A DNA stretch of 64,000 nucleotides from the NCBI RefSeq assembly GCF_041659645.1, contig NZ_JBAZXX010000001.1:131066-195065 (forward strand). The letters are read 5' to 3'. This DNA comes from Hyphomicrobium sp. Its GTDB lineage: Bacteria; Pseudomonadota; Alphaproteobacteria; Rhizobiales; Hyphomicrobiaceae. Below, piece by piece: positions 1 to 64,000 of this stretch. The translations under genes and the position numbers were made by a program. The first letter of the stretch is position 1, and the number at the start of each line of letters is the position of its first letter. The notes below the pieces were generated by a model. The model ran no database searches and had not been told where the DNA came from. It was given only the letters and a program-made list of their open reading frames with translations.

Positions 1-183
1 GATTGGCGGCTTGTTCGGAATAGGGAAACGGGATGCGTCCTGTCATGCTCGCGACATCCCAATCCCCCGCCAGCGCGGCAATGCGGGCGGCATCGTCGTG
101 GAGGACAGTCCTGAGGTTGAGGCGGGCGGTATTCATGGCGTCCGTGATAGGGAAGTGCGAATTTACGATATGTGTGGGGATCT

Positions 184-216
184 CAAAAGGCAAAAGGGGA
201 CGGCAGAGCCATCCCC
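184..216 (-). terminator. Rho-independent terminator after rplU-rpmA
   Basis: Minus strand reads GGGGATGGC-TCT-GCCGTCCCC followed by TTTTGCCTTTTG, just downstream of the rpmA stop. Confidence 0.8.
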
Positions 217-252
217 GTAGTCTTTGCAACCTGGCTTTGGATCTGGGCGGAT

Positions 253-525
253 TTATTCCGCCGCGATCGCCTTTGCGGGCTTCACCGAGATATAGATGCG
301 GCCGTTGCGCTTGGTCGCAAACTCGACGGTGCCTTCCTCGACGGCGAAGATCGTATGGTCGGTTCCCATACCAACGCCAGAACCAGGATGCCACTGTGTG
401 CCGCGCTGACGGCACAGGATGTTGCCCGGGATTACGTATTCGCCGCCGTAGCGTTTGATGCCAAGGCGTTTGCTTTCTGAATCGCGGCCGTTGCGTGTCG
501 AACCGCCTGCTTTCTTTTGTGCCAT
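253..525 (-). CDS. rpmA: 50S ribosomal protein L27
   Basis: [17 protein letters not shown]-terminus and [10 protein letters not shown] motif; follows rplU. Confidence 0.99.
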
Positions 526-555
526 TTCAAAATCCTCGAATGGAGCGGCGGTTCG

Positions 556-870
556 TTATGCGCCTGCGATGTCGGTGATACGCACGACGGAAAGGTCCTG
601 ACGGTGGCCCTTCTTGCGGCGGGAGTTCTTACGGCGGCGCTTCTTGAAGGCGATCAGCTTCGGTCCGCGCGACTGCTTGACGAGTTCGGCGATAACCTTG
701 GCGCCGGAAACGATCGGCGCACCGATGGTGACGTCGGCACCCGAGCCGACCATCAGGACCTGATCGAACTCAACCGTGGCGCCAGCGTCGCCGGGCACCC
801 GCTCAATCGTCACGAGGTCGTCTTTGGAAACGCGGTATTGCTTGCCGCCTGTCTTGATGACAGCGTACAT
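556..870 (-). CDS. rplU: 50S ribosomal protein L21
   Basis: [14 protein letters not shown] ... KKGHRQ signature. Confidence 0.99.
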
Positions 871-1157
871 GGCTCTTCTTCCTTTCGGCCTTTTAGGCCT
901 GTTTCCGCGCCCTATGGCGTCACCGAAAACGGTGAACTTTCAAAAGGTTGCCAGACAATGCCAGCAAGGAGCCTCGGGCAGCGCGTTCAACGCGGGCAGT
1001 TTTACCTGCCCACGGGTGGCGGGCTTTATTGTCGAACTGAGGCCCATTGTCAATTGCGGTGCGGCGTTTCGGCCTTGCGCGTTGCCTTTCGTCGGGCATC
1101 GCAAATGCGGTCCGGCGGGCCCACGTTAAGCGCGATGTCGGGGGTCGAGCAGGGGTA

Positions 1158-2201
1158 ATGATGGCGGTTTCTGCTTCGGCTCCCGGAATTATGGCACAAA
1201 GAGACGCGCTTCCGGCAATTCCGGTGATCGAGACCGGACCAGACTTTCCGCTGGCGACGCTCCGGGCTTGCGGAGACAGAATCCACACGCTGCTCGACGT
1301 CGCGACGTTGCATTATCCGCGGCGGCTTCTTGAGGGCCTCGACAAGGTTTCCCGGGCGTGGCTCGTGCGCTCGAACAACGGATATCTGCCCGAGATTGAC
1401 GCGATCGCGGATGTGCTCGGCCGGCCCGGAGCATATTTCTTTTCGATCAATTATGAGTGGGGCTGCACCTGCCGGGCAGCGCCGTCGCCGGACGGCGGGT
1501 CCGCGCGCCTCATTCGAGTGCTCGACTGGAAGACACCCGGCCTCGGCGCCAATTTCGTATGCGCCAAGGTCGATGGAGCGACCGCCGGGCGTTTCGCGGT
1601 GCTGACCTGGCCGGGCTACACGGGCGTTTTGCAGGTGATGGCACCAGGACGGTTTTCGGCGGCGCTCAATCAAGCGCCGATGCGCGATCCGACGGGTCTT
1701 TTCTATGTCGATTGGGCCGTCAATCGCCGCCGTGTCTGGACGATGCCTTATCCAACGCCCGCGCATCTCTTACGTCGCGTCGCCGAGGAGGCACGGAATT
1801 TCGACGAGGCTTGCCGCACACTGACCGACGAGCGGATTTCGACGCCCGGCATCTTCACACTGGCAGGCATCGCACCCGACGAAACGATCGTCATTGAGCG
1901 CACGGAGCATGAGGCGCGCGTCCGTCGCGGCGAGACTGCCATTGCGGCCAACCATTGGGGCGAACCCGGTTGGAGAGGAAAAGCGCGGGGCGATAGCAGC
2001 TCTGAGAGATCGCGGGCGATTGGAAATATCACGCCGAGCTTCGAACAAGACTTCGCGTGGCTTGCGCCGCCGGTGCTGAACGATAAAACGCGGCTTGCCA
2101 TGGTCGCCGACGCCAAGGCGGGCCGTCTCATCGCGCGGGGATACGAAGCGGATGGGCCTGCAACGCAGTCTCTCGATCTCGAATGGCGCAGCGGAGTTTG
2201 A
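1158..2201 (+). CDS. Ntn-hydrolase (peptidase C45 / acid ceramidase-like)
   Basis: NYEWG|CT autoprocessing-type site, RVLDW and ALNQAP motifs; start chosen at ATG 1158 (1191 also possible). Confidence 0.75.
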   Translation: MMAVSASAPGIMAQRDALPAIPVIETGPDFPLATLRACGDRIHTLLDVATLHYPRRLLEGLDKVSRAWLVRSNNGYLPEIDAIADVLGRPGAYFFSINYEWGCTCRAAPSPDGGSARLIRVLDWKTPGLGANFVCAKVDGATAGRFAVLTWPGYTGVLQVMAPGRFSAALNQAPMRDPTGLFYVDWAVNRRRVWTMPYPTPAHLLRRVAEEARNFDEACRTLTDERISTPGIFTLAGIAPDETIVIERTEHEARVRRGETAIAANHWGEPGWRGKARGDSSSERSRAIGNITPSFEQDFAWLAPPVLNDKTRLAMVADAKAGRLIARGYEADGPATQSLDLEWRSGV

Positions 2202-2499
2202 GCCCGTCGCAGCGATGACCCGATCTAATCGTCGGTAGGCCGTTCCCGCTGACCGTTCACGCCCTTATCAATCGCGCCTCGCGACGGTATTCGGTGAGAT
2301 CCGGAGTTCGTAAAGGGATGCTTGCAAGCGCTTCCGGCATGTCCTAAGAGGGCCGCTTGCCGATCACGGAACGCAGCAATCGGAAGACCACTTCGGTCGC
2401 TGTGCCGTGGGGTTTGCAGGCTCGATAGTCAGCCGCTGGTCCGAGGGGCATACCCCTTTGGTGCCGCAAAGCTGACAATTCACTGCAGATCAAAGGCTT

Positions 2500-2589
2500 G
2501 GAGAGGTGGCAGAGTGGTCGATCGCGCCGCACTCGAAATGCGGAGTACTCGCAAGGGTACCGGGGGTTCGAATCCCTCCCTCTCCGCCA
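2500..2589 (+). tRNA. tRNA-Ser (anticodon CGA)
   Basis: GGAGAGG acceptor stem, anticodon arm CCGCA-CTCGAAA-TGCGG, long variable arm, GGTTCGAATCC T-loop, encoded CCA. Confidence 0.98.
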
Positions 2590-2752
2590 TATGACACAAA
2601 GTAGGCAAAGCTTTAACCAGCTACCCAAAACATGAAGCCGGCGACCGGCGCATGCGGTCTGTCGTATTTGATCGGCGCGGTCTGGTTCAGGTGGTTCGCG
2701 ATGGCTATCGTGGTGTACCGACGCTGTTGCCACTGGCCCCGGTCATGTGCGC

Positions 2753-5113
2753 TCACGGTGCACGATCGCCTTTTGGCACCATCTGCCTCAACGAGCTCAG
2801 GAATTGCGCAACATCAGGCCGTTCCGGTTCCAGGGAACGGAGCAGCTCGACAGTTTGAAGCGCCGATTCATAGTCGCCCGTCTCTATATCGTACGACGCA
2901 AGTGCGTATAGGATATCACGGTCGTAAGGATGCCGGGAAAGGGCGGCTTTCAAAGTTCTCATCGCATCAACCCGCTTTCCGGTATCGTGCAACGCGACGG
3001 CGAGAACGTAGCTGAAACGGGGATCGTCCGGCGAATCCGCCGCCGCCTTTGCGAGAAGCGATATGGCTCCATCCGCGTGTTTCTGACGAACGAGGCTAAG
3101 GCCGAGTGCATGTTCGACCGGGCCAGAATTCGGGTTGGCCGCGAGAGTTCGTCTTAATATTGCTTCAGCAGAGCTCTCATCGCCGTTCATTCTCACTAGA
3201 TCGGAAAGCGAAATGGCGGCCGCGACGAAAGTAGGATCGATCGCAATCGCCTGCTCCAAAGCTTGGCGAGCGTCATTCAGTTGGCCTCGATCCCGATAAA
3301 GAGAGCCGAGATTGGTCAAGGATTCCGGTCGTTCGGCATTGAAGAGTTGCGCATCAACGTACTCCGCCAGTGCCCGATCAAAGGCCTTGCGGTCATCTGG
3401 CGACAACCCCGCCTCCGGCGCCCCTGCAAGTGCCCGGGCGGCGTCGATGCGCACGAGCGCGGACGCATCAGCTAGAAGCGGAATGAGCAGTGTTCTCCGT
3501 GTCGTGGCGTCGGCCCCGGCGATAATGGCGACGGCCGCGCTCCGGACGGCCGCATCGTCGATCTTCAGAGATTTAGCCGCCAGATCCAGCACGTGAGGCG
3601 ACTGAAAACGAGCGAGCCGGGTCAGAGCGCTCGCCTTGGCGATTCCAGAACTGCTCGCAGCCAGGGCGATGTGCTCCAATGCCTCTTGGGCGCCTGGCGC
3701 ACCAAGATCGCCGAGACTGAAAGCCTCGGCAAAGTCCTGGGCCCCGGGATTCAGCGAGTGGTACCAGCTCTCGACAGCTTCCTTTGCCCACTTCGCGGAC
3801 TTGTCCGTATGGCATCGGTTGCAGGCATTGGGGGTCCCAAGAACTATCGAAGGGTCGGGTCGAGGAATTCGAAGCGAGTGATCATGGCGTGCATCGACGC
3901 CCAGGTATGTCGTGGTCGGCATATGACACGAGACACACTTCGAGCTGTCGGAACCGATGGGGTGATGATGATGCATCGTCGTGTCGAACCGCTCAGCAGC
4001 ATGGCATTGAGTGCAAACAGTATTGCCAGCGAAGCGGAGCTTGCCGGAATGGGTATTGTGGCAGTCGGAGCACGTCACACCCGCGGCGTACATACGGCTC
4101 TGCAAGAACGATCCGTATGTATAGACTTCGTCGCGTTGCTGCCCGTCTGGATAGTAGGCATCAGCGTCCAACGTCGTTGGCCGGAATGCATCGAACAATC
4201 GATTAACGCTTTTAGGATCCGAAGAGAACTGTTGTCGCCGGGCATGACAGCCGGCGCAGGCTTTGATTTCCTTATCTGTTATTCGCGGCGTTGAACGTTC
4301 GGCCTGTCCATTCGCCGCCATGGGCCAGCTCGCGCCTTTTCGATCGTCGAGGCTGAACGCAAAGCCGGCATGATCATATGTCAGCGTCCCGTTGGATTTC
4401 GCCCATTCCATGTGCTTCGATGCCGGGCCGTGACAGGCTTCGCAGCCGACACTGATCTCGGACCACGCCGTCTTGAAGGTCGCAGTCGACCGATCGTAGT
4501 TCTTCTGCAGGTTGGTCGAGTGGCACCAGGCGCATTGATAATTCCAATTTTGATCGATGCCCGTCCAGTGCAACGGATCTCCGGAAACGAGCTTACGGTT
4601 GGGATAGAGAGAATACCAACGCTGGCCTCCGGCTTCCTTCGGACGCGCATCCCAAGCGATCCCGAGAGCTTGCAACCGTCCGCCGGAAAGTTCGATTAGA
4701 TATTGCTGCAATGGCGCGACACCGAAGGTATATCGCACCTCAAAGTCCGCGATCTTGCCGTCCGGCCCGTCGGTCCTGACCCAGAATTTTCCATTCTTTT
4801 TAAACAACGTGCTTTCGACGCCGTCTTTGCTGAAGGTCGCCCCGTCGAAATTGCCGAGGACGCTCTTTTCGGTGGCCTCCTGCATAGCGGCTTTATGCTG
4901 AGAAGCATTCCAGTCCGCGTTTTCGGCAGCATGGCAACCGGAACACTGCTCAGAACCTACGAAATGAGCCTCCGTGCCAGTCTTCTCGGAAAGCTCCCTA
5001 CCTTCAGCATTCGCGCGAAAAAAATTGGACTCCGCTCCCCCGAGTAAAGGTGCGAACGCGCATGTGACTGCAAGGATGGTAGCTCGGAAAATAGTAGGCG
5101 GCGCACGAGCCAT
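2753..5113 (-). CDS. Periplasmic octaheme cytochrome c with HEAT/TPR C-terminus
   Basis: Signal peptide; eight CXXCH motifs (CSGCH, CAWCH, CEACH, CAGCH, CSDCH, CTQCH, CVSCH, CNRCH); helical repeats in the C-terminal half. Confidence 0.9.
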   Translation of the reverse strand: MARAPPTIFRATILAVTCAFAPLLGGAESNFFRANAEGRELSEKTGTEAHFVGSEQCSGCHAAENADWNASQHKAAMQEATEKSVLGNFDGATFSKDGVESTLFKKNGKFWVRTDGPDGKIADFEVRYTFGVAPLQQYLIELSGGRLQALGIAWDARPKEAGGQRWYSLYPNRKLVSGDPLHWTGIDQNWNYQCAWCHSTNLQKNYDRSTATFKTAWSEISVGCEACHGPASKHMEWAKSNGTLTYDHAGFAFSLDDRKGASWPMAANGQAERSTPRITDKEIKACAGCHARRQQFSSDPKSVNRLFDAFRPTTLDADAYYPDGQQRDEVYTYGSFLQSRMYAAGVTCSDCHNTHSGKLRFAGNTVCTQCHAAERFDTTMHHHHPIGSDSSKCVSCHMPTTTYLGVDARHDHSLRIPRPDPSIVLGTPNACNRCHTDKSAKWAKEAVESWYHSLNPGAQDFAEAFSLGDLGAPGAQEALEHIALAASSSGIAKASALTRLARFQSPHVLDLAAKSLKIDDAAVRSAAVAIIAGADATTRRTLLIPLLADASALVRIDAARALAGAPEAGLSPDDRKAFDRALAEYVDAQLFNAERPESLTNLGSLYRDRGQLNDARQALEQAIAIDPTFVAAAISLSDLVRMNGDESSAEAILRRTLAANPNSGPVEHALGLSLVRQKHADGAISLLAKAAADSPDDPRFSYVLAVALHDTGKRVDAMRTLKAALSRHPYDRDILYALASYDIETGDYESALQTVELLRSLEPERPDVAQFLSSLRQMVPKGDRAP

Positions 5114-5344
5114 TGTAATTCGATCCTTGGAGAGGATGTGAGCCGATCCGGCGCTTAATTTACCATGTTACTCAATGTAAATAATACTGAATTTCCGGAT
5201 CCTGATTAAGCCGTGCCGGAATGCAAGGAACCTCTGACTTAGATCAAATCCACTGTATGCGGAGGATGTGTCTCTCTCCCGCCACCGTCAAGAATGCCGA
5301 TCTGTGTTAGGAATCGAGTGAAGCGCTCGGCGGTGAGACCATCA

Positions 5345-6214
5345 ATGAAAAACCATCTCAAGCGGACGTCTCGTCTTGTTTCCTTGCTCTTTTGTTTGCA
5401 TTCAGGGGCTGCTCTGAGCGCCGATCTCGGCGCTGCCGAACCATCGCGGGCCGCAGTGCCCGCCAGCAGTTGGTCTTTGATCTTCACGACCTACGGCTGG
5501 ATCCCCTGGATGTCGGGCAACATGACCGTTAAAGGTCGCCCCCTAGACGTTAATGTCGATCCTTCGCAGGTTTTCGGCCATCTCGATTGGTCCACCCTTC
5601 CCGCTTGGATGAGCTATGCCGAGGCTCGCCGCGGGCCAGTAGGCCTTTTCAATGATGTCGTTTACGCAAGCCTCGACGGCTCAAAGGGTTTTGCGAAAGC
5701 GCTTCCGGGCGGAGATCTCCAGGCGAACGTCTCGGTCAATTACACCCAGGCGATCGTGGAGTTTGGCGGGGCTTACGAGGTTTGGGGCGGACACAATCCG
5801 GTGCTGTCGGGTTCGACGGCTATCGACCTTATCGCGGGCGGACGTTACTGGCATCAGGACACAGACGTAGCCGGCACGCTTGCCTTCGATCCTTTTGTCA
5901 AAGAGACGGTGCGATCCGGTTCAGTCGATTGGGTTGATCCGTTCATCGGCTTGAGATTGCGCAATCAGCTTGGAGCCGGTGAGGAACTCATGGTCCGCGC
6001 TGACTTCGGCGGCTTCGGGGTAGGCAGCGACTCCTCGTGGCAGGTTTTGGCCACCTACAATTGGCAGATGTGCGTTCTCTACGGCCATGTCCTAGATGGA
6101 TACGTCGGCTATCGAGCGCTGTCGGTCGATTACTCGCAAGGTTCGGGTGCGACGCGATATGAATACGATGTTTTGCAGCAAGGTCCTGTGGTGGGATCGA
6201 CACTGCATTTCTGA
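5345..6214 (+). CDS. Putative outer-membrane beta-barrel protein
   Basis: Signal peptide, alternating beta-strand pattern, WVDPFIG motif, C-terminal Phe. Confidence 0.75.
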   Translation: MKNHLKRTSRLVSLLFCLHSGAALSADLGAAEPSRAAVPASSWSLIFTTYGWIPWMSGNMTVKGRPLDVNVDPSQVFGHLDWSTLPAWMSYAEARRGPVGLFNDVVYASLDGSKGFAKALPGGDLQANVSVNYTQAIVEFGGAYEVWGGHNPVLSGSTAIDLIAGGRYWHQDTDVAGTLAFDPFVKETVRSGSVDWVDPFIGLRLRNQLGAGEELMVRADFGGFGVGSDSSWQVLATYNWQMCVLYGHVLDGYVGYRALSVDYSQGSGATRYEYDVLQQGPVVGSTLHF

Positions 6215-6530
6215 TTCAGTCGCGGCGTCCTGTGGAAAGGCAGTCGCCCGCTTATGTTTTTGCGGCATCAGGCCGGGGGGAGACCTGATGCCGCCTCGTC
6301 GGGCGATTGCCTCGGATGCGTCCAAAGCTACTTGCTCGGTTCACGGGGGTGATGCGAGCAAACCCGATGGTATCGCCAGCGAGGGACGACTGGCGATACC
6401 CCGCTTATCAGCGACACCCCCAATATGGTTGAATTGATGAAGGTCAAAGGAAGCGGAAAAAATATATTTTCTTCGTTAGACATCATGTCGAGTTCAGTCG
6501 CTAATAAGAAATAAGCCGTCGACGGATCAT

Positions 6531-6544
6531 TTGATGCAAATCAA
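6531..6544. promoter_or_regulatory. FNR/FixK-type binding site
   Basis: Perfect TTGAT-GCAA-ATCAA palindrome in the intergenic region about 180 bp upstream of the arylsulfatase. Confidence 0.75.
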
Positions 6545-6725
6545 ATCTCCGTCGCAAAGCAGCAACGAATACGTTTGACTGCCTTCCGGGTGCGGATCAT
6601 CGTGCTGTCAATTTGGTCTTTCCTCTTGTCGATCGCCGGTCGTGCGCATCGATAAATCTCGGCGAAAATCTCTTCTAGCGTTATCTCCACATGCGGGAAG
6701 CGCGCGTTGGTCAGGAGTTTTCCTC

Positions 6726-9224
6726 ATGAAGAAGATCGCCATCGCATCGCTCTCTATTGCAGCTCTGACATTAATTGCCTTTCCCGCTGATGCTCAGGAA
6801 ATAGCAGGCACGCTCGGATCGCCCGGCGCCACATCCACGATTGACGGACGACAACTTCCGCCTCCTGATCCAAACTTCGGTGGCGTGATCAAGGATGACG
6901 CCCTGCAATCGAAACCGTGGTGGGCGCCTCGGGTCGTGCCACCTCCAAGCGCGCCGAACGTACTTCTCATCATCACAGACGATGCCGGATTTGGCGTGCC
7001 AAGCACATTCGGGGGCGTGATTCCGACACCCACCATGGACCTCATCGCGCAGGAAGGACTGCGTTACAACCGGGTCTTCTCTACTGCACTATGTTCGCCG
7101 ACCCGCGCAGCGCTCATCACTGGGCGTAATCATCACTCGGCCGGTTTCGGCGTGGTCTCCGAGCAATCAACGGGCTTCCCTGGCTACAACAGCATCATCG
7201 GCAAGGACAAAGCCACGATCGGCCGCATCTTGCTCGACAATGGTTACTCCACAGCTTGGTTCGGAAAGGATCATAATACACCGGCGTTTGCAGCTAGTCA
7301 GGCTGGACCATTCGACCAGTGGCCGACCGGTATGGGCTTTGAATATTTCTACGGCTTCGTCGGTGGTGACGCCAATCAGTGGCAGCCGAACCTTTTCCGC
7401 AACACGACGCAGATATATCCCTTTGCGGGCAAGCCGGGATGGAATCTCGTCACCGGAATGGCCGATGACGCCATCGATTATATGACGCGAATACACCAGA
7501 CGGATCCGTCGAAGCCAATCTTCATCAAGTATGCGCCGGGTGCCACTCATGCACCGCATCATCCGACCCAAGAGTGGGTCGACAAGATCCACGCAATGCA
7601 TCTCTTCGACGATGGCTATAACAAGTTACGCGAGCGGATATTCGAAAACCAAAAGCGCCTCGGCGTTATCCCGCAGGATTCGAAGCTCACGCCTTGGCCC
7701 GATGGCGTCCTGAAGCCGTGGGACCAGCTTAGCGACATCGAGAAGAAGCTCTTCATCCGCCAAGTCGAGGTCTTCGCCGCCTATGCAGCTTACGACGACC
7801 ATGAGATTGGCCGCGTGATCCAATCCTTCGAGGATCTCGGCAAGCTTGACAATACGCTGATTATTTACATCAACGGCGATAATGGCACCAGCGCCGAGGG
7901 CGGACCGTTAGGCACTCCCAACGAGGTGGCGTGGTTCAATGGCGTCAATAAGATCCCGGCCGAAGAGCAGATGAAGTTCTATGACGTCTGGGGCACCGAG
8001 CAAACGTACAACCACATGTCAGCCGGTTGGTCGTGGGCCTTCGACACCCCGTTCGACTGGTTTAAACAGAATGCTTCCAGGCTCGGCGGCATCAACCAGA
8101 ACATGGTGGTCTCATGGCCGGCCCGCATCAAGGACAAGGGCGCACTGCGCGAGCAATTTGTCCACGTCATCGACGTTGTGCCCACAATTTTGGAGGCCGC
8201 CGGGATTCCTGCACCGGAGATCGTCGACGGCATCAAGCAGGCGCCGATCGAGGGCACGAGCTTCGCCTATACATTCGATGCGAAGAACGCGAACGAGCCG
8301 TCGCATCACAAGCTGCAGTACTTTGAGATGATGGGCCAGTGGGCGCTTTACGACGACGGCTGGCTGCTGAGCACCAAGGTGAACCGCGCTCCCTGGGAGG
8401 CCTTCGGGCCGGCGAACCCGGATCCCCTGAACAATCAAGTGTTCCAGCTCTACGACTTGCACAAGGACTTCAGCCAAGCCAAGGACATTGCCGCGACAAA
8501 TCCGGAAAAAGTCGCAGAGATGCGCAAAGAATTCGTCGCGGAGGCGAAGAAATATCAGGTCTTCCCGATGGACGCGTCGGTGGCGGCACGCATTGTTGCG
8601 CCGCGCCCCAACATCACAGCGGGGCGCACGGAATTCGTCTACACACGGCCGATGACCGGCCTGCCGCAAGGGGACTCGCCGGTGCTGCTAAATACCTCCT
8701 ACACGCTCACCGCCGACATTGATGTGCCGGAAGGTGGCACGGAGGGCATGATCCTGACTTCCGGCGGTCGCTTTGGCGGTTACGGCTTCTATCTACTTAA
8801 AGGCAAGCCAGTATTTCTCTGGAACATGGTCGATCTTGAGCGCATCAAGTGGGAAGGCGCTGACGCACTTGCTCCCGGAAGACACAAGATTGAATTTGAC
8901 TTCAAGTATGACGGACTTGGCGCTGGCACGCTGGCCTTCAACAACTTTAGCGGTGTCGGACGGTCCGGCACCGGCACACTCAAAGTGGACGGTAATGTCG
9001 TCGCCTCCAAGACCATGCCAAAAACACTGCCAATGATCCTGCAGTGGGACGAGAGCTTCGACGTAGGCTCCGACACTCTGACTGGTGTCAACGACGCCGA
9101 CTACACGCCGCCATTTCCACTGACGGCAAAACTTAACAAGCTCACGATCAAATTAGATCGTCCGCAATTGTCGGCAGAAGATATCATGAAGCTCGAGGCC
9201 GGTATGAAGGCATCGGCGGATTAG
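6726..9224 (+). CDS. Arylsulfatase (Cys-type, formylglycine-dependent)
   Basis: IITDDAG, LCSPTRAALITGR (CXPXR), GKDH and GDNG motifs; CAGGAG RBS before ATG 6726; signal peptide. Confidence 0.95.
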   Translation: MKKIAIASLSIAALTLIAFPADAQEIAGTLGSPGATSTIDGRQLPPPDPNFGGVIKDDALQSKPWWAPRVVPPPSAPNVLLIITDDAGFGVPSTFGGVIPTPTMDLIAQEGLRYNRVFSTALCSPTRAALITGRNHHSAGFGVVSEQSTGFPGYNSIIGKDKATIGRILLDNGYSTAWFGKDHNTPAFAASQAGPFDQWPTGMGFEYFYGFVGGDANQWQPNLFRNTTQIYPFAGKPGWNLVTGMADDAIDYMTRIHQTDPSKPIFIKYAPGATHAPHHPTQEWVDKIHAMHLFDDGYNKLRERIFENQKRLGVIPQDSKLTPWPDGVLKPWDQLSDIEKKLFIRQVEVFAAYAAYDDHEIGRVIQSFEDLGKLDNTLIIYINGDNGTSAEGGPLGTPNEVAWFNGVNKIPAEEQMKFYDVWGTEQTYNHMSAGWSWAFDTPFDWFKQNASRLGGINQNMVVSWPARIKDKGALREQFVHVIDVVPTILEAAGIPAPEIVDGIKQAPIEGTSFAYTFDAKNANEPSHHKLQYFEMMGQWALYDDGWLLSTKVNRAPWEAFGPANPDPLNNQVFQLYDLHKDFSQAKDIAATNPEKVAEMRKEFVAEAKKYQVFPMDASVAARIVAPRPNITAGRTEFVYTRPMTGLPQGDSPVLLNTSYTLTADIDVPEGGTEGMILTSGGRFGGYGFYLLKGKPVFLWNMVDLERIKWEGADALAPGRHKIEFDFKYDGLGAGTLAFNNFSGVGRSGTGTLKVDGNVVASKTMPKTLPMILQWDESFDVGSDTLTGVNDADYTPPFPLTAKLNKLTIKLDRPQLSAEDIMKLEAGMKASAD

Positions 9225-9664
9225 CGAAACTCGGAAAATTCTGCATAGCGACATCTGATCGCTGTGGTCAGTTGGCCGATGTCCGGTTCGGGGCGACGCT
9301 GACGTCTAAGCCTCGCGCCTCGCAACACGCTTGGGTAGCACGTCGATGTCCGCCAACTCGGCACAGCGCCCTTTGGCTCAGAGCATATCGTTCAATGTGC
9401 GCTTATTGGAAGGGACAGCAACAATCTTGACGCTTGGTCCGGATAAAAGCGTGCAATGCAGAAACACTTTTGACTGTTGGTTCAACCGTAAGTGCAGTCA
9501 TAGAGGCGAAACGTCAGTGTACTGACTTTATTACGTGGCGGCAGTAGCGACATTTTCATTCGTCAGCGAACCGTGTTCAGGCGGGTCGGCCGTCACCCCA
9601 CATTCAACCCAACGCCTTCACCCAGACGAACCGAGTAGCTCGCCTTCATCGCGCATCTTCTGCC

Positions 9665-9957
9665 TCAACCGGCCCGCATGAACCCATGTTCAACCGCGCC
9701 AGTCACCGGTAAGTCGGGACGTTGGAACTTCACGCCTAAAACGTTGTCACGTCGATAGACGACCTTGCAGCGAGATGAACCTGTCGAGATTCAATGTGCA
9801 AAATGCATTTCTCTGGGATAGCCGCAGGCCCGGCAATGAAGAGCTTGGCTCCCGTTGCGGAGATATCCGTCACGATGCACTCTGAATATTTAGCCTTTTC
9901 ACTGGTAGCGATTAAACCCTTCAAGAATGACGTATACCGCATTGTTCGACGACGCAT
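9665..9957 (-). pseudogene. PilZ-domain protein, frameshifted
   Basis: RRRTMR (RxxxR) and DISATGAKL motifs; the canonical end RCKVVYRRDNVLGVKF continues in another frame from about 9772 to a TGA at 9665. Confidence 0.75.
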
Positions 9958-10095
9958 GTTTGGCTCCCTTTATTTGACCCAAGCCGTACGCTTCGATCGT
10001 AGGTCGCGGGGATGATGCTTCGATAGCCACGCACATGCCACCTCTCTTCGGTGCCCCTCTATCGGAAAAAGCTTACGCTTGCTTCCGTTGCGAAG

Positions 10096-10121
10096 AACGA
10101 TAGCGGTGTTGACTTGGTTCC
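10096..10121 (-). promoter_or_regulatory. sigma-EcfG-type promoter (GGAAC-N17-CGTT) facing the PilZ gene
   Basis: Exact motif on the minus strand. Confidence 0.65.
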
Positions 10122-10152
10122 GCTAGTCGGGCCGTTTAAGCTTTTTTGCCAA

Positions 10153-10178
10153 GGAACTGCCCGTGATCAGTCGACGTT
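10153..10178 (+). promoter_or_regulatory. sigma-EcfG-type promoter (GGAAC-N17-CGTT)
   Basis: Exact motif 33 nt upstream of ATG 10212. Confidence 0.75.
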
Positions 10179-10211
10179 CAGTCTCTACCGTCACCGCACG
10201 GAGTATAGGCC

Positions 10212-10721
10212 ATGAGTTATGTTGAACAGAGCCTTGGCGACAACGAAACGGTCCATTCCATAGCTGCGTACCCTACTGGCCGTTTCGCTCTTGCGTGGAT
10301 GGTGTTGATCGCCGGATTGGTAGGAGGTCTCGCCGCTACGTTATACGAGCATACTCTTATAGGCGGGCTCTTCGCGTTGTGTGCGGTCGCGGCGTTCTGT
10401 TGGATACTCTACAGGCCCTGGACCACAGAGATCGCGGTTACAAATTTACGCCTCATCTATAAGCGCGGCTTCTTTCAACGCCGTGCAAACGATCTCCAGC
10501 TTTCTTCGATTGAAGAAGTTCGCCTGCGCCAAAGTTTTTGGGGTAGAATTTTCAATTTCGGGCATGTGGAGTTATACGGAACTGGCGTCGCCGACCTAAA
10601 GCTTCCTGCGATTAATGATCCCGTCGCTTTTCAAAAATCCATCCAAGAAGCGCTGGGCGCAGACAAGCAAGAGGCTGAACTTCCTGGTCAACTCGTTATG
10701 CCAAGCGCCAAAGCGTCCTGA
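10212..10721 (+). CDS. Membrane protein with bacterial PH domain (bPH_2-like)
   Basis: Two TM segments, TEIAVTNLRLIYKRG and IEEVRLRQSFWGRIFNFG motifs; GGAG RBS. Confidence 0.85.
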   Translation: MSYVEQSLGDNETVHSIAAYPTGRFALAWMVLIAGLVGGLAATLYEHTLIGGLFALCAVAAFCWILYRPWTTEIAVTNLRLIYKRGFFQRRANDLQLSSIEEVRLRQSFWGRIFNFGHVELYGTGVADLKLPAINDPVAFQKSIQEALGADKQEAELPGQLVMPSAKAS

Positions 10722-10786
10722 CTGTACGGCAATCAAAAATCTGCATACCTATATTCGCTCAAGCATCTGAGCGGATATGTCGACAC

Positions 10787-11455
10787 ACGTGCGGTAAGTT
10801 CACACAACACTCTTCATGGCGAGACGTTCACGCGTTCTCTCAGCCACTCGTGCTGACAGGTGGGCCGGACGAGCTTACCGTCTCAACCCCGATGCGCTTC
10901 GCCAACATCATTCGGCTGAACGAAGCGGGCCAACGTGAAGTCGTCTCCATGCGTTGGGGCTTCGCTGGCAAAGGAGACGCCAATTCCATTCGACCGAAGC
11001 ACATGCACGCGCGGTCTGAAACAATCGATCGCCTGCCGACGTTCGCCAATGCCTTCACGCAGGGTCGCGGTATACTTGTAGTCCACACATTCAATGAGGG
11101 CGAAGAGTTATCTAACGGCAAGACCAAGCAATGGATGATCACGCCAAACGACGAGAAGCCGATTGCGATTGCGGTGATTTGCGAAAAGTGGACGAACGGC
11201 GCTGAAACACTGGACACGTTCATTCAGGTGACGACGCTAGCCAATGCTCTGATTTCAACGATCACCGACAGAATGCCTGCGATACTTCAACCGGAAGATT
11301 GGGCGACGTGGCTTGGCGAAAGGGAAGGTGGTTCTGCGGACGTGAAGACAGTTCTTCGGACATACGAGGATGGCGGCGGCTGGACGATGACCGAACAGGC
11401 GCCCACGAGGAGGTCGAAAGCCCAAAAGCCCGATCCACAGCCGGGTTTGTTTTAG
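10787..11455 (+). CDS. SRAP (SOS response-associated peptidase, HMCES/YedK) family; ACG in the start-codon position
   Basis: In frame ACG-TGC-GGT-AAG-TTC-ACA-CAA = (M)CGKFTQ; MRWGF, FNEG and DRMPAIL motifs; may be a pseudogene. Confidence 0.8.
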   Translation, partial: TCGKFTQHSSWRDVHAFSQPLVLTGGPDELTVSTPMRFANIIRLNEAGQREVVSMRWGFAGKGDANSIRPKHMHARSETIDRLPTFANAFTQGRGILVVHTFNEGEELSNGKTKQWMITPNDEKPIAIAVICEKWTNGAETLDTFIQVTTLANALISTITDRMPAILQPEDWATWLGEREGGSADVKTVLRTYEDGGGWTMTEQAPTRRSKAQKPDPQPGLF

Positions 11456-11512
11456 TCGGACAAAAGATGGCGGTTGCTCAGCAATTATCGAAGCAACCGC
11501 CAAGCATGGCTA

Positions 11513-11770
11513 TTAGAAGCCTATCCAGACACCGCGACGCCAGTATCCGCGACCTTCATGCTCGCGCCAACGGTAACGATGTGCCTCCGCTTCACGCCAG
11601 CGCCAATCGTCGGGATACACCGTAACGCCAAATTCTGGACGATAGACGTGGCGCTCACGAACGTGCCAGCAATCGCCGTCTTCGTTGCAAACGATTTCGG
11701 CTGAAGCGGTAGTAGCGGTAAGCGCAAGGACGCTAGCCGCAGCCAGCGCGCACTTCACAAGAAGCTTCAT
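11513..11770 (-). CDS. Small secreted Cys/Trp/Arg-rich protein
   Basis: Signal peptide ending ASA; CNEDGDCWH motif; GAGAG RBS; upstream EcfG motif. Confidence 0.8.
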   Translation of the reverse strand: MKLLVKCALAAASVLALTATTASAEIVCNEDGDCWHVRERHVYRPEFGVTVYPDDWRWREAEAHRYRWREHEGRGYWRRGVWIGF

Positions 11771-11840
11771 ATCCGTCTCTCCTCGGATGTTTCGTGTTCG
11801 GCGCGTAGCTGCGATGCGCTAAGCCTCGAACCGCCATTTC

Positions 11841-11866
11841 AACGGAGCAAAGAGACGTTCAGTTCC
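11841..11866 (-). promoter_or_regulatory. sigma-EcfG-type promoter (GGAAC-N17-CGTT)
   Basis: Exact motif about 70 nt upstream of the 11770 start. Confidence 0.75.
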
Positions 11867-11909
11867 GCTAAATCGGTGTCTGAATATTCATTCAGCCTTG
11901 GAGCGAAGT

Positions 11910-12095
11910 ATGCCCATTGACCAGACACGGATATTCGCAATCATCCGCGAAATCGAGCAGACACCGCACGACGAGTTGAAAGACATGGACCGCGAGCTTT
12001 TGCTGTCGATTAGACAAACGCTCCAAGAGCACAAAAGGGAAGTCGATAAAGTGCTGTTGCGTCTGGCGTTCGTGGACGAGCAGCAGTTGAACTAG
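11910..12095 (+). CDS. Small helical protein, unknown family (copy A)
   Basis: GGAG RBS; homologous to ORFs at 17734, 31885, 33426 and 33639. Confidence 0.75.
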   Translation: MPIDQTRIFAIIREIEQTPHDELKDMDRELLLSIRQTLQEHKREVDKVLLRLAFVDEQQLN

Positions 12096-12226
12096 AACGT
12101 TCCGCTTTTCGGCCGCCAGATAATCACGCCAATTGCAGCGACCACGATAATCCAGAGAACGGATTCTTTTCCACTTGGTTCGAGACCGCCATAGTCGGGG
12201 GATTTCTCGTAGCCGGATGACATGAG

Positions 12227-12571
12227 TCATTTGCTTTGCGATTTTCGATACGCATCGATCATCTCTTTCGTCACGTCCGCCGCCGAGCAGTAAACGGTCC
12301 AGCCTCCGGCCCTATCGTGTGCGCTGCGCTTACCGCATCTATGACCGGCTCTATCTGTATCGCTCGGGCACCCGCATGGCCCTGGACCGCCGGCTCGATA
12401 GGCAGCGATGGATGCCGCAATGATAGCTGTCACGATAGCCGCGTCAGTGAGAATTTCTTCGGTGCGATCTGAAGGATGTGCTGGTGGCGGCGCAAGGCTA
12501 TCCGCGTATGCGGGGAGGCATAACAGAATAGTACACGCGAGCCCGGCAACACTTGAAAATCGGAAGAACAC
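12227..12571 (-). CDS. Small secreted Cys-rich hypothetical protein
   Basis: Signal peptide; CGCP...RCGKRSA...YC pattern. Confidence 0.7.
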   Translation of the reverse strand: MFFRFSSVAGLACTILLCLPAYADSLAPPPAHPSDRTEEILTDAAIVTAIIAASIAAYRAGGPGPCGCPSDTDRAGHRCGKRSAHDRAGGWTVYCSAADVTKEMIDAYRKSQSK

Positions 12572-12666
12572 GCAACCCCCATCGTCCGAGCGAGCGTTCG
12601 CCTCATCTTCGGTATAAGGTTCAAGTTGCGCGAGAATTTGCGGCCTGTCTAGTCCTGCGTTCTCGC

Positions 12667-12810
12667 ACCATCCTTCGGCTGGAAGATTGGGCGACGTGGC
12701 TTCGAGAAGCGAACACTTCCGTGGCCGACGTGCAGGCGGTTCTTCGCACGTATTACGACGGCGGCAAGTGGACGGTGACTGATCGAACGCCCACGAGAAA
12801 GCCCGCGACC
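12667..12810 (+). pseudogene. SRAP C-terminal fragment
   Basis: ILRLEDWATWL...DVQAVLRTYYDGGKW matches the C-terminus of the 10787 copy. Confidence 0.8.
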
Positions 12811-13068
12811 TACCTCACAAAGGGGATACGGAGCCTGATTATTCGACCCGCCACCACGCCAGATACCCAGGATGCAATGCCGAAACAGACATATCAGGCG
12901 GGTTCGGCGCGTCAGCGTCGTCCAGATAGATTTTCCAGGTGCAGCTCCAATTGAAAGCCGCCCCAACTTATTCTCCCGGCCCGGTTTAAACGCGTCTCGC
13001 GCCCCGGCTCAACTCACAAACGATGTCAGAGCCTTGCCCGATGTCGCCGAGCCCCTAGATTTCCGGTC

Positions 13069-13728
13069 ATGTGCAACTTGTATTCGCAGACCCGGAATGT
13101 CGAAGCCATCCGGCGGCTGTTCAAGGTCAGCCACAACCGCACGATATCAATTGAACCGCAGCCCGCGATCTTCCCCGGCTGGAATGGCAGCGTTGTCCGT
13201 AAGGCCGAGGACGGCGAGCGTGAGCTTGTGACGATGTCATGGGGCTTCGTGCTGTTGCAGCCCGGCAAGGCCCCGCGCCGCGTCACCAACGTCAGGGACG
13301 ACAAGATTCTGACCTCGCGCTTCTGGAAGCCGAGCTTCGAGGCCCGGCGGTGTCTCGTGCCCGCGTCGAGCTATTGCGAGCCGGATAGCGGCAAGCCAGC
13401 CCAATGGCACTGGTTCGCCCTCGATGGCGACGATGACCGGCGGCTATTCGCGTTCCCGGGCATCTGGCAGCCCTGGAACGGTCCGGTGAAGAAAGATGGC
13501 CCTAACGTCGAGCTGGACGTCTACAGCTTCATGACGACGGTGCCGAACGCACTCACGGACTCGATCAATCACGAGCGGATGCCGGTGCTGTTATCTGAGG
13601 AAGCCGACTTCGAGACGTGGCTGTCAGGATCACCGGCTAATGCCTTCGCGCTCGCCAGGAGCTTTGACCCTGCGCAGATGCGGATAGTGCAAAGCGGCTT
13701 AGAAAAGAAAGACCTGTTGGCCGCCTGA
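13069..13728 (+). CDS. SRAP family protein (intact)
   Basis: MCNLY N-terminus (Cys2), WGF, SYCEP Glu and HERMP His. Confidence 0.95.
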   Translation: MCNLYSQTRNVEAIRRLFKVSHNRTISIEPQPAIFPGWNGSVVRKAEDGERELVTMSWGFVLLQPGKAPRRVTNVRDDKILTSRFWKPSFEARRCLVPASSYCEPDSGKPAQWHWFALDGDDDRRLFAFPGIWQPWNGPVKKDGPNVELDVYSFMTTVPNALTDSINHERMPVLLSEEADFETWLSGSPANAFALARSFDPAQMRIVQSGLEKKDLLAA

Positions 13729-13813
13729 TTTCTGGTCGGCGCGGCGACAGCCGCGAAAGTACGGTCATGCTGCGGTGCCGTAATGGGCCTTCGATGATCG
13801 CGGCGTGCCTTCG

Positions 13814-15043
13814 TCAGCGGTCACACGAATATGCTTGGGAGCAACGGACGTAGTCGCCCTTGATTGCAAAATTTGGAGTACTGAACTGCAGTGCGTTCGT
13901 GCCGATGGACTTTAACTGTACGTGCTGCTTCTCCGGCTCGTAGTCCTTAGTTCTACAAGCCATATCCAATTCCATCGGGGCACCGACTTTATCGACGGTT
14001 TCTGTCGTGCAACGGAAAGCCTCATAGAGCAAATCGACCTCATTCCCGCAAATTCCGATCATCTCCGATTGACGCCGCGTCACGTTATCCAAACCCTCGG
14101 CGGTCTCGATCTTACAAGCTTCCGCGGTATGCGCCCAAGTGCCGATCAAATTTGCAAAGGGCACGCTGTTTGCTGAATTGTCTTCCAGTCCGTCCTTTGA
14201 ATGGTCTTTGCCTGTTGCATCGAGCAACGTGAATTTTCGCGATACGAGAACGTTTCCGTTCACAACCAAATCCAACTGCCACTCGCCCAAATGATCCATT
14301 GTTTGCGGCCCGTTGAATTCGGAAAAAAGAATGCGCGTTCCAGAATCCGAGCGGCGGTAAATCCATGGCGACTTAATGTCTTCGTAGCCGGTGCCTCCTT
14401 CGGCCACTTCGAAAGGCCGCTCGGTCGCGTAATTGACGATGAGCGATTCATTGCGGCGAAGAGGCGGAATTAGAAGCTCATAGCCGACGATGAGCCCATC
14501 CTCTTTCACCACTTTGTCTACCGGCACCATCCGGTAATTCATGTGATAGCTGCGAACTTTCGCGTTCTCGGAGTCTTTGGTTTTTATTCCTTCGAAGTTT
14601 TTGCTCGTTGGCAAAAAACGCCCGAAATTTGTGACAACAAGATCAACGAGCCTGCCGCTTTCAGTTCGCACCGAAAATGTTCGAGGTAGCGTATCCGAGG
14701 GAACGTCGCTATCTACTCGTTCGATACCTTCGGATTCCTCAGGGCCAGCTTCATTGCAAGTCCATTCCGAAAGCAGGACATAGACGTCTTTTTGCGCTAT
14801 CCCGCCTCGGGTTCCGTGCAAATTGCCTTTGGCAAACGCCCCGGTGGCGGAGTTCACTTTCTGCGTCACATAAAAAGACCAGCCCGTTCCAATGTGGCTG
14901 TCGCCGGTCCATTGCGGATCGATTGCCATGGGGGATGGCGCGCTGAGTATTCTCGCGTTGCTGTCTTTCGGAAGGCAAAGAGAACCGGCAGAGCAAGTGC
15001 CATACGTCCCAATGAGCGCCAGGATAGTAAGAGCGGCTTTCAC
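13814..15043 (-). CDS. Secreted hypothetical protein
   Basis: Long ORF; signal peptide from GTG 15043 (VKAALTILALIGTYGTCSA); no family recognised. Confidence 0.65.
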   Translation of the reverse strand: MKAALTILALIGTYGTCSAGSLCLPKDSNARILSAPSPMAIDPQWTGDSHIGTGWSFYVTQKVNSATGAFAKGNLHGTRGGIAQKDVYVLLSEWTCNEAGPEESEGIERVDSDVPSDTLPRTFSVRTESGRLVDLVVTNFGRFLPTSKNFEGIKTKDSENAKVRSYHMNYRMVPVDKVVKEDGLIVGYELLIPPLRRNESLIVNYATERPFEVAEGGTGYEDIKSPWIYRRSDSGTRILFSEFNGPQTMDHLGEWQLDLVVNGNVLVSRKFTLLDATGKDHSKDGLEDNSANSVPFANLIGTWAHTAEACKIETAEGLDNVTRRQSEMIGICGNEVDLLYEAFRCTTETVDKVGAPMELDMACRTKDYEPEKQHVQLKSIGTNALQFSTPNFAIKGDYVRCSQAYSCDR

Positions 15044-15624
15044 GACACCCCCTATAATTCTCCATCTGAACTTGTCCAACTTTGCACAGACACGTTTCGC
15101 GCGTGCAATGGGGCGGATCATATGATTTGAAGAAAGATGAATTCTGATCGCTGTTCTTAAGCCAATCAGATCACCCGCACTGACACCTCAGCGTGCCACC
15201 TTCTAGACATGGCTGTTCGGCACACCGGCTGAGCAAGGTTCAGCAGTTTAGGCGGGGCAGTTGCTTATCATTGGCACGGCCGATGCGTTGACACACTATG
15301 GACCATCTGCGAAACGCCTTTCCCTTTAAGTATTCCAAGCGCCTAAACGTCGTTTTGGCGATGGTTGCGATGGTTCTGATCGCGCCGATTGCCGTGCTTC
15401 CTGTGCCGCTGTTTCGAGATCTATTTACCGAGCTTCTCAAAATCGTACGGTCTGGCGGAAACTTACCGTCCTAATCCGAAGGGGAGAGTGGTTGTCGCGC
15501 GATATTTTCGAACCTCAGTCGACGATTTCATCGCCGAGATTGCTAATCGCATTCGCGCGGCACTCTGACGGGAACGAGGTACGTAGATTCGACCTTGTTC
15601 GAAAGCTCTCTGACGACGTTACAC

Positions 15625-15698
15625 GCGCGGGCTTCGACTCCGCACGGATACGTATCGTGCAAAGCAGATTTGAGAAGAAAGATTTGCGGGCTACCTAA
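15625..15698 (+). pseudogene. SRAP extreme C-terminal remnant
   Basis: RAGFDSARIRIVQSRFEKKDLRAT* versus ARSFDPAQMRIVQSGLEKKDLLAA* of the 13069 gene; DNA is also similar. Confidence 0.65.
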
Positions 15699-15754
15699 GC
15701 TGTAGCGCACGCGATGATCTAACAGGAGCTATTTGCGCACTAGAACGATTGGGA

Positions 15755-16429
15755 TCAGAATTTATAACTGACACCAGCGCGCACACCTTGTTCGATGACA
15801 TCGGTGGGATAATTCCAGCCGCTATCCGTCTTCGGATTATCGGTGAAGCGGCCAAAGTCCGTGTAGCGATATTCCACGCGTGTCGTCCAGTGAGGCGACC
15901 AAGCGTATTCGACACCACCGCCCGCGGTCCAGCCAGCCTGAATGTTCGTCGAATTATCGTGGGTTGAACCTTCGTCGTAAGTCGATTGAATGTCGCCAAT
16001 CGCCAAACCGCCGGTGCCATAAATCAAGGCCCGTCCCATCGAGTAGCCGATGCGAGCCCGTAGAGATCCCTGGACGTTGATGTTGGTCTCGATGATACCA
16101 GCGAATTCAGAATCTATCTTGCCGCTAAAATTTGCGGCTTCGATGTCGCCTTCAAATCCTAAGATGATCGAGTTGAAAACATAATTGTAACCGGCATGCA
16201 CACCTCCGATTGCGCCATCGGGACCGGATGATCCTCGCCAATCAGAATTCCCACCAGATTTGCTAACGTCATGGCTGTGAACTTCGCCCCACGAATAACC
16301 GGCTTGCGCACCGACGTAAGCGCCCGCCCACGAAAATGGCGAACTAGCATCGTAGTCATCCGCAGAGCCCGCAAAAGCGGGAGTTCCTATGCACATGCCG
16401 ACTACTGCGATCCAGGTGCTGATTCTCAT
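15755..16429 (-). CDS. Outer-membrane protein, Omp25/RopB-like 8-stranded barrel
   Basis: WAGAYVGAQAGY, GWTAGGGVEY and RVEYRYTDFG motifs; terminal YKF. Confidence 0.9.
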   Translation of the reverse strand: MRISTWIAVVGMCIGTPAFAGSADDYDASSPFSWAGAYVGAQAGYSWGEVHSHDVSKSGGNSDWRGSSGPDGAIGGVHAGYNYVFNSIILGFEGDIEAANFSGKIDSEFAGIIETNINVQGSLRARIGYSMGRALIYGTGGLAIGDIQSTYDEGSTHDNSTNIQAGWTAGGGVEYAWSPHWTTRVEYRYTDFGRFTDNPKTDSGWNYPTDVIEQGVRAGVSYKF

Positions 16430-16524
16430 TGGACGACCTCTTTGATGGTGAGGGTGGATCCCACCATTCGTCATGGGCGTCTAGATCGATCCAGCAACAG
16501 TCCGCAGAATTAGCGGTATACGTC

Positions 16525-16710
16525 CTAAATTTCTACGATTTCGCGAAAGGGGACTGTCAGATCGAAACACAGATCTCTGAATGGATGGGCGAGTTTGTGC
16601 AACGCGTCACGATCAAGGGCAGTGGCGACGTTTTCTATGTCCTGGATCAGCCGGGCGCCGTGCTTTGCAGCACGCTTTCGAGGATTTGTTGATTTCCGAG
16701 GTTTCGCCAT
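16525..16710 (-). CDS. Small hypothetical protein
   Basis: Plausible ORF with basic N-terminus, divergent from 16919. Confidence 0.4.
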   Translation of the reverse strand: MAKPRKSTNPRKRAAKHGARLIQDIENVATALDRDALHKLAHPFRDLCFDLTVPFREIVEI

Positions 16711-16918
16711 CTCCGGCCCCTGCGGCGTAATTCGCGATGCAATGGCTGTATTTTATAGCTGAGTCTGTGAATGTCGATCTCCTGGTAAAATAGGAAATCT
16801 AGGCCCGAGGTCTTAAGTGTGAGCGCACTTGCTTCGGGAGCAAGGGGGCGGAAGTTGGGGTAATGACTAAAATCACTGTCGCCGAACTCCGTGCTATGAT
16901 TGGCGCAAAGCAGGAGGA

Positions 16919-17134
16919 ATGGACGTGCCACTAATCAGTCGACTGAAGGAGCGAAGGGAAAAGCTCCAAGCGCAGCTGGACCGATGGATCGCCCGAGGTT
17001 TCCGGGGAGGCGGCAAAGGCACATCGAACGATGCAACTTCGAAAGAAACAGCTGACAAGGTTTCGGAGATCGCTGATCTCAGCCGCACCATCGCCGAGCA
17101 GGAGACGAAGAAAAAAGATGTCGAAGGTCCTTAA
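16919..17134 (+). CDS. Small coiled-coil hypothetical protein
   Basis: Strong GGAGG RBS; charged helical composition. Confidence 0.6.
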   Translation: MDVPLISRLKERREKLQAQLDRWIARGFRGGGKGTSNDATSKETADKVSEIADLSRTIAEQETKKKDVEGP

Positions 17135-17167
17135 GGGTGAAAAGCCCCCCGCCGACGTCATCCACTT

Positions 17168-17428
17168 CGCCGACTGCTCTACGTCGCGATGACGAGGGCC
17201 AAGGACGACTTGCATCTGATCGTGCCGCAGCGCTTCTTTACGCACGGACAGTCTGCAAAAGGCGATCGACACGTTTATGCGTCGAGGACAAGGTCTATTC
17301 CAAACGCGTTGATCGACCACTTTGAAAGTGCCGCTTGGCCGATAGCAGCTGGTGGCAATTCCACAGCGAGGGCGGGAAGTTTTTCTCGGATCGATGTGGC
17401 GACCAAGATGAAACAGAGATGGGAGTAG
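17168..17428 (+). pseudogene. UvrD/Rep helicase C-terminal fragment
   Basis: In frame RRLLYVAMTRAKDDLHL (helicase motif VI); rest of the gene absent. Confidence 0.85.
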
Positions 17429-17733
17429 TGGAGATCATGATTGGCGAGAATGGTGATCGGATTGTCAGGGCCAATTGACGGATCTTCGCTCGATTCCATT
17501 CCGGATTTGATTAATTTTGGGCTGCGTCGAGATGCAAGCCAGCCACAATTATTGTCATATCATCCGTAGACGTATTGTCTGAATCTGATTCATGTTTTTT
17601 GTCGGTAAGCGAAGGCGTTCGCTCTCCCCGGCACCTTGATGGATGATAGAAACGTGACGCTTTTCCCGACCCAAAGGAAATCGCGTTGAAATTTTGATGA
17701 CATTGTTCCACTCAACAATATTGGTGAGCTCTC

Positions 17734-18042
17734 ATGTCAGAAAATCATTTCGCCACTTCGCACGCGCAATCTGATGATCTTGAATCGATGATGGAAGAAG
17801 CGCGACTGGTCGATTGTCTTTTGTCGGGCGATCAGACGTTACAGCCGGTATCGACTGCTCTAAGCTCTGACCCGGCGATCCTGCTCATATTGTGCCGTGC
17901 GCTCGAGAAAGAAGCCCAAAATAAACTTGATACGTTTAAACGCGAGCATCTGCTCACGATCCACAAATGCCTGGCGGGACTCAAGGAAGATATCGAACGC
18001 CGTCTGGTTGGTTGTTTCGAACCCTCGTTAGCATCGACCTAA
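17734..18042 (+). CDS. Small helical protein family member with N-terminal extension (copy E)
   Basis: LCRALE..L...REHLL.I...L..LK..IE..L matches copies A-D. Confidence 0.6.
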   Translation: MSENHFATSHAQSDDLESMMEEARLVDCLLSGDQTLQPVSTALSSDPAILLILCRALEKEAQNKLDTFKREHLLTIHKCLAGLKEDIERRLVGCFEPSLAST

Positions 18043-18269
18043 TGATGCCGCGCGGGAGCGGCGCGCGCAATCTGTGCTCCTAAAACTGGTCGGACTGGCA
18101 CCCGCTAGCCCTCAGGAGCTTCCTCTTTTCTGAAATAGCTGAAGCACTCTTACGAACGCGTGGGGCCAAATCATTCGTGACGAACGACCTCGTCAATACG
18201 TCCAATGGGTAGCTGACGGTACGACGGGCCTCGAGACGAACGTCAACAGCCGTTGCGAGCCGGAAGGCT

Positions 18270-18794
18270 CTACGGATTGGCGGAGGCTGCTGTCCAAGTT
18301 CGATAATCCGCGTCAGACACTTTCGGTATCGCCTTCACGAACGCGGCAAGGTGCCAAAGCTGATCGTCGGTGAGTCCGGCCTTCCCGAAGCTCGGCATGC
18401 CGGTCATCCGAATTCCGTTTTTGATGACCCAGAAGATTCCCGCAGCACTCCGCTCGTTGGCGACATCCTTCAGGTCGGGGGGATCGGGATTTAGGCCTTC
18501 GGAGAATTTCGACCATTTTACTCCTGGGCCGCCGTGACAGTGCACACAGCCGGCGTTTGCAAAGTCACGTGCCCCTTGCTGAATGACCGTCTGATCGTCG
18601 AGCGGGAAAGGGGCGTTGCCGCCTTCATCTTCGTGCCGCGCGATAGAGGCGTTACGCGTGCGAATGAGCGCCCATTTGACAGGAACCGGATCGCCCACTG
18701 CCGCGGCGACGTCGTAGAAACCGGCGAAAAAATATACTCCGGCAAACACTGCAAGGATAATTGCCAACGCGCCAACAGCAGCAAGGAGTCGCAT
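18270..18794 (-). CDS. Membrane-anchored monoheme cytochrome c
   Basis: CVHCH, IKNGIRMTGMP, N-terminal TM segment, GGAGG RBS. Confidence 0.9.
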   Translation of the reverse strand: MRLLAAVGALAIILAVFAGVYFFAGFYDVAAAVGDPVPVKWALIRTRNASIARHEDEGGNAPFPLDDQTVIQQGARDFANAGCVHCHGGPGVKWSKFSEGLNPDPPDLKDVANERSAAGIFWVIKNGIRMTGMPSFGKAGLTDDQLWHLAAFVKAIPKVSDADYRTWTAASANP

Positions 18795-18950
18795 GCTCGC
18801 CTCCGAGGTATCCGCTCACCATGCCCGGAAAGTACTCCCGAAGCTCAACCGCAGCAATGCTGTTGCAACCCTGGCCATACCTCGAACACGGCGGAGTCAA
18901 AAGCGCGCCCATGGTCGGTGCAATGATGCTCGCGTGTGTGAGCGAGTGCC

Positions 18951-19665
18951 ATGCGTATCGACTGGAACGAAGAAATCTGCGGCCTACCATTGTTGCGCGT
19001 GCGACATCTGCTTCGGCGCGCGGGTCCGGCTCAGTTCAACATTGGGTTTGTGATTGATGTTCTCGGGATCAAGCCCAAAAGCGCCGACGACCTGGTTGCC
19101 GAGCTCATGCGGCGAGGTTGGCTGGAGAAGGCCAAGCCAATAACGCCCCGCCGCCGCGGGAAGAAAAATAGATTATTTTGAAACAACGGTCGTAGGAAAC
19201 GCCTTTGCGATATCGAGAGCGGTTCGACGAATTTCCGGGCCGAAGGCGCAGTTAATTCTCAAAGGCTTCTTGGACAGGGTCAAAGCTGTGAACGCCGACG
19301 ACGACTTTGGCTGGTATGTCGTCGAGGTACGACTCTTCGGAAGCTATCTCGATCCATCCTTTTCTGACCTGGGTGATATCGATCTCGGAATCGAACTCGC
19401 TCGTCGCCCGATAATTGGACGTGATGTCATTGCTCACAACAAGGAGCGCGTGAAGCTATCCGGTCGAACCTCTCTGACCTTTTTCCAGGAGCTAGGCTTT
19501 GCGGAGCTTGAGGTGCGGCGGATTCTAAAGGCGAGAAGCCCCTATATCTCAACGCACAGGTTGGACGACATCGAAGACATCAAGGCCAAAAACCAGCAGC
19601 TATATCGGGCACCAAAGAAGGAAGCGAAGCCTAGAGAGCACCGGCAGCTTCGGTCGAGGACGTAG
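18951..19665 (+). pseudogene. Nucleotidyltransferase-domain (MNT-like) protein with N-terminal winged-helix-like region, frameshifted
   Basis: LFGSYL..GDIDLG motif; the downstream frame is open from 19144 and overlaps the upstream ORF that stops at 19181. Confidence 0.7.
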
Positions 19666-19703
19666 CTTTTCGCCACTCCGATAGGGCTGTTGGCGTGATC
19701 CGA

Positions 19704-20045
19704 TCAATTCGCAAATCGCATGGCGCGGATTTTAGCCCATGCCATCGCGTTCGCTTCGTACTCGGCCATGCCCTCGTCGATATAGAGTTTGCGGAGCTCT
19801 TGAAATAGTTTCTTCCGGGTTTGGACTTTCACGCGCTCATTGAGTCGCGCGGAATAGGGAACGATGAGGCCCATTGGTCGCTCGTCTGAGAGACGCACGC
19901 ACAGATGCCAACTGCTCTGAGAATACCAGATTCCGTCCCGGCGGATTCGAAATTGGTTCCGGATCAACCATCGGAATTGGCCCAGTCTGGGGGGACTGGT
20001 TGGTTGCGACGGTAAATGTTCTGACTGCGCTAGTAAGCTATTCAA
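19704..20045 (-). CDS. Hypothetical protein
   Basis: ORF only; C-terminal half looks helical. Confidence 0.3.
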   Translation of the reverse strand: MNSLLAQSEHLPSQPTSPPRLGQFRWLIRNQFRIRRDGIWYSQSSWHLCVRLSDERPMGLIVPYSARLNERVKVQTRKKLFQELRKLYIDEGMAEYEANAMAWAKIRAMRFAN

Positions 20046-20380
20046 TCATCATCACACATGAATACGGCGCGAAAAGTCAGAATCTTGCGGGATACCAGGC
20101 CGGCGTGTGCTCGGAACCAGCCGGGTTTTTGGCAACCTGGCGGCTCGATCGGCGCTTTTTGCCTGTAATGAATAACGTTATCCGCGCCCGGAAGTGGCCG
20201 GGCTGGCGGTCAGCTGTAGCGCGGTTTCGATCGTCGTGCGTTTTCGACGAGGCGCGTTCGGAAGAGGCCAAGTGAATTTGATCTGCGATCATCGGAAGCG
20301 TCGCGACATATTCCCATTGTCAAAGGGCCAGTATAGTGACCGCATCGTAAAAGCGCACAGCGCGACAGCGGAAAGAAGTT

Positions 20381-20989
20381 TTGGAAGTGAGAAGGTCGTC
20401 AAAGATTAGTTTTTTCAGTCGTTGCAGTCTCATCCTCTTCGCCTTGTGTTGTACGCTACACGCCAACGCGCTCCAACCATCGAACGCGGCGAATATTGAG
20501 CCTGGACAACCCACAGCTGCAAAGAAGAAACCCAAGAGCCTAAAGAAGGACAAGGCGGCTCATACGGAAGCTCCAGCCTCCTCGAGGGCCACGACGATTC
20601 CTGATGACTACAAACTCAACATGCTCATTCGTACGACCATTATTGCTGTGAGTCAGGCGAACAAAACCGGCAACTATTCGGTGCTGCGAGATCTGGGTTC
20701 GCCGAATTTTCAAATCGCCAACAGCGAAGCAAAACTCACGGACGCGTTTGCTGAACAACGCAACGCTCACATTGATTTGTCGCCGGTATTATTTTTCCAA
20801 CCAAAGCTTATCCGCAAACCGGAAATTGATGGCGCTGGTATGCTGCGTCTCACTGGCTTTGTCGCGACCCAACCGAACCAAGTAAATTTCGATCTTGCGT
20901 TTGAGCATTTTCAGGGCGAGTGGCGCTTTTTTGGATTGAGTGTCGGCACGCAGCACGCCACCCCGCCATCAGTGTCTGCTCAGCGTTGA
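20381..20989 (+). CDS. Exported hypothetical protein upstream of the adhesin
   Basis: Signal peptide; ANKTGNYSVLRDLGSPNFQ and DLSPVL motifs. Confidence 0.75.
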   Translation: MEVRRSSKISFFSRCSLILFALCCTLHANALQPSNAANIEPGQPTAAKKKPKSLKKDKAAHTEAPASSRATTIPDDYKLNMLIRTTIIAVSQANKTGNYSVLRDLGSPNFQIANSEAKLTDAFAEQRNAHIDLSPVLFFQPKLIRKPEIDGAGMLRLTGFVATQPNQVNFDLAFEHFQGEWRFFGLSVGTQHATPPSVSAQR

Positions 20990-21125
20990 CTTCCCGTCTG
21001 TAGCAAGTTGGACACGTGAAAAGTTCTTCCTCTGCAGTCATGCTAGCGTCGTCCCGCTTTCACAGAAGTCCTACCAAAGTAGATTTTGGGGGCCATTCCC
21101 GTCGTGTTGCGTAAGAGGGTGTCTG

Positions 21126-23579
21126 ATGTCGCGTCGTAAGCCGGGGCCTGACTTTTGTTGTCCTAAATATCGTACTTCAGCGTCGCCGCGGCGGCAGCGG
21201 AATCCAAAGCAAACGACAGTTGCGTTTGTCGCACTGTTAGCGGTCGCCGCGCAGCCCGCTTGGGCCGGTTCAAGCTCGCCGAATACGCCGCCCGCGGCGC
21301 CTGGGGCATACGTCACCAACACCGGCACGCTTTCGACCGTCGGCTCCGGCGGTTGTTCACAGCAATATAATCCGGCCATTGCAACAGATACCGATAACCA
21401 ATTGATCGCTCAGGCGACACAGCTGTCGGCTGATATCGCGGGTACGGCGGCCAAAATCACGGCCTTCACGGCAAACGGGGTTGCCGCAGACGCAAAGGCT
21501 GCTGCGGCTGCCACGAAGGCAGCCGCCGAGGCAGACGAAGCAGCCGGTCTTGCCGAAGCAGCGGTCGGCGTCGCCACACCTTTAGACGCTGGTCCTGCAG
21601 CACCCGGCCTCGCCGCTGCCGGGGTCGGAGCCGGCATCGCATCGGGAGCCGACGCGGCGATTGCGACAGCGGAGACCGCATCGAGCGTAGCCTACGCGGC
21701 GCAGGTCGCAGGTTTAGGGTTCGACGTCACCAAAAACACCGCGGCGGGCGTGGCATTGGGATACTCCAACGACGCGCAAAATCTCAGGAACTACGTCGCT
21801 GGCGCCCATCTCCCAAATTGCAATCAATCGTACAACGGCACCATCAGCGTCAATGTCCCCAATGGGCAGCCCGCCCTCTTGGCGACTGGGGACGCGTACA
21901 TCGACGGAAATCTTAATACTACGGGAGACGCTAACGTCGGCGGCAACATCACCGCCAGCCAGCTCAAAGCGACCCAGGGAATTTCGGCGGACGGTGGCGC
22001 AATTACCATCGGCAATCCGGACCTCACCACCTACCAGAGCGGCGTCACGATTGGCGGCGGTGCGCTCGCCGGTGCTGGTACAGGCGGTGCGCAAGCTTTC
22101 ACGGGCGATGTTTCTGCCATTGCGATAGGCAACGGCGCCAGCGCGGCTATGGCGAACGGAACAGCGCTTGGTAATGGCGCTGACGCGTCGGATGTCGGCG
22201 GCACAGCACTCGGCGCGGGGGCGAGCAGTTCGACCGGTATCGCAGCTGGCTTCAATGCGATGACGACAACTGGTGTTTCGATTGGCAATGGCGCCGGCGT
22301 CGCTGGCGATGCGGGCGTCGCGGTTGGCACGGATGCACGCGGCAAAGACATCACGGATACGGCGGTCGGTAATAATTCGAGGGTGAATGCAGCGAGCGGC
22401 ACGGCCTTTGGCGCCAACACCAACATCACCTCGAACTCGGATAATGCCGTTGCAATCGGTGAAGGCACGACGATCGGCGGCGCCAATGCCGTTGGTTCCG
22501 ATAATGTCACCGCCGTTGGTCAGGGCATCGCAATTCTCGATGACATCAACAACGCTGTCGCCTTCGGTCAGGGTGCGAACGTTGCCGCCGACGGCGGTGT
22601 CGCAATCGGTCAAGCGGCGGCCGCGAACAATATTGACTCGATTGCTATCGGCCAGGGCGTCGCGACAAACGGCGCTGCAGCTGTCGGCGTAGGTCTCGGG
22701 GCCAACGCCGCCGCGGATCAGAGCGTCGCCGTCGGCAACAGTGCCAACGCTGTCGGATTTCAATCCGTCGCCGTGGGCACAACTGCAGTCGCCGGAAATA
22801 CCGGCGCGGTTGCGGTCGGGTCCGATACCAACGGTGACGGGCTCGGCGCTGTGGCTCTAGCGGTCGGATCTGTTGCTGTCGGCGACGCGGCTTCGGTCAG
22901 CACCAATGCCATTGCCGTTGGAACGAGCGCCTTCGCCGCCGGCGCCGGCGCTATCGCTATTGGCGAAGAAACAACCGCAATTAACGCCGTTGCCATAGGC
23001 AGCAGCGCTCATGCTGCCAACGGCGGTGCAGCCTACGGCAATGGGGCAACGGCAACCGGGGTCAATTCGACTGCGGTCGGAGCCAATGCGTCGGCGACGC
23101 CTGACGGGTCGGCGGCTTTCGGTACCGGCGCAGTTGCCTCACTCAATAATCAGCAGGTGTTTGGCACGTCGTCCAACACTTATACGATGCCCGGCATCAC
23201 GTCGAACACAAGTGTCGAAAGGCAAAGCGGCCCGCTTCAGCTCGTTACCTCGGACGCTAACGGCGACCTAGCGTCCGACCACGGTGCAACCTTCAGGACG
23301 ATCGCACACCTGCAGGCCGGTATCGCGGTATCGCTCGCCGCGGAAGCGCCGCCGCTTACGTCATCGCAACAATTTGCCATGCGACTTGGCTGGGGCGATT
23401 TCGAAGGGAACGCCAATGCCGTCGCGTGGAGTGCAATAGGTGTCATCTGTCGCGGCTGCATCACCGCGGGCGATCGGATCACAGTTGACGGCTCCGTCGG
23501 CGCGGGATTTTCCGAATACAAGACTTACTATGCCAGCAACGTCGTCGGCGGCCGCGCTGGCATATCTTGGGGTTGGTGA
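21126..23579 (+). CDS. YadA-like trimeric autotransporter adhesin
   Basis: Signal ending QPAWA; many AxAxGxxA Hep/Hag head repeats; C-terminal beta anchor ending in W; start uncertain. Confidence 0.9.
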   Translation: MSRRKPGPDFCCPKYRTSASPRRQRNPKQTTVAFVALLAVAAQPAWAGSSSPNTPPAAPGAYVTNTGTLSTVGSGGCSQQYNPAIATDTDNQLIAQATQLSADIAGTAAKITAFTANGVAADAKAAAAATKAAAEADEAAGLAEAAVGVATPLDAGPAAPGLAAAGVGAGIASGADAAIATAETASSVAYAAQVAGLGFDVTKNTAAGVALGYSNDAQNLRNYVAGAHLPNCNQSYNGTISVNVPNGQPALLATGDAYIDGNLNTTGDANVGGNITASQLKATQGISADGGAITIGNPDLTTYQSGVTIGGGALAGAGTGGAQAFTGDVSAIAIGNGASAAMANGTALGNGADASDVGGTALGAGASSSTGIAAGFNAMTTTGVSIGNGAGVAGDAGVAVGTDARGKDITDTAVGNNSRVNAASGTAFGANTNITSNSDNAVAIGEGTTIGGANAVGSDNVTAVGQGIAILDDINNAVAFGQGANVAADGGVAIGQAAAANNIDSIAIGQGVATNGAAAVGVGLGANAAADQSVAVGNSANAVGFQSVAVGTTAVAGNTGAVAVGSDTNGDGLGAVALAVGSVAVGDAASVSTNAIAVGTSAFAAGAGAIAIGEETTAINAVAIGSSAHAANGGAAYGNGATATGVNSTAVGANASATPDGSAAFGTGAVASLNNQQVFGTSSNTYTMPGITSNTSVERQSGPLQLVTSDANGDLASDHGATFRTIAHLQAGIAVSLAAEAPPLTSSQQFAMRLGWGDFEGNANAVAWSAIGVICRGCITAGDRITVDGSVGAGFSEYKTYYASNVVGGRAGISWGW

Positions 23580-23621
23580 GAATGATGGCGTGCGTCCACG
23601 TCCAAACGATAGGAGCCAGAA

Positions 23622-23939
23622 ATGTTGCGTAAGCTCGAAATGATTTTGATTGCTTATCTATCCATAAGCGCGTCCGGCACTGCATTTGCGGGAGGGACCA
23701 ATACGACGGTAGCTGCCCTTACTACAATGCAACAGGACACGAAAACGCATGCGGGAACGCCCCCGAACGAGGCAACGAGCATTCCGTCACATGTCGGAGC
23801 CGTCGTTTTCTCTGGAGGTGCCTTGTCTGCTTTGGGGCCCATCAATTCCGCGTTAGGAGGCGCAGCTATCGCTGCTGCGGCGAGTCTTAAACCTTCATCT
23901 AATTTGCAGGCTAGAGCACCGATCGCTAATTCGAATTGA
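23622..23939 (+). CDS. Small exported hypothetical protein
   Basis: AGGAG RBS and signal peptide; directly downstream of the adhesin. Confidence 0.5.
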   Translation: MLRKLEMILIAYLSISASGTAFAGGTNTTVAALTTMQQDTKTHAGTPPNEATSIPSHVGAVVFSGGALSALGPINSALGGAAIAAAASLKPSSNLQARAPIANSN

Positions 23940-24159
23940 TTCTAATTCGTGTTCCCTCTCACTCTAGTGGACTGCAAGCCGTCGGGCAGAATCAAACATA
24001 TGACGGTATGCGTTCTGACAACGCGGACAACCCATTGAAACGTCATCACCGGAACGTCTCGCGAACAGTCAGAACCCACCGTCCAATCGTTATCGCGCTG
24101 CTGACCGCGGTGAAACAGATCCTTTGGATCGTCGCCGCCTTAAGGGCTATTCGGAAGAA

Positions 24160-24244
24160 CCGGGATGCGGACGATCTCCAGCGGGATATCCTCGGGTGAA
24201 ACAACGAAATCGATGCAACCACAAGCGATCGCACTATCCGGCAT
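24160..24244 (-). pseudogene. CheB methylesterase C-terminal remnant
   Basis: MPDSAIACGCIDFVVSPEDI. Confidence 0.65.
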
Positions 24245-24342
24245 ATACCTAAGACGCGGCGTGCCTCCTGGTGGACGCCCACCTGGATGAGCGGACTGGA
24301 GTTGCTGTCGAGGCTCCATCACACGGGCCGCCGGCTCCCTCA

Positions 24343-24498
24343 ATGACGATGACGGGTGGTAGTGACGTCCAGATTGCGGCCCAAGCCATGCAAGCAGGAG
24401 CTTCGGATTTCGTCGAGAAGCCGATCGGCCGGCATAATCTGTTGAACAGCATCGCGCACGGGCTCGAGCTATCACTAACCTGCGACAGCATATGGTAA
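24343..24498 (+). pseudogene. FixJ-like receiver-domain remnant
   Basis: TGGSDVQIAAQAMQAGASDFVEKP. Confidence 0.7.
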
Positions 24499-24693
24499 GC
24501 TCGAGCTTAGGTGTGCGACGGCCACGCTGAGGCGGCTGGGGGTTGCGCTTTGAATGTTCAATAGGGCGGTACGCTCCTAAGAGCGGCGCAGCTACCGGTC
24601 CGCTACAACTCCCTTTGAGCCAGTTGGGCTGAACCCTCTCCTGACTGTGGGATTGGACGGCGAGACTGATCTGCGGGAGCCGACGGACGATTA

Positions 24694-25530
24694 TTAAGCC
24701 GTTTGTCCGAGTTTTACGTCGGCAAAGAATGAGACGGCGGAATGGCTAGCTTCTTTAGCGTCATACATCGCCATATCGGCGCTTTGCAGCAATTCAGTTG
24801 AAGTTGAACCATCAAGGGGGGCTGAAGCAACTCCGATGGCTACTCCAATGAAGTGGAGACGTGAATCTATTTCGATGCCGTCAGATAATGCTTGGACAAA
24901 GCGGAGCGCTACACTCTGCTCCTGCTTACGTGAGGGGAGGGAAGGAGCAAGAACTGCAAACTCATCTCCACCGAGCCGGGCAACCAAATCCTCAGACCGA
25001 GCGGCGGCTTTGAACCGAAGAGCGACGACCTTAAGCACTTCGTCACCACACGCATGACCGAACTGGTCATTGATTGCTTTGAATCCATTGAGATCGAGCA
25101 AGTAGACCGTCGGGTGTGCGCTTCGATCCAGAGACACTTGCAGACAGCGAAGGAATTCTCGCCGATTGGGTAATCCCGTCAGCGCATCCGCCATCGCGAG
25201 CGAGCGCTGCTCCTGCAATTCAGATTCCGCGAGCACCCGTTTCGTGCGATCCTGCCGTTCTTCAAGAAGGCGTCGCCAAATGAATATGGTCGCGCATAGC
25301 GCGAACAGTAAGCCAAGCGCAAACAGTTCTTCGCTGCATATCGTACGCTCGCGAGGGGTAATATCGCTCCATAGCTCTTCCAGATCGTAGGCTAGGGCAA
25401 GTGTGACCCCGATCGCCATAGTGGTGATCGTCAGCGATAAATCAAATGCGCTCGTGAGAGGATGACGCTTTATCGTCTGAACGAAAGTAGCGAATTTTAC
25501 CACGGGAAACCTCAGGAAATAGCTCGGCAT
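24694..25530 (-). CDS. Membrane diguanylate cyclase
   Basis: Two TM segments, DLNGFKAINDQFGH, RSED I-site five residues before GGDEF. Confidence 0.92.
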   Translation of the reverse strand: MPSYFLRFPVVKFATFVQTIKRHPLTSAFDLSLTITTMAIGVTLALAYDLEELWSDITPRERTICSEELFALGLLFALCATIFIWRRLLEERQDRTKRVLAESELQEQRSLAMADALTGLPNRREFLRCLQVSLDRSAHPTVYLLDLNGFKAINDQFGHACGDEVLKVVALRFKAAARSEDLVARLGGDEFAVLAPSLPSRKQEQSVALRFVQALSDGIEIDSRLHFIGVAIGVASAPLDGSTSTELLQSADMAMYDAKEASHSAVSFFADVKLGQTA

Positions 25531-25743
25531 GGTAGTAAGGGATGGTTGAGATCTCCGTAAAAGCGATTGTCAAATTGTAGTATCCGCTGCGGATGTCTCC
25601 GTGGAACCGCCGCGCCGGATCTTGCCCCGATTCCATTGGAAACCACGTCGGATCTATGGGTGATGGCCGCCCCGGATCGCTCAAAAACAAACTTGTGCCG
25701 CATATACAAGTCATTACTCCCCAAAAATCATGGAGCATTGGTT

Positions 25744-26274
25744 TTGAAGCACCGTATCCACGTATGCGGCCTGCGTAACGTCTCGAAAACTTCTGAAGCG
25801 ATTGGCGCCGGTCATCTGGTGAGCGCTATCGAAGCCCACTCATTCCCAAAAACGCCTCGGAACATCCTGCGCGGCCGCCATCTCAGACTTGATATGGACG
25901 ACATCGCACAAGCGCAGCCCGACATGGTGCTGCCGTCGGAGAGGCATGTTCTCGACCTGCTGGACTTCGTCCAAAGCTGGGATCAGAAGTCTCCGTTGCT
26001 CGTTCACTGCTTCGCCGGAATGAGCCGCTCCACGGCCTGCGCCTATATCGCAATATGTGCGCTCAACCCCCAGGCCGACGAAGAACGGATTGGGCAATCG
26101 ATGCGCAGATTGTCAGCGACGGCCACTCCCAACCGCAGGCTTGTAGCGCTTGCAGATGATATCCTCGGACGCGACGGGCGAATGATCGCCGCGGTTAGCG
26201 ACATGCACGCGTGCTTCAACGATGTGGCTACGCCTTTCAGTGTGGGCCCGAGCGACTTCCTGGAAACCGCTTAA
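25744..26274 (+). CDS. Protein-tyrosine phosphatase-like protein
   Basis: HCFAGMSRS (CX5R); GGAG RBS 8 nt before TTG 25744. Confidence 0.88.
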   Translation: MKHRIHVCGLRNVSKTSEAIGAGHLVSAIEAHSFPKTPRNILRGRHLRLDMDDIAQAQPDMVLPSERHVLDLLDFVQSWDQKSPLLVHCFAGMSRSTACAYIAICALNPQADEERIGQSMRRLSATATPNRRLVALADDILGRDGRMIAAVSDMHACFNDVATPFSVGPSDFLETA

Positions 26275-26608
26275 CTGAGCCGCTGGCTCGACCGCGAACG
26301 TTCTAGTCGGCATAGTCATTGTGTCTAACGAGAGCTGGTGTGTCGGGGGGCAGTCGGGACCAAGGAATCCGGCGCACGTAACACAACATGGGGCGCTCGC
26401 CCTGGACGTTTGCCTTATCTCGGCAACGGATGCACGCGTTCCTTCGATCTAATGATAAGAGGTTGCGACAAAGCGGACTTGGTTCCCGGTGGTTCCGTTC
26501 GCGGACTATAGTACTGTCTTCCACGCCTCGACTTTTGGGCCGCAGGGTGTGCAACTACACGGTGCCCAGGGGCTCGGGATGGAGACGGCGCCATTTCGTC
26601 GTTTTTGC

Positions 26609-26633
26609 GGAACTCTCTGAGACGGGCGGCGTT
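26609..26633 (+). promoter_or_regulatory. sigma-EcfG-type promoter (GGAAC-N16-CGTT)
   Basis: Exact motif 27 nt upstream of ATG 26661. Confidence 0.75.
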
Positions 26634-26660
26634 AGTGGGCTTTCAAACAATGGGCTTTCG

Positions 26661-27506
26661 ATGGAAATCAACGTAGGTTGTACGCTGCGCTATCAGATGG
26701 CATCGGCGACCGGATTCGTGTTTCAGATAGAGGCCGCGAAGGCGGACAGCCAGTTCGTCAAGAGCGAGCTGCTTACTATCCCGGCAGGTCCAGATCCTTC
26801 GGGGTATACGTCGTTCGTGGATGCCATCACATCAACACGTAAGGTGCGTGCGATGCTCGGACCTGGCGTGGCCGAGATCAACTATCGCGCCACCGTCGAT
26901 GTCGACACCACGGGATTCGATCCCAACAGCGTCTATGAATTTGATTTCGTGAACCTGCCGATGGACTCTCTCGAATACGTCGCGCCGAGCCGATATTGCC
27001 CATCGGATACTTTTACGCAGTTTGCGAATGAGGTGTTTGGCGGCATCCAGCGTGGGCACGTTCGGATACAGGCCATCAGCGATTGGGTATATTCTCACAT
27101 AGGCTATCAGAGTGGCGCTACGGGGCCGTCCTCTACCGCGGTGGATGTGTTTCATAGCGGCCAAGGGGTGTGTCGTGATTTCGCTCACCTCGGTATTTCT
27201 TTATGCCGGGCGCTCGGTATCCCGGCGCGTTATGCAAGCGTTTATGCCGACGGACTCGTGCCGCAGGACTTCCATGCGGTCTTCCAAGCCTATCTCAATG
27301 GGCCGACGGGCGGCAGATGGTTTACGTTCGATCCGACGCGCATGAGTTCATCGGATTTCGTTGTTCGAATCGCTGCCGGCAGGGATGCGGCCGACGTGGC
27401 CTTCGCGTGGCCGCAGGGCGAAGTTGCGTTTGAGGCGCCACAGGTGTTCGTCGAGGCTATGGGCCGTCAGGATCGGACGCGCAGCTCACTCGCCATCGGA
27501 AATTAG
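26661..27506 (+). CDS. Transglutaminase-like protein
   Basis: GVCRDFAHL, DFHA and FDPT triad motifs. Confidence 0.92.
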   Translation: MEINVGCTLRYQMASATGFVFQIEAAKADSQFVKSELLTIPAGPDPSGYTSFVDAITSTRKVRAMLGPGVAEINYRATVDVDTTGFDPNSVYEFDFVNLPMDSLEYVAPSRYCPSDTFTQFANEVFGGIQRGHVRIQAISDWVYSHIGYQSGATGPSSTAVDVFHSGQGVCRDFAHLGISLCRALGIPARYASVYADGLVPQDFHAVFQAYLNGPTGGRWFTFDPTRMSSSDFVVRIAAGRDAADVAFAWPQGEVAFEAPQVFVEAMGRQDRTRSSLAIGN

Positions 27507-27624
27507 CGGCGGCATTTCGTTGATGCTATGCGGGAAAGAACTCGCGTTCGATTGACGATAAACATTCATTACTTTTGAGCATATTTGCCGACGGGAGCGC
27601 GAGAAAACCGCCCCTAAGAGGCTC

Positions 27625-27651
27625 GGCCTCCGGCATTTTCGCTCGGAGGCC
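27625..27651. terminator. Hairpin between convergent genes (possible bidirectional terminator)
   Basis: GGCCTCCG-N11-CGGAGGCC. Confidence 0.45.
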
Positions 27652-27744
27652 TAGCTGCAAATTGATAGGTGCTGAAATACCGATCGCCGTGCGCGCCGAA
27701 CCTTGTCCCAGACTTAGCCGACGCTTTTCGAAGCGGAAACGCGC

Positions 27745-27885
27745 TTAGTCCAATGACGGCTTCGGATCGTCGATCGGAATCGGAGGGGGCTGCGGTGGGT
27801 CTTTGGGTTCGGGAGGTAACGGCGGGAGCTGTCCCGGTTCCTGTGTGGGATGGGGAATCGTCGGTGGATCGTCCTCATTGCCCAT
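27745..27885 (-). CDS. Small proline-rich peptide
   Basis: MGNEDDPPTIPHPTQEPGQLPPLPPEPKDPPQPPP; directly downstream of 27897. Confidence 0.45.
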   Translation of the reverse strand: MGNEDDPPTIPHPTQEPGQLPPLPPEPKDPPQPPPIPIDDPKPSLD

Positions 27886-27896
27886 CTGGAAATCTT

Positions 27897-28175
27897 TCAT
27901 GCACGACGCCAGAGAATGATGGTCACGAAGGCTCCCGCGATGGCGGCGACGTAAAGAAGTAACGTCGGTAAGAGTTCGAGAATGACGCCGATATGGAAAC
28001 CCATGAAGGAGCCGGCGATGCCGACCAAGGCAAACGTGATATCGCCAGCGCCGGTTGCTCCGGCAATTTGACGACCGAGCCAGCTTCGGCCCGCGCGGTT
28101 GAGGAAAAGGCCGACGATAATCCCGATCAGTACGAGGAGGATGAATGTGACGATGGCAGTCGTAAGAATGGGCAT
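27897..28175 (-). CDS. GlsB/YeaQ/YmgE-like stress membrane protein
   Basis: Three hydrophobic segments, GIAGSFMG motif; upstream near-consensus EcfG motif. Confidence 0.75.
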   Translation of the reverse strand: MPILTTAIVTFILLVLIGIIVGLFLNRAGRSWLGRQIAGATGAGDITFALVGIAGSFMGFHIGVILELLPTLLLYVAAIAGAFVTIILWRRA

Positions 28176-28211
28176 GGTGCGATCCTTTTGAGTATCTCTC
28201 CGGCCGAATAC

Positions 28212-28237
28212 AACGCTGCGGAGCCAACGATGGTTCG
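28212..28237 (-). promoter_or_regulatory. Near-consensus sigma-EcfG promoter (CGAAC-N17-CGTT)
   Basis: One mismatch; 36 nt upstream of the 28175 start. Confidence 0.55.
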
Positions 28238-28340
28238 GTGGGCTGGGATTTTCTTCGGGCGAGAGCCGTCAGCGCGAGGTTAGACGGAGCGTCGGCGGGT
28301 TCGATTGCTCGGCAAAATTCAGCTGGGTCGAGTGGGTGCA

Positions 28341-28366
28341 GGAACATCCGCGCCAGTTCCGGCGTT
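28341..28366 (+). promoter_or_regulatory. sigma-EcfG-type promoter (GGAAC-N17-CGTT)
   Basis: Exact motif 30 nt upstream of ATG 28397. Confidence 0.75.
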
Positions 28367-28396
28367 TCCGGACGCAACACAGCGAGGAGCACGACA

Positions 28397-28525
28397 ATGG
28401 ACGGAAAATCATTCCTTATCGGGGCGCTGATCGTAGCGCTTCTGGCCGGGGGCTACTTTTACTACGACAGCACGCGTTCGCAGGTGAAGATCAATGCCGA
28501 TGGGGTGAAGGTGCAGGCCGAGTAG
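28397..28525 (+). CDS. 42-aa single-pass membrane protein
   Basis: GAGGAG RBS; MDGKSFLIGALIVALLAGGYFYY; EcfG promoter. Confidence 0.75.
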   Translation: MDGKSFLIGALIVALLAGGYFYYDSTRSQVKINADGVKVQAE

Positions 28526-29019
28526 CGAGTGTGCCGACCATCGGCTTGTCGACGACGGGAGATACAATCTTTCGATAAGGGTGCGCGAGGGGGAGCTGGA
28601 TGGGGTCTGCTCGGCAATGACGAATGCCAGGTGATCGCAAGAACGGCTTCCCCGCGCTCGAATTAGTGCCACTCGTTTGAAGCGTTGGCTTTCGCCTGGC
28701 GGTTGGAATATGAGCGTGGGGATGCCATTATGGGAGATGAGTTCTTCATAGACGAGACGGTCTTCCGGGGGAATATTTTGTGCTTGAACGCATTCTATTT
28801 GTAGCAGACGGGGCGGGCTTTGTCTTACAAGCGCGATATTGCGTCCCGAAATCGGTTCTTCGTCGTACTGCGATACCATCGATTTCCCGGCCGTTGGTTT
28901 CCCATCATCGGCGCCGATCCAACGTCGCCTGATTGCAATTGCGGGCGGGCAATATTCATTGGGCCGACGTCGGGCGATGAGGTCGGTCTCCAATTGCTCA
29001 GAACATCACATGAGACGAC

Positions 29020-30108
29020 ATGCACATCCTTTGCTTTATGCCCCGCAACATGAGATTTGGTCCGTCGAATGCGACGTCGATCGATCTTTGTGTGCATGAC
29101 CTCATCCTCGCGAGCCGCTATCGTGAGGAGACAAGGATCCTCTGCTGCGAAAACGAGACGTTGTTTCCAGGCTTGCACATATCGACGTATCCGCCCTCGA
29201 TAGACCGCCGTAAGGCAAAAAAAATAAAGTTCGCGTTGGCGCAAGCGCGGTCGAATTCAGCCGACGTGATCGTCGTGCAGCAACATCTTCCAACGGCTGC
29301 AGGCGTGGCGCGACGAAGCCCGATGCCGGTCATCCTGCATAAACACAACATGACGAAGCCGATACCGCCCACGGGATTTTTCAATCGCGTAAGGCGTAGC
29401 TGGCGTATTCGTCAGCATAATGCATTGGCGGGGATCATGTTCGTGAGCGAAGCCTGCCGAGACGAATTTCGCGCCGATTGGCCTGAAATTTCGACGCCGA
29501 TGGCCGTCGTCTACAACGGGTTGGACTTCGATCAGTGGCAACCCGCGGAACATCCCCGAAACGAGATTATTTGCGTCGGGCGAGCGGCGCCAGAGAAGGG
29601 CATCAAAGACGCGGCAGAGGCTATCGTTCGTGTCCTTGCAGCCGAGCCTCTGTGGTCGGCACGGTTCATATTGAGCGAATCCCAGCGGTTTCCGGACTAT
29701 TTGCAGAGTGTCATCGAGACGCTGAAGCCGGTTGCGGATCGAACGACCGTGGAACTCAACCAAACTTTGCCTGTTGTGAGACAACGGCTGCAAGAAGCGG
29801 CAATCGCGATCGTACCTTCCAGATGGGAGGAGCCCTTCGGCCGGACCGCTCTTGAGGCTCACGCGGCCGGGTGTGCGGTCATCAGTTCCGGCACCGGCGG
29901 GTTGCGGGAAGTCAGCGGCGACTACGCGCTGTTCCTGCCGAAGGATTTCACCGCGAAGGACATTGCCGATCGGCTGGAGCAACTTGTAAGCGATGAGGCA
30001 AAGAGAACTCGCTTGGCGAGTGAGGGCCGCGACTATTGCCTACAGAAGTTCGCTTTGAAGGCAGTTTCTGAAAGTGCGGACCGATTTTATCAACGAATAA
30101 AAGCCTAA
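29020..30108 (+). CDS. Glycosyltransferase family 4
   Basis: GRAAPEKG and EEPFGRTALEA (EX7E) motifs. Confidence 0.92.
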   Translation: MHILCFMPRNMRFGPSNATSIDLCVHDLILASRYREETRILCCENETLFPGLHISTYPPSIDRRKAKKIKFALAQARSNSADVIVVQQHLPTAAGVARRSPMPVILHKHNMTKPIPPTGFFNRVRRSWRIRQHNALAGIMFVSEACRDEFRADWPEISTPMAVVYNGLDFDQWQPAEHPRNEIICVGRAAPEKGIKDAAEAIVRVLAAEPLWSARFILSESQRFPDYLQSVIETLKPVADRTTVELNQTLPVVRQRLQEAAIAIVPSRWEEPFGRTALEAHAAGCAVISSGTGGLREVSGDYALFLPKDFTAKDIADRLEQLVSDEAKRTRLASEGRDYCLQKFALKAVSESADRFYQRIKA

Positions 30109-30743
30109 TACGAATGTCCGAGGGCCTTGCGTTTCAATTTTGGCGGAGATTGCAGGCTCTCGAAGCCGTTCCCTTGCCCCGGGAGTGTCCTCAAAGCTAC
30201 ATTTCTTGGGCTTCATCGAAGTAGTGCCCGGGAAACCAAACTCTTCAAGCAAGCGAGCTGTCGTCGTGACGCACCGGGCGGCCCCGGTACGAGGACGACT
30301 ATGCCTAGTCATTTTGATCGATTTGCACTGGAGGTTTCTGCCGCTACCAGTCGCTAAAAAAGGCATTAGCATCGTCGCGTCGTGATAGCCATCAAGCGAC
30401 AGATCTTGGCGCCACTGAAGTGCATCGCCTGTCGATACGTGCCGCTGGAAAATCGGGAAAAAAATCGCCAAGAGCAGGTGCTGCTCGTAACGTCATGGGA
30501 ACCGAAACATTCGAGGATCGCGAAAGGTTGGCCGTGGAATAAAGTGAGGAATTCAAAATCTGCGCGCGCGAAGCGAGGTCACGGACCAGGTATTATCGGA
30601 TAATTAATTGCGTGTCGGGTGGGAACAGTTGGTCTAAAAAAAATTTTCATCGCCCGTGGTTCGAGGGGCTCTCGCACGGCACTCTCATAGATTATACAAC
30701 GTAAATTCACGAGCGCGGATCGGTCAATAAGGCATGAGCTTCT

Positions 30744-31181
30744 ATGGTTGGGGGAATGTTGAACTATCACGCTGCCGAAGCGATCATAAGTTCAATGCAC
30801 TTAGCGTGGAGCGACAGTGATCTCTCAAGTCTTCTAGAGAATTTTGCAGACGACATTGTTTATAGGCCCAATTTACGGGATGCGTTTGGGCACACCAGAA
30901 TCTACCGCGGTCGGCGGGAACTCGAACGCCTTTTCCGGTACAAATCTGAAATGCTGACGTCGACAACGACGGTCGAGCAGTTCGCTTACGCGTCGGGGAT
31001 AGCGCGCACCAAGATAGCGTTCATCCAGGGCCATCATCGGACCGGCCTGACTTACGTCGGCACCTATCGGCAAATCGTGATGTTCCGGGGGCTGAAGATC
31101 GCGTTGCTTGAAGAGCTTCACGACGCCGAAAAGCTTCGCGCGTTCTGGAATTTGGTAACGGCTGAGGAAGGCGAACGGTGA
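30744..31181 (+). CDS. SnoaL/NTF2-like protein
   Basis: AW...DL..LL..FADDIVY and GTYRQ..F...KI..L.E.HDA pattern; paralog at 33842. Confidence 0.8.
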   Translation: MVGGMLNYHAAEAIISSMHLAWSDSDLSSLLENFADDIVYRPNLRDAFGHTRIYRGRRELERLFRYKSEMLTSTTTVEQFAYASGIARTKIAFIQGHHRTGLTYVGTYRQIVMFRGLKIALLEELHDAEKLRAFWNLVTAEEGER

Positions 31182-31335
31182 TGTTGGGGGGCAATCGTCC
31201 AGGGGTAACGCTCGCACTCAAAGAACTCGAGCGAACTGTACGATCGCACAGCGACGTGGTTGCATATTGAGCGGCGCTCGAGGGCATCGCCGGGTCGAAT
31301 TACGTTCAGACTTAGTTATCGGCACACAGCGAGAC

Positions 31336-31697
31336 TTAATCTCTAGCCAGACGAGTAGCTATGACGCTGTTCACGACGATCGACACATCATCAGGATTGA
31401 ACGGCTTGGCTAGGATCGGCGTATGCGGATAAAGCGCGCTTATTTGGTCCGCACCAGCGCCGTTGCAGAATGCGAACGGGATACCCTTTTTTTTTGAGTG
31501 TGCGTGCAATCGTTTGAGCGTCGCTATCCTCAAGAACGTAATCCATTAGAGCGACGTCGATCTTTTGGTGATCCAGGACGTCGAGTGCTTTCGGCCGCAG
31601 AAATATCAAGTGACTGCTCCGCGGCTTCGGCCAGTGCGTTGTTCAATGCACGCGAGCGCAAAATTCTATCGTCAAAGCTGTAGCCATCGATTCGCAT
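31336..31697 (-). pseudogene. Single-domain response regulator, frameshifted
   Basis: IDVALMD, GIPFAF and LAKPF motifs in different frames; frame change at an A9 run (31487-31495); degenerate 5' end. Confidence 0.75.
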
Positions 31698-31884
31698 AAA
31701 AATTTCTCAAATGCTCAAAAAAAGACAGTTGAAGAAGATATGCCGTATGCGTCATATTTACTGAAGATTGCTATGCTAATGCGACGAACGACATGTGACA
31801 GAGATTGATATTCCAAAAGCGATTTGAGCTTAGCACGGAAGTTAGAGCTTGCCGACGTGAATGGGTTTCGTAATCGGGTGCATA

Positions 31885-32064
31885 ATGCCAACGACGAATA
31901 GCATCACTCTGCTCAATATCTGCCGGGCAATTGAACAAACACCAGATGAAGGGCTTATGGCGATCGAGCGTGACGCCCTGGTCGCGACACGAAAAGCCTT
32001 GCGAGCCCTCAGGCAAGAAGTGGATCGAGCATTGTTGCGATTGGCAATTTTGGACGAGCAATGA
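31885..32064 (+). CDS. Small helical protein family (copy C)
   Basis: ICRAIEQTP..L...ERDAL...L..LRQEVDRALLRLA; homologous to copy A. Confidence 0.7.
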   Translation: MPTTNSITLLNICRAIEQTPDEGLMAIERDALVATRKALRALRQEVDRALLRLAILDEQ

Positions 32065-32374
32065 CCGAGTCATCGACTTGCGTCCCGCGCCTGCTCATTA
32101 CGGTTTATCGCCATATCTTGCACGGTATTTTTTAGCTGCGGTTTGGAGGGATGGTCTTGCCCTGCGTGAAGGATTTAGGGCACCCCCGCGAGGGCACGTG
32201 GAGTAATGTCTTGGCAATGAGGGAATTGACTGGTCTTGCCGCGCAGGAGATAGGTAGATCTCAAAAGTGCAGTTGAAACCGCACTCCTACAAATTCGCAC
32301 CGAGGAATGATGGTCGACTGAGACATCGCGTAACGTCGCGACTGCTGGCCACTGGTCTCATTTCGCGCTCGCGT

Positions 32375-32863
32375 CTTTGGCAGGCAGGGTGGTGGTAATC
32401 CCGTTCAGCCAAACCACATGCACGTTCGGTCTGAAACAATCGACCGACGACCGACGTTCGACAATGCCTTCGCTCACGGTCGCGTCATTCTCGTCGTCCA
32501 CACGTTCAACGAAGGCGAAGAGTTGCCGAACGGCAAGACGAAGCAATGGGTCATCACGACGGACAGCCGATTGCGATAGACGTGATTTGCGAGGAGTAGC
32601 CGAACGGCCCTGATACACTGGACACGTTCATTCAGGTGACGACGCCAGCCAACGCCCTGATTTCGAAAATTACCGACAGAATGCCGGCCACACTTCAGTC
32701 GGACGATTGGGCGACCTGGCTTGGCGAGGAGCAAGGTTCACTGGCTGACGTAAAGGCGGTGTTTCAGACATTCGAGGATGGCGGTAACTGGACGATGGAG
32801 GAGCAGCCGCGCACGCGAAATGCCAACGCGAAGAAGTATGAAGGGCAACCGGGACTTTTCTAA
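32375..32863 (+). pseudogene. SRAP pseudogene (5'-truncated, frameshift, TAG at 32597)
   Basis: Colinear DNA similarity to 10950-11455, ending QPGLF*. Confidence 0.88.
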
Positions 32864-32942
32864 CACACGATCAATCGGAAACCCAAGGGCACCGCACTGG
32901 CAAAGGAGAGCGATGCCCACTACATTTGAAATGTTGACGAAC

Positions 32943-33260
32943 TCAGATTGCGAAATCTTCCAATTTCGCACCCTTCTTCAACCGAATAACGAGCCACGTC
33001 GGCTTACGACCGCGACCAGTCCATGTCGACGACTTGTCTTCAGGGTTTGCGTATTTCGCAATTCCGACAGGCTTCTTGGCACCTTTCGAAGAGCCAAACA
33101 ATTCCGCCAATGAAAAGCCGGATGTTGCCGCCAAAGCGGCGAGCTTCTTTTTAATTTCAGAACGTTCACGGGACCGCGCTTCGATAATAGCGAATTGAAG
33201 TTTGCCCTCCAGGCTAACAAGTTCCTTGAGGCTCAAACTTTTGACGTTGATGGCGGCCAT
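32943..33260 (-). CDS. hns: H-NS family nucleoid-associated protein
   Basis: KYANP and TWTGRGRKPTW DNA-binding motif; GGAG RBS. Confidence 0.93.
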   Translation of the reverse strand: MAAINVKSLSLKELVSLEGKLQFAIIEARSRERSEIKKKLAALAATSGFSLAELFGSSKGAKKPVGIAKYANPEDKSSTWTGRGRKPTWLVIRLKKGAKLEDFAI

Positions 33261-33425
33261 TCATAGCTCCAATTGATATTCGAATTGCAAGGGGAGGCAC
33301 ACAAACACTGAAATTAATTACGATGTCAACAACCGCACTTGGCAATTTTATATTTGTTGCAGTGCGGCGATATTTTGCCCGATATGTCGATGTAGTTATG
33401 TAGGCGATCGATATTGAGAGTACGA

Positions 33426-33608
33426 ATGACCGCTAAAGCCTCCCTATTCAAAGACTTCTGTCGAGCGTTGGATGACGCGCATGGCGACGTCTTGGCGACT
33501 TCCGACAGGGAATGTCTGCTCTCCCTACACAGAGCATTAACGGGACTAAAAGGCGCCGTTGAAACTGCTCTTCTGCAAATCGGTTCGGATGATCGCCTGG
33601 CTAACTAG
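33426..33608 (+). CDS. Small helical protein family (copy D)
   Basis: FCRALD...L...DRECLLSL...L..LK..VE.AL. Confidence 0.7.
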   Translation: MTAKASLFKDFCRALDDAHGDVLATSDRECLLSLHRALTGLKGAVETALLQIGSDDRLAN

Positions 33609-33638
33609 CGTCGAGAGATTGTTCGAAGAGCATCACTC

Positions 33639-33823
33639 ATGCCGTTAGACCCAACACGCATTATTTCCATTATCCGCGAACTTGAACAGACTTCGCCGGA
33701 AGCGTTGCAGAAAATGGACCGCGAGCTTTTGCTGTCGATTAGACAGACGCTTCGAGAGCACCAGCGGGAAGTCGAAATATGCTTTTGCGACGGGCGTTCG
33801 TGGACGAGCAGCAATTGAATTAG
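33639..33823 (+). pseudogene. Small helical protein family (copy B), 1-nt deletion
   Basis: Close to copy A (shared ATGGACCGCGAGCTTTTGCTGTCGATTAGACA); one base missing near 33777 relative to A. Confidence 0.8.
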
Positions 33824-33841
33824 CCGAGCTTGACCTTCGAG

Positions 33842-34324
33842 ATGAGCAACGCTGGACACTACCCCTTAGGACAGCGAAAACTCAATTTGGACACCCGCAA
33901 AAAAGCCATCGTCGAGGCTGGTCACGCAGCGTGGAACAATCGAAACCTAGATGGCATGTTCGATTACTATCCCGAAGAGCTTGTCTACACAAGTAATGCT
34001 GGAGGCCCTAATGGCGAGCCGCTGACGGCTGTCGGCAAGGCCGGATTACGCGCAATGCTGGCGCCGGTTTTGCCCGTATTGGAGAGCGCCACGTCTGTTG
34101 AGCATTTCTAATTCGAATATGATGTTGCACGAGCTCGTGTGGCGACGTGCGCTGTGCATAAAGCGACGGGGCTCCAGCTTATCGGCAGTTACAGGCAAAT
34201 CATGCACTTCGAAGGTTTCAAGATTTGTCGGCTGCAAGAATTTCACGATGCTGCGATGCTTAACGCTTTTTGGCAGATGGTGGCGGCCGGAACCTCCCGA
34301 CCGGTACCCTGGATTAGCGAGTAA
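33842..34324 (+). pseudogene. SnoaL/NTF2-like protein with in-frame TAA at 34109-34111
   Basis: Same frame continues after the stop (FEYDVARARV...GSYRQ...EFHDA...AFW), matching 30744. Confidence 0.8.
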
Positions 34325-34359
34325 TCTAAGACCGCCGTCGTCTTCCAATTCGTGCCGAA

Positions 34360-34950
34360 CTACACCGGTTTTTTGATCGGGTGGCGTTGCTGCCCCTGTG
34401 TCTCGCGGCGGCCGATCTCCTGCTTGAGATCCGCCAAATCAATGAATTGGTCAGCCTGCCGGCGGAGTTCATCGGCGACCATTGGGGGCTGGGTTTGAAG
34501 GGTCGAGACCACGCTCACGCGCTTGCCCATCGTTTGAAGCGCCGAGACAAGACTGCGAAAGTCGCCATCTCCTGAAAATATAACCAAATGATCCACATTG
34601 TTGGCAAGCCGCATGGCGTCGACCGCCAGCTCCATATCCATGTTGCCCTTGAACTTGCGACGACCAGAGGCATCTAGGAATTCCTTCACGGGTTTTGTGA
34701 CCATCGTGAAGCCGTTGTAATCCAGCCAGTCGACGAGCGGGCGGACCGATGAAAATTCCTGATCGTCAGCCAAGGCCGTGTAGTAGCTCGCTCGAATCAA
34801 CCGCGTTTTTTCACGGAAGAAATGCAGCAATCGCTTGTAGTCGATATCGATCCCGAGAGATTTAGAGGTTGCATAAAGGTTGGCGCCGTCAATGAAAAGC
34901 GCCAGGCGTTCGTTCGGATGAAAGTCCCACAATACAGCCGTTTTGGTCAT
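34360..34950 (-). CDS. NYN-domain (LabA/DUF88) protein
   Basis: FIDGANLY, KGNMDMELAVD, SGDGDF and LRRQADQF motifs. Confidence 0.93.
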   Translation of the reverse strand: MTKTAVLWDFHPNERLALFIDGANLYATSKSLGIDIDYKRLLHFFREKTRLIRASYYTALADDQEFSSVRPLVDWLDYNGFTMVTKPVKEFLDASGRRKFKGNMDMELAVDAMRLANNVDHLVIFSGDGDFRSLVSALQTMGKRVSVVSTLQTQPPMVADELRRQADQFIDLADLKQEIGRRETQGQQRHPIKKPV

Positions 34951-35366
34951 GTCTCGCCTTAAAAAGCTCGAAAAAAGTCGTCGTTGCAAGCGCCGGCCGC
35001 GAAGCAATTCGTTCAGAACGGATAAAAGAAATCCGCCGCGGTCGATTGGCCGATACCGAACCAATGACCGGTCGTTGGTGAGTATCAGAGGGCGACCCGG
35101 GCGTCGTCTCTCGGAATATTGCGCATTCTGTCGGGCTTCCGCGGGCCGGGGGCCTCGCAGGCTCGCGCGAGACTTCGGCTCCGCCGCCGCGATGTGGATC
35201 ATTTGCTCCGGGCTGCGCGTTACGCTGAAGGCAACCGGCACGTCATTGCATCCATGGTCGCAAGCGCAGCCCATGGACCGTGTGACGTAGAGGATTTGAG
35301 GATTGATACCTATAGGCCGAGATTGAAGCGGAGTTTAGCTATTCACAACACATCATCAAAATCGGC

Positions 35367-35789
35367 GTGTCCTTTGTACCCCGTTTTCGCGTGTTCACTC
35401 CCGACGGCGATCACGCAGCGTTCGTGCAATTGAAACCGGGCATCGAGGATCGGCTTCGGCAACTCGATGTTTTGCGAAAATTCATGATCTACAAGGCTGC
35501 GGCCGGCTTCGTCATGGTCACCGAGCTTGGGTCGCCAGCCAGCATATTCGTCGTCGCCGTCACGCGCGCCCGGACGCTTGGCGCAATCCGGGGTATCCGG
35601 CGCAAACCTGTTCGCTTCGGAAAGATTGAATGGCTCCCGGCTGAACTAATTGACGATTCCATCGCAGCCTTGCTGCCGCCGAAGATCGTCGCGGTTTCCA
35701 AAGACGACCTCGCTTTTATGAAAGAGGTCGACGAGACAGGCTCGATTGAGGGGATCAAGTGGCAGCGACTGACAAAGTCTCTGCGCTAG
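35367..35789 (+). CDS. Hypothetical protein
   Basis: Globular-looking ORF divergent from the NYN gene. Confidence 0.55.
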   Translation: MSFVPRFRVFTPDGDHAAFVQLKPGIEDRLRQLDVLRKFMIYKAAAGFVMVTELGSPASIFVVAVTRARTLGAIRGIRRKPVRFGKIEWLPAELIDDSIAALLPPKIVAVSKDDLAFMKEVDETGSIEGIKWQRLTKSLR

Positions 35790-35899
35790 CATTTCTGACT
35801 CACGTTCATCGCAAATTTTGGGAATATTGCATTCCCGCAACTATGTCCTCCGTCTGTGCTCCTGTAGGCGTTTGCAATTGAATATTCGGGGTACCCCAA

Positions 35900-37198
35900 G
35901 TGATCGATGCGATCAGTGAAATTCCGAAGATTCTAAAAAAATTCCGCAAGCGCGTTCGAACGAAAGCGCGCGAGCTTTACGCAAAATCCAAACGTTACTG
36001 GACCGCCGCGACCGTCGTAGTGGTCACAGGAAGCAGCGGGAAAACCACGACTGTTGCTTTGTTGAAGCATATTCTTTCCGGCGAAGCGCAAGTCCTGTCG
36101 CAGGCATTGAGCAATGGCTACACGCAGGCCGTCAGAGCGCTGTCGGCGCTGGAGCCAAGCGATCGGTACGCTGTGATTGAGCAGGGCACCGAAGCACCGG
36201 GTCAACTGGCGCGCGCGGCTAATCTTCTGAGGCCCGACGTGGCCATCGTCACCCTTGTCGCCATGGAGCATTACGCGTCGTTTCGCTCGATCGATGCCGT
36301 AGCGAAAGAAAAAGCGGCCTTCGTTGAGAAGTTGCCTAACGACGGACTGGCGATTCTGAATTTCGACGATCCGAGGACGCGAGCGATGTCAGGATTAACT
36401 CGCGCGCGCTCAGTGTCCTTTGGGACCACTGGCGGCGAGTACAAGGTCACCAACATATCCGAATGCTCAGACGCCTATTTATCGTTCACGCTGACGAGCG
36501 CCGATCTCAGCTTGCCGGTGCGAACGAAGCTTCTTGGAAAATACAATTGGCTATCTGTCGCCGCGGCCGCCACCTGTGCACTGGAACTTGGCGTCTCTCC
36601 GCAAAACATTGCCGCTCGAATCGCATCGTTTGCCCCGATCCGCGGACGTATGAGCATGCATAGGCTCGATGGCGGGATCAGGATGATCCTCGATACGGCA
36701 AAGGCGCCCTTCCATAGCATTTATCTTCCCTTGGAAACTTTGAGTACGATTAGGGCATCCAGGAAGCGATTTGTTATGGGACAAATCAGCGACTACTCGG
36801 GCAACGCAACGAGGAAGTACAAGGACACTTACGCTGCGGCTGCCCAGGTAGCTGACGAGGTTTGCTTCGTGGGCCCATGGAGTCACAAGGCGCGTGCGCC
36901 AGCCGAGGACGTCGAAAGCGGAAAATTTCGAGCCTTCTCGACTGTGCAAGCTTTGTCCTCTTACCTAAGGGAAACGGCAGTGGACGGCGAGGTCGTTGTC
37001 GTGAAGTCGTCTCGGAATCTGCACCTTGAACGCTTACTGCTCGACAGGACCGAAGGCGTTCGCTGTTGGGCGAATGAATGCGGAAGCAAGCTTTCATGCT
37101 CGACTTGCGGCCTCTACGGGACTGCATTCTACGAACACAACGGTCGAAACGAACATCGCGGGCGTGTCGCTCAACCACGATCCGAAGTTATTGATTGA
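35900..37198 (+). CDS. MurF-like Mur ligase lacking the N-terminal domain, with Cys-rich tail
   Basis: TGSSGKTTT P-loop, EQG, LNFDD, GRM and KSSR motifs; C-terminal CX4CX5CX2C. Confidence 0.85.
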   Translation: MIDAISEIPKILKKFRKRVRTKARELYAKSKRYWTAATVVVVTGSSGKTTTVALLKHILSGEAQVLSQALSNGYTQAVRALSALEPSDRYAVIEQGTEAPGQLARAANLLRPDVAIVTLVAMEHYASFRSIDAVAKEKAAFVEKLPNDGLAILNFDDPRTRAMSGLTRARSVSFGTTGGEYKVTNISECSDAYLSFTLTSADLSLPVRTKLLGKYNWLSVAAAATCALELGVSPQNIAARIASFAPIRGRMSMHRLDGGIRMILDTAKAPFHSIYLPLETLSTIRASRKRFVMGQISDYSGNATRKYKDTYAAAAQVADEVCFVGPWSHKARAPAEDVESGKFRAFSTVQALSSYLRETAVDGEVVVVKSSRNLHLERLLLDRTEGVRCWANECGSKLSCSTCGLYGTAFYEHNGRNEHRGRVAQPRSEVID

Positions 37199-37371
37199 AG
37201 GCCCATTAAATGGAGTCGCGATCCGCATCGCATTTAGACAACCCACGTCGGCGAACGCAAGTACGTCATTGCACGGAGTAACGGCTTTAGATTGTTTGCC
37301 CATCAATGCCGAGACGGGCGGTTCCAATCGGGAAAACCAATAGTGTGACCGCATCCAATCGGGGGTTGCAA

Positions 37372-37953
37372 ATGACGATAGCGGAACCTCGTTACGCGCA
37401 AAGCATTGCGATAAGAACCCCTGAATATTCAGATCTTAGCGCAATTTTCCGTTGTTTGCGATTTTACAATGTGCACGTTTTGTGGGGCGACAAGCAACGC
37501 GTGGATGTCGACTTCGACGGCGAACATATTCTGACGGTCCGCAATACGATTTCCCACATCGACCTGACCGATAAATGCTGGGTCGCTGACGATGGGAACG
37601 AGATTTTGGGTTTCTGCTGTTGGGACTGGCGCGACAGATCAAAGCTGTCGGCGAAAACTATTCTGATATCAGTAACCGACACCGGTCGAACGCGAGGAGT
37701 GGGTAAACTATTGCAACAGCGGCGGCAGGATCAAATGCGAGAGCATGGCGCGAGAGACGTTCACACATGGAGCGACGACCCTCGCGCGGTTAAATGGTAT
37801 CAAAGGACATTTGGCTATGAAATCGTCGGACAAGAGCCCATTCGGCACTCTCTGCACCGGTTTCATTTTGACGGCCAGGGCGACGTCTGGGCCGTTCATC
37901 GCGGCTTTGAGGACCAAGACACGCTGACCCATCTACGCCTTGTATTCACATAG
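37372..37953 (+). CDS. GNAT family acetyltransferase
   Basis: RTRGVGKLL acetyl-CoA motif and WYQRTFGY. Confidence 0.8.
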   Translation: MTIAEPRYAQSIAIRTPEYSDLSAIFRCLRFYNVHVLWGDKQRVDVDFDGEHILTVRNTISHIDLTDKCWVADDGNEILGFCCWDWRDRSKLSAKTILISVTDTGRTRGVGKLLQQRRQDQMREHGARDVHTWSDDPRAVKWYQRTFGYEIVGQEPIRHSLHRFHFDGQGDVWAVHRGFEDQDTLTHLRLVFT

Positions 37954-37960
37954 GTAGCCA

Positions 37961-38848
37961 ATGTTTCGGCGGCTTGGCGATTGGCTCAATCGAATCTACT
38001 TGGTCCGAGAGCGGTATCGCAGGAAGTTTGGACGCTATCCGAGACTCTTTCGGCCGGCATCGTTCGGCGAGAAAATGCAGTGGCGCAAACTATTCGATAC
38101 CAACGAGCTCTTCACCCTATTCTCAGACAAGTTTCAAGTCCGGTCCTTCATCGAGGAGCGCGGGTTTGGTGCCCACTTAGTTCCCGTATTGTGGCTCGGC
38201 GACGATCTTGAAAAACTGGATTTAACGACGATGGGTCTGCCTTTTGTAATTAAAAGCACCCACGGCTGGAAGCAGACCATTATCGTCGACCAACCGGGCT
38301 ATGATGCCGACGCGATCAAGACCGAGATAAGCGGCTGGTTGCGACACTGTCACGGCTCTCTCAGCATCGAGCCCGGCTATCTCAAGGTTCCTCGTCGGAT
38401 CATTGTTGAAAGACTTTTGACCGTCGAAGATGGCCGGCCGCCGATTGAGTATAAGCTTTTCGTCTTCGACGGTGTTGTGCGGGTGATTAATAGTATCGTC
38501 ACAGAGAAGGACCGAAAGTCTCGCTCCTCCTTCCATCGCAAGAATTGGGAGCGGTTGCCATGGTTGGGTCGTCGAACTCCGCTTCAGGATGATCCTCCGC
38601 CGCCTCGAGATCTGCAAGCTATGATTGACCTCGCGGAGGGACTTGGCCGCGATTTAGATCATGTGCGGGTTGATCTGTATGCCTGTCGTGGAGAGATATT
38701 TGTTGGAGAGATAACGATCTATTCTTGGGGCGGTTGGAATAATTTGAAACCCGAGACGGCCGACGTTGAACTGGGCTCCTACTGGACAGTCAAATCGCCA
38801 GCGGCACGAGCGTGGCGAGCGATTGCTTTTTCGACTTGGGGTTGCTGA
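37961..38848 (+). CDS. TupA-like ATP-grasp protein
   Basis: FGEKMQW, DKFQVR, FVIKSTHG, RIIVE, EYKLFVFDG and VRVDLY...GEIT motifs. Confidence 0.92.
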   Translation: MFRRLGDWLNRIYLVRERYRRKFGRYPRLFRPASFGEKMQWRKLFDTNELFTLFSDKFQVRSFIEERGFGAHLVPVLWLGDDLEKLDLTTMGLPFVIKSTHGWKQTIIVDQPGYDADAIKTEISGWLRHCHGSLSIEPGYLKVPRRIIVERLLTVEDGRPPIEYKLFVFDGVVRVINSIVTEKDRKSRSSFHRKNWERLPWLGRRTPLQDDPPPPRDLQAMIDLAEGLGRDLDHVRVDLYACRGEIFVGEITIYSWGGWNNLKPETADVELGSYWTVKSPAARAWRAIAFSTWGC

Positions 38849-38869
38849 GTTATGTTCGAAGAGACTGAT

Positions 38870-39175
38870 CCGCTGCCTGGTGTCGGCTTCGAGCTATTGT
38901 GACCCTGGCGGCGGCTTGGCAGTCTTGGGAAAACGGCTTTGTCGAGAGCTTCAACTCACGGCTCAGATCATCGAGAGCTGGCGCCGACATTACAATGCCG
39001 TGCGACCACACACCTCGCTCGGCCAATAAGTCGCCGGCCCCGGAAGTCTTGTTCCCGTACTGGGCTGCTTGGGCTCAATAGCGGGCCGCGCCCGCTCCAT
39101 CGTCCATGCCGTCTCTAGGGAAGGGACGCGCCATAAATTAACATTGGACTTGGGCCACTCGGTGGGAGCCTATCA
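38870..39175 (+). mobile_element. IS3-family remnant (orfB 3' part plus right end)
   Basis: SWENGFVESFNSRL and ESWRRHYNAVRPHTSLG; terminus ...GGCCACTCGGTGGGAGCCTATCA. Confidence 0.85.
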
Positions 39176-39311
39176 GCGACGGCCCACACTTCCTTTTTAA
39201 ATCGCCGTTAGGCTCAAAGCTGCAATTCGCTTGCTCTTGGCGGGCGAACGGAGATTGTAGTTTTCGAAAGGTGATATTAATAGCGCGGCCGCGATCGACT
39301 GGATTAATTTA

Positions 39312-39965
39312 TCACACTTTTTTCGCCGCCATCAGGGCCTCTGCCAAGTGTAAATCGCCTTCGGTGGTGATTTTAATGTTGGTCGGACTTCCGTTGACGA
39401 ACTTTGTGTGTACTCCGCCGCGCTTCAGAATATCGAGAAGGCTGGGATCGGAGCTTCCCTTGGATGGGGGAGTGCAGGCATATCCAGCAAGAACAGCATC
39501 ACGGGAAAAAATAACGGGCTTTTGCCCAATCAGGACGTCCCCCGGAGCATGAAGTAAAACGCCGGCCTGATCATACAGAAATTCGGAATTGGCTAAGCCG
39601 GGAGCAGCGGCGCCGCTCCTCCGTGCCTCACCAATCAACCGTTCGACAAGATCGAGGCTCGCAAATGGGTGTACCACATCATGAAGCAGCAACCACGGTG
39701 CTGTGGCCTCGGCGATTAGCCGACGGGTAGTTTCACTCCTGCTGGAGGCACCGCAGATAATCGTGACGCCTTCGCCACCGACAAGATCCGTCGCCCTTTT
39801 GATGTCGGATGTCGGCACAGCGACGATCGTGGACTTCGAGATCTTCTTCGCTAGACGTACCGCATGTTCCAAAAGTGTGCGGTCACCCAGACGCACAAAG
39901 GCCTTCGGACCTCGCCCCAGACGCACACCGCTTCCTGCGGCTTGAACGAGGACCTGAACGTCCAT
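39312..39965 (-). CDS. IspD/TarI-like cytidylyltransferase
   Basis: AAGSGVRLG.GPKAF, LLHDVVHP and NIKITTEGDL motifs; start overlaps upstream stop (TAATG). Confidence 0.88.
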   Translation of the reverse strand: MDVQVLVQAAGSGVRLGRGPKAFVRLGDRTLLEHAVRLAKKISKSTIVAVPTSDIKRATDLVGGEGVTIICGASSRSETTRRLIAEATAPWLLLHDVVHPFASLDLVERLIGEARRSGAAAPGLANSEFLYDQAGVLLHAPGDVLIGQKPVIFSRDAVLAGYACTPPSKGSSDPSLLDILKRGGVHTKFVNGSPTNIKITTEGDLHLAEALMAAKKV

Positions 39966-41368
39966 TATCTGTAAGCGGCCGCGGCTGCCGTCGTTCCCCA
40001 AATCCGACGAGTTATGTCGTCGCGGCGCGAACGGGAAGTTTCTCTCGTCGGCAAATGCGGTTTCATCTCAGCCGATCCGAAGAAGCTATCGTATCCGTGC
40101 CGGTTAATTCGGTCGCACGTTTTGAGATCGAGAACTGCCAACGCTTCATCGGGATTTCTGCGCGCAATTACATAAGCATTCTTAGCCGCGACATGATCCT
40201 TCAGCGCCCCACGCAGGTTAGTGAATGTATCCTGCAATGCATTGTTGCTCTGCCACATGTGCCGAATGGTATCGTAATGCGGATGCGGCTTCTGCTGTAG
40301 TTCCTGTAGGCGGAGCCTACCGTCATCAGTCAGTTCGAAATGATTCAGCAGGTTGCTGTGGTTACCCGGATCGAGTTTGTAGGCATAGAGTTCGAGACCG
40401 CGCGAGCTGACCAATAGAGCGTGTGACCGATCTATGGCAGCAAAACACTTTCGCACGTCGAGTTCCGCCGAATCGGGTTGGTTTGCGGTGAAGTTCTGCG
40501 AAAAGGCGACATATCGCATTTGCGTGCCCGTCAGGCTCTTCCCGGCGGGATACCGCGTTTCGATTCCAGAAAGACCAAGAAGGTCGAGGCAGGTTGGCGC
40601 AAGATCGACGGTGCTCGCCAGCCTGTTGTCGGCGCCAATTGGCACGTCCGAATCGCAGATCACTAGTGGCGCATGCACCAAAGGGGTAAATGGTTCCAGG
40701 CCATGCAGCAAGCCGTTCTTGAAACCATGTGTCCAGTGATCGTCGCCATGATCGCCATAGACGATGATAGTTGTTTCTTCTAGGAGACCCCGGCGGCGAA
40801 GGATGTCGAGCACCATACCCAGAAGAGTGTCGGTGACAGCGCACGCGCCACCTATAAGGTCCTCAAGGCACGAGGCATACGGCGCGAGCGCAAGGTCGGT
40901 TGCGATATGGGGCACGAGATTCCACATATAGATGGCGAATGGTGTCCCCTCTACGCGCTGATCGAATTGCGCCAGGAGATCACTAAAATCGTTTGTGCTC
41001 CAGACGGGAGGCACGCTGGCAGAAAGCAGCGGAAGCATCGCCTTGGAAATTGCGCTAGCGCACAAGAAGGAGGTTTTGTATCCCGTCTCCGCCAACGCGA
41101 GAAACAGGCTCTTCGTGTCGCCCGCAGGGCGCGAAACACCCGATGCAGCGTCGAGTTCGCCATCGTTGCCGTGCATAAAGGCCGAAATGGCCATCTGCGT
41201 CGAGGTCGCCGACGAGAAATACGATCGGTAGACGCGGGATGTTTCCATCAGACGGTGCAAGTGCGGAAACGCTTCAGGAAAGGCTGACAGCCTCTGCCAA
41301 GCAACACTTTCGAGATGAAAGACCAGAAGGTTTTTCCGCCGTGTGGCGGATGGGCGAAGGGACATCAT
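39965..41368 (-). CDS. Alkaline-phosphatase-superfamily (sulfatase/LtaS-like) protein
   Basis: VFHLES, SSATSTQMA (Thr where sulfatases have Cys), GDHG, HAPL and TVDLAPT motifs. Confidence 0.8.
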   Translation of the reverse strand: MMSLRPSATRRKNLLVFHLESVAWQRLSAFPEAFPHLHRLMETSRVYRSYFSSATSTQMAISAFMHGNDGELDAASGVSRPAGDTKSLFLALAETGYKTSFLCASAISKAMLPLLSASVPPVWSTNDFSDLLAQFDQRVEGTPFAIYMWNLVPHIATDLALAPYASCLEDLIGGACAVTDTLLGMVLDILRRRGLLEETTIIVYGDHGDDHWTHGFKNGLLHGLEPFTPLVHAPLVICDSDVPIGADNRLASTVDLAPTCLDLLGLSGIETRYPAGKSLTGTQMRYVAFSQNFTANQPDSAELDVRKCFAAIDRSHALLVSSRGLELYAYKLDPGNHSNLLNHFELTDDGRLRLQELQQKPHPHYDTIRHMWQSNNALQDTFTNLRGALKDHVAAKNAYVIARRNPDEALAVLDLKTCDRINRHGYDSFFGSAEMKPHLPTRETSRSRRDDITRRIWGTTAAAAAYR

Positions 41369-42258
41369 GAACTTCGGTGCCTCCGGTCGGCAAATATCGC
41401 GTTGAAATCGAAGCCGAGGAGTTCCGGAATCTCTGGCTCCGATTTTTTCGCTGGTTCCACTGGCTTTTGCAGTCTGGCTGGCTTTCGCCAGCCAAAAAAT
41501 GACCGCCCACGTGACGGAATCGGGTTCTCAAAGGCTCCAATTCCCTCAGCCAGATCGATATATCCTCTGCCCATCGAGATTCTTTTGAGCTTTAGTCCTG
41601 CTTCGTCGATGAGATGGCGGTATCCTACGGCCTGGTCGCGGCTGTCGGGATCGACCATGGAAAATTTCTCGAAGCGCGCAACCCGATCCTGCCGTTCAAT
41701 CATCCGCAAATGATAAAGATTGGCGCGCATGTTAGCGCGGGACTCGTGTTGCAATTCCTGCGGAAACCAAGGTTGATGCATCCCCGGGCTGCGCAGCGTG
41801 ATCGTGGGGGGCAAACGGAACATGCGGGCACTCCAGCGCGGCTGACACAGCCCGTCGGCGCGATAATGATTCCGCGAATTCCAGAGATTGACTAGTTGCA
41901 AAAGACGAACAGGCTCGCCGCGCTCATCGCCCATGCGAGCCTCGACCCGCAATCGTCGCAGAAACCTTTCCTCGAACCTCTCATCGGCATCGGCGCACAG
42001 AATCCAATCTGCTCCCAGTCGCGCTGCCTCGGTCAAGAGGCGATGGCGATTTGAGACTTCATGGGCATGGGCCGGGCTCAACCGGTGCTCGCGCAGCACC
42101 GATATAACTTTGGGCTCCGAGCGAAGGATGTCCGCTGTGGCGTCACTCGAACAGTCGTCCAGCGCGATTATAGCATTCACATACGGCGCAAGATGAAACA
42201 GAAAGCCCGGCAGATAGCGCTCTTCGTTCCGGACGGAGATCACACCAAAGATGTTCAT
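41365..42258 (-). CDS. Glycosyltransferase family 2
   Basis: VRNEERYL, DDCSSD and WILCADADE motifs; ATGA overlap with the next gene. Confidence 0.88.
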   Translation of the reverse strand: MNIFGVISVRNEERYLPGFLFHLAPYVNAIIALDDCSSDATADILRSEPKVISVLREHRLSPAHAHEVSNRHRLLTEAARLGADWILCADADERFEERFLRRLRVEARMGDERGEPVRLLQLVNLWNSRNHYRADGLCQPRWSARMFRLPPTITLRSPGMHQPWFPQELQHESRANMRANLYHLRMIERQDRVARFEKFSMVDPDSRDQAVGYRHLIDEAGLKLKRISMGRGYIDLAEGIGAFENPIPSRGRSFFGWRKPARLQKPVEPAKKSEPEIPELLGFDFNAIFADRRHRSS

Positions 42259-42796
42259 GAAAGGCTAAGAGGCCTTGATTGAGCAACAGCCTTCGACGCG
42301 GCTGAAATAGTCCAGGATATTCTTTCACATAACCTATTGGCGTTGACGGCCACTAGTGTCGGCGCGCGTCTGTCCGCTGTTTTCCACGTGAATGTTGTCT
42401 CCCGACATGCCGTAAGACCCACTTCGACTAGTGGTTGAATTGGCCCCAAATCGTCACCTGCGGTTCCCGCACCGAAGCCTGATGCCATTTCTTGCCGCTT
42501 TCTCCGCGTTACGCGCCGCCGGCGTTTTTATCCTCACCGCCACCTCAATGACTTACTCGACTAAGCCATTGAGGTGGCGACTTAACGGTGTCGGCTTTGA
42601 CCAACTCCGATTTCCCTAACCCGACTGATTTCTCGTAGCCATTATCTTTCTAGCGGCGCTGACGGTCTTCCTCTGCCACAAGTTCATTTAGTGGCGATTT
42701 CTGAAGACTGACCGGAATTAGACAGCAGCCTCGGTCGCTGCAGCCGCGCCCATTGCGGTGAAGTGAGGGGAATTTCCGGCTGTAAACGATTTACTC

Positions 42797-42976
42797 ATGT
42801 CAAACTCCGCGATTGAGCTTTATCGCGGATGCGGTTTTCGCGAATGCGGCCGATATCAGCTGTCGCGATTTTCTCGGGATGGCCGATCCGATGAAGTGCT
42901 GATGGAGCTGATGCGCTCCGATTATTCACCGGTCAACGATATCGAGCAGGAGCGCGCGCTCAACGCAAGCAAATAG
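42797..42976 (+). pseudogene. RimL/PseH-type GNAT C-terminal remnant
   Basis: NSAIELYRGCGFRECG...DG...DEVLMELMRSDY; 3' part repeated at 50870. Confidence 0.6.
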
Positions 42977-43109
42977 GTGCTCCCGCAGAAAAAAGTATCT
43001 TTGTTTTTTTGAAGTTTGTTCGTATACGCCAGCTCACAACAGCATAAGCCGGGAGCTGATCGTGGCTGCGTTGTCGCAACGACGACAAACCGATAGGATA
43101 GTATTGTAC

Positions 43110-43480
43110 CGTCGGACTCCGGTGCAGAGTGTCATGCGATGATCTGGCGGAGCAAGCAGAAGATTTCTCAGTTCAGCAGTTTGTCTCTGAGCCGGGCGTT
43201 AAAGGTCTTGAGCTACCCGTTTCCCAAGGACTGCTTGGCGCTATATCCGCCGTCATCGCGCCGACGACTGCGATCCATTTCTGCGCGGCTTCGGCGATAA
43301 GCTCCGATCCATTGCCTGAACGAATATGTCCCAATCGCTGCGCTCGTCGAGCAGCTCGCAGTATGTCGATGACATCCATCGAATTGAGTTACACCGTGCT
43401 CTGATCGCCAGGCTTTCATGCATAAACTCATCGACGACGTTGAGCATGCGCGAGCGGGCCTGCACGAACATCATCGTTCG
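43110..43480 (-). mobile_element. IS3-family orfB remnant
   Basis: MLNVVDEF, IRSGNGSE and degenerate SPWENG..TFNARLRD. Confidence 0.85.
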
Positions 43481-43641
43481 GTAGTCAAAGGTTTTTGTAA
43501 CGTGGTGGAGTGACCGCTACTCATACTGCCCTCGATGTGGCAAGACGTTCGCCAAAAAGCTGTGGATCTCGCGCTGATTACTGGCTTTTTGCCTATGCCA
43601 ATTTGCCTATTGACTGCCATCCTTCGAAGAAGGGTGGGCCG

Positions 43642-44775
43642 ATGAGCAGGCAAATATTCATACACATTGGTGGCGAGAAAACCGGCACAACGACGCTCCA
43701 GCGTTTCCTTACTCGGAACACGTCGGAGCTGAAGAAGGCTGGCTTCTTCTATCCTTGCGAAGCTCATAATATTTGTTTTGAAAGCATTGCGCATTTTCCA
43801 ATTGCCGCATCTTTGGTTGGCCAAAGAGTTGAGTTTGTAAGTGAGAAAAGGCAGCGCACGCTTCCGCTTGTTCTTGGCGCGCTCACGCGTCTAGTAGAAT
43901 CGACGGACGCACCAGTTATTCTATCGTGCGAGCATTTCTCTTCTCGGCTCACTCAAGCCGATCAACTCACGATGCTGCGCGCTGCCTTGCGGACTGACGA
44001 TATCAAAATTATCTACTACATCCGTGAGCCGTCCGATCTCTCACTCGCCGCGTGGTCAACGGGCGTCCGTTGCGGCAGAACAAAGGCGTTCAACGCCAGC
44101 GATGTTACGCCTGAAAATCGGTACTTCAACCATCTCGAGCCTCTCAAGTTATGGGGTTCCATATTTGGCGACTCCAACATTATCGTGCGGGAATACAACC
44201 GCTCGCGCCTTATTGGCGGCGATATCCGCAAGGATTTCTGTGAACTGTTGGAGATTGAGCTGCCGCGCGCACAATTTGAGAACGATGAAAACCAGTCATT
44301 TGATTCTCAGCGTCTGCAAGTTCTCAGCTACGTCAATTGCGGGCTATCCCAATTTCATGAATCTGAAAATGGATGGCGGCGGGCACAAAAATTAAGAGAG
44401 ATCATTTCGACCCACATTCCCTGCGGCGAGTCCTTGAATGGCTCGATGAGTGAACAAGAAAGAACCGACATAAAATTGCGCTTCAGCGAAATTAATCGAG
44501 AGATTAGTGAGCGATACTTTGATGGTCGCCTTTCACACGACTGGTTTCCGGATCGTAACGCGGAGGATCCAGGAATTGGCAGTCATTCTCAATCTCTCGA
44601 CGACATAACGTCCATTCTTAGAGAAACCGTTATTCGTATCGCCGACACGTGTAGCGATTACGAAATGAGACTTCGGGAGGTGCGGCCCAAAAGAAGAAGG
44701 AAGCTTCATAAGCTTTTAAAGCGGCTCAGACGGAGATTTTTTCAAAGTGATTCTAGAGCTACCGCGCAGCCGTAA
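43642..44775 (+). CDS. P-loop sulfotransferase-like protein
   Basis: IHIGGEKTGTTTLQ, ILSCEHFS and IIYYIREP motifs; basic C-terminal tail. Confidence 0.75.
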   Translation: MSRQIFIHIGGEKTGTTTLQRFLTRNTSELKKAGFFYPCEAHNICFESIAHFPIAASLVGQRVEFVSEKRQRTLPLVLGALTRLVESTDAPVILSCEHFSSRLTQADQLTMLRAALRTDDIKIIYYIREPSDLSLAAWSTGVRCGRTKAFNASDVTPENRYFNHLEPLKLWGSIFGDSNIIVREYNRSRLIGGDIRKDFCELLEIELPRAQFENDENQSFDSQRLQVLSYVNCGLSQFHESENGWRRAQKLREIISTHIPCGESLNGSMSEQERTDIKLRFSEINREISERYFDGRLSHDWFPDRNAEDPGIGSHSQSLDDITSILRETVIRIADTCSDYEMRLREVRPKRRRKLHKLLKRLRRRFFQSDSRATAQP

Positions 44776-44889
44776 GACCGGAATCGTGGACGCTATTTGG
44801 CCTTTGCGCCATACGCTTGAATCAAATCGGGCTGCGGATTGATTCACACCACATCCTATTTCGCGTCGGAACCTGCTCTGCCCTGAGTT

Positions 44890-45420
44890 TACGCCGAACT
44901 CTGATCGCCAGGCTCTCGTGCGTAAACTCATCGACGACGTTGAGCATGCGGTATTTCCTCCCCTCGTGTGTCCGATCTTCGACGAAGTCGTAAGACCACA
45001 CATGGTTCCGGTATTCCGGGCGTAGCCGAATGCACGAGCCGTCCGCCAGCCACAGACGTCCGCGTTTGGGTTGCTTGTAGGGAACTTTCAGCCCCTCCCG
45101 CCGCAAGGTGCGCTCGACCCGCTTGTCGTTGATGAGCCAACCGGCATGGCGCAGCAGAGCGGCGATCTTGCGATAGCCGTAACGCCCACACTGACGAGCC
45201 AGTTCGATGATATCAGCGGTGAGCCGCTCTTCGTCGTCACGCCCCGTGGGCGCCTTGCGGTGCGTCGACCGATGCTGTCCGAGCGCCGCGCAGGTACGAC
45301 ACTCGGAGACGTGAAGTTCACGTCGAACATGGTCAATACAAACGCGGCGGCGCGCGGGGCTTAGAAGTTTCCCTTGGCAGCCTCCGCCAGGATCAGTTTA
45401 TCAAGCGTCAGATCGGACCC
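44890..45420 (-). mobile_element. IS3-family (IS407-group-like) internal fragment, orfA end and orfB start
   Basis: LDKLILAEAAKGNF* with GGGAAAC slip site; YGYRKI..LL; WSYDFVEDRT. Confidence 0.9.
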
Positions 45421-45519
45421 GACGCGAAGGGACAGAGCAACGCTTACTCGGCCTGTCGGCACGAAGGAGCGCAAGAAGCGCAGCCGCCCGTCTTCAGAGA
45501 AGCAGCAGAAAGCCACCAA

Positions 45520-46596
45520 ATGATGTGGATGACCGATGCCGAACCCGTAGACCCCGACAGCACGGCGACGGATATTGGACACCTCAACGCAGGACGGATA
45601 GCCGTCTCTCAGCTTGCCGTAGGTACCGCGGCGGACCCTTTTTTGAAGCGTGCGCCATCGCTCAGGAGTTTGGAATTGCGGAGCCATCTTTTGATAGCCG
45701 GAACTGGACGTGCCGGTACGAGCTTGCTGGTACGCATTTTCGATGCTTGCGGGTTTGAAACGGAATTGGCGCGACACCCCGGAGGGACGTTTTGGGACGA
45801 AGATGCTAACGCCGGCCTCGAAAGCCTACCTCTCGCCGGTGACGATCAGCCGTATGTAGTGAAGTCTCCGTGGAGCTATCAATTCATCGAAGAGATGTTG
45901 AACTGCCCCGATATACAATTAGATGCTGTTTTGGTTCCGATAAGAAATCTTGCCGATGCTGCTGCGAGTCGAATAGTTCTGGAGTTACAACACCGCTATA
46001 GGCGTGGATCTCCCGATTCTTTTTTGGAACATCCGTGGAAAGATTGGGGGGCAGTTCCGGGCGGAGTGGTGCACTCCTTGGAACCGCTGGATCAAGCGCG
46101 GATATTGGCTCACTCATTGTACACCTTGATTGAGCCCTTGGCCCGACGTGAAGTTCCAATTAAATTTCTCTCTTTTCCTCGGTTCGTCTCCGATCCGGAA
46201 TATCTCTATCGCGCGCTTGGTGAGATTGTCCAATCCAAGCTCACTCAAGCCGAGTTTTGTCGTTGTGTTGAGACGGTCGTCAACCGCAAACTTGTCCGGA
46301 TAGGCTCCGCGGAAAAAATACTATTAGGAGAACTAAGCGAGACTCCGCCACCATCCCCCTGTGAGGCGACCGTACTGCCAGATTTTGAAACGCTGGATCG
46401 AACGGCGCTCAGGCGCGAGGTGCAAAGACTAAATAGCAAACTTCTGGAAGTAAGCGAGAAGTGCAAAAAACTCGAGGTACGGTGCCAGCGACTGGACGCT
46501 AAGGCGCGCCGCCGAACCATTGCAGGCCGCTTTTGCCAAGCCAGGGACTATCTCTTAGGCAATTTGCCAACTAGACGGGTCTTGCGAACTGCTTAG
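45520..46596 (+). CDS. P-loop sulfotransferase-like protein with C-terminal coiled coil
   Basis: LIAGTGRAGTS, VVKSPW and VPIRNL..AAASR motifs. Confidence 0.7.
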   Translation: MMWMTDAEPVDPDSTATDIGHLNAGRIAVSQLAVGTAADPFLKRAPSLRSLELRSHLLIAGTGRAGTSLLVRIFDACGFETELARHPGGTFWDEDANAGLESLPLAGDDQPYVVKSPWSYQFIEEMLNCPDIQLDAVLVPIRNLADAAASRIVLELQHRYRRGSPDSFLEHPWKDWGAVPGGVVHSLEPLDQARILAHSLYTLIEPLARREVPIKFLSFPRFVSDPEYLYRALGEIVQSKLTQAEFCRCVETVVNRKLVRIGSAEKILLGELSETPPPSPCEATVLPDFETLDRTALRREVQRLNSKLLEVSEKCKKLEVRCQRLDAKARRRTIAGRFCQARDYLLGNLPTRRVLRTA

Positions 46597-46629
46597 CTAG
46601 CGTCAGGTTGACTCTGCTGGAGTATTGCC

Positions 46630-46966
46630 AATCGGCTCTGATCGGCCTCCACCAGGATCAGTTTATCAAGCGTCGAGTCAGACACCGCTTCGCGAAGACG
46701 CCGGTTCTCAAGCTCCAGGTCCTTCATGCGCTTCACCTGATCGGTCTGCAGACCTCCGAACTTGCGCCGCCAGCGGTAGTACGTCACCTGCGTCACGCCG
46801 AGCGTCCGCACGACATTCGGAATCTTGCTGCCTTGCGCGATGAGCACATCTGCCCGACGCAGCTTCGAGACGATCTTTCCGGCTCGTAATTTCTCTTCGC
46901 CGTATCCGTCCCCCTCGGGGGAAAATCCATACTTCGAGACGGACTAAATTCAGTGGGGGAGGATCA
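46630..46966 (-). mobile_element. IS3-family left end plus orfA remnant
   Basis: Left end TGATCCTCCCCC...; VTQVTYYRWRRKFGG and KRMKDLELEN.RL. Confidence 0.9.
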
Positions 46967-47382
46967 ACTCTCAGGATGGATGGCGGCGCGCTCAAAAATT
47001 GAGAGAGCTTATTTCCGCACATATTCCCTGCGGCGCGTCCTTGAATGTCTCAATAAGTGGACAAGAAAGAGCCGATATAGAATTACGCTTCAGCGAAATT
47101 AATCGAGAAATTAATGGGCGATACTTTAATGGTTGCCTTTCACAGTACTGGTTTCCGGATTGCAACGTGCAGGATTTAGGAATTGGCAGTCAGTGTCAAT
47201 CTCTCGACGATATTACGTCCACTCTGAGAGAAACCGTTATTCGGATTGCCGACACTTGTAGTGATTATGAAATGGGAGTTCGGGAGGCGCGGCCCAAAAG
47301 GAGAAGGAAGCTCGGTAATCTTTTTAAGAAACTCAGTCGGAAATTTTTTCAAAATGAAACTAGGGCTTCTGCGCGCCAGTGA
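46967..47382 (+). pseudogene. 3' third of a paralog of the 43642 gene, truncated by the IS end
   Basis: Colinear with 44361-44775 (GWRRAQKLRE...RPKRRRKL); similarity begins immediately after the IS terminus. Confidence 0.88.
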
Positions 47383-47589
47383 AGCTGGCATTATAGATGC
47401 TATTTGACTTTGGCGGATTGATTCACGCCACGTAGCGCGGTGTCCTTACGATCATTCGATACGTGCTCCAGAACATTGATCGCCGTCACGACGTCGACCG
47501 CCTGCCTCGATCTTCAAGTTTGTCAAAGATGAAATGAAGTGGACCGCCCGCTCATCGGATCTAAGTCAATCGCGGGCGCTATCAAGTAA

Positions 47590-48765
47590 TTATTTTCGCC
47601 GAACGTTTTCGAAGAGGTCGATAATTTTCTTGGTCCCAGAGGGTTGAGAAAAACGGTCCATAAAGGCGTCGTATCCATTAGCAGAAATTCGCTGCCAAAC
47701 GTTGTTGTCGTAATAGGCGTCCATGATTAGGTTAGAAATTTGATCCGGAGTGTCGGCGACGAGCACATCACTCCCATGCGTTAAGCCCATCCCTTCCGCC
47801 GCAATTGAGGTCGCAATGACCGGAACACCATAGCTAAGGCTACTGACAATCTTTCCCTTAACACCTCCGCCGTAGCGCAACGGCGCGACGGTTAGCCGAC
47901 TTGCAGCAAACAGCGGTGCTAAATCTCGCACGTATCCTTTCGCGATAATCCGTTCAGAGTTTAATTGCGTGATGCTATTTGGCATGTGAGAGCCAGCTAT
48001 AATGAAGCGGTCTTGAAAGCCGTGCCTGAGAAGCTTGGGCCATATCTCACCAACAAACCACTCTACGGCATCAATGTTTGGTGAATGGAGAAATCCTCCT
48101 ATAAACAGCAGATCTCGCCTGATCGGATCGGGCGCCAAGGCTCGCCTGTAGAGCCGACAAATTTTTCGCAATCCAATCCGGTTTTCGTATTGACGGTTCC
48201 AAGGTATATGAGGCGTTTCTCGCAGAATTGGGATGTGATGAACATTAGCTCCCGGCACGAGTTGATGTACTAACTCTTCCTCTGATGCACTCACAACGAT
48301 TGCCGCGTCTGCTCTCTGCATCAAATCTAGTTCTGCTACCCGCGTTTGCGTGGCTGCTTTCGCCAGGTCTTGATTACCGGTCAGTTCCGCTTGTCGTTGC
48401 ATGCGAAGAAAATGAAGGTCAACCGCGTGGAAAATGATTTTCGCATTTGGCGCGGCTCGCCTCGCTTTGTCGAACAACGGCGCTGCCGTCGGAGCCCTGT
48501 ACAGCAATATAATATCTGACTTAGGTCCGATCTTGCGGAAAACCCGGTCCATCGACTTCCATAGTGGTGCAGATAAGGTCCGGATCCCGAGTTTCCTGAG
48601 CGCCTGCGTGTACGGGGATCGTGCTTTCAAATCGTTGGGAGCGAAAGTTATTTTATATCCTGCTCGGGATAATATTTGCAGATAAGAGAAGGTGCTCGCT
48701 GACCCACTATCTAAATCGGGAGTCGGCGTGCTGTGGTCCACGACAAGAACGCGCCCTCGTTTCAT
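47590..48765 (-). CDS. Glycosyltransferase family 4-like
   Basis: PTPDLDSGS, FIGGFLHSPNIDAV and PLRYGGGVKGK motifs. Confidence 0.9.
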   Translation of the reverse strand: MKRGRVLVVDHSTPTPDLDSGSASTFSYLQILSRAGYKITFAPNDLKARSPYTQALRKLGIRTLSAPLWKSMDRVFRKIGPKSDIILLYRAPTAAPLFDKARRAAPNAKIIFHAVDLHFLRMQRQAELTGNQDLAKAATQTRVAELDLMQRADAAIVVSASEEELVHQLVPGANVHHIPILRETPHIPWNRQYENRIGLRKICRLYRRALAPDPIRRDLLFIGGFLHSPNIDAVEWFVGEIWPKLLRHGFQDRFIIAGSHMPNSITQLNSERIIAKGYVRDLAPLFAASRLTVAPLRYGGGVKGKIVSSLSYGVPVIATSIAAEGMGLTHGSDVLVADTPDQISNLIMDAYYDNNVWQRISANGYDAFMDRFSQPSGTKKIIDLFENVRRK

Positions 48766-50093
48766 TCAAATCGATCAATTCTAAAGGTCGGCACAAATGC
48801 CTTGATACGACTTTGCAATTGAGAAATTGCCTTTGCGACGACCACCAAATCCCAATCTTCAGACAAAGAAATTTCGCTAAGAAGCCGATGAGCGAGATCT
48901 GCCGGAAGCTGACTTTTGACCGTAGAAAGATCGACTCCATGGTCGCAGATAAAATCTGGATCGTAGATGTGGAGGTTATAGCCTCGATCCAACAGCTCGT
49001 TTGCGAGCTTCACGAGCGGGCTGTTTCGCACGTCGTCCGTGGCGGGTTTAAAACTCAAACCTACGAGTAGTACGCGAGAGCCCGGCTTCACTCTCGCTTC
49101 AATCTCCTCGATCAGAAAGAACAGGTGCGAGTCATTGCTGCGCAGGATGCTGCTCATAAGAGGAGCGGAAACTCCTGTCGCTTCCATGCGTAAGGCTAGC
49201 GCGCGCACGTCCTTCGGAAGACAAGGGCCTCCGAACGCCATCCCGGGGCGAAGGTATGCAGCAGAAATATTCAACTTTTGGTCGGCAAGAAAGATGTCGA
49301 AAATTTGGCTTGGCGTCGCCTTTGCACGAACGGCGAAACGCGCAATTTCGTTGGCGAAAGCAACCTTTAGAGCGTGAAAACTGTTGTCCGCGAACTTCGC
49401 AAGCTCGGCCACCTCGAAGCTGGTCAGGAATTTTTCGACGTCAAAGTTTTCGAACAGACGAAGTAAGAGCTTTCCGCATCCCGGCCGACGTTCGCCGATT
49501 ACGATGCGAGATGCATCGTAGTGATCTGCCACTGCGCTACCCTCGCGACTGAATTCTGGCAGATAAGCGACGTCATACCGACCACCTGGAGCTTCGTCCG
49601 CTGATGAAATCAAAGCCGGCATCACGACATCGCTCATGGACCCCGGGAGCATCGTGCTCCTTACAACCAATAAAAGCGGTTCAAGATCACCACGTCGCAA
49701 ATGAATTGTTTCACCTAACGCTCTGACCGCTGTAACTACCTCTGATAAGTCTAGGTCCCCATGCTGCAGCCCGCGCGTACCGACGCAGAGGAATACCAAA
49801 TCGGAATTGACTATTTCGCCAGTTTCATTTGTGACGGAAAACCGACCGTCAGCATGGCCCTGGCCGATGAGAGCGTCGACGTGCGGTTCTCGAAAAGACG
49901 GTTTGCCGACGCCCGCATTGACCAGAATTCGGTCGTCGCATTCAACTCCGATGACATGGTGACCGTCGCGAAGCATCGCAGCAGCAGTTACTGTGCCAAC
50001 GTGCCCGAGGCCTATGACCGCAATTTTCAGTTTCGAATTGCCGTGAAGCAGTTCGCTGGCCTCAAGATATTTTTGTGGTTGGTGAAGGTTCAA
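48762..50093 (-). CDS. UDP-glucose/GDP-mannose dehydrogenase family protein
   Basis: GLGHVG, RSTMLPG, PEFSREG, FGGPCLPKD and DVRNSP motifs. Confidence 0.95.
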   Translation of the reverse strand: MNLHQPQKYLEASELLHGNSKLKIAVIGLGHVGTVTAAAMLRDGHHVIGVECDDRILVNAGVGKPSFREPHVDALIGQGHADGRFSVTNETGEIVNSDLVFLCVGTRGLQHGDLDLSEVVTAVRALGETIHLRRGDLEPLLLVVRSTMLPGSMSDVVMPALISSADEAPGGRYDVAYLPEFSREGSAVADHYDASRIVIGERRPGCGKLLLRLFENFDVEKFLTSFEVAELAKFADNSFHALKVAFANEIARFAVRAKATPSQIFDIFLADQKLNISAAYLRPGMAFGGPCLPKDVRALALRMEATGVSAPLMSSILRSNDSHLFFLIEEIEARVKPGSRVLLVGLSFKPATDDVRNSPLVKLANELLDRGYNLHIYDPDFICDHGVDLSTVKSQLPADLAHRLLSEISLSEDWDLVVVAKAISQLQSRIKAFVPTFRIDRFE

Positions 50094-50444
50094 GGTCTGC
50101 TCCTGGGCCGCCGCCTAATGTCATCCCAAAGGATTCCAGCGGGATCAGCAACCGTCGGTTTTATCAACTTTGTTGATAGGTTGTGGAGAACATTCCTGAA
50201 CGGAGGATTTTCGGTTTCTACTTCGCATTCTTGCTCGGCGTTGAAGTTGTGAGATCTAAAGTTCTCAAGCTGCTGAGGCGCCCCCCGTTAGTGCGGTGCG
50301 TCGGTCACCCACTTCCCATTGACTCCAGTGCAATGAGTTCCCGTTGAGGGAAACACCGTTGTGGCAGTCGATGCCAATGCGGCCGGAGGCGCCGAGTCGC
50401 ACTGAAAGCCGCGACTGCAAAGCGAGTGGTAAGCAATCCCCCTG

Positions 50445-50869
50445 TAAGAATGTAACGCGAGAAGTTGTTGAGAATGGTTGAGAGATAGAACCAGCCCCAA
50501 CCGATGACCTTGAGATAGGTGAAGTCGGTCTGCCAGAGTTGATTGATCGCAGTCGTCTTGTTCTTGAACTCATCTGCGGCCGTGATGACGATGAATGCCG
50601 GGCTGATGATGAGGTCGTGGGTCTTGAGGAGGCGATAAAGAGAAGCTTCCGAGAGGAAGTAGCGCTCGTATCGGCGAACCGGGTCGCCCGTTCACGCGGC
50701 GACAAAGTGGGCTCATCGAGCTCCATGTCGATGATGCCCCGGCGAACTTCATCAGGAATGCGGTTCCATATTCCCGACGGCTTCGACGGCTTGTCTTGCG
50801 AGGCTTCAACGCCGCCCGATGGATAGCGATCATACCAGCGATAGAACGAGCCCGGCAGAATGCCGGGTT
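50445..50869 (-). mobile_element. IS481-family transposase remnant
   Basis: SFYRWYDRY, WNRIPDEVR, SPRE, QLWQTDFTYLKVIGWGWFYL. Confidence 0.85.
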
Positions 50870-50981
50870 GCGATTTTCTCGGGATGGCCGATCCGATGAG
50901 GTGCCGATGGTGCTGATACTCTCCGATTATTCACCGATCAATGACATCGAGAGGGAACCCGTGCTCGACGCCGGCAGATAG
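50870..50981 (+). repeat. Second copy of the GNAT-remnant repeat (first at 42865-42976)
   Basis: Shared GCGATTTTCTCGGGATGGCCGATCCGATGA...CTCCGATTATTCACCG. Confidence 0.85.
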
Positions 50982-51184
50982 ACGCCCGAAGGAAACAACA
51001 TCTTTGATTTCAATAAAAAATTCAGATTAAATGACCGATGCCCCCGGTCGAACTCGGGAGCGGCGCTAGTACCCGAATTATCACATGACGGACGCACCAA
51101 AGATGGGGTGAGGTCCGGGGCGGACAAGAGACACCGAAGCCCAGGCTTCAGAAAAGTACCAGAAAAGAGGGGCAACTTGCAAAC

Positions 51185-51835
51185 ATGAGTCTGTGGTCCG
51201 AATTTCTGACGAACGAGCAGCGCGTCATCCATAAATGGAAGCACTATTTTCCGATCTACGAGCGACACTTCAGCCGGTTCGTCAACGCCGACGTAGTGTT
51301 CATAGAGATCGGTTGCGGTCAAGGTGGGTCGCTACAGATGTGGAAGCGCTACCTCGGGCCACACGCAAGGGTTGTTGGGCTGGATATTGATCCGCGCTGC
51401 ATCGAGTTTGCGGATGACCAGATAAATATCCGTATCGGCGACCAGTCGGACACTAAATTTCTCGCCGAGGTCGTCAGTGAATTCGGACCACCGGACGTCG
51501 TGCTTGATGACGGCAGCCACATCATGCGCGACGTCAAAGCGTCGTTTGAAGCTCTTTATCCGATGGTGGACCGCAACGGTGTATATTTGGTCGAAGATTT
51601 ACACACCGCATATTGGAACGAATATGAGGGCGGTTTATGCCGTTCGGATACATTCATAGAGAAATGCAAGACACTTATCGATGACCTTAACGCCGATCAT
51701 ACGCGGGACGCTCTGAAGCCGACAGATTTCACGAGGTCAACGCTCTCGATGCACTTCTATGACAGCGTCGTTGTCTTCGAAAAAGGACGACATACGGCAA
51801 AGTTTGCTCCGCAAATTGGACGTGCCTCCCTCTGA
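51185..51835 (+). CDS. Class I SAM-dependent (sugar O-) methyltransferase
   Basis: HKWKHY, EIGCGQGGS, GDQSD, LDDGSH and YLVEDLHT motifs. Confidence 0.9.
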   Translation: MSLWSEFLTNEQRVIHKWKHYFPIYERHFSRFVNADVVFIEIGCGQGGSLQMWKRYLGPHARVVGLDIDPRCIEFADDQINIRIGDQSDTKFLAEVVSEFGPPDVVLDDGSHIMRDVKASFEALYPMVDRNGVYLVEDLHTAYWNEYEGGLCRSDTFIEKCKTLIDDLNADHTRDALKPTDFTRSTLSMHFYDSVVVFEKGRHTAKFAPQIGRASL

Positions 51836-52147
51836 ATTTCAAACTAAGACATTATCAAAATGTGGAAATAGAAACGATACCGCAATGTCATCTTTGAAAA
51901 AACGGAATATGAGTGGCTCGGATAGGGGCAGCGGGCCAGCGTCCCCCTAATCCAATTCCAGCCATGACTGATCGTCTTCTATTGGTGGCCTCCGCAAGAC
52001 GAGCTTGTCGAGTGTCAGATTGGGTACCACTTTGGGCAAGCGCTGGTTCTCAGGCTCAAGATTATTCATCCGTTTGACACCTTTGTCTGCTGTGCGGAGA
52101 ATACTGTAGGAGAGCAGCATAACCCATAACCGCGATTGCCGGCCCCC

Positions 52148-54214
52148 TTAACTTTCGCGTACTCTGCGTTGAGCGCAAAACGCAAAAGATGGCCCATTCG
52201 GGTGGTTCGGGTGATCCAACGTAATGTCGATTTGATTTAAGCCTAGCTCCCTCGCAGCATTCAAGATGGTGTCTTTTGTCAACCAAATCGCATACGGTTC
52301 GCTACCACCGCAAAATCCGTTCCATTGCAATGCGTCCCGATAGTAGCGCTTAGCGCCGATGCCTTCTTTCCCAAGAGAAGAAATTACTTCGTAGTCTTTA
52401 AAGTAACCTAACTGTCCCGAGGCGCGGATTGCGTCTTCATCATAGTAATGAGTCCACACATACAGCTTATCCGTAACTTTGCTAATCTTTGAAAGTAGCC
52501 CAATCGGATCGGTCATATGATAAAGGACGCCGCTGGCTATGACGGCGTCGAATTTTGTATCTACCGTGTCGAGAAACAAGCTAAAATCGCCTAGCTTGAA
52601 TTGGACGCGGTCGAGATTGAAGATCTCCTTGATACATAGACATTTTAAAAAACCGAGAGTGTTGGCTTCGACCGCAACTACTGATCGTGCGCCCGCTTTC
52701 TGAAGCATATAAGAATGCGCTCCTTCCAGAGGTCCGAGCTCTAATAGGCTTTTGTCTACGAAGCCGCCCAATATCTCTTCGGCCCAGCGAATCCGTCCAT
52801 CTTCAAAAAGATTTGCAAATCCTGGTTTAGCAACAAGTGTTGAGTCCGTCGGCATCGCCGATGACCAATCGTCGTTAAACATATCAATAACGTTCTGCGC
52901 CGAAGGCGCAGACTTGACATAGCCGCCAGAGAAGTTTTTCTTCGTGTGCGGCAATGTTTGAGGAGCGCTATTTGTTTGAGGCTCAATCAGGCCAGTTACA
53001 TCATTGGCCAATACTGGCATTGTTAATGCATCGCATGGTTGCGCAGCGTAGCGCTTTAATCTTTCCCAGCGGAAAATTCTTTTTAACTTCCGCTTCGAGC
53101 CCCGAATGCCCGGAATGTAATTTAGTATATTTTCGCGCTTAGAAGAGACGATTACTTTCGATTCTTGCGATTTCATCGGCGCGCCCATGTTTTGCGGGGA
53201 TTTCTGGTAGGTTTCCGATTCGAGAAGCGATTTCTTCATTCGCTCCCAGCTCTCAATAATGGAATTCTTATCGTCGCTGGGCACCATATGAACGTAGAAT
53301 TCCAATTCGTTCCGCGGCGTTTCGATGTAATGAGCGCAGGCAAAAGTTAGCAAATCTAACTCCGCCATCTCTTTGCATAGTTCGGCGAATGTTATCGGCG
53401 TGAAAATCCAACAGTGAGAATCGTGATATGTTCCATTTACGATAGAGTCTTTTGCCGCCTCAATACCGAGCTTTGTTGAGCTATGTGGCCGCAAATTTTG
53501 GATATCGAGAGTGCCGTTCCAAGCGGCAGCGCAATCAACCACACGAATGTAGGTGCAATGTTCAATAATCATGCGCGGAGTCGGGGCTCGCGCCCGCCGA
53601 AGATAGGCATCCAGCACGTCATGAATTCGCGTTTCAAACCGCAAAAAATCGAAAGTATATCTTCGATCAGGCACCGCTAGGCGCAGCGATCCTGTGGCCT
53701 TTAGAATTGAGCGGATTTCGGCGAGCCACGTGATGAGGTCGGGGACATGTTCGATGACGTGGGACGCAACGACGTAATCGACTTTGTTGTCGATCCCTAT
53801 GCATTCGCTGAGTGTCTGTGAACCCCAAACGGCATTTATCTGTACGATATTGTCGTTGTCGACGGACGGATCGTTGGCGTATTTGGCGCGAATATCGTCA
53901 GTATCGGCATGATCGACGAAAAAAATATCGCCCTCCTCCGGCCACACCAAAGGGGATGCGAGGGCGCCAATTTCGAGACCCTTCAACTCCGATAAATCGA
54001 GGTTCGCCAAAATTTTATCCCGGCGCGTAGCCTTAGCGCCCTTAGGAAACGGCAGTTTTAAGGGAGCTGGACGCATCCGCAAATTCAATGCGCGCCTATC
54101 ACTCACCCCGAACATTGCATAGTGCGCAGCTCCCGAAGCCAATGCGCCCGAACTAACTGCAGCAGCTACATCTGGGTTTGCGGTGAGATAAGCTTCCTCA
54201 TCAAATGATGACAT
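52148..54214 (-). CDS. Tandem double methyltransferase with N-terminal FDxxxYxxxNPDV module
   Basis: Domain 1 LEIGAL...SHVIEHVPD; domain 2 LELGPLEG...SGVLYHMTDP. Confidence 0.85.
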   Translation of the reverse strand: MSSFDEEAYLTANPDVAAAVSSGALASGAAHYAMFGVSDRRALNLRMRPAPLKLPFPKGAKATRRDKILANLDLSELKGLEIGALASPLVWPEEGDIFFVDHADTDDIRAKYANDPSVDNDNIVQINAVWGSQTLSECIGIDNKVDYVVASHVIEHVPDLITWLAEIRSILKATGSLRLAVPDRRYTFDFLRFETRIHDVLDAYLRRARAPTPRMIIEHCTYIRVVDCAAAWNGTLDIQNLRPHSSTKLGIEAAKDSIVNGTYHDSHCWIFTPITFAELCKEMAELDLLTFACAHYIETPRNELEFYVHMVPSDDKNSIIESWERMKKSLLESETYQKSPQNMGAPMKSQESKVIVSSKRENILNYIPGIRGSKRKLKRIFRWERLKRYAAQPCDALTMPVLANDVTGLIEPQTNSAPQTLPHTKKNFSGGYVKSAPSAQNVIDMFNDDWSSAMPTDSTLVAKPGFANLFEDGRIRWAEEILGGFVDKSLLELGPLEGAHSYMLQKAGARSVVAVEANTLGFLKCLCIKEIFNLDRVQFKLGDFSLFLDTVDTKFDAVIASGVLYHMTDPIGLLSKISKVTDKLYVWTHYYDEDAIRASGQLGYFKDYEVISSLGKEGIGAKRYYRDALQWNGFCGGSEPYAIWLTKDTILNAARELGLNQIDITLDHPNHPNGPSFAFCAQRRVRES

Positions 54215-54321
54215 ATCGATGCACCTATATGTTGTGCGGACCCAGTTCCTGCGAACCCCCGCTAAGCCCCAACGGGGAATTGCGGATAGCTCGCTCCAGA
54301 CGTGAAGTGAAATTCTTTCCG

Positions 54322-57237
54322 TTAACTCGTCGACTCGTCTTCCTTCAAATAGCGGGACCAGGGTTTGAGCCGGCGTGAATAACGCGCCTTTTCGTAATTC
54401 GAAGAATTCAGAGCGAGGTTCAGGTTGTAAAACGGGTCATTTGCGAATACATCGGGCCATTTCTTCCGCATGAATTCACAATCCCGACGAAAACGCTCGC
54501 GTTTTTCCGGCGTCGACTCGGCGCCTCGAGTTACGGACTCGTGATGAATCAATTCAGCGAAGGGTGTCCAAACGTTTCGATAGCCCCGTTCCTGGACTTT
54601 CAGACAGAAATCAACATCATTGAATGCTACGGGAAGTTCTTGCTCGTCCAATCCTCCAACTTCCTCATAAATGGATTTTCGAACAACGAGACAGGCTCCC
54701 GTGACCGCAGAAACAGCACGCGTCAGCACGGCTTGCCCCATATATCCGAGCTCCCTTTTCGGAGCGAAATGAAAGGCATGTCCAGCGAAGTCGCCAAGGC
54801 CGATCACAACACCAGCATGCTGGATTCGACCATCTGGATATAACAGCTTCGCGCCCACCGCACCGATCTCTCTGCGTATGGCGTGGGACACCATTTCATT
54901 TAACCAATCCGCTCCGATGATCTCAATGTCGTTATTCAGCAGCGCGATAATGCTGCCTTTTGCTTCGCGAACAGCTGCGTTATTCATGGCTGAATAATTA
55001 AATAGGCCGCTGTGCCGTATAATTCTTACGCGCGAATCCCGCTTGAGTTTCTCAAAGAGAGAAATTGTCTTCTTTTCCTCGCTGTCGTGGTCAACGATGA
55101 TGACTTCGATATTAGGATAATTTGTACCATTCAGAACCCCGTCAACCGCAGTAGACAAAAGGTGATGGCAATCCTTTGTCGGAATAATAATGGAAACGAG
55201 CGGCTTTGGCGACGGAACGCGTCGAATAACGCGTGAAAAGTTTTCGGCGCCCGGCGCCGCGGTTACCCTTGCATCTTCACCCTCAATATCCAAATACTCT
55301 TGAATGGCTTTGCGTGCGGCCGTGGTACATTTTTCCAGCTGAGCTTCTGAGAAGCTCGGTGCAATGCTTCCTCGACGCCAATGGTATAAAAAGCTTGGGA
55401 TGTGGCAAATTTTTCTCGCAGTTGTTTGGGCCCATGCCCGGAGAATGAGGTCGTAATCCTGACTTCCTTCGAACCCCTTCCGGAAGCCCCCAATTTTATC
55501 CATGAGACTTCGTCGATAAACGCCTAAGTGACTCACCATGTTCTGGCCGAGTAAAAGCTCTGGGTTGAAATCCGTCTTGCAATATCCGCCGTGTATCCGG
55601 CCGTTTTCATCAATGCTGTCCTCGTCAGAATATATAATATCAACGCTCGGACTTGCATTAATTGCGACGGCTACTTCGTACAACGCGGTTTCATTTAAAA
55701 CATCGTCATGGTCCATCAGTGCGATGAATTCCCCTGATGCCAATTTCAGAGCCGAATTAGTCGCCTCGGAAATATGGCCGTTTTTCTCTCGGTGGACAAC
55801 TTTGATGCGGGAGTCCGCTTTGACAAATTCATTAAGGAGAGGAGCAATTAACGGGCTCGGGGAGGCATCGTTAGCGATGCACAATTCCCAGTTCGGATAA
55901 CACTGTCGAATCACCGAATCGATTGCTTCCCGAAGAAATGATTCTGGAGTATTGTAAACGGGCATAACAACCGAAATAAGGGGTTTTAGATCAAGATCGG
56001 CTAGATGGTTTGCAATTGCATGGCGCGCGGAAGCGGTCAGGCCGATTTCAAGTCTCGTAAATACTTCGCGCCGGTCTATCCATCCACGCCGCTCAAAATG
56101 CAGAAGCGGATTGACATTTCGCCTTTTCACATCGGGATTATTGATCATATATCCTTGAGTAGAAAAAAACGGCCCTGGATCACGGCCTTCCGTCGCACCG
56201 TACTCAATATAATGCTTGGCCGGATCCACCCTGCTGGCCGCGACGTCGGGATATGTTGTCCTATACCAATCCGGATCAAAGAAAATTGATGAATTTATTG
56301 CGTTTTCCTTAAATTGTTTAGGCAATAGTCGGGACTGAATTTTGAGTGAAAGTCTTTTCAGGTTAGGGGCACCTTTTCGAAGTTGAAAAGCTCTTCGGGA
56401 TAGTGCCCTAGTTACTTTGGCTTTCTCCTCGGTCATGCGATCGATTTGACCTAGCACGCGGTCGAGTTTCTCTCGCGTTCGCGCCAATTCGAGGTCCTGT
56501 AGCAGTAACCGGCTTTTGTATTCTTGACTTTGCCATTCCCGCGTAACTTGCGCACCTAACGTCGAAAATATCAGACGCCAATCTTCCGCGGTTTTCGCGT
56601 CGGAGGTGAATAGCGATTGCAGAGCAACAGGGGGATTTTTGGCCGCGACTATGCCGAGGCCGTATCCGTGGACGAATTCGAACGTCGCGTGATTTGCCTT
56701 AATGTCGTCGAAAAATTTCCATACGCCGAAATTTCGCTCTCGAACGTTAGTGTCGTGGAATAAAACGACTGCGTCATCAGTGAGCTTGGCGCGCCAGCTT
56801 TCGAAATCTTCTCGGACGTCCTCATAAAAGTGGCGCCCGTCAATATGCAGTAAGTCGATGCTTTTGTCAGCAAACTCCGAAAGCGCGTCGCTAAATTTTG
56901 ACCGAACTAACCTTGAGAAGTTTGTAAAAATCATATTGTGGTGTTTTACGGCCTCGAAAACTTCTTCGCCGTAGAGCGCCGAATGTTCGTCTCCCTTCCA
57001 GGTGTCAATCGCACAGCACGACGTTGGGATGTGCAGTCGCTCCACAGCTTGGCAGAAGCAGAAATACGAAAATCCGGAATGCGTCCCGAGCTCTACAAAA
57101 GTTTTTGGGCGAAGGACGTCCATTAGCCAGAAGGCAAAAGGAGCATGTTCAAACCAGGCCGACTGCACTTGGTAGTCGGGCGTCCACAGCGCAGCGCGAG
57201 TGAGCGGAATTTTCTCAGCGATCTGTTGAAATGTCAT
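54322..57237 (-). CDS. Multidomain methyltransferase / coiled coil / YPDV module / GT2-GT2 (WsaE-like)
   Basis: VELGTHSG and LHIDGRH; coiled coil; FDPDWY..YPDV; ISVVMPVYN...MDHDD; SIIIPTKD...LLNND. Confidence 0.92.
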   Translation of the reverse strand: MTFQQIAEKIPLTRAALWTPDYQVQSAWFEHAPFAFWLMDVLRPKTFVELGTHSGFSYFCFCQAVERLHIPTSCCAIDTWKGDEHSALYGEEVFEAVKHHNMIFTNFSRLVRSKFSDALSEFADKSIDLLHIDGRHFYEDVREDFESWRAKLTDDAVVLFHDTNVRERNFGVWKFFDDIKANHATFEFVHGYGLGIVAAKNPPVALQSLFTSDAKTAEDWRLIFSTLGAQVTREWQSQEYKSRLLLQDLELARTREKLDRVLGQIDRMTEEKAKVTRALSRRAFQLRKGAPNLKRLSLKIQSRLLPKQFKENAINSSIFFDPDWYRTTYPDVAASRVDPAKHYIEYGATEGRDPGPFFSTQGYMINNPDVKRRNVNPLLHFERRGWIDRREVFTRLEIGLTASARHAIANHLADLDLKPLISVVMPVYNTPESFLREAIDSVIRQCYPNWELCIANDASPSPLIAPLLNEFVKADSRIKVVHREKNGHISEATNSALKLASGEFIALMDHDDVLNETALYEVAVAINASPSVDIIYSDEDSIDENGRIHGGYCKTDFNPELLLGQNMVSHLGVYRRSLMDKIGGFRKGFEGSQDYDLILRAWAQTTARKICHIPSFLYHWRRGSIAPSFSEAQLEKCTTAARKAIQEYLDIEGEDARVTAAPGAENFSRVIRRVPSPKPLVSIIIPTKDCHHLLSTAVDGVLNGTNYPNIEVIIVDHDSEEKKTISLFEKLKRDSRVRIIRHSGLFNYSAMNNAAVREAKGSIIALLNNDIEIIGADWLNEMVSHAIRREIGAVGAKLLYPDGRIQHAGVVIGLGDFAGHAFHFAPKRELGYMGQAVLTRAVSAVTGACLVVRKSIYEEVGGLDEQELPVAFNDVDFCLKVQERGYRNVWTPFAELIHHESVTRGAESTPEKRERFRRDCEFMRKKWPDVFANDPFYNLNLALNSSNYEKARYSRRLKPWSRYLKEDESTS

Positions 57238-57265
57238 CTAACTATACCTAGCGTTGATGGCTGGC

Positions 57266-57460
57266 TTAGAAGCGGTCATCTCCGCAGCGTTGATATAGGA
57301 CCAAGTCACTGTTGGTGATGACGCGGTAGACCTCGTCTGCCGATACACAATATTCGGAAAATTTTATGACGATCCGACGAAAGGCTATTCGCCGTCCGGC
57401 TTCAAGGGGAGCATGGGCTCCGCCGATCTTGGCTTTTATAAACTCAGCGATTGAAGTCAT
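57266..57460 (-). CDS. Small hypothetical protein
   Basis: ORF immediately upstream of the large GT gene; no motif. Confidence 0.35.
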   Translation of the reverse strand: MTSIAEFIKAKIGGAHAPLEAGRRIAFRRIVIKFSEYCVSADEVYRVITNSDLVLYQRCGDDRF

Positions 57461-57929
57461 CGTACGATCGCCGTGGCTCTTGACCGTGAGATGCGTCACG
57501 GCATCAAGTCGAAAAATTCCCAGAGGATCGATTTTGAAGCGTCCATCTCACAAGCCTCGGCGACAGTGTTGCGTTTTTTCTTGTCTGGTGCCAAGGAGGG
57601 GGTAATCAGCCGCACGTGGCCGGTTCTCGGAGTTCAGTATGCTGGACACGTCGTGCGTAAAATGTTGAACGACGGCCGAGCCGATAATGCGAGCTCTGCA
57701 TATAACTATAACTTTCATCCCCACCTCTGCCTAAGTTGGGCTTCGCCGCATCTTTAGCGTGGCCTTCATGTGTTTGTTTGTGCCGGTCTAATTAGGAAGC
57801 GATCGCTTCCGGCGTCAAGTCATTGAGGCTCGCAAGAGGTCGATTATGATTGTAGTCGAACGATACGTTGGGCCGAACGGCATCGTAATATCGATGCCAG
57901 CCCCGCATACAATCTACTCATCGCGGGAC

Positions 57930-58290
57930 GAATGCATTACTTCCCCTTTTAGAAATTCACCTCCCAGCCAGGCATTGAAGCTCTCGATGTAGCCGTTTTC
58001 TATCAGGTGAGCATGGCCCGGTGGACACCTTCTTCGCACCGACCGATGCGACGCACTCTATACTGCCTCATCGGGCAACTTTCGGCGGGTCGGCTAAAGG
58101 TTTCTTACAGGCAATCTAAACGAAGGCGTCGGTGGTTCACCGGTGCTCGCGCGAAGGAGACCGCGGCCAAATGCGCAGTCGACCCGCCTATCATTGACGA
58201 GCCAACTGGCATGCCACAGCGGCGAGCTTGAGACGACGGTCCCCAAAAAATCGCTAGAAAAGGCTTGTGGCCCAAGCTGCTTTGAGCATA
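57930..58290 (-). mobile_element. Highly degraded IS3-family remnant
   Basis: ENGYIESFNAWL.GEFLKGE. Confidence 0.75.
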
Positions 58291-58485
58291 ATCCAAGTGG
58301 AAATTGAGGGATGTTTTCGGTTTCTATGCGGCTTTAACGAACGTAGGAAAATTCGCGAAGGTTCGGCTAAAGAATCTCATTTCGGAATAATGGCTAGTGG
58401 CCCCATTTGTATTGCTATTAGAAATTGACATACATTAAGGTATTTTTGAATCCAATCAGCAACTCAAGTTGCGTCGCGGAAACAT

Positions 58486-59589
58486 ATGCCTTTGCTAAAT
58501 AACATTGGCATGAGAATTTTGAGGTATATGAGTGTTAGCGCTCTCTACCGAAACGATCTTGGCTTAAACGATATTCGCAAAGCCTGCGGACGCTATGCTG
58601 AGTTTTATTTTCAATTGGTTATTAAACTTAAAGCGCTGTGGCGATATCCCCTGAGTGCAAAAAAAAGAAAACGCTATCTGATATCGCGAACTGGGGGTCC
58701 GCTTGTAATGGAGCACGGCGGTGAAGCCGCAATCGTCGTTCCATTTGATTTTTCCTCGACACTTTCGGTCGATCGAGTGGCCGTAATATTTCACTGTTTT
58801 TATGTTGATCTCGTTGATGAATTCATGCAATATTTCAAGAATATTCCTTGCGATGCGGATTTTTTTATCTCGACCGACAGCGCTGAAAAAGCCGAAGAGA
58901 TAAAACTTCGCTTTTTCGGTCAGTTTAAAGGCTCGATAGACATAAGAATTGTTCCGAACCGTGGGCGCGACGTAGCTCCGAAATTTGTGACCTTTGCGGA
59001 TGTCTACGAAAGATACAATATTTTTGTTCATCTACATACAAAGCAGTCTGCGCGTGCAGGGGCCAAGCTGGCGGGGTGGCGCGGATATTTTTTGGAAACG
59101 TTGTTGGGGTCACCAAAAATAATAATTTCGATACTTACACTATTGCAGGATCCTAAAATTGGAATCGTATTTCCCGCGACGTACAAACCGATACGCCCGT
59201 ATATGAGTTGGGGGCGTAATGCTGCTAAAATTAGGCCCATCCTCGCGCGCTTCGGATTGACCCTCAGTCTGGGGAATAATCGAATTGAATTCCCTTCTGG
59301 TTCGATGTTTTGGGGGCGGTCCAATGCAATAAAGCCAATACTTGACCTCGGGTTGACGTTTGATGATTTTGACCTCGAGGCTGGCCAAGTAGACGGCACC
59401 TTGGCGCACGCCATCGAGAGGGTAATACTATACTCCTGCGAAGTAGCAAATCTCGAATGGCGGAAGATCTCCAAGCCGTATTTGGCCGTTCCTGGAGATA
59501 CTTTAATTCGAATAACTTCTTTAGCCTCAATAAAGGAAGCACGGGAAAAAGTTTTTATTCCGGTTATACCGCAGGTGCCCGGGGACTAA
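58486..59589 (+). CDS. Rhamnan synthesis protein F (RgpF) family
   Basis: NRGRD, HLHTKQS, FPSGSMFWGR and DGTLAHAIER motifs; visibly AT-rich. Confidence 0.92.
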   Translation: MPLLNNIGMRILRYMSVSALYRNDLGLNDIRKACGRYAEFYFQLVIKLKALWRYPLSAKKRKRYLISRTGGPLVMEHGGEAAIVVPFDFSSTLSVDRVAVIFHCFYVDLVDEFMQYFKNIPCDADFFISTDSAEKAEEIKLRFFGQFKGSIDIRIVPNRGRDVAPKFVTFADVYERYNIFVHLHTKQSARAGAKLAGWRGYFLETLLGSPKIIISILTLLQDPKIGIVFPATYKPIRPYMSWGRNAAKIRPILARFGLTLSLGNNRIEFPSGSMFWGRSNAIKPILDLGLTFDDFDLEAGQVDGTLAHAIERVILYSCEVANLEWRKISKPYLAVPGDTLIRITSLASIKEAREKVFIPVIPQVPGD

Positions 59590-59998
59590 GCGATTGCCAT
59601 TATTTTTATGAAGGAACTCCATCTTACTTAAACACATCAGTCAACTTTTTGAACGGCTGCTATAGCATCTATTGATGGATAATATTCTGGATTTTTTCTT
59701 CAAGCTCGCTCGTCCAGCATTGACCGGGGAATGGCCTTCTCCCATTGGGTGGCTCTCACGTTTGAAGGTCTTTAAGCCCTTGGCCTCGATTGGACGGAGC
59801 CTATGTGTGGAGGACGAAGGAGCCAATGATCGCGTAGATAAACATGCATCCATGGTCGGCAGGTAAGACCTCGGGCGCTGGAGTTCGGTGTCGAGCGAAG
59901 CGTGAGGTAATCGGCGATATTGAGCCAGTGCTGCGCGACACAATCATCTATATTGCGTAGTCTATTTGACCGTGCGTTCAAGCCCAAGGGCGCTTGTT

Positions 59999-61660
59999 TC
60001 AGCAGCCTTCCCCTCGAAACTGGGCGTTAAAAGCGATCTCTGGTACATTCGAAGATACCTGCGAGTACGAAACGCCGAGGTGACGGCAGCCGTGTAGAAG
60101 ATCATCGTCGGCCTCTGGTGCATTAGAAATCACGAGGCTAACTCCAAACGTTCTGAGAAACTGGAGTGATCCTAATTTATTAAGGACGTCGTGGGATAAT
60201 ATCGGAATACTCGGGGAGAAATCTCCGCGCGGCGCATCCGCAAGGATTCCATGAACGAGCAAGGTGACGTCGGTACCCCCCGACGAAAGCTCGTTGGCAT
60301 TCCGAATTATGAGCGTCTTTGCATCGAGGCTGAGATGTTCGGGCATTGTTATGAGGATATGTTGAATGCTTCGCTTCGACCTTAGAATTTCACTGAGCGG
60401 ATTGCGGCGTGCAAACATTCTCGCTGCCTGTTCTCCTAGGTTCGCTGTGCACTGCGTCCAGGCGTTTTGTAGCAACAGGCGAAGCGTCGTCGCCTGGATG
60501 CCGTAGTGTTTGCGGAGAGCGTTGCTTATCCTGATGTGCTCCTCATAAAACGCTGCGCCCTTGAGAGCGGCGACGGAACTGTTCTTGCCGTGCAGCCGAA
60601 AATAAGACCGTGCACCCGGCTCGTATGCGATGCGACCTCCTCGAGCCAAATTGCTATAAAGGAACCAGTCACCGCAGATCGTATATGTGCAGAGTTCGGA
60701 TAGGAGGTCCGAGCTGATGCGCTGGCGCCGAAAAATACAGCCGCCTACATTTGCTATGACGTTTTTCGCGCCGAATGGGCCATTGAACCAGGCATAAGCA
60801 CTCGCGATTCGTGGTTCTCGCCAAAAAGTAGAGAGATCCAGGTGATCGTTCTTTTCGCGAATCGGGTTGCCGTCCGCATCGATGTAATCAACACGTCCAA
60901 ATGCCAGCATGATGCTTGGGTCGTTGAAGTATGATGCGAGTTCCTGAAGAAAATTGGAATCGCAGCTATCGTCGCTCTCGCAAATCCAGACAAGTTCGTT
61001 CTGGGCGAGATTCAGGCCTTTGTTCCATTGGCTGAAGATGCTGCCGGAGTTTGTTTCATTGAAGACAGTGGTGACGGGAAACGGCAGTGCAGATGCAATT
61101 TTCTGAATGACGTCCTTGCTATTGTCCGTTGATGCATCATCCAAGATGATCAACTCGCTGACACCGAGTTTTTGGTCGAGAATTGAGCGAACGCGCTCTT
61201 CGAGAAAGCGCGCATGGTTGTAATTGGGAATGATCGCAGAGATCGCGGGGTGGCTTGTTTTTGGCTGTTCTGCGTGTCCGTCGGTCGGGCCGACTGTTGG
61301 GCTATGGATTTGAGGATTAAGCGCCCGAAATATTGGGTCTGGCTGTGGGCGTAGAGTAATATAACTGCCGAGTTCCAACGCCTCGAGACGTTGAGCACGA
61401 TAAGCTTTTCGCTTGCGAGCGTTCAGGGGATGACGCAAGAAGGCCGACGCCTTTGCAAGCTTCTGCAAGGGCCTGAGCGTCCAAACGGGCGCGGGCAATT
61501 TGATAAGGCGTTGTATCGATGAGGTGATACGTATCACGATCGTCAACCTGCTGGTCCGCGAAAATTTTCTTTTATCGAATGTCTTGTACCCTTCCGACCA
61601 AACTTTCGGGGTGTCGCGTGAGGCTTGAGAATAGAAACCAAATTTTGAAGACACTTCCAA
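59999..61660 (-). CDS. Glycosyltransferase family 2
   Basis: IIPNYNH, ILDDASTD, WICESDD and CGDWFLY motifs; start uncertain. Confidence 0.88.
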   Translation of the reverse strand: MEVSSKFGFYSQASRDTPKVWSEGYKTFDKRKFSRTSRLTIVIRITSSIQRLIKLPAPVWTLRPLQKLAKASAFLRHPLNARKRKAYRAQRLEALELGSYITLRPQPDPIFRALNPQIHSPTVGPTDGHAEQPKTSHPAISAIIPNYNHARFLEERVRSILDQKLGVSELIILDDASTDNSKDVIQKIASALPFPVTTVFNETNSGSIFSQWNKGLNLAQNELVWICESDDSCDSNFLQELASYFNDPSIMLAFGRVDYIDADGNPIREKNDHLDLSTFWREPRIASAYAWFNGPFGAKNVIANVGGCIFRRQRISSDLLSELCTYTICGDWFLYSNLARGGRIAYEPGARSYFRLHGKNSSVAALKGAAFYEEHIRISNALRKHYGIQATTLRLLLQNAWTQCTANLGEQAARMFARRNPLSEILRSKRSIQHILITMPEHLSLDAKTLIIRNANELSSGGTDVTLLVHGILADAPRGDFSPSIPILSHDVLNKLGSLQFLRTFGVSLVISNAPEADDDLLHGCRHLGVSYSQVSSNVPEIAFNAQFRGEGC

Positions 61661-61725
61661 GAAAATCGGCCAAGAAGATCAATGGCCGCGATTGCATCGT
61701 AGGCCCACAGAAGACGCGCGATGGG

Positions 61726-62604
61726 TCAGTCGATTGTCAGGACACGCCGGACGTATTCGGCATAAGCGCTCTTGCCTAGACGGCCGAGCGACGCCGACAC
61801 TTCGGCTGGCGTTAGAAAGCCCATATGGATTGCAATTTCTTCTGGGCATGAAATTTTGAGGCCCTGGCGGCGTTCGACGGTCGCGATGTAATTGCCGGCG
61901 TCCATCAGACTTTCAAATGTTCCCGTGTCGAGCCAAGCGAAACCTCGGCCCATTCTTTCGACGTGGAGAGCGCCGAGTGAGAGATACATCTCATTCAGGG
62001 TCGTGATTTCGAGTTCACCGCGTTCTGACGGTTTCACCTGCGACGCGAGTTCGACCACCTGCTCGTCATAGAAATAGATTCCGGTCACTGCCCATCTCGA
62101 TTTGGAATTCTTCGGCTTCTCGACGATAGATTGCGCTTTTCCGGACGCATCGAACGTAACGACGCCATAACGCTCCGGATCGGCAACTTCATAGGCAAAG
62201 ATCGTTGCGCCGCGTTCGCGAGAAGCCGCATTACGCAGCATATCGACGAGGCCGTGACCATAGAAAATGTTGTCGCCGAGAACGAGAGCGCAACGATCAC
62301 TGCCGATAAAATCGCGGCCGATGATGAACGCCTGCGCTAGTCCCTCAGGTGCCGGCTGCGCGGCGTAACTCAAGCGAACCCCAAACTGCTCGCCTGACCC
62401 GAGCAGATTTTTGAACAGCGGTTGGTCGTGCGGCGTCGTTATGATGAGAATGTCGCGAATGCCCGCCAGCATGAGCGTCGACAATGGGTAATAGATCATC
62501 GGCTTGTCGTAGATGGGAAGCAATTGCTTCGAAATCGCCAGCGTCAGCGGGTAAAGCCGCGTGCCGCTGCCACCGGCCAGAATGATCCCCTTCAACGTGC
62601 TCAT
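61726..62604 (-). CDS. rmlA: Glucose-1-phosphate thymidylyltransferase
   Basis: [28 protein letters not shown] and WLDTGT; ATGA overlap with rmlD. Confidence 0.98.
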
Positions 62605-63554
62605 CTTGATTGACCGACATCCTGTTGCAGACATTGTGTTGTTTCGTCGCGAAGCGGACCGATGAGCCGATCGAGCCCGTCCGATAAGGCTTCCGACCAA
62701 GGCCGAAAGCGGATGCCGTAGACGTCCGCGAGTTTGTCGGTCGAAAGCACGGAATAGGCGGGACGAAGGGCTTTTGTCGGGTACTCGGTTGTTGCGATCG
62801 GAAGAATCGCAGCGCGTGGCCCTCCTCTCTGCGCGGCGCCGTCGATGATTGCGCTGGCGAAGGCATGCCACGTCGTCTCACCGCTGTTGACTGCGTGGAA
62901 CGTGCCGAAGATTTCTGGATCTGATGGTGACGCGCCAAGACTGCCAATGATTTGCCGAACCACCTCGGCGAGATCGGGAGCATAAGTAGGATTGCCGTGC
63001 TGATCATCGACGACGTTGATCTCAGGGCGTTCTTGGTTGAGGCGTAGAATTGTCTTCGCAAAGTTCGAACCGAACGGACTGAAGACCCAGGCCGTGCGTA
63101 GAATGATGTGCTTAGCGTTGACTGCGGCGACGAGACGTTCACCCGCGAGTTTGCTCTTGCCATATACTCCGGCGGGTGCCACCGCGTCGGTTTCGACGTA
63201 AGGCTTTCGTTTCGTTCCGTCGAAGACATAATCGGTCGAGAAATGAATGATCACTGCCCCGGCTTCGGCGGCAGCCTCGGCTGCGGCTTGTGCGCCTGTC
63301 GCATTTGTCGCGAAAGCGGCCTCGGGCTCGTCTTCGGCACGATCGACAGCCGTGTAAGCTGCAGCGTTCACGACGATGCTTGGACGGGTCGCGCGGATCG
63401 CCTGCGCCACGGAAGCCCGATTGCAAAGATCAACGTCCGGCCGACCGATTTTGACAACGTGATGCCCGGACGCACTCAACACCTCGTATAGAGAGCGGCT
63501 GACTTGGCCGTTCTGGCCGATGATCAGAACGCGTTGCTTGCGGGACGTCATCAC
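62601..63554 (-). CDS. rmlD: dTDP-4-dehydrorhamnose reductase
   Basis: [29 protein letters not shown] and RPAYSVL motifs. Confidence 0.97.
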
Positions 63555-64000
63555 TCGGAACTCTCCGAAAGTTCGGTTTCGACGAGCGCAGACTTATCAA
63601 GCAAGCCAAGTCTCGTTCCAGAATAGACGTTCTCGCGCAAAGGGCGCCACCACCAAGCGGTGTTCAAGTACCATTCCACCGTGGCTGCGATCCCAGTATC
63701 GAATGTTTTTTCAGCTCGCCAACCGAGTTCCGTCTCGATCTTGGTTGGATCGATGGCGTAGCGCCGATCGTGCCCCGGCCGATCGGCAACAAACGTGATC
63801 AGTTTTCGCCGCGCTGAATCACTCGGCACGTGAGCGTCGAGGAGATCGCAGATGCGCTCGACGACGGTGAGGTTTTCGGTCGGTGCCCGGCCGCCCACAT
63901 TGTAGGTTTCACCAATCCGTCCGCGCTCCAACACGGTCACGAGGGCCTTTACATGGTCTTCGACATATAGCCAATCGCGGACTTGCCGGCCGTCGCCGTA
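63551..64000 (-). CDS. rmlB: dTDP-glucose 4,6-dehydratase (3' part; gene runs off the window)
   Basis: RDWLYVEDH, YNVGG and DRPGHDRRYAID motifs. Confidence 0.97.
   Translation of the reverse strand, partial: YGDGRQVRDWLYVEDHVKALVTVLERGRIGETYNVGGRAPTENLTVVERICDLLDAHVPSDSARRKLITFVADRPGHDRRYAIDPTKIETELGWRAEKTFDTGIAATVEWYLNTAWWWRPLRENVYSGTRLGLLDKSALVETELSESSE

Follow-up and report, generated by a model that had tools for sequence, protein, structure and literature searches.

The Caulobacter SigT and Sinorhizobium RpoE2 regulons, which belong to the same sigma factor group as EcfG and share its consensus, contain many small stress proteins, among them CsbD-like and DUF1328 members. The EcfG regulon of Sphingomonas melonis Fr1 features promoters of the form GGAAC-N-(C)GTT, located mostly less than about 100 bp from start codons, and many of the proteins it controls are small and hypothetical, secreted or membrane-bound (PMC6599016). 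In S. melonis, EcfG regulates both Ku and a TIGR03440 (EgtB-type) protein, and one EcfG-regulated gene is preceded by the variant CGAAC-N17-CGTT (PMC6599016). None of the six gene families analyzed here could be traced in the text of that study, from which PilZ and transglutaminase are absent. Our literature search found no paper on a Hyphomicrobium general stress regulon and nothing usable linking transglutaminase-like or PilZ proteins to EcfG; an apparent PhyR match in PMC3235984 was discarded as the word 'Phyre'.

In this work we analyze six sites in a 64-kb stretch of Hyphomicrobium DNA (hereafter, the window) and put forward that they very probably act as promoters for RNA polymerase bound to EcfG (ECF15; SigT/RpoE2), the alphaproteobacterial general-stress sigma factor, in this strain. 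The putative promoters and the genes they face are as follows.

9665..9957 (-): PilZ-like gene, frameshifted (-1) around codon 62, from alignment to the G055 orthologue
10096..10121 (-): putative EcfG-type promoter, GGAAC-N17-CGTT, facing the PilZ-like gene; weakest of the six
10153..10178 (+): putative EcfG-type promoter, GGAAC-N17-CGTT, before the bPH gene; divergent from the 10096 site
10212..10721 (+): 169-aa bacterial PH-domain membrane protein (bPH_2; PF03703, 6.5e-14)
11513..11770 (-): 85-aa secreted protein of an unnamed family; translation gives a signal peptide, then IVCNEDGDCWH...YRWREHEGRGYW
11841..11866 (-): putative EcfG-type promoter, GGAAC-N17-CGTT, before the Cys/Trp-rich peptide gene
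26609..26633 (+): putative EcfG-type promoter, GGAAC-N16-CGTT, before the transglutaminase-like gene
26661..27506 (+): 281-aa transglutaminase-like protein, Bact_transglu_N_2 and Transglut_core (PF01841, 6.7e-22)
27897..28175 (-): 92-aa largely hydrophobic protein, from translation
28212..28237 (-): putative variant EcfG-type promoter, CGAAC-N17-CGTT, before the 92-aa membrane protein gene
28341..28366 (+): putative EcfG-type promoter, GGAAC-N17-CGTT, before the 42-aa gene; divergent from the 28212 site
28397..28525 (+): 42-aa protein, from codon changes relative to orthologues

Distribution of the motif in the window and the genome

The motif scan recovered all five exact GGAAC-N16/17-CGTT matches and the single-mismatch copy, CGAAC-N17-CGTT at 28212-28237(-), that an earlier note on this DNA had listed. 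The note put the chance level at about one match per window; dinucleotide shuffles yield a mean of 1.22 exact matches, and five in 2 of 100 cases. Sites with a single mismatch, taken together, show no enrichment in the window with either spacing (N17, 22 seen vs 17.5 expected; N16, 8 vs 17.6), so it is context alone that argues for the 28212(-) site. As claimed, every site is intergenic once true gene starts are applied and faces a nearby start codon, with 28-139 nt separating the last T of CGTT from the ATG (PilZ, 139; bPH, 34; Cys/Trp-rich peptide, 71; transglutaminase-like, 28; 92-aa, 37; 42-aa, 31). Long ORFs running over the 26609 and 28341 sites were rejected as upstream over-extensions, since orthologues align from residue 1 at ATG 26661 and ATG 28397, which fixes these starts. 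The two divergent pairs were likewise recovered, with -35 boxes at 10121/10153 (31 bp apart) and 28237/28341 (103 bp apart). Our in-house dicodon gene finder works genome-wide and miscalls the low-GC region of the window, where it scores only one of five sites as positioned; window genes were therefore set by homology. The five intergenic sites of the window fall within 18.3 kb, a denser cluster than expected if the genome's 56 such sites were scattered uniformly (P(max>=5) = 0.004). An Rfam search of the window returned one tRNA only, with no match within the 139-nt PilZ leader.

A genome-wide scan, which the earlier note had proposed as a check, revealed promoter-like behavior of the motif when compared with 120 composition-matched permuted motifs. 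Exact sites number 90 in the 4.26-Mb genome; 55 of them are intergenic (14.0 ± 6.9 for permuted motifs; ~4-fold) and 38 are both intergenic and oriented toward a start within 250 nt (5.4 ± 3.4, maximum 17; ~7-fold). Chance is expected to account for some 12-14 of the intergenic matches, between a fifth and a quarter of the 55, and any single unconserved site, above all 10096(-), could thus be spurious. Comparison of 55 intergenic with 33 coding sites revealed no wider consensus around the nine core bases that could rank sites, the flanking preference (G before CGTT, C before GGAAC) being weak. The motif also lies upstream of hallmark stress genes such as those for CsbD, Ku, LigD and DUF1328, and of genes for DUF4112, an EgtB-like protein and a low-affinity iron permease.

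Two NepR matches above the Pfam cut-off were detected, each adjoining an ECF sigma gene and a PhyR gene, and both PhyR copies pass NF006623 (341 and 359 bits vs a cut-off of 240). Exact motifs lie divergently before nepR-ecfG, at C4:203265(-), and before phyR, at C4:203295(+), in an apparent autoregulatory signature; ECF sigma factors typically autoregulate. A third exact motif precedes the neighboring gene, encoding a 1898-aa HAMP-repeat kinase. Upstream of the C1 module there are only degenerate motifs, GGAAC-N16-AGTT and GGAAC-N16-CATT, with one mismatch each. The genome encodes 11 sigma-70-family proteins, about eight or nine of them ECF-type.

In the mechanism we propose, stress would lead to phosphorylation of PhyR, which would then bind the anti-sigma factor NepR and, by capturing it, free EcfG to recognize the -35 GGAAC and -10 CGTT elements at a spacing of 16-17 nt. 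Short-leader mRNAs would begin a few nucleotides past CGTT and encode the bPH membrane protein, the secreted Cys/Trp-rich peptide, the transglutaminase-like protein, the 92-aa and 42-aa membrane proteins and the now frameshifted PilZ protein. We infer the start sites, the induction by stress and the identity of the active EcfG paralogue among the two.

Conservation of the putative promoters and their target genes

The accessory location assigned to the targets by the earlier note was borne out, as within the genus they are confined to 2-28 of ~60 genomes, at unlinked positions. Both boxes are kept at the same distance in orthologues of five of the six targets (all but PilZ; in NGAAC form for the 92-aa gene), with diverged spacers and flanks and with nucleotide similarity ending at the coding sequence, while permuted motifs yield ~0.01-0.04 matches per gene set. 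This pattern suggests that the -35 and -10 boxes of these five targets are under selection. Together with the NepR-EcfG-PhyR modules, the motifs before nepR-ecfG and phyR, the genome-wide enrichment and the stress-gene targets, it supports the earlier reading of the sites as EcfG-type promoters.

The target names proposed in the earlier note fared unevenly. Two of them stand: the bPH protein matches bPH_2 with 52.4 bits (cut-off 22), and the transglutaminase-like protein matches Transglut_core with 78.3 bits (cut-off 23), displaying a Cys in a GVCRDFAH context and a sub-threshold N-terminal Bact_transglu_N_2 match (23.9 vs 27). Within the genus the bPH gene is confined to a few genomes, with exact motifs at -34 to -55 and unrelated spacers before four orthologues (G015, G034, G014, G032), an exact motif also before a more distant homologue (G042) and a one-mismatch version in G049. 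For the transglutaminase-like gene, exact motifs precede orthologues in G003 (-25) and G017 (-39); its core paralogue family carries the motif in most loci examined, at -31 to -40, bringing homologous loci with the motif to 16 of 23 overall.

The PilZ name falls short of the Pfam cut-off (PF07238, 18.7 bits vs 22.5, covering profile positions 2-61 of 102) in a gene that is frameshifted, although RxxxR and DxSxxG motifs are visible. The annotated 73-aa ORF spans 9736-9957 and the remainder of the domain runs to 9665 in another frame, due to a 1-nt deletion with respect to the intact 99-aa orthologue of G055. No motif precedes this only close orthologue, where the upstream DNA is unrelated, making the PilZ site the sole promoter of the six without conservation in orthologues.

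The YeaQ/YmgE label (GlsB, transglycosylase-associated; PF04226) given to the 92-aa protein is not backed by the Pfam model, which fails to match. This protein, probably with three membrane helices, shows no Pfam match even at E<=10 (PF04226 included) and none in NCBIfam. JGI and NCBI name certain homologues with 70-77% identity YeaQ/YmgE or 'transglycosylase', and it may hence be a distant relative. Five of its orthologues display TGAAC-N16/17-CGTT and one GAAAC, all at -27 to -31.

The 42-aa ORF, flagged in the earlier note as easily missed, is a genuine gene. Synonymous to non-synonymous codon differences with respect to its orthologues amount to 22:1, 20:4, 20:7 and 16:9, and the family is present in 39 of 101 relatives at full length and without stops. 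The protein matches no Pfam or NCBIfam family, appears as 'hypothetical protein' in a few public records and has a single hydrophobic N-terminal segment that probably spans the membrane. All four close orthologues (G049, G048, G033, G003) show an exact motif at -27 to -31 amid unalignable spacers and flanks; a core paralogue is instead preceded by a terminator, followed by a TTGACA-type promoter.

The 85-aa Cys/Trp-rich protein, also with no match to Pfam or NCBIfam families, is found in 28 of 101 relatives, all of them congeneric, and also in further Hyphomicrobiales families. Exact motifs occur at -51 to -71 in four close congeneric orthologues (G001, G011, G060, G057) and, among distant relatives (unclassified alphaproteobacterial and Roseiarcus MAGs), mostly at about -34 to -45, with one at -119; relatives in Labrys, Rhizomicrobium and Beijerinckiaceae present one-mismatch versions. 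Across Hyphomicrobiales, the family nearly always carries the motif or a one-mismatch version; the recurrence of this element in several families of the order makes the protein a promising subject for functional studies.

Alternative readings and relation to known regulons

GGAAC-like -35 boxes are common among ECF sigma factors. The true reader of the motif might be some other ECF sigma, or the second EcfG paralogue alone responding to a separate input, which would place these genes in a different envelope or oxidative stress regulon, outside PhyR control. The presence of 11 sigma-70-family genes, most of the small ones ECF-type, and of two NepR-EcfG-PhyR modules, with only degenerate motifs upstream of C1, leaves room for such a reading. 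We nonetheless deem it improbable, since the exact motif precedes nepR-ecfG and phyR themselves, as befits an autoregulating sigma, the genome-wide targets (CsbD, Ku, LigD, DUF1328, EgtB-like) match published EcfG regulons and the literature gives a CGTT -10 box as the signature of EcfG (PMC6599016). Far less credible still is that all six sites are chance matches or dispersed-repeat copies. A few shuffled windows (2 of 100) do reach five matches, but all five exact sites are intergenic and start-facing, the positional enrichment is strong genome-wide and the boxes persist in orthologues whose spacers and flanks no longer align. Spacer sequences differ between sites, which are thus not repeat copies, and we reject both explanations on the grounds of positional enrichment, box retention in orthologues and the permuted-motif control.

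Partial function of the set, with 10096(-) a chance match or decaying promoter and the CGAAC site at 28212(-) weak or inactive, is a less favored reading that nevertheless merits more weight than the previous two. The chance fraction among intergenic matches, the overall lack of one-mismatch enrichment in the window and the non-consensus first base of the 28212 site are in its favor, as are, for 10096(-), the long 139-nt leader, the frameshifted gene and the G055 orthologue with unrelated, motif-free upstream DNA. On the other hand, the 10096 site is intergenic, correctly oriented and back to back with a conserved promoter, as seen at nepR/phyR; NGAAC-N16/17-CGTT occupies the same position in six orthologues of the 28212 target, and CGAAC is in use at an EcfG-regulated gene of S. 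melonis (PMC6599016).

Under the preferred reading of the six sites as EcfG promoters, in other genomes each gene seems to retain a promoter of its own whatever its location, and the window would therefore be a local cluster of promoter-gene units, independent of one another, in variable DNA. We tentatively suggest that the Hyphomicrobium stress regulon may grow by shuffling such self-contained units of small gene and EcfG promoter, unlinked between strains and piling up in variable 'stress islands' (the window; C4:350-380 kb), with some, like the 42-aa gene, being stress-wired accessory duplicates of core genes with housekeeping promoters, and with the 85-, 42- and 92-aa families as possible new envelope stress effectors.

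Hyphomicrobium is a methylotrophic, denitrifying genus used in water treatment. Our analysis provides a first sequence-based map of its general stress regulon, gives regulatory context to three unnamed families of small envelope proteins and illustrates how accessory DNA may be wired into a core stress circuit. The window promoters very probably add new genes, small and for the most part uncharacterized, to a known type of regulon, with no new mechanism; the EcfG mechanism is textbook knowledge in Alphaproteobacteria, and the advance is thus incremental.

The putative regulon resembles that of S. melonis Fr1 (PMC6599016) in its near-start motifs, its small targets, Ku, the TIGR03440 protein and the CGAAC variant, and differs from it in that the latter was established through transcriptomes and mutants, whereas the Hyphomicrobium set is defined by sequence only. 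Like Sphingopyxis granuli TFA (PMC7083833), Rhizobium etli (PMC3892343) and Methylobacterium extorquens (PMC4814048), this genome encodes more than one copy of EcfG and NepR, and one module presents phyR and nepR-ecfG divergently with a consensus motif on both sides. Unlike these paralogous-module systems, the Hyphomicrobium genome duplicates all three components, PhyR included.

EcfG-type sites in the window and across the genome

A pattern search for the consensus of the general-stress sigma factor EcfG, GGAAC-N16/17-CGTT (-35 and -10 boxes), returned precisely the five exact sites claimed for the window in an earlier note based on the sequence alone, and the one-mismatch copy described there is also present. 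The sites are given below with the distance from CGTT to the start codon of the downstream gene, as read from the sequence.

EcfG-type sites and their predicted target genes
10096 (-), exact site, PilZ-like gene, 139 nt
10153 (+), exact site, bPH gene, 34 nt
11841 (-), exact site, Cys/Trp peptide gene (85 aa), 71 nt
26609 (+), exact site, transglutaminase-like gene, 28 nt
28212-28237 (-), one-mismatch site (CGAAC-N17-CGTT), 92-aa protein gene, 37 nt
28341 (+), exact site, 42-aa protein gene, 31 nt

The two divergent pairs noted earlier are likewise found, with -35 boxes separated by 31 bp in one and 103 bp in the other. Exact sites are expected 1.22 times by chance in the window, and at least five occurred in 2 of 100 dinucleotide-preserving shuffles; a scan of the window detected no enrichment of one-mismatch sites as a class. 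Two near-identical one-mismatch matches (GAAACAATCGAyCG...CCGACGTT), at 11018-11043 (+) and 32433-32458 (+), fall within SRAP-like coding sequence and are duplicated gene fragments rather than promoters.

The genome-wide scan that the earlier note had proposed was run on the whole assembly (4.26 Mb, 59.6% GC; the window lies on contig C1) and identified 90 exact sites, a number modestly above the ~66 calculated from base composition, the placement of which is far from random. Using a simple home-made gene model for all positional calls and 120 permuted motifs of identical composition as a control, 55 of the 90 sites are intergenic (14.0 +/- 6.9 for permuted motifs), and 38 are both intergenic and facing a start codon within 250 nt (5.4 +/- 3.4, maximum 17). 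Because these counts exceed those of the permuted controls, about four fifths of the intergenic, well-oriented matches should be real.

Retention of the boxes in related genomes

Using each target protein as a query, we looked for homologues in 100 related genomes and examined their upstream DNA. The exact motif precedes bPH in four of these genomes (G015, G034, G014 and G032) at -34 to -55, with unrelated spacers, and it is also found before a more distant homologue in G042 and, with one mismatch, in G049. The exact motif stands at -27 to -31 before all four close orthologues of the 42-aa gene; most members of its widespread paralogue family (…KIDLPGVKIEG) lack it. Upstream of the 92-aa gene, five orthologues present TGAAC-N16/17-CGTT and one GAAAC, all at -27 to -31, and these putative sites match the CGAAC site of the window. 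For the Cys/Trp peptide, four close same-genus orthologues have the exact motif at -51 to -71, and distant motif-bearing relatives from unclassified alphaproteobacterial and Roseiarcus metagenome-assembled genomes have it mostly at about -34 to -45, once at -119; one-mismatch versions occur in Labrys, Rhizomicrobium and Beijerinckiaceae relatives. Two of five close orthologues of the transglutaminase-like gene have the exact motif, as do most loci of its core paralogue family, amounting to 16 of 23 homologous loci overall. Permuted motifs yielded about 0.01-0.04 matches per gene set.

Nucleotide similarity to the orthologues, as assessed with blastn, does not reach beyond the coding sequence; boxes and spacing have thus been kept while the surrounding DNA has diverged beyond alignment, a pattern that we read as the signature of selection on the predicted promoters. 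The candidate promoter at 10096 is the one without comparative support: no motif occurs upstream of the sole close PilZ orthologue (G055, 76%), where the upstream DNA is unrelated.

A paralogue group of the Cys/Trp peptide displays a conserved GAAAC(C)-N16-(C/G)GTT element at -30 to -40 in place of GGAAC (contig C4 of this genome, 279463 (-), and homologous loci L072, L077, L079-L082, L087 and L089). This element may represent a weaker site for EcfG, or it may be recognised by another ECF sigma factor.

Target genes and their accessory setting

Profile matches to bPH_2 and Transglut_core bear out the identities proposed for those two products. For the PilZ-like product, the Pfam match is below cut-off and the gene (9665-9957 (-)) is frameshifted; both c-di-GMP-binding motifs are visible in its sequence. 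Alignment with the intact 99-aa G055 orthologue places a 1-nt deletion near codon 62, downstream of both binding motifs, leaving the last third of the domain (9763-9665) out of frame; the locus is either a pseudogene or an assembly error.

In keeping with its description as a secreted Cys peptide, the 85-aa protein carries a signal peptide; it also has a conserved core (IVCNxxGDCWH…YRWREHEGRGYW), and it matches no named family in Pfam or NCBIfam. The YeaQ/YmgE-like label of the 92-aa protein agrees with the names of homologues 70-77% identical to it (YeaQ/YmgE or "transglycosylase" in JGI and NCBI records), but the protein has no match in Pfam, PF04226 included, or in NCBIfam. The 42-aa protein, named "hypothetical protein" in a few public records, is encoded by a genuine gene, as judged from the excess of synonymous over non-synonymous codon changes against orthologues (22:1, 20:4, 20:7 and 16:9). 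Its core paralogue in the same genome (C1:415625-415744 (-)) lacks an EcfG motif and instead lies behind an intrinsic-terminator-like hairpin and a TTGACA-type promoter; the accessory copy in the window would be the stress-wired one. These three unnamed small-protein families are of modest interest.

The targets occur in 2-28 of about 60 same-genus genomes, at unlinked positions, which upholds their proposed accessory status. GC content in the region is 52-58%, below the genome value of 59.6%. A tRNA is located at 2500-2586, and neighbouring genes encode SRAP copies, a GGDEF protein, a phosphatase, an outer-membrane barrel, a cytochrome c, a YadA-like protein and a sulfatase. The SRAP gene beside bPH (10786-11454) shares 78% DNA identity with the neighbour of the G034 bPH orthologue (locus L014, 2602-3261), so that bPH and SRAP form a conserved pair; another SRAP gene is located at 13069-13728. 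Just upstream of the transglutaminase-like gene are genes for a GGDEF diguanylate cyclase (24694-25530 (-)) and a tyrosine/dual-specificity phosphatase-like protein (25744-26274 (+)), neither with an EcfG motif of its own.

Five intergenic motifs in 18.3 kb exceed uniform placement (P = 0.004). A second, denser cluster outside the window, with nine exact motifs in about 29 kb (C4:350114-379155), looks like a "stress island", its motifs preceding genes for CsbD, Ku, LigD, a low-affinity iron permease and several small unknown proteins. Such patterning of promoter-gene units in variable DNA is also of modest interest.

The sigma factor system and the probable wider regulon

This genome encodes about eight or nine ECF sigma factors. 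Two NepR matches exceed the Pfam cut-off, each with genes for an ECF sigma factor and PhyR beside it, and both PhyR copies exceed the cut-off of NCBIfam NF006623.

Complete NepR-EcfG-PhyR modules
C4:196505-204230, divergent, consensus motifs
C1:538051-539745, collinear, degenerate motifs only

In the C4 module, phyR and nepR-ecfG diverge from a gap with exact motifs on both strands, in the classic autoregulatory layout, and a third exact motif precedes a neighbouring 1898-aa HAMP-repeat kinase. Only one-mismatch motifs (GGAAC-N16-AGTT and GGAAC-N16-CATT) lie upstream of the C1 module. Under stress, PhyR is phosphorylated and captures NepR, releasing EcfG. Transcription would then start from the six sites in the window and produce short-leader mRNAs encoding small envelope-associated proteins.

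A literature search found no paper on the Hyphomicrobium general stress regulon. EcfG-type boxes stand before all six genes and, PilZ excepted, are kept across orthologues; together with the genome-wide placement and the two modules, this retention supports the EcfG-regulon interpretation and argues for the six genes as probable further members of a well-known regulon type. Elsewhere in the genome, exact motifs precede genes for CsbD, Ku, LigD, DUF1328, DUF4112, a low-affinity iron permease and an EgtB-like protein (DinB_2 and FGE-sulfatase domains; motif at C5:328547 (+)), the last of which points to general-stress control of ergothioneine synthesis. In Sphingomonas melonis, Ku and a TIGR03440 protein are under EcfG control (PMC6599016), and the control suggested here for the EgtB-like gene parallels that of the TIGR03440 gene in that species.

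Follow-up and report, generated by a model that had tools for sequence, protein, structure and literature searches.

SRAP genes and gene remnants of two lineages in a tRNA-Ser-linked accessory region of a Hyphomicrobium genome

The best described SRAP proteins are E. coli YedK and the SRAP domain of human HMCES (PDB 6NUA, 6KBZ, 5KO9). In YedK, Glu105 is essential and His160 (His210 in HMCES) acts as the general acid in AP-site ring opening; the H160A and H160Q mutants still cross-link, about 10-fold slower, and His160 is less important on 3'-PUA ends (PMC9436759), where the enzyme relies little on it and more on Asn75. The founding description of the family calls this His absolutely conserved and also describes UmuC-like, Ku and ligase genes as neighbours of SRAP genes (Aravind et al. 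2013, PMC3765255). Two further points of comparison are the plasmid-borne SRAPs of Alphaproteobacteria, among them Atu5096 of Agrobacterium tumefaciens pAT (PDB 2AEG), and the tRNA-linked islands and Trb-type ICEs of the same class.

The DNA analysed here, a 64,000-nt stretch of a Hyphomicrobium sp. genome hereafter called the window, carries SRAP sequences of two subfamilies, designated as clade A and clade B. They share with YedK and HMCES the PF02586 profile, well over the cut-off, the Cys right after the initiator Met (in the window clade A gene, after an ACG codon), the catalytic Glu, two DNA-contacting Arg (HARxE and DRMP motifs) and the same fold, the clade A model matching SRAP structures only (TM 0.6–0.67). 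Asn75 and His160 are also retained in clade B, whereas clade A carries Thr in place of His160, His in place of Asn75 and FNEGEE where YedK has GFYEW. Sequence identity with YedK and HMCES is only 17–25% and, unlike these, the window copies are accessory, island-borne and additional to a canonical chromosomal SRAP. The MCNLY start of Atu5096 is common to clade B, but the window clade B gene is chromosomal rather than plasmid-borne, and it has neither the small Zn-ribbon gene present upstream of several plasmid-borne relatives nor the repair-gene neighbours of the plasmid-borne SRAPs. With tRNA-linked islands and Trb-type ICEs the region shares a tRNA boundary, low GC and species-specific content, and clade A SRAPs elsewhere follow trbI-DUF736-alpA or adjoin P4-type integrases and tRNA repeats; the window itself, on the contrary, is devoid of integrase, excisionase and T4SS genes and of flanking direct repeats, and the accessory region can at most be called a composite that is heavily eroded.

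SRAP-derived stretches and their genomic setting

Pfam and tblastn searches confirmed five SRAP-derived stretches within 22 kb, all on the + strand and divided between the two subfamilies (Table 1), as the first-pass annotation of this DNA had claimed.

Table 1. Features of the SRAP cluster and its surroundings, with positions counted from the first nucleotide of the window.
Feature	Position	Strand	Remarks
tRNA-Ser(CGA)	2500..2589	+	ARAGORN; start of low-GC accessory region
bPH_2 (bacterial PH domain) gene	10212..10721	+	Pfam PF03703, 52 bits; 66 nt 5' of copy A
Clade A SRAP (copy A)	10787..11455	+	222-codon frame intact; Cys2, His74, Glu104, Thr160; codon 1 ACG
Small ORF S (61–65 aa, no known family)	11898..12095	+	linked to clade A SRAP
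Clade A 3' remnant (A3)	12625..12813	+	residues ~151–213; 1.2 kb 3' of copy A
Clade B SRAP	13069..13728	+	intact, MCNLYSQ...; Pfam SRAP 107.4 bits
Possible extra piece of clade B remnant	15168..15230	+	residues 170–190, one internal stop; marginal
Clade B 3' remnant	15621..15698	+	residues ~195–219; stops at the family's stop position
Clade A pseudogene (A2)	32330..32863	+	N-terminal ~58 codons absent; ITDRMP motif kept
H-NS-like gene	32943..33260	-	Pfam PF00816, 57.7 bits; between A2 and linked S ORFs
S ORF paralog linked to A2	33639..33823	+	77–89% nt identity to 11910–12095

Copy A scores 104.1 bits against the Pfam SRAP profile (PF02586; curated cut-off 27.1 bits). Pseudogene A2 is 68–72% identical to clade A residues 59–222 over nt 32376–32860, and its C-terminal piece still reaches 32.4 bits; its lesions are a net 7-nt deletion at about nt 32558–32565 and a TAG (nt 32597–32599) where other members encode the invariant Trp135. 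The remaining two stretches, A3 and the clade B remnant at 15621, gave no Pfam match and were assigned by tblastn only. Within the window, nt 12625–12801 of A3 match clade A residues 151–209 (49% over 59 aa, E 4e-14), and A3 forms direct repeats of 74–85% identity with nt 11282–11409. The clade B remnant, which is the weakest of the five assignments, matches clade B residues 199–218 at nt 15633–15692 (70% over 20 aa, E 0.005 within the window; E 1.7e-8 against 120 clade B homologs), is 78% identical to residues 199–216 of homolog P0276 and is a 73% nt repeat with 13661–13726. The marginal piece at 15168–15230 (tblastn E 0.043; 71% nt repeat with 13588–13638) is colinear with this remnant, from which an intact 58-aa ORF separates it, and may belong to it. 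The two other clade A pieces and the one or two clade B pieces are dead fragments. The full clade B gene, with canonical Cys2 (ATG-TGC), Asn (TNVR), Glu (YCEP) and His (NHERMP), is probably working; its best solved relative is Atu5096 (E 1e-16), and clade B as a whole represents the canonical type, with these four residues, that is borne by plasmids and ICEs.

Seven Pfam SRAP matches, plus further fragments, were found genome-wide, most same-genus genomes having one canonical SRAP each, and 7 of the 11 SRAP-derived loci of the 4.26-Mb genome are contained in 68.5 kb, a concentration beyond chance; two more B-type remnants lie right past the window (C1:207969-208133 and C1:210114-210318). These seven loci are embedded in a species-specific accessory region of about 86 kb that begins at the tRNA-Ser, where GC drops from about 0.61 to 0.49–0.58 over roughly C1:134k–220k (genome value 0.596). 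An adjacent tRNA gene, a deviant GC content and absence from relatives mark this region as island-like. The DNA 3' of the same tRNA-Ser is unrelated and non-syntenic in two same-genus genomes (G001 and G011), a B-type remnant being present in that of G001. No integrase or recombinase and no flanking direct repeats of the tRNA 3' end were found; tblastn of C1:131–226 kb with P4-type integrase, AlpA, resolvases, TrbI and DUF736 gave no match, no T4SS gene or att repeat is left in the island, and the sole repeat of the tRNA is a 12-nt match at chance level. The mobile-element origin is therefore drawn from the context of these genes elsewhere. As for the rest of the genome, the canonical yedK-like SRAP lies on another contig, in core DNA of 0.60–0.63 GC, and the other accessory B copies (contigs C3, C4 and C2) are likewise in DNA of low GC near tRNAs, with DUF736, ParA and serine-recombinase genes close by. 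B-type fragments are also scattered across same-genus genomes.

Origin of the copies

The earlier view that SRAP genes travel as cargo of mobile elements is supported for both clades. Clade B was found on 150 alphaproteobacterial plasmids (PLSDB), with UmuC-like, Ku and ligase genes among its neighbours. Clade A is rare, being absent from all of 400 other genomes sampled in the order, and had no match among 72,556 plasmids; elsewhere it occurs in Trb-type ICEs, in integrase- or resolvase-bearing islands and beside tRNA attachment junctions. The gene order TrbI-DUF736-AlpA-SRAP recurs in L005, L021 and L032/L033, integrases are near the clade A gene in L006, L009 and L028, and resolvases in L001, L002, L003 and L031, while L024 shows, in order, tRNA-Pro, a SRAP 5' part, an IS3 remnant, an integrase fragment, a tRNA repeat and a second SRAP. 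One member (L034) sits amid the core-like genes dxs, xseB and sodB, hence clade A is not exclusively mobile.

Repeated capture of SRAP-carrying cassettes, as proposed in the first-pass annotation, was upheld in part. Clades A and B are only about 26% identical and represent unrelated lineages, so that at least two acquisitions are required, and the window clade B protein is nearer to foreign homologs (89–91% identical) than to the in-genome paralogs (78–79%), which are excluded from its supported clade. No recent duplicate is present among the copies. The window contains no integrase, att repeat or cassette-like structure, and A and A2 may descend from an old local duplication. A2 is 79% identical at the nucleotide level to nt 10982–11407 of copy A, with dN 0.12 and dS 0.55, a dS below that of at least 1.0 between copy A and any foreign gene with available DNA, and a sister relationship of A and A2 was not rejected by the AU test (p 0.80); this puts an old local duplication of the pair, with its S ORF, on a par with a second capture.

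Extending this to the whole cluster, one could suppose that old segmental or partial tandem duplications inside the locus, followed by divergence and decay, generated most of the copies, import being minor; we regard this as possible, though on the unlikely side. The A and A2 units with their S ORFs are 76–89% identical at near-constant spacing, and downstream of each full SRAP gene, in the same orientation, lies a repeat of that gene's 3' end, both in favour of such a process, but A and B cannot derive from one another and the foreign affinity of the window B protein counts against it. Even the dS of the A/A2 pair, which favours duplication, can be depressed by within-genome convergence of codon usage. 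As for the trailing 3' ends, the nearest DNA relative of A3 is foreign (79% in L002, against 72.5% with copy A and 69% with A2), in a short and weak match, and a downstream SRAP fragment in a further genome, G012, is pieced together from two alleles (98%, followed by 76%), unlike the product of a plain duplication.

We consider it fairly probable, taking function, clustering and mechanism together, that the SRAP sequences of the locus are superfluous genes of two lineages, gained by horizontal transfer and for the most part decaying in the tRNA-Ser-linked accessory region; relics of integrated mobile elements are the best reading of the cluster. On their original carriers, such as Trb-type conjugative elements, tRNA-targeting islands and plasmids, the N-terminal Cys would cross-link abasic sites in the element ssDNA during transfer and replication, preventing strand breaks. 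In a host with an SRAP of its own, the accessory gene of an immobilised carrier would become redundant and decay. Mobile elements or their fragments would pile up at one hypervariable tRNA-linked site, where SRAP genes, being frequently near element ends, would survive as junction relics, and at least one old local duplication (A/A2 with S ORF) probably added to the clustering.

The active site of clade A

In the alignment to YedK, Thr160 of clade A occupies the position of His160 and His74 (MHARSE) that of Asn75, and both residues are invariant in 120 of 120 close homologs; Cys2 follows Met in 112/112 and Glu104 (FNE motif) is kept in 119/120. The motifs had been correctly read in the first-pass annotation (ITDRMP at 10787 and 32375, NHERMP at 13069), and its proposal that the missing His characterises a subfamily rather than reflecting decay is supported by the invariant Thr and by the SRAP phylogeny, in which the proteins lacking this His group in a single clade (100% local support). 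In the sister of this clade, P0214, the two histidines occur together with the canonical GFYEW motif. Of 82 cluster representatives, 41 carry His74 without His160, 35 Asn74 with His160 and 3 both histidines, while none has Asn74 without His160. Position 160 is variable in more distant clade A members (T, A, G, D, Q, I, V), and dN/dS within the clade is about 0.06–0.3.

Having Thr aligned to YedK His160, clade A is a divergent branch of the superfamily without the canonical triad, apparently an undescribed one, in which the catalytic His would sit at a different active-site position. An invariant His in place of Asn75 speaks more for relocation of the histidine than for loss of function, and His74 would be close to Cys2, as judged by homology with YedK Asn75 alone. 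His74 may assume the general-acid or positioning role of YedK His160, in which case cross-linking would be retained in clade A, possibly with kinetics or substrate preference different from YedK. This rewired active site would be the novel part of the finding. The invariant His74 had been overlooked by the earlier reader.

It is unlikely, in our opinion, that clade A has given up cross-linking and instead binds or senses ssDNA or AP sites non-covalently, or works on some other substrate. The absence of a His held to be absolutely conserved, the freedom of position 160 in more distant members and the replacement of GFYEW by FNEGEE would fit such a protein, but the counterparts of the two residues that matter most in YedK, Cys2 and Glu104, are kept almost without exception, YedK mutated at His160 still cross-links, if about 10-fold slower, an invariant His74 stands at an active-site position and the clade is under strong purifying selection. 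The AF2 model of copy A (pLDDT 72.3, pTM 0.72) retrieved only SRAP structures with Foldseek (21/21 matches at E ≤1e-3), residues 1–36, Cys2 included, being poorly modelled (pLDDT <50).

Beyond a retained activity, a more far-reaching reading, which we put forward only tentatively, is that clade A represents a natural active-site rearrangement, with the histidine moved from the position of His160 to that of Asn75 through an intermediate carrying both. Clade A would then be a cross-linker with altered kinetics or substrate preference, e.g., for aldehydes whose ring is already open, as in 3'-PUA ends, and it would be tailored to the ssDNA stage of conjugative or integrative elements. As part of the same tentative reading, accessory SRAP genes may serve as recombination anchors or att-proximal landmarks: crossing-over between an incoming and the resident allele would leave behind a displaced piece from the 3' or 5' part of the gene, which would explain the piling up of copies and remnants at one locus.

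Copy A and its neighbours

Copy A reads T-CGKFTQ..., without internal stops, in accordance with the ACG-start copy annotated earlier. The Cys codon is kept and is preceded by ACG, where 112 of 112 full-length homologs start with Met-Cys, and no in-frame ATG, GTG or TTG occurs upstream as far as the stop. Copy A deviates at just 3 of 109 conserved columns (rank 18 of 121), and its dN/dS versus relatives is about 0.06–0.14. It probably lost its start codon recently; the ACG, taken from the assembly sequence, may also be a base-call error. ACG is a very poor bacterial initiator. That copy A is still expressed, from the ACG or from an upstream non-canonical start with a self-processed N-terminal extension, is very improbable given the ATG start of all 112 homologs, the lack of any upstream initiator and the four neighbouring dead fragments, with which pseudogenisation is consistent, even if the frame has no excess of damaging changes, the upstream in-frame stretch is stop-free for 37 codons and, as reported by Aravind et al. 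(PMC3765255), the residues preceding the Cys had been lost in SRAP crystal structures.

An EcfG-like motif is present at nt 10153–10178, upstream of the bPH_2 gene, the count of this motif over the window being not significant. In Hyphomicrobium sp. 2TAF46 (L003), a gene 61% identical to bPH_2 precedes the clade A SRAP by about 600 nt. The S ORF adjoins clade A SRAPs also in L001 and L002 and has 28 homologs, all unnamed; its paralogs in the window are at nt 33639–33823 (79% nt identity), 31861–32064 and 33414–33608, the first having a frameshift near its 3' end, so that the C-terminal LLRRAFVDEQQLN runs on in another frame.

SRAP copies and remnants of the window

The five SRAP stretches proposed for this DNA by the first-pass annotation, all on the + strand, were each recovered by Pfam and/or homology match (Pfam SRAP cut-off, 27.1 bits). 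They belong to two lineages, clade A, with Thr at the position of YedK His160 and His74 at that of YedK Asn75, and clade B, where the Asn and the His are kept. The motif readings ITDRMP and NHERMP, respectively, were correct, and in the HMMER alignment to YedK the Thr of ITDRMP falls on His160. In the clade A pseudogene A2, the first ≈58 codons have no recognisable match, and the lesions are a net 7-nt deletion near 32558–32565 and a TAG (32597–32599) where an invariant Trp codon is expected. The B 3′ remnant reaches 78% to other B-family members, and a further piece, colinear with it, may be part of the same remnant. Between these two pieces lies an intact hydrophobic ORF, with an 86%-identical copy at C4:340079-340261.

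SRAP-derived stretches and neighbouring features (window positions unless a contig is named)
Feature	Position	Strand	Description
EcfG-like sequence	10153-10178		GGAAC-N17-CGTT
Copy A	10787-11455	+	T-CGKFTQHSSW..., 222 codons without stop; 104 bits against Pfam SRAP
A3, clade A 3′ remnant	12625-12801	+	Copy A residues 151-209; 49%, E 4e-14 (search within window)
Window B	13069-13728	+	MCNLYSQ..., intact SRAP; 107 bits Pfam
Possible piece of B remnant	15168-15230		E 0.043
Hydrophobic ORF	15298-15474		58 aa, intact
B 3′ remnant	15633-15692	+	Last 20 residues of B type, same stop; 70%, E 0.005
A2, clade A pseudogene	32376-32860	+	68-72% identity to copy A residues 59-222, across two frames
S ORFs	11898-12095, 31861-32064, 33414-33608, 33639-33823; perhaps 17734-18042		Four or five in the window
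Response-regulator receiver-domain fragments	24271-24495, 31336-31609		First fragment, Pfam 28 bits
SnoaL-like fragment	33830-34108
ORF beyond window	C1:198216-199700		Rad52/Sak-like motifs
B fragment beyond window	C1:207969-208133		Residues 89-143
B fragment beyond window	C1:210114-210318		Residues 1-44

A clade with a proposed relocation of the histidine

The SRAP/HMCES mechanism is currently given as a fixed Cys-Glu-His set. The histidine was described as absolutely conserved in the founding paper on the family (Aravind et al., PMC3765255). In YedK, His160 is the general acid in ring opening, the H160A and H160Q mutants being about 10-fold slower, and Glu105 is essential; on 3′-PUA ends His160 is less important and N75A is poor (Paulin et al., PMC9436759).

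All 120 database proteins closest to copy A (64–87% identity) have Thr160 and His74, Cys2 directly follows Met in all 112 full-length homologs and Glu104 is present in 119 of 120; His74 occupies the YedK Asn75 position in the alignment to YedK. Among the cluster representatives, searched exhaustively, 82 full-length proteins were usable, with His74 but no His160 in 41, Asn74 with His160 in 35, both histidines in 3 and Asn74 without His160 in none. When the His position was mapped on the tree of representatives, the His-less proteins formed a single clade (44 rows, 100% local support), which, together with the invariant Thr160, bears out the proposal that the His loss is a subfamily trait. Deeper clade A members have T, A, G, D, Q, I or V at position 160, with His74 kept. 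P0214, sister to the His-less clade, carries both histidines and a canonical GFYEW motif, which suggests that the second His was gained before the old one was lost. Pairwise dN/dS within clade A is ≈0.06–0.3. The AlphaFold model of copy A (pLDDT 72, pTM 0.72, residues 1–36 poorly modelled) had structural matches to SRAP only (TM 0.6–0.67).

From these sequence features we infer that clade A would still cross-link AP sites, through the relocated histidine. Literature searches brought up no account of an SRAP lacking this His, and the relocated-histidine clade is a new variant within the known SRAP family. As a selected clade without His160 and always with a His at the Asn75 position, it constitutes a natural experiment that can reveal which step the histidine serves, ring opening or Cys2 positioning, and whether cross-link formation and reversal are tunable.

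Codon 1 of copy A is ACG where ATG is expected, and no in-frame ATG, GTG or TTG occurs upstream as far as the preceding stop. Because the copy is otherwise conserved, deviating in 3 of 109 conserved columns only (rank 18 of 121) and having a dN/dS of ≈0.06–0.14 against its relatives, the ACG is either a recent start loss, a base-call error or a weakly used start. Truncated homolog gene calls of 187 aa were considered as a sign of recurrent non-ATG starts and rejected, the metagenome loci concerned (L001, L002) having ATG starts and frameshifts; the latter may be assembly errors, a single metagenome assembly being the source of both loci. No LexA box (GAAC-N7-GAAC) was found 5′ of the SRAP genes, the window-wide count being under chance expectation. 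EcfG-type promoters gave 6 matches in the window against 2.9 expected, a number equalled in 8 of 100 shuffles and thus not significant, and none of the 6 lies directly 5′ of an SRAP gene. One EcfG-like sequence precedes a bPH_2 gene, which lies 66 nt ahead of copy A.

Origin and setting of the cluster

The window corresponds to C1:131066-195065 of the source genome (4.26 Mb, 7 contigs, 59.6% GC), whose nearest protein relatives are from Hyphomicrobium. From tRNA-Ser(CGA), at 2500–2589, to about C1:220 kb, just short of lon, the GC content is 0.49–0.58. Two same-genus genomes share the flanking gene and the tRNA, with 38 kb of unrelated DNA after them, and in one of the two this DNA includes a frameshifted N-terminal remnant of a B-type SRAP. 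A canonical SRAP on contig C2 (233 bits, LHDRMP motif, normal-GC DNA) is the single high scorer in the genome, and in most same-genus genomes the canonical SRAP stands alone. Further B-type copies were found on C3 and C4, plus a pseudogene on C2, in low-GC zones near tRNAs, by DUF736, ParA and serine-recombinase genes. Two B fragments lie in the island 13–15 kb past the window end; that at C1:210114-210318 is preceded by the tail of a small Zn-ribbon gene, which precedes B-type SRAPs in other genomes. With five loci in the window and these two beyond it, against the canonical gene and three B copies elsewhere, 7 of 11 SRAP-derived loci fall within 68.5 kb (1.6% of the genome), and the clustering is genuine, beyond what chance would give. 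The best explanation is that mobile elements left relics of their cargo in a hypervariable region linked to a tRNA, accessory-gene relics in such a region being an ordinary kind of thing. Gene decay here is general and not SRAP-specific, as shown by the receiver-domain fragments, the SnoaL-like fragment and a frameshifted S ORF.

The S ORFs are small ORFs (≈61 aa, ...IIREIEQTPxDELKxMDRELLLSIRQTL...) found beside clade A SRAPs in the window and in the metagenome loci L001 and L002. Their 28 database homologs are all unnamed, and neither they nor the other small ORFs had a Pfam or NCBIfam match.

The suggestion that the locus repeatedly captured SRAP cassettes holds in part. Since clades A and B are only ≈26% identical, they are, judged by sequence divergence, the product of two or more acquisitions, and window B clusters with foreign proteins (90–91%) in a supported clade that does not include the C3/C4 pair and the C2 pseudogene. 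For copy A and A2, an old in-lineage segmental duplication would be no less likely than a second capture, because their dS is 0.55, against 1.0–1.8 between copy A and foreign genes with available DNA (dN equal), and the AU test did not reject their sisterhood. The two are 79% identical in nucleotides, as are the linked S ORFs; the protein tree gives A2 the long branch of a pseudogene, and its quick search overlooked better topologies. A3 is closest in DNA to a foreign sequence (79%, vs 72.5% to copy A and 69% to A2), over a short stretch. No duplication or capture in the cluster is recent: a simple recent local duplication was rejected on the 64–79% nucleotide identity among the copies, the likeness limited to coding parts and the lack of flanks common to the B copies. 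A repeated IS or MITE carrying an SRAP was likewise dismissed for want of common flanks.

Distribution, carriers and fragments of SRAP genes

His-less SRAPs did not prove common as far as clade A is concerned: a sample of 400 other genomes from the order contained no match with E at or below 1e-30, and the clade is rare. Pattern matching in 185,579 species genomes retrieved 28 loci, in Hyphomicrobiaceae, Hyphomonadaceae, Rhodobiaceae and unclassified Alphaproteobacteria; PLSDB plasmids gave no match. In three diverged element lineages (L005, L021, L032/L033) the order TrbI-DUF736-AlpA-SRAP, with a clade A gene, closes a Trb T4SS operon. A P4-type integrase (L006, L009, L028) or a resolvase (L001, L002, L003, L031) lies within 8 kb of other clade A genes, and a core-like context was seen in a single case (L034). 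One Hyphomicrobiaceae MAG has three full-length clade A SRAPs, one on JBJXDX010000148.1 (L007) and two on JBJXDX010000110.1 (L005, L006), the latter inverted and ≈19.5 kb apart, one after TrbI-DUF736-AlpA and the other 2.7 kb from a P4-type integrase. In MAG OH_CBrB_221 (L024, 1–4100), tRNA-Pro(CGG) is followed by clade A SRAP residues 1–97, an IS3-type transposase remnant, an N-terminal fragment of a P4-type integrase, a partial tRNA repeat and a second, frameshifted clade A SRAP, an arrangement suggestive of tandem accretion at a tRNA, the SRAP lying immediately beside the junction.

Relatives of clade B occur on 150 alphaproteobacterial plasmids. A UmuC-like gene adjoins the SRAP on a Phaeobacter plasmid, and elsewhere Ku and ligase genes are neighbours and a small Zn-ribbon gene lies 5′, matching associations already known for SRAP genes (PMC3765255). 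The position of SRAP genes directly 3′ of ICE transfer genes and on many plasmids suggests that conjugative elements repeatedly need to protect abasic sites in the ssDNA they transfer.

On the same strand, 1.2–1.9 kb downstream of copy A and of window B, the 3′ end of each gene recurs in diverged form. Another genome has this arrangement too (G012:C9:6905-8154): 400 nt downstream of an intact B-type SRAP gene (L047/L050), its residues 152–219 recur in a copy with 98% identity for the initial 106 nt and 76% for the 79 nt that come next, and an opposite-strand 110-aa ORF separates gene and copy. This mosaic looks like a crossover of two alleles. Upstream of full genes, 5′ SRAP fragments occur at L006 and L024, and B-type fragments are dispersed in same-genus genomes, in at least 6 places in G015, 3 in G011 and 4 in G001. 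Intact A and a B fragment lie 5.4 kb apart in Hyphomicrobium sp. B1 (L031, CP134871.1), and a B pseudogene and an A remnant 18 kb apart at G015:C23:84346-103436. The fragment pattern fits SRAP genes lying beside element ends, and fits equally their being homology anchors for incoming DNA.

The L031 region also contains integrase, HNH, ParA, resolvase, FRG and OLD-family nuclease genes. In the source genome, the ORF at C1:198216-199700, judged by eye, resembles Rad52/Sak in its ssDNA-annealing motifs, carries a Cys/His-rich, HNH-like tail at the C-terminus, and appears to be among the few phage- or element-type genes remaining in the island.

Follow-up and report, generated by a model that had tools for sequence, protein, structure and literature searches.

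The small open reading frames dispersed through the 64-kb stretch of Hyphomicrobium DNA analysed here (the window) almost certainly encode a real protein family, called X below, whose members of about 60 residues are restricted to a single genus. The linkage of X to a 362-aa LuxR-type regulator (LuxR-362), to H-NS, to SRAP and to the small membrane proteins Y and Z is very probably non-random. The explanation that we favour as a whole, tentatively, is that X is a lineage-specific small acidic protein which modulates the DNA-binding regulators encoded next to it; the mechanism by itself, in which X would bind a regulator and thereby alter its effect, is held more tentatively still, as a possibility rather than an expectation.

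Five copies of X, designated A to E and all on the + strand, were found exactly where the preliminary description had placed ORFs sharing one residue pattern, and a family profile HMM identified them as paralogs with E values from 8e-34 to 3e-22, scores that are far above chance. Copy A (11910..12095; 61 aa, intact; E = 8e-34) is of the clade II 'island type' and ends in ...FVDEQQLN. Copy C (31885..32064; 59 aa; about 2e-25, precisely 1.8e-25) also falls in clade II and its translation stops two residues before the usual ...LN end of the family, while copy D (33426..33608; 60 aa; 3e-25) belongs to clade I. Copy E (17734..18042; 102 aa; 2.5e-25) carries the family domain in its C-terminal half, at residues of about 44-102, behind a conserved N-terminal extension of about 40 aa which it has in common with a 100-aa homolog (P0054). 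Residues R13, L23, R28, L31 and L38 (A numbering) are invariant in the alignment of the five copies. The fifth, B (33639..33823; 3e-22), is an A-like pseudogene, frameshifted by the loss of 1 nt near 33776; its ancestral end NMLLRRAFVDEQQLN* remains readable in another frame up to 33823. The earlier count of five copies therefore stands as regards paralogy and fails as regards B as a whole gene, the window holding four intact copies and one frameshifted copy; a sixth, intact copy lies on another contig of the genome (G000:C3:458995-459174, minus strand). Six X copies in one genome is an unusual copy number. A and B had been described as close at the DNA level and C, D and E as distant, and indeed A and B share 77-89% DNA identity, confined to the coding sequence, whereas C, D and E have 20-41% protein identity to A; orthologs of A are 70-93% identical. 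The five copies are probably due to the age and decay of the window, an accessory region that follows tRNA-Ser and where blocks of the SRAP-X and X-H-NS-X kinds piled up and are now eroding. No tyrosine integrase was found in the window.

Variable columns of the X alignment number 28, 13 and 46 at codon positions 1, 2 and 3, and dN/dS among seven orthologs was 0.04-0.33, mostly about 0.1 (0.07-0.18 for A against six orthologs). Start and stop codons are fixed across all orthologs. Judged from these alignments, the + frame of X is coding and is under purifying selection, which had been proposed as a check on these ORFs. Since synonymous sites vary freely, no hidden nucleotide-level element is present inside the gene. 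An AlphaFold model made with 34 sequences (pLDDT 85) has three helices, a short one at 5-17, one of a single turn at 20-24 and a long one at 28-60 which carries the DRExLL motif, and the pI is below 6 in 23 of 29 members; X is thus predicted to be an acidic, cytoplasmic protein of about 60 residues and three helices, in agreement with the helical small protein first proposed.

The family was also rightly called unrecognised. No significant sequence match was obtained in Pfam, NCBIfam, PHROG, PADLOC or PDB. A Pfam-A scan of the five copies with E up to 10 gave no match, including HHA (PF05321) and TraM (PF09228). With Foldseek, neither PDB (two models) nor BFVD yielded a significant fold match, the pLDDT-85 model giving 0 matches at E<=10 against PDB. 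Public records that name a member read 'hypothetical protein' in all cases save two evidently spurious JGI labels, BMFP/YqiC and IS5 transposase; BMFP/YqiC was rejected, neither Pfam nor NCBIfam giving a match. X is rare, with 68 clusters in 1.84 billion (1.84e9) proteins, and occurs in 19 of the 64 species of the genus Hyphomicrobium; of the roughly 350 further alphaproteobacterial genera that were sampled (50 of the same family and 307 others of the class), 0 contain it, so that the term lineage-specific was well chosen. No member was detected among 72,556 plasmids and 50,697 phages, and a plasmid or phage origin was rejected for want of any match in those collections. The reach of X is limited to this one genus, and orphan small-protein families of such narrow range are common; even so, X is worth a database model even without a known function.

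All neighbours initially listed for X in the window were confirmed. An accessory SRAP gene of subtype 1 (10787..11455, +; PF02586, E = 1e-29) lies 455 bp upstream of A and has 76-81% DNA identity to positions 32397-32855 of a SRAP pseudogene (about 32267..32863, +), which has an internal stop codon and broken frames and is situated between C, about 200 bp upstream of it, and H-NS. The SRAP gene of subtype 2 (13069..13728, +; PF02586, E = 1e-30) is divergent from Y and represents the subtype found elsewhere beside the Y-X-Z cassette described below, its homologs adjoining X in L011, L013, L018/L049 and L037. The accessory H-NS paralog (32943..33260, -; 105 aa; PF00816, E = 1e-15), a recurrent neighbour of X, is divergent from D with a 165-bp spacer, and a SnoaL-like gene (30744..31181, +; weak SnoaL_2 match) has a frameshifted paralog at 33830-34324. 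Beyond the window, SRAP was found near X in about seven independent loci, in many of them as a decayed copy, and is missing from most X copies in related genomes, so the suggestion of a system travelling as a module was too strong. In five loci (the window, L037, L040, L041 and L042) X has an accessory H-NS gene no more than 1 kb away; the X-linked gene is an accessory copy in four cases and never the core copy in the 19 X-carrying genomes checked, and at two loci (L050 and L051) accessory H-NS occurs without X. The same divergent H-NS/X pair as at D is present in L042 (G236) with a spacer of about 160 bp, and no meaningful alignment that would point to a conserved operator was obtained between this spacer and the one at D. 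No SnoaL gene was seen in about 25 other X loci, leaving the SnoaL-like gene a neighbour in this window only and outside the recurrent set; receiver genes, too, are not met with again at any other locus. Of the neighbourhood bias put forward for X, the SRAP and H-NS parts accordingly hold and the SnoaL and receiver parts do not. Because the loci may share ancestry, these counts may not be fully independent events.

The tightest partners of X, LuxR-362 and Y/Z, were both missing from the neighbours named in the preliminary description. Its sources describe LuxR-362 as a helix-turn-helix regulator or as one of the CsgD family, and distant homologs carry PF00196; the N-terminal part of LuxR-362 matched no Pfam model, the autoinducer-binding domain included. 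An ortholog is present in 8 of the 64 genomes, and each of the eight has an X gene next to it, which follows on the same strand after about 170-430 bp; a further 14 contig-length matches also link the two genes. The X proteins concerned form the chromosomal F clade, which is the most stable clade. In another clade an AraC-like gene adjoins X in three loci. By adjacency and phyletic co-occurrence, X can be classed as a regulator-partner small protein (LuxR-362, 8/8; H-NS, five loci), and the LuxR-362/X pair offers a clean, testable two-gene unit. A place beside a regulator gene would suit X equally well if it were the target of that regulator instead of its partner.

In the A clade the neighbours are of a different kind. 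Z (12092..12223, -) is a 43-aa peptide, MSSGYEKSPDYGG... with one TM helix, which is convergent with A, the two stop codons overlapping in the palindrome CTAG. Y (12227..12571, -; 114 aa), whose stop is 3 nt before the start of Z in the window, is a Cys-rich membrane protein in which a signal peptide and a hydrophobic helix are accompanied by the motif PCxCPxDx4Gx2CGxRSA; it had no significant match in Pfam or PDB, TrbC/VirB2 being reached only below threshold (E = 0.04). The Y-X-Z cassette is found in 7/7 A-clade loci, among them L044, whose member is only 50% identical, with a Y homolog adjoining X and a small Z-like ORF in the same tail-to-tail overlap each time, and these loci lie among integrases, serine recombinases and transposases. 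A search for related loci with a narrow X alignment returned three. The EcfG motif GGAAC-N15-18-CGTT was sought upstream of X; its counts in the window were not above those of shuffles, and the only site nearby (11841-11866, minus strand) faces the gene of an 85-aa secreted protein (11513-11770) and not A; a general-stress (EcfG) promoter was rejected on both grounds. The only common upstream word was a weak ATTTCAAC, present in 4/17 upstream regions.

Since X adjoins genes of DNA-binding proteins (LuxR-type, extra H-NS, SRAP), it is plausibly a small partner of those regulators. It would bind the regulator encoded beside it: for the chromosomal F clade an activator of the LuxR/CsgD type, for types C and D the H-NS paralog carried on islands, and for another clade the AraC-like regulator. 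X would then tune the activity of that regulator much as an antiactivator or a co-silencer does. Within the A clade, X may act with Y and Z, which could tether or release it. As neither SRAP nor Y nor Z is a transcription factor, a single mechanism across all X clades is a stretch. A bolder form of the proposal, that X is a new kind of small acidic adaptor, peculiar to this genus and able to bind both paralogs of the xenogeneic silencer H-NS and LuxR-/AraC-type activators, and that mobile islands tune their own silencing and activation through expanded X paralogs and SRAP, is rather doubtful.

As a first alternative to a partnership, X would be a small effector or stress protein which is the regulated target of the adjacent LuxR-type, AraC-type or H-NS regulator and has an unrelated role in the cell. 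The 170-430 bp behind LuxR-362 leave room for a regulated promoter of its own on the same strand, and H-NS and D share a 165-bp control region. However, a single 60-aa product is unlikely to be the target of three unrelated classes of regulator and to have SRAP and Y/Z beside it as well, and a functional pair would more typically give the strict 8/8 phyletic co-occurrence seen with LuxR-362; we consider this alternative unlikely. Somewhat less likely again is that the ancestral role is preserved in Y-X-Z, with X the cytoplasmic part of an island-borne small membrane complex serving, for example, surface exclusion, immunity or relay of an envelope signal, and with the other paralogs derived or decaying. 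The constancy of the cassette and of its X/Z stop overlap, together with its place among mobile-element genes, would fit such a role, but types C and D, like clade I, are intact and conserved without Y and Z, and the most stable clade is the LuxR-linked one.

An anti-defence or DNA-mimic-like protein, which would help an incoming island by neutralising DNA-binding proteins of the host such as H-NS and factors of restriction or repair, is suggested by a product that is small, acidic, multi-copy, island-borne and placed beside SRAP and H-NS paralogs, but is very unlikely given the absence of X from the plasmid and phage collections, the absence of an anti-defence-like fold match and the stable, chromosomal position of the LuxR-linked clade. 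Even less credit can be given to the antitoxin or toxin-antitoxin partner that had been suggested at the outset. In one form the Z peptide would be the toxin, being small, hydrophobic, convergent and overlapping with X in a way that recalls type I systems, yet most X copies lack Z or any other toxin-like neighbour, TA and PADLOC models gave no match, and X is conserved as a protein and not as an antisense RNA. A type II antitoxin was rejected likewise, with no toxin family among the neighbours and an all-helical product without RHH or HTH. That the ORFs are chance open frames or the shadow of an antisense ORF is hardly conceivable, for although an antisense ORF, 112 aa long in the case of A, stays open here and at several orthologous loci, the codon-position pattern and the dN/dS of about 0.1 point to the + frame, the ends of X are fixed where the antisense length varies from 57 to 161 aa, and the antisense frame, being most variable at its own codon position 1, was rejected as a true gene.

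The reading of X as a partner of neighbouring regulators has counterparts in known systems. Hha, YmoA and Cnu are H-NS co-regulators of Enterobacteriaceae which some plasmids, R27 for example, also carry alongside an H-NS paralog. Like them, X is a helical protein of about 60-70 residues beside a horizontally acquired H-NS paralog; it differs in helix count and bacterial class and is also found far from any H-NS, and identity with Hha/YmoA was rejected, the Pfam HHA model being unmatched in all five copies. Truncated H-NS antagonists of the H-NST type are small coiled-coil proteins of genomic islands which act on H-NS; an H-NS N-terminal domain or H-NST was rejected, hhalign giving a probability of 0.2% against the N-terminus of the adjacent H-NS. 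Typical lineage-specific hypothetical small proteins bear the same name as X in the databases, but X has unusually clear gene-pair partners.

A further parallel in gene arrangement is offered by two antiactivators, TraM and QseM, which act on LuxR-type and DUF2285 regulators and are known from Agrobacterium Ti plasmids and from Mesorhizobium ICEMlSym; QseM has 83 residues and four helices in a DUF2285-mimic fold and binds FseA or TraR (PDB 7UQT; PMC10359603). They too are small, all-helical, stand-alone proteins, located on alphaproteobacterial mobile DNA beside the activator that they bind, and in the F clade X keeps a strict pairing with a gene of the LuxR/CsgD family, whose product it may bind, to judge from gene order. 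In contrast to this arrangement, sequence and fold are not similar: TraM itself was rejected, with no Pfam match and 0 Foldseek matches at E<=10, as was a QseM type, PDB giving no sequence or fold match and no DUF2285 gene being among the neighbours. If X does bind and modulate the adjoining regulators, this methylotroph/denitrifier lineage would have its first described co-regulators of H-NS and LuxR-type proteins, Hha-like or antiactivator-like in kind and built on a fold without a known relative, and they would provide a handle on the silencing or activation of its genomic islands. Should the adaptor reading apply, X would be a functional counterpart of both Hha and TraM/QseM on an unrelated fold.

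The five plus-strand ORFs that the preliminary description had grouped together align with one another and match the family profile (E 3e-22 to 8e-34), confirming them as copies of one family, here called X. In the alignment of these five window copies, R13, L23, R28, L31 and L38 were invariant and there were no large gaps. Copies A (11910-12095, 61 aa) and D (33426-33608, 60 aa) are intact. Copy C (31885-32064) is two residues short and misses the usual ...LN end, and in copy E (17734-18042) the C-terminal ~59 residues form the family domain. Just upstream of copy E, a short ORF (17189-17428, +) resembles the C-terminus of a UvrD-type helicase (...DDLHLIVPQRFF...) and is probably a gene remnant. 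An intact sixth copy, F, lies on the minus strand of a separate contig (G000:C3:458995-459174). Copies A and B are indeed close at the DNA level, with 77-89% identity confined strictly to the coding sequence. Copy B (33639-33818/33823, +) is frameshifted: one base is missing near 33776 and the former C-terminus NMLLRRAFVDEQQLN* is readable in the other frame, so B either became a pseudogene recently or reflects an error in sequencing.

There is very little doubt that X is a real protein family. All seven A-type orthologs, taken from independent assemblies, have exactly 61 codons with identical start and stop, and their variable columns are concentrated at the third codon position (28/13/46 for positions 1/2/3). 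Pairwise dN/dS in this set was 0.04-0.33, mostly about 0.1, as expected under purifying selection, and it is next to inconceivable that the ORFs are not genes. Long antisense ORFs span copies A (11892-12230, -) and B (33605-33859, -) and are open in several orthologs too. As genes they were ruled out, since in these loci variability peaks at codon position 1 of the antisense frame, which is anywhere between 57 and 161 aa long; the codon-position statistics mark the ORFs over A and B as non-coding shadows, which could mislead gene callers. No nucleotide element is embedded in the X gene, because synonymous sites are variable along its whole length.

X had no match in Pfam, NCBIfam, PHROGs, PADLOC or the PDB sequences, in line with the first impression of an unrecognised helical family. 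The AlphaFold2 model built with 34 family sequences (pLDDT 85) has three helices, 5-17, 20-24 and 28-60; with ten sequences X resembled a two-helix hairpin. Foldseek searches with the model gave 0 PDB matches at E<=10 and none in BFVD. Helix 1 carries the conserved motif hCxAhEE, the long helix begins with L-x3-DRE-x-LL and also carries LxxLKxEVE, and the protein very often ends in ...LN. The E type has a conserved N-terminal extension of ~40 residues, common to the 100-aa homolog P0054. The pI was below 6 in 23 of 29 members (range 4.2-9.3), and signal peptides and TM segments were absent from all 29. X is a cytoplasmic, acidic, all-helical protein without domain fusions.

Searched exhaustively with the HMM, 1.84 billion representative proteins yielded only 68 X clusters, nearly all of ~60 aa and stand-alone. 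The named records are from Hyphomicrobium sp. MAGs or unclassified Proteobacteria MAGs and nearly all are titled hypothetical protein, the two JGI exceptions (BMFP/YqiC, IS5 transposase) being evidently spurious. X is lineage-specific, as had been supposed, and is confined to one genus: it is present in 19 of 64 species and was not found in 50 other genera of the family, in 307 other genera of the class, or in plasmid or phage collections. It is usually single-copy, with six copies in this genome and in G236 and four in G204, both of the same genus.

Neighbours were surveyed at about 25 independent X loci, whose ORFs were clustered all-against-all, and the X gene tree has two clades. Clade I holds the F, D and E types and a group adjoining an AraC-like regulator and a carboxylesterase (L033, L046, L047, L034). 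F-type X follows the gene of LuxR-362 on the same strand at a distance of roughly 170-430 bp. LuxR-362 is a 362-aa HTH regulator named as LuxR/CsgD-family in source records, and its distant homologs carry PF00196; its ~290-aa N-terminal part had no Pfam match. Of 64 genomes of the genus, eight have a LuxR-362 ortholog, followed by X in every case, and 14 further pairs of metagenome contigs matching in length tie the two genes together. In this genome the obligate, always adjacent pair is at G000:C3:458995-460519 (L035 9993-11520). At all five loci examined (L030/L035/L038/L039/L045) the LuxR-362 gene is preceded by that of a conserved ~120-aa secreted protein with the motif DPCAAPxAYVxxRIxRIKAL, about 1.4-1.5 kb upstream of X. 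The window also encodes an NYN-domain (LabA-like) protein with a ~120-aa N-terminal extension (34360-35274, -); in L030, L035 and L038, F-type X has a 183-aa NYN ortholog 1-8 kb away, making NYN a loose third recurrent neighbour. D-type X is divergent from an accessory H-NS gene across ~160 bp, both in the window and in G236 (L042).

Clade II proteins end in ...FVDEQQLN. A-type X stands within a three-gene cassette in 7/7 loci, among them L044, whose X has diverged to only about 50% identity. Y (~120 aa, 114 aa in the window) has a signal peptide, a hydrophobic (TM) helix and the motif PCxCPxDx4Gx2CGxRSA. Z is a peptide of 42-55 aa with MPSGYEQSPDYGG... followed by a TM helix (43 aa in the window, MSSGYEKSPDYGG...); its gene is convergent with X, the palindrome CTAG being common to both stop codons. 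Most loci have the arrangement Y→X→←Z. In the window cassette (11910-12571), Y and Z form a coupled minus-strand pair (12571→12092), Y 3 nt upstream of Z, on which X converges; the X/Z unit is thus inverted relative to Y. An EcfG-type motif, GGAACTGAACGTCTCTTTGCTCCGTT (11841-11866, -), stands upstream of an 85-aa secreted-protein gene (11513-11770, -) and faces away from copy A; such motifs were no more numerous in the window than in shuffles. C-type X adjoins SRAP and a convergent accessory H-NS gene about 400 bp away.

All 19 X-carrying genomes checked have a core H-NS, never beside X, and about seven of them have accessory copies as well. No more than 1 kb separates X from accessory H-NS in this genome, in G204, in G236 (twice) and on metagenome contig L037; the accessory H-NS loci L050 and L051 have no X. 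L037 (ERZ25039554:contig_42001, 5133-8063) carries an SRAP pseudogene, X, a 39-aa hydrophobic ORF, H-NS (-), a broken X and an intact X. This is the layout of the window at 31.9-33.8 kb, so this genome is not alone in having X paralogs clustered around an island H-NS. Accessory SRAP genes or fragments, mostly truncated or frameshifted, recur within 3 kb of X in two places of the window and in L011, L018/L049, L037, L040 and L044; another lies 5.5 kb from X in L013, and in L048 a doubtful fragment overlaps X. Besides one core SRAP, this genome contains about six accessory SRAP copies or remnants. The intact accessory genes at 10787-11455 and 13069-13728 each have a C-terminal fragment of their own subtype 1-2 kb downstream (12553-12954; 15492-15698), which might reflect past insertions into the 3' end of SRAP or its replacement. 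Linkage of X to its neighbours can be regarded as well founded, and the SRAP and H-NS links noted earlier were borne out. SnoaL and receiver genes recur near X in no other locus. The proposal of one travelling module was not supported, and the first three relatives checked had core SRAP only, distant from X. Wider X contexts include integrases, serine recombinases and transposases. The window, an old accessory region in decay, lies downstream of a tRNA-Ser and has G+C below that of its left edge, many pseudogenes and IS fragments, and no tyrosine integrase.

X is an orphan small-protein family, novel in sequence and fold and with unusually clean gene-pair partners, and merits a Pfam-type model. 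Its most faithful neighbours are genes of DNA-binding proteins: LuxR/CsgD type (8/8), accessory H-NS, the AraC-like regulator and SRAP. X may be a small module that binds proteins, and would tune the regulator encoded beside it by attaching to it; in the A clade, Y and Z, both of which appear from the positive-inside rule to have cytoplasmic parts, could hold or release it. Gene order and composition suggest this as the simplest single reading, which we put forward tentatively. The same pairings could be explained by X being a regulated target gene, which seems unlikely. Somewhat less likely still, X could be a component of the Y-X-Z membrane cassette, which is seen at the A-type loci. An anti-defence or DNA-mimic role for this acidic protein is improbable. 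The antitoxin idea lost its footing, as X had no hit among TA and PADLOC models and belongs to no TA or defence family, and a TA partner is the most far-fetched of these roles.

Binding and tuning of neighbouring regulators by X would have parallels in known systems. Hha binds and tunes H-NS. X is not a member of the TraM or Hha families (no Pfam match), nor of QseM (no PDB sequence or fold match) or the H-NS N-terminal/H-NST proteins (hhalign probability 0.2%). TraM and QseM are antiactivator partners of LuxR-type and DUF2285 activators (PMC10359603). The proposed X would likewise attach to a regulator and tune it, and could at best be called antiactivator-like or co-silencer-like.

Follow-up and report, generated by a model that had tools for sequence, protein, structure and literature searches.

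Three adjacent genes at the edge of a polysaccharide locus in a Hyphomicrobium genome encode a Mur-family ligase, a GNAT acetyltransferase and a TupA-type ATP-grasp enzyme, and we give about an even chance to the reading that all three are intact and belong to a modular toolkit, inherited patchily, for coupling amines or amino acids to the carboxylates of surface glycans. Judged from its sequence, the ligase belongs to an undescribed clade derived from MurF, and the locus points to the departure of that clade from peptidoglycan synthesis. Its members are marked by an invariant four-cysteine tail and by the loss of the UDP-binding domain, and they travel with an uncharacterised PP-loop ATPase (termed ‘c2’ below) and a rare GNAT. 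Amino-acid and peptide substituents are common in the structural chemistry of bacterial surface glycans; to our knowledge, scarcely any enzyme for their attachment has been described beyond a single characterised TupA-like domain. Literature searches returned nothing relevant on a MurF-like paralog or on Mur ligases linked to pyruvyl transferase or GT25 genes.

Three genes at the edge of a polysaccharide locus

The window (the whole stretch of DNA that was analysed, 64,000 nucleotides) contains the following features:

35900..37198, plus strand: Mur-family ligase, MurF-derived and without the N-terminal domain, 432 aa (Pfam, NCBIfam)
37372..37953, plus strand: GNAT acetyltransferase, 193 aa (Pfam Acetyltransf_1, alignment A4)
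37961..38848, plus strand: stand-alone TupA-like ATP-grasp amidoligase, 295 aa (PF14305)
39312..42258, minus strand: operon encoding a GT2, an alkaline-phosphatase-superfamily protein and an IspD-like cytidylyltransferase (Pfam)
47590..48765, minus strand: GT4 glycosyltransferase (Pfam Glyco_trans_1_4, 69.8 bits)
48762..50093, minus strand: nucleotide-sugar 6-dehydrogenase (TIGR03026, 305 bits, above the cut-off)

The first three were called as open reading frames at 35900-37198, 37306-37953 and 37961-38848, all on the plus strand. The frame of the GNAT gene is open from 37306, and alignment A4, with 29 homologs, places its start at the ATG at 37372 (with GGGGG 6 nucleotides upstream), leaving gaps of 173 nucleotides between the ligase and GNAT genes and 7 nucleotides between the GNAT and TupA genes. 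A promoter scan found no promoter-like site in 34000-39600, and a terminator scan found none inside the trio; three terminator-like sites elsewhere were below the shuffle mean.

The GT2/alkaline phosphatase/IspD operon is convergent to the trio and forms the edge of the polysaccharide locus. The best equivalogs of the dehydrogenase are UDP-glucose 6-dehydrogenases, and its stop is overlapped by 4 nucleotides by the start of the GT4 gene, whose product displays weak similarity to GumK_N (20.6 bits, below the cut-off; GumK is a glucuronosyltransferase). The upstream flank of the ligase consists of an NYN gene, belonging to a family that is multi-copy in the genus, and a block of decaying genes. 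A reading of the locus as a defence system, suggested by this NYN gene and by the reverse transcriptase, AbiEii and transposase genes found at the closest homologs of the ligase, was rejected: PADLOC returned no match for any of the three proteins, and only the neighbouring NYN gene matched.

Pfam analysis of the ligase identified Mur_ligase_M (PF08245, 101 bits) and Mur_ligase_C (PF02875, 37 bits), both above their cut-offs, and no N-terminal Mur ligase domain. With its P-loop and metal and catalytic residues intact, the protein falls within the Mur superfamily; residues T43, G44, S45, K48, E94, H124, K138, N154 and D156 are invariant across the family (alignment A1). Its match to the NCBIfam MurF model TIGR01143 begins at model position 63, and in the AlphaFold2 model (pLDDT 91.8) the N-terminus is one long basic helix spanning residues 2–34. 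In Mur ligases the incoming amino acid is bound by the C-terminal domain. At two motifs of this domain the ligase departs from the genome's own MurF, with ILDTAKAP for IDESYNANP and VMGQISDYSG for VLGDMLELG. Its tail reads C389-WANE-C394-GSKLS-C400-ST-C403, a C-x4-C-x5-C-x2-C arrangement that probably binds zinc. All 26 family members in alignment A1 share C389, W390, C394, C400 and C403 without exception, and the motif is therefore not a chance occurrence.

Against TIGR01143 the ligase scores 190 bits, short of the cut-off of 288.6, and the canonical murF of the genome scores 358 bits, above it. That gene sits in the dcw cluster, with murE, murF, murD and murC at 256-265 kb of the contig on which the ligase lies at 167 kb (C1), approximately 90 kb away; the ligase is therefore not the cell's MurF. 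The structural observations of the first-pass annotation thus stood in full: three co-oriented genes at the edge of a polysaccharide locus (borne out by the reading frames and Pfam domains), a Mur ligase without its N-terminal domain, ILDTAKAP in place of DxYNANP, and a CX4CX5CX2C tail. The check that it had proposed, for a canonical murF elsewhere in the dcw cluster, likewise came out as expected, in that the ligase is not the sole MurF.

The GNAT protein matches Acetyltransf_1 (PF00583) at 33.8 bits, above the Pfam cut-off of 20.7. Its family is sharply defined, with an invariant GFCCWxW motif and conserved HTWSDDP, HxLH and HRG motifs, and is rare, being found in one of 401 genomes of the order. 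The nearest folds to its AlphaFold2 model (pLDDT 86) are amino-acid or N-alpha acetyltransferases, with matches to GNATs of the RimI, Ard1 and phosphinothricin acetyltransferase types at E values of approximately 1e-7. The TupA protein, the only copy in the genome, matches ATPgrasp_TupA (PF14305) at 74.4 bits (cut-off 25) over positions 1–239 of the 241-position profile. It retains every one of the 22 positions whose conservation across 120 homologs reaches 90% or more, including K98, E137, E150, R236, D238 and E250.

Gene neighbourhoods in other genomes

The complete trio was found only here and in a near-identical strain (locus L138). No TupA gene lies within 10 kb of the ligase at any of the 44 other loci of its family, and only one of these loci has this GNAT; the ligase was in turn absent from some 30 TupA loci, the flanks of which mostly extended only about 1.5 kb. 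A single Mesorhizobium genome (G275) places the two genes 5 kb apart; we treated this as coincidence and not as linkage, because housekeeping genes lie between them, the TupA match is borderline (25 bits, with one in-frame stop) and the arrangement does not recur at the other Mesorhizobium loci. A survey of co-occurrence, which the first-pass annotation had also proposed, thus spoke against the trio as a conserved unit. Ligase-GNAT and GNAT-TupA pairs do each recur in other organisms, which supports the annotation in part.

Those pairs are linked by the GNAT gene, which elsewhere adjoins c2, the Mur ligase or TupA. A metagenome search with the single GNAT sequence gave no match, and one with the GNAT alignment as query was successful. 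The gene is paired with c2 in six of 11 metagenome loci and with TupA at L138, at L150 and on a 4206-bp contig. It adjoins the ligase in two gene orders, one in the window and one at L140, where GT25, c2, GNAT and Mur ligase genes are co-directional, and probably also on a 1639-bp contig.

Partner counts for the ligase itself were taken over 40 de-duplicated loci. The most frequent partner, c2, is present in 15 of them and is adjacent (<100 nucleotides) or overlapping in 10 of these 15; its sequence gives only weak PP-loop or QueC-like matches in Pfam, NCBIfam and the PDB. A pyruvyl-transferase-like gene is present at 12 of the 40 loci and GT25 at 10, and a formyltransferase gene also recurs. 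On a plasmid of Gemmobacter aquarius, formyltransferase, c2, GT25, pyruvyl transferase and Mur ligase genes are all co-directional. In H. methylovorum two Mur ligase genes are followed by a GT2 gene, a pyruvyl-transferase-like gene on the opposite strand and then c2. H. facile (G471) has a Mur ligase gene followed by GT2 and a convergent pyruvyl transferase gene, and it carries the same IspD operon as the window (76% nucleotide match) about 11 kb from its ligase. The proposed link to surface glycans therefore stands insofar as the family recurs beside GT25, GT2 and pyruvyl transferase genes, but 25 of the 40 loci have none of these glycan partners; in Mesorhizobium the ligase lies among housekeeping genes (G6PD, DAO and an SH3 protein).

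The genome of the window carries a related cassette on a second contig (C2), consisting of a GT25 gene on the opposite strand followed by genes for a pyruvyl transferase, a divergent alanine racemase and c2. The usual partners of the ligase are thus invisible from the window because they are encoded on another contig. The housekeeping alr is separate from this cassette, and no alanine racemase was found in the other 44 ligase loci.

Among the 401 genomes of the order the ligase is present in 13 and TupA in 21, and the two co-occur in five, versus 0.7 expected (Fisher p = 2e-4; p = 0.007 at the level of genera). Common ancestry, or genomes that are rich in glycan genes generally, may account for this excess.

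The scarcity of joint loci raises the possibility that one variable region has gathered unrelated accessory genes, namely the ligase, the GNAT-TupA pair and the polysaccharide operons, with no pathway in common. Such an arrangement would be consistent with the 173-nucleotide gap that separates the ligase from the GNAT gene, with the multi-copy NYN gene and decaying genes upstream, and with the closest homologs of the ligase (72% and 69% identity), which stand alone in variable spots among the reverse transcriptase, AbiEii and transposase genes mentioned above. We nevertheless consider it unlikely. A GNAT this rare adjoins the ligase in more than one gene order and TupA on another three contigs, of which L138 comes from the near-identical strain, and adjacency that survives rearrangement is hard to attribute to chance; the proximity of the H. 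facile ligase to the same IspD operon also argues against it.

Proposed functions and competing explanations

In the preferred reading, that of a toolkit acting on surface-glycan carboxylates, all substrates and the glycan target are ones that we infer. TupA most likely would convert a uronic acid to an acyl phosphate at its C6-carboxylate and then amidate that position. That uronic acid would be made by the nucleotide-sugar dehydrogenase of the locus, its presumed source, and installed by the GT4 enzyme encoded in overlap with it. The GNAT, translationally close to TupA and elsewhere found beside three carboxylate-activating enzymes (c2, the Mur ligase and TupA), probably would N-acylate an amine-bearing substituent, such as the second amino group of a diamino acid. 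The ligase, from a lineage that has lost the domain for UDP-linked substrates, altered the motifs of its C-terminal domain and gained the four-cysteine tail, most likely would attach an amino acid to a carboxylate carried by a sugar, the substrate being lipid-linked or polymeric, for example, but not UDP-linked. A D-amino acid is possible as its substrate, because the partner cassette encodes a divergent alanine racemase. Its normal partners would be c2, GT25, a polysaccharide pyruvyl transferase and a formyltransferase or GNAT, provided here from contig C2. The product that the first-pass annotation envisaged, an acylated amino acid or peptide on the O-polysaccharide, is one that we purely infer.

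A more ambitious and rather doubtful version of this scheme has the zinc-tail ligases, pyruvyl transferase, c2, racemase and N-acyltransferase building a peptidoglycan-like peptide stem on a glycan other than peptidoglycan, with the machinery split over two loci and joined to the TupA uronate amidoligase. The carboxylate handle would come from the pyruvyl transferase, much as MurA and MurB provide that of muramic acid; amino acids, D-amino acids possibly among them, would be attached by between one and four Mur-type ligases; c2 would amidate a carboxylate; and the GNAT or formyltransferase would cap a free amine.

The company kept by some members of the family, with AMP-binding, carrier-protein and AsnB genes alongside, could instead mean a small-molecule product, with one to four tandem Mur-type ligases making a peptide-like metabolite or polymer together with those enzymes. 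One locus (L022) combines four ligase paralogs with AsnB and an AMP-binding enzyme, two (L021 and L018) combine one or more ligases with a PP-binding protein and an AMP-binding enzyme, a fourth (L020) adjoins a 2061-aa protein that clusters with AMP-binding enzymes, and PGA_cap (CapA-like) genes are present in two loci. These contexts are a minority, the commonest partners (c2 with GT25, pyruvyl transferase or GT2) being glycan enzymes, and the copy in the window is located at a polysaccharide locus; for the family as a whole we regard such a product as improbable.

Least probable, with only a slim chance in our estimation, is an auxiliary MurF- or Mpl-like role in the repair or remodelling of stem peptides where the substrate is not UDP-linked (lipid II or recycled peptides, for example), to which the closeness to MurF in sequence and fold, the divergent alanine racemase, the cell-wall-type SH3 proteins beside the Mesorhizobium ligase and the precedent of MurT (a Mur-like enzyme without the N-domain that acts on lipid II) would lend themselves, but against which stand the sporadic occurrence of the family, its absence from dcw clusters, the replaced motifs of the C-terminal domain and its repeated operonic association with GT25, pyruvyl transferase or GT2.

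If the toolkit reading is true, Mur ligase chemistry would extend to other glycans, and genes mislabelled as MurF could be better annotated. The cassette forms one operon on the plasmid of a cultured organism, Gemmobacter aquarius HYN0069, and the question is thus directly testable.

Comparison with characterized enzymes

MurF (TIGR01143; PDB 4qf5, 4cvk and 1gg4) is the best match of the ligase both in sequence (profile E = 1e-54) and in PDB fold (TM 0.75). The two have in common the middle and C-terminal domains, the P-loop TGSSGKTT and the conserved residues E94, H124, K138, N154 and D156. They differ in that MurF has an N-terminal domain where the ligase has a single basic helix, has DxYNANP and GDMxELG motifs where the ligase has DTAKAP and GQISDYxG, and is without the invariant four-cysteine tail. 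The genome's own MurF is 26% identical to the ligase, whose family occurs sporadically, in 13 of the 401 genomes of the order, and was never located in a dcw cluster among the loci surveyed.

By analogy, the nearest mechanistic counterpart appears to be MurT-GatD, the lipid II isoglutaminyl synthase. MurT has a Mur-ligase fold without the UDP-binding N-domain, binds zinc through a Cys4 site and works on a non-UDP-linked substrate, lipid II; the zinc ribbon of MurT is part of the central domain, DUF1727 forms its C-terminal domain, and it requires the glutaminase GatD. MurT appears among the fold matches of the window ligase, which likewise lacks the UDP-binding N-domain and has four cysteines, but its cysteines lie in the C-terminal tail and its C-terminal domain is Mur_ligase_C. 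It matches the NCBIfam MurT model at 24 bits (cut-off 800), and no GatD-like partner was seen among its neighbours. The pseudomurein ligases pMurC, pMurD and pMurE (PDB 6vr8 and 6vr7) are Mur-family enzymes used outside bacterial peptidoglycan synthesis and match the ligase weakly (55–72 bits, cut-offs 560–600); unlike it, they are archaeal, keep the N-terminal domain and have no cysteine tail.

For TupA, the tie to surface-polymer modification noted in the first-pass annotation has a firm precedent in the TupA-like C-terminal domain of Cj1438 from Campylobacter jejuni HS:2, a proven amidoligase of a capsule pathway that forms an amide at the C6-carboxylate of glucuronate (PMC11800379). WemR-type TupA enzymes are predicted to attach amino acids to surface polysaccharides (PMC13419641); another member of the family, CfmP, reportedly acts on a fimbrial protein and not on a polysaccharide. 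The Cj1438 domain and the predicted WemR of Proteus mirabilis belong to the same Pfam family (PF14305) as the window TupA, and all three are encoded in surface-polysaccharide loci that include a nucleotide-sugar dehydrogenase. The TupA-like domain of Cj1438 is fused to a GT2, whereas the window TupA is a stand-alone protein of 295 aa paired with a GNAT.

The Mur ligase of the trio and its family

The first-pass annotation had read three co-oriented genes beside a polysaccharide locus as a possible module that decorates a surface glycan with a peptide. The three open reading frames are present on one strand, and they and their immediate neighbors are as follows (window coordinates).

34360-35274, minus strand: NYN-domain (LabA-like) gene, divergent from the ligase
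35367-35789, plus strand: 140-residue open reading frame directly upstream of the ligase, no family match
35900-37198, plus strand: Mur ligase (Pfam Mur_ligase_M and Mur_ligase_C)
37306-37953, plus strand: GNAT acetyltransferase (Pfam GNAT domain), start moved to 37372 (193 residues) on the homolog alignment
37961-38848, plus strand: TupA-like ATP-grasp (full-length Pfam match)

The annotation's description of the ligase was borne out in each particular. Pfam did not find an N-terminal Mur ligase domain in it, and the top NCBIfam model, murF (190 bits, below the cut-off of 288.6), is matched from model position 63. In an AlphaFold2 model (pLDDT 91.8) a long basic helix (residues 2–34) replaces that domain; the closest PDB folds are MurF structures (TM 0.75). 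The protein is 26% identical to the genome's own MurF, with ILDTAKAP at the position of IDESYNANP and VMGQISDYSG at that of VLGDMLELG. The C-x4-C-x5-C-x2-C tail is folded in the model (pLDDT 77–92).

A search of 5.8 billion proteins returned ∼60 clusters of similar proteins, roughly 420–460 residues long, from Hyphomicrobium, Mesorhizobium, Aquibium, Rhodobacteraceae and uncultured Alphaproteobacteria. Members of this 'zinc-tail' family score at least ∼300 bits (two outliers, 160–180) versus at most 124 for canonical MurF, a clear separation. When 26 members are aligned, the P-loop, E94, H124, K138, N154 and D156 are invariant, as are D265 of the DTAKAP motif and C389, W390, C394, C400 and C403. 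The zinc-tail ligases occur sporadically, in 3 genomes out of 81 in the taxonomic family and in 13 out of 401 in the order.

The 140-residue frame may not be a gene, and no homolog of it was found in 43 ligase loci. The NYN gene is one of a multi-copy family: further copies number at least four in the source genome, and each of the 20 genus genomes searched has the family too, at 70–79% nucleotide identity. It matches a PADLOC NYN model at 60 bits, and a 67% identical copy lies directly upstream of a ligase homolog at another locus (L029). Between the GT4 and NYN genes, the 3.2 kb at 31181–34360 contain no open reading frame of 130 or more residues. Segments at ∼32.4–32.8 and ∼33.6–33.8 kb recur at ∼11.0–12.1 kb with 79% identity, consistent with a decaying duplicated block. 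The only tRNA in the window is tRNA-Ser(CGA) at 2500–2589, and G+C content ranges from 47% to 61%, in keeping with an accessory region.

Links among the three genes

With the revised start, 173 nt separate the ligase from the GNAT gene and 7 nt separate the latter from tupA. The GNAT family is sharply defined (GFCCWxW invariant; HTWSDDP, HxLH and HRG conserved) and occurs in one of 401 genomes of the order. The folds closest to its model (pLDDT 86) are amino-acid or N-alpha acetyltransferases such as Ard1, RimI and phosphinothricin acetyltransferase. All positions at least 90% conserved among 120 TupA homologs are kept in the window TupA.

We retrieved 44 additional ligase-family loci with flanks of up to 10 kb and searched them with a profile HMM built from the 120 homologs; none contained a TupA gene. 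Conversely, no ligase was found in ∼30 TupA loci, whose flanks mostly extend only ∼1.5 kb, and the GNAT family was present in just one of the 44 ligase loci (L140). The fixed trio is therefore lineage-specific. Its component pairs do recur. The ligase adjoins the GNAT gene in the window and in L140, and equal contig size and source suggest further such pairs on two short contigs (1639 bp and 6469 bp) and a 3.93-Mb MAG contig; the ligase fragment on the 1639-bp contig is C-terminal, which fits the window gene order. TupA adjoins the GNAT gene on L138 (a contig of a near-identical strain, where this part of the trio is present again), on L150 and on a 4206-bp contig holding P0116 and P0236, where the two genes overlap.

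Among 401 sampled genomes of the order, the ligase occurs in 13 and TupA in 21; the overlap of 5 compares with an expected 0.7 (Fisher p = 2e-4). For genera the counts are 5, 15 and 3 of 149 (p = 0.007). The ligase and the PP-loop family c2 described below occur in 13 genomes each and together in 4. Because related genomes are not independent, these figures are a hint, suggestive only.

We consider it unlikely that the three are chance neighbors. The ligase–GNAT and GNAT–TupA links are real. No defense-system signal was found for the trio.

The c2 family and other partners of the ligase

De novo clustering of neighbor genes identified c2 as the dominant neighbor of the ligase, and it is the commonest neighbor of the rare GNAT as well (adjoining it in 6 of 11 metagenome loci). 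This undescribed family of ∼400 residues has a PP-loop of the form SGGxDS and four invariant cysteines (C280, C290, C293 and C296) in a QueC-like C-x9-C-x2-C-x2-C spacing. No Pfam or NCBIfam model matched above cut-off, and its sole database matches, all weak, are QueC, LarE, GMP synthase and NAD synthetase. It is found in 15 of 40 de-duplicated ligase loci, adjoining (<100 nt) or overlapping the ligase in 10 of them; GT25 (10 loci) and a pyruvyl-transferase-like gene (12 loci) occur only where c2 is present. A formyltransferase is found in 5 loci. Copies of c2 include the following, with 12 further loci.

L039, 8697-9905
L155, 6209-7345
L152, 9383-10597 (the source genome's copy, contig C2, 443289-444593)

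Gene orders vary around this core. On the Gemmobacter aquarius HYN0069 plasmid, formyltransferase, c2, GT25, pyruvyl transferase and Mur ligase form one co-directional row followed by more glycosyltransferases; in L140 a divergent pyruvyl transferase precedes GT25, c2, GNAT and Mur ligase. H. methylovorum has two Mur ligases and a GT2, an opposite-strand pyruvyl-transferase-like gene and c2. H. facile pairs Mur ligase with GT2 and has a pyruvyl transferase convergent to them; ∼11 kb away lies the GT2/phosphotransferase/IspD operon that also abuts the window trio.

The source genome holds exactly one each of the GNAT, c2, TupA and zinc-tail ligase genes. Its c2 lies on contig C2, in the order GT25 (opposite strand), polysaccharide pyruvyl transferase, alanine-racemase-like gene, c2. 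The racemase is divergent, scoring 79 bits where the alr model has its cut-off at 168; contig C4 carries the housekeeping alr. This stretch (440–444.6 kb; L152, 6372–10597) forms a second glycan-tailoring cassette, upstream of which lie an autotransporter gene and a choloylglycine-hydrolase-family gene.

Other contexts differ. The Mesorhizobium ligase has housekeeping genes around it (G6PD, DAO, SH3 protein). The two most similar homologs (72% and 69% identity; L094 and L096) are solitary, at a variable spot with reverse transcriptase, AbiEii and transposases. In these two related genomes the ligase marks the edge of the spot, which is bounded by HisKA_2/ArsC genes on one side and a DUF1285 gene on the other, and is followed by a small HXXEE membrane protein gene. 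The cargo differs: one genome has a reverse transcriptase there, the other DUF6088/AbiEii, a WD40 protein and a transposase. At some loci, tandem ligase paralogs accompany AsnB, AMP-binding and carrier-protein genes: an uncultured alphaproteobacterium (L022) and G440 (contig C3, L021) have up to four within 11 kb, with asparagine synthase, an AMP-binding enzyme and a phosphopantetheine-binding-domain protein. Such arrays suggest a peptide assembled stepwise. A small-molecule peptide pathway is nevertheless a quite improbable explanation of the trio.

A proposed glycan-tailoring toolkit and known TupA-like enzymes

A peptidoglycan-related role is the most doubtful reading. A canonical murF (358 bits) lies ∼90 kb away in a murE-murF-murD-murC cluster, so the window ligase is an extra paralog.

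The original interpretation is supported in part. As a set, the three genes are a local assembly, and the ligase's core partners sit elsewhere in the source genome. The likeliest reading, to which we give about an even chance, is a modular glycan-tailoring toolkit with predicted substrates throughout. ATP-grasp, Mur-type and PP-loop enzymes would provide three kinds of carboxylate activation, working with an N-acyltransferase.

The polysaccharide locus next to the trio encodes a nucleotide-sugar 6-dehydrogenase and, starting within an overlap with the stop of that gene, a GT4 weakly similar to the GumK N-terminal domain. Among TupA-like enzymes, the predicted role of WemR-type members is the addition of amino acids to surface polysaccharides, whereas the reported target of CfmP is a fimbrial protein (PMC13419641). 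One TupA-like domain, that of Cj1438, is a demonstrated amidoligase for the glucuronate C6-carboxylate in a capsule (PMC11800379).
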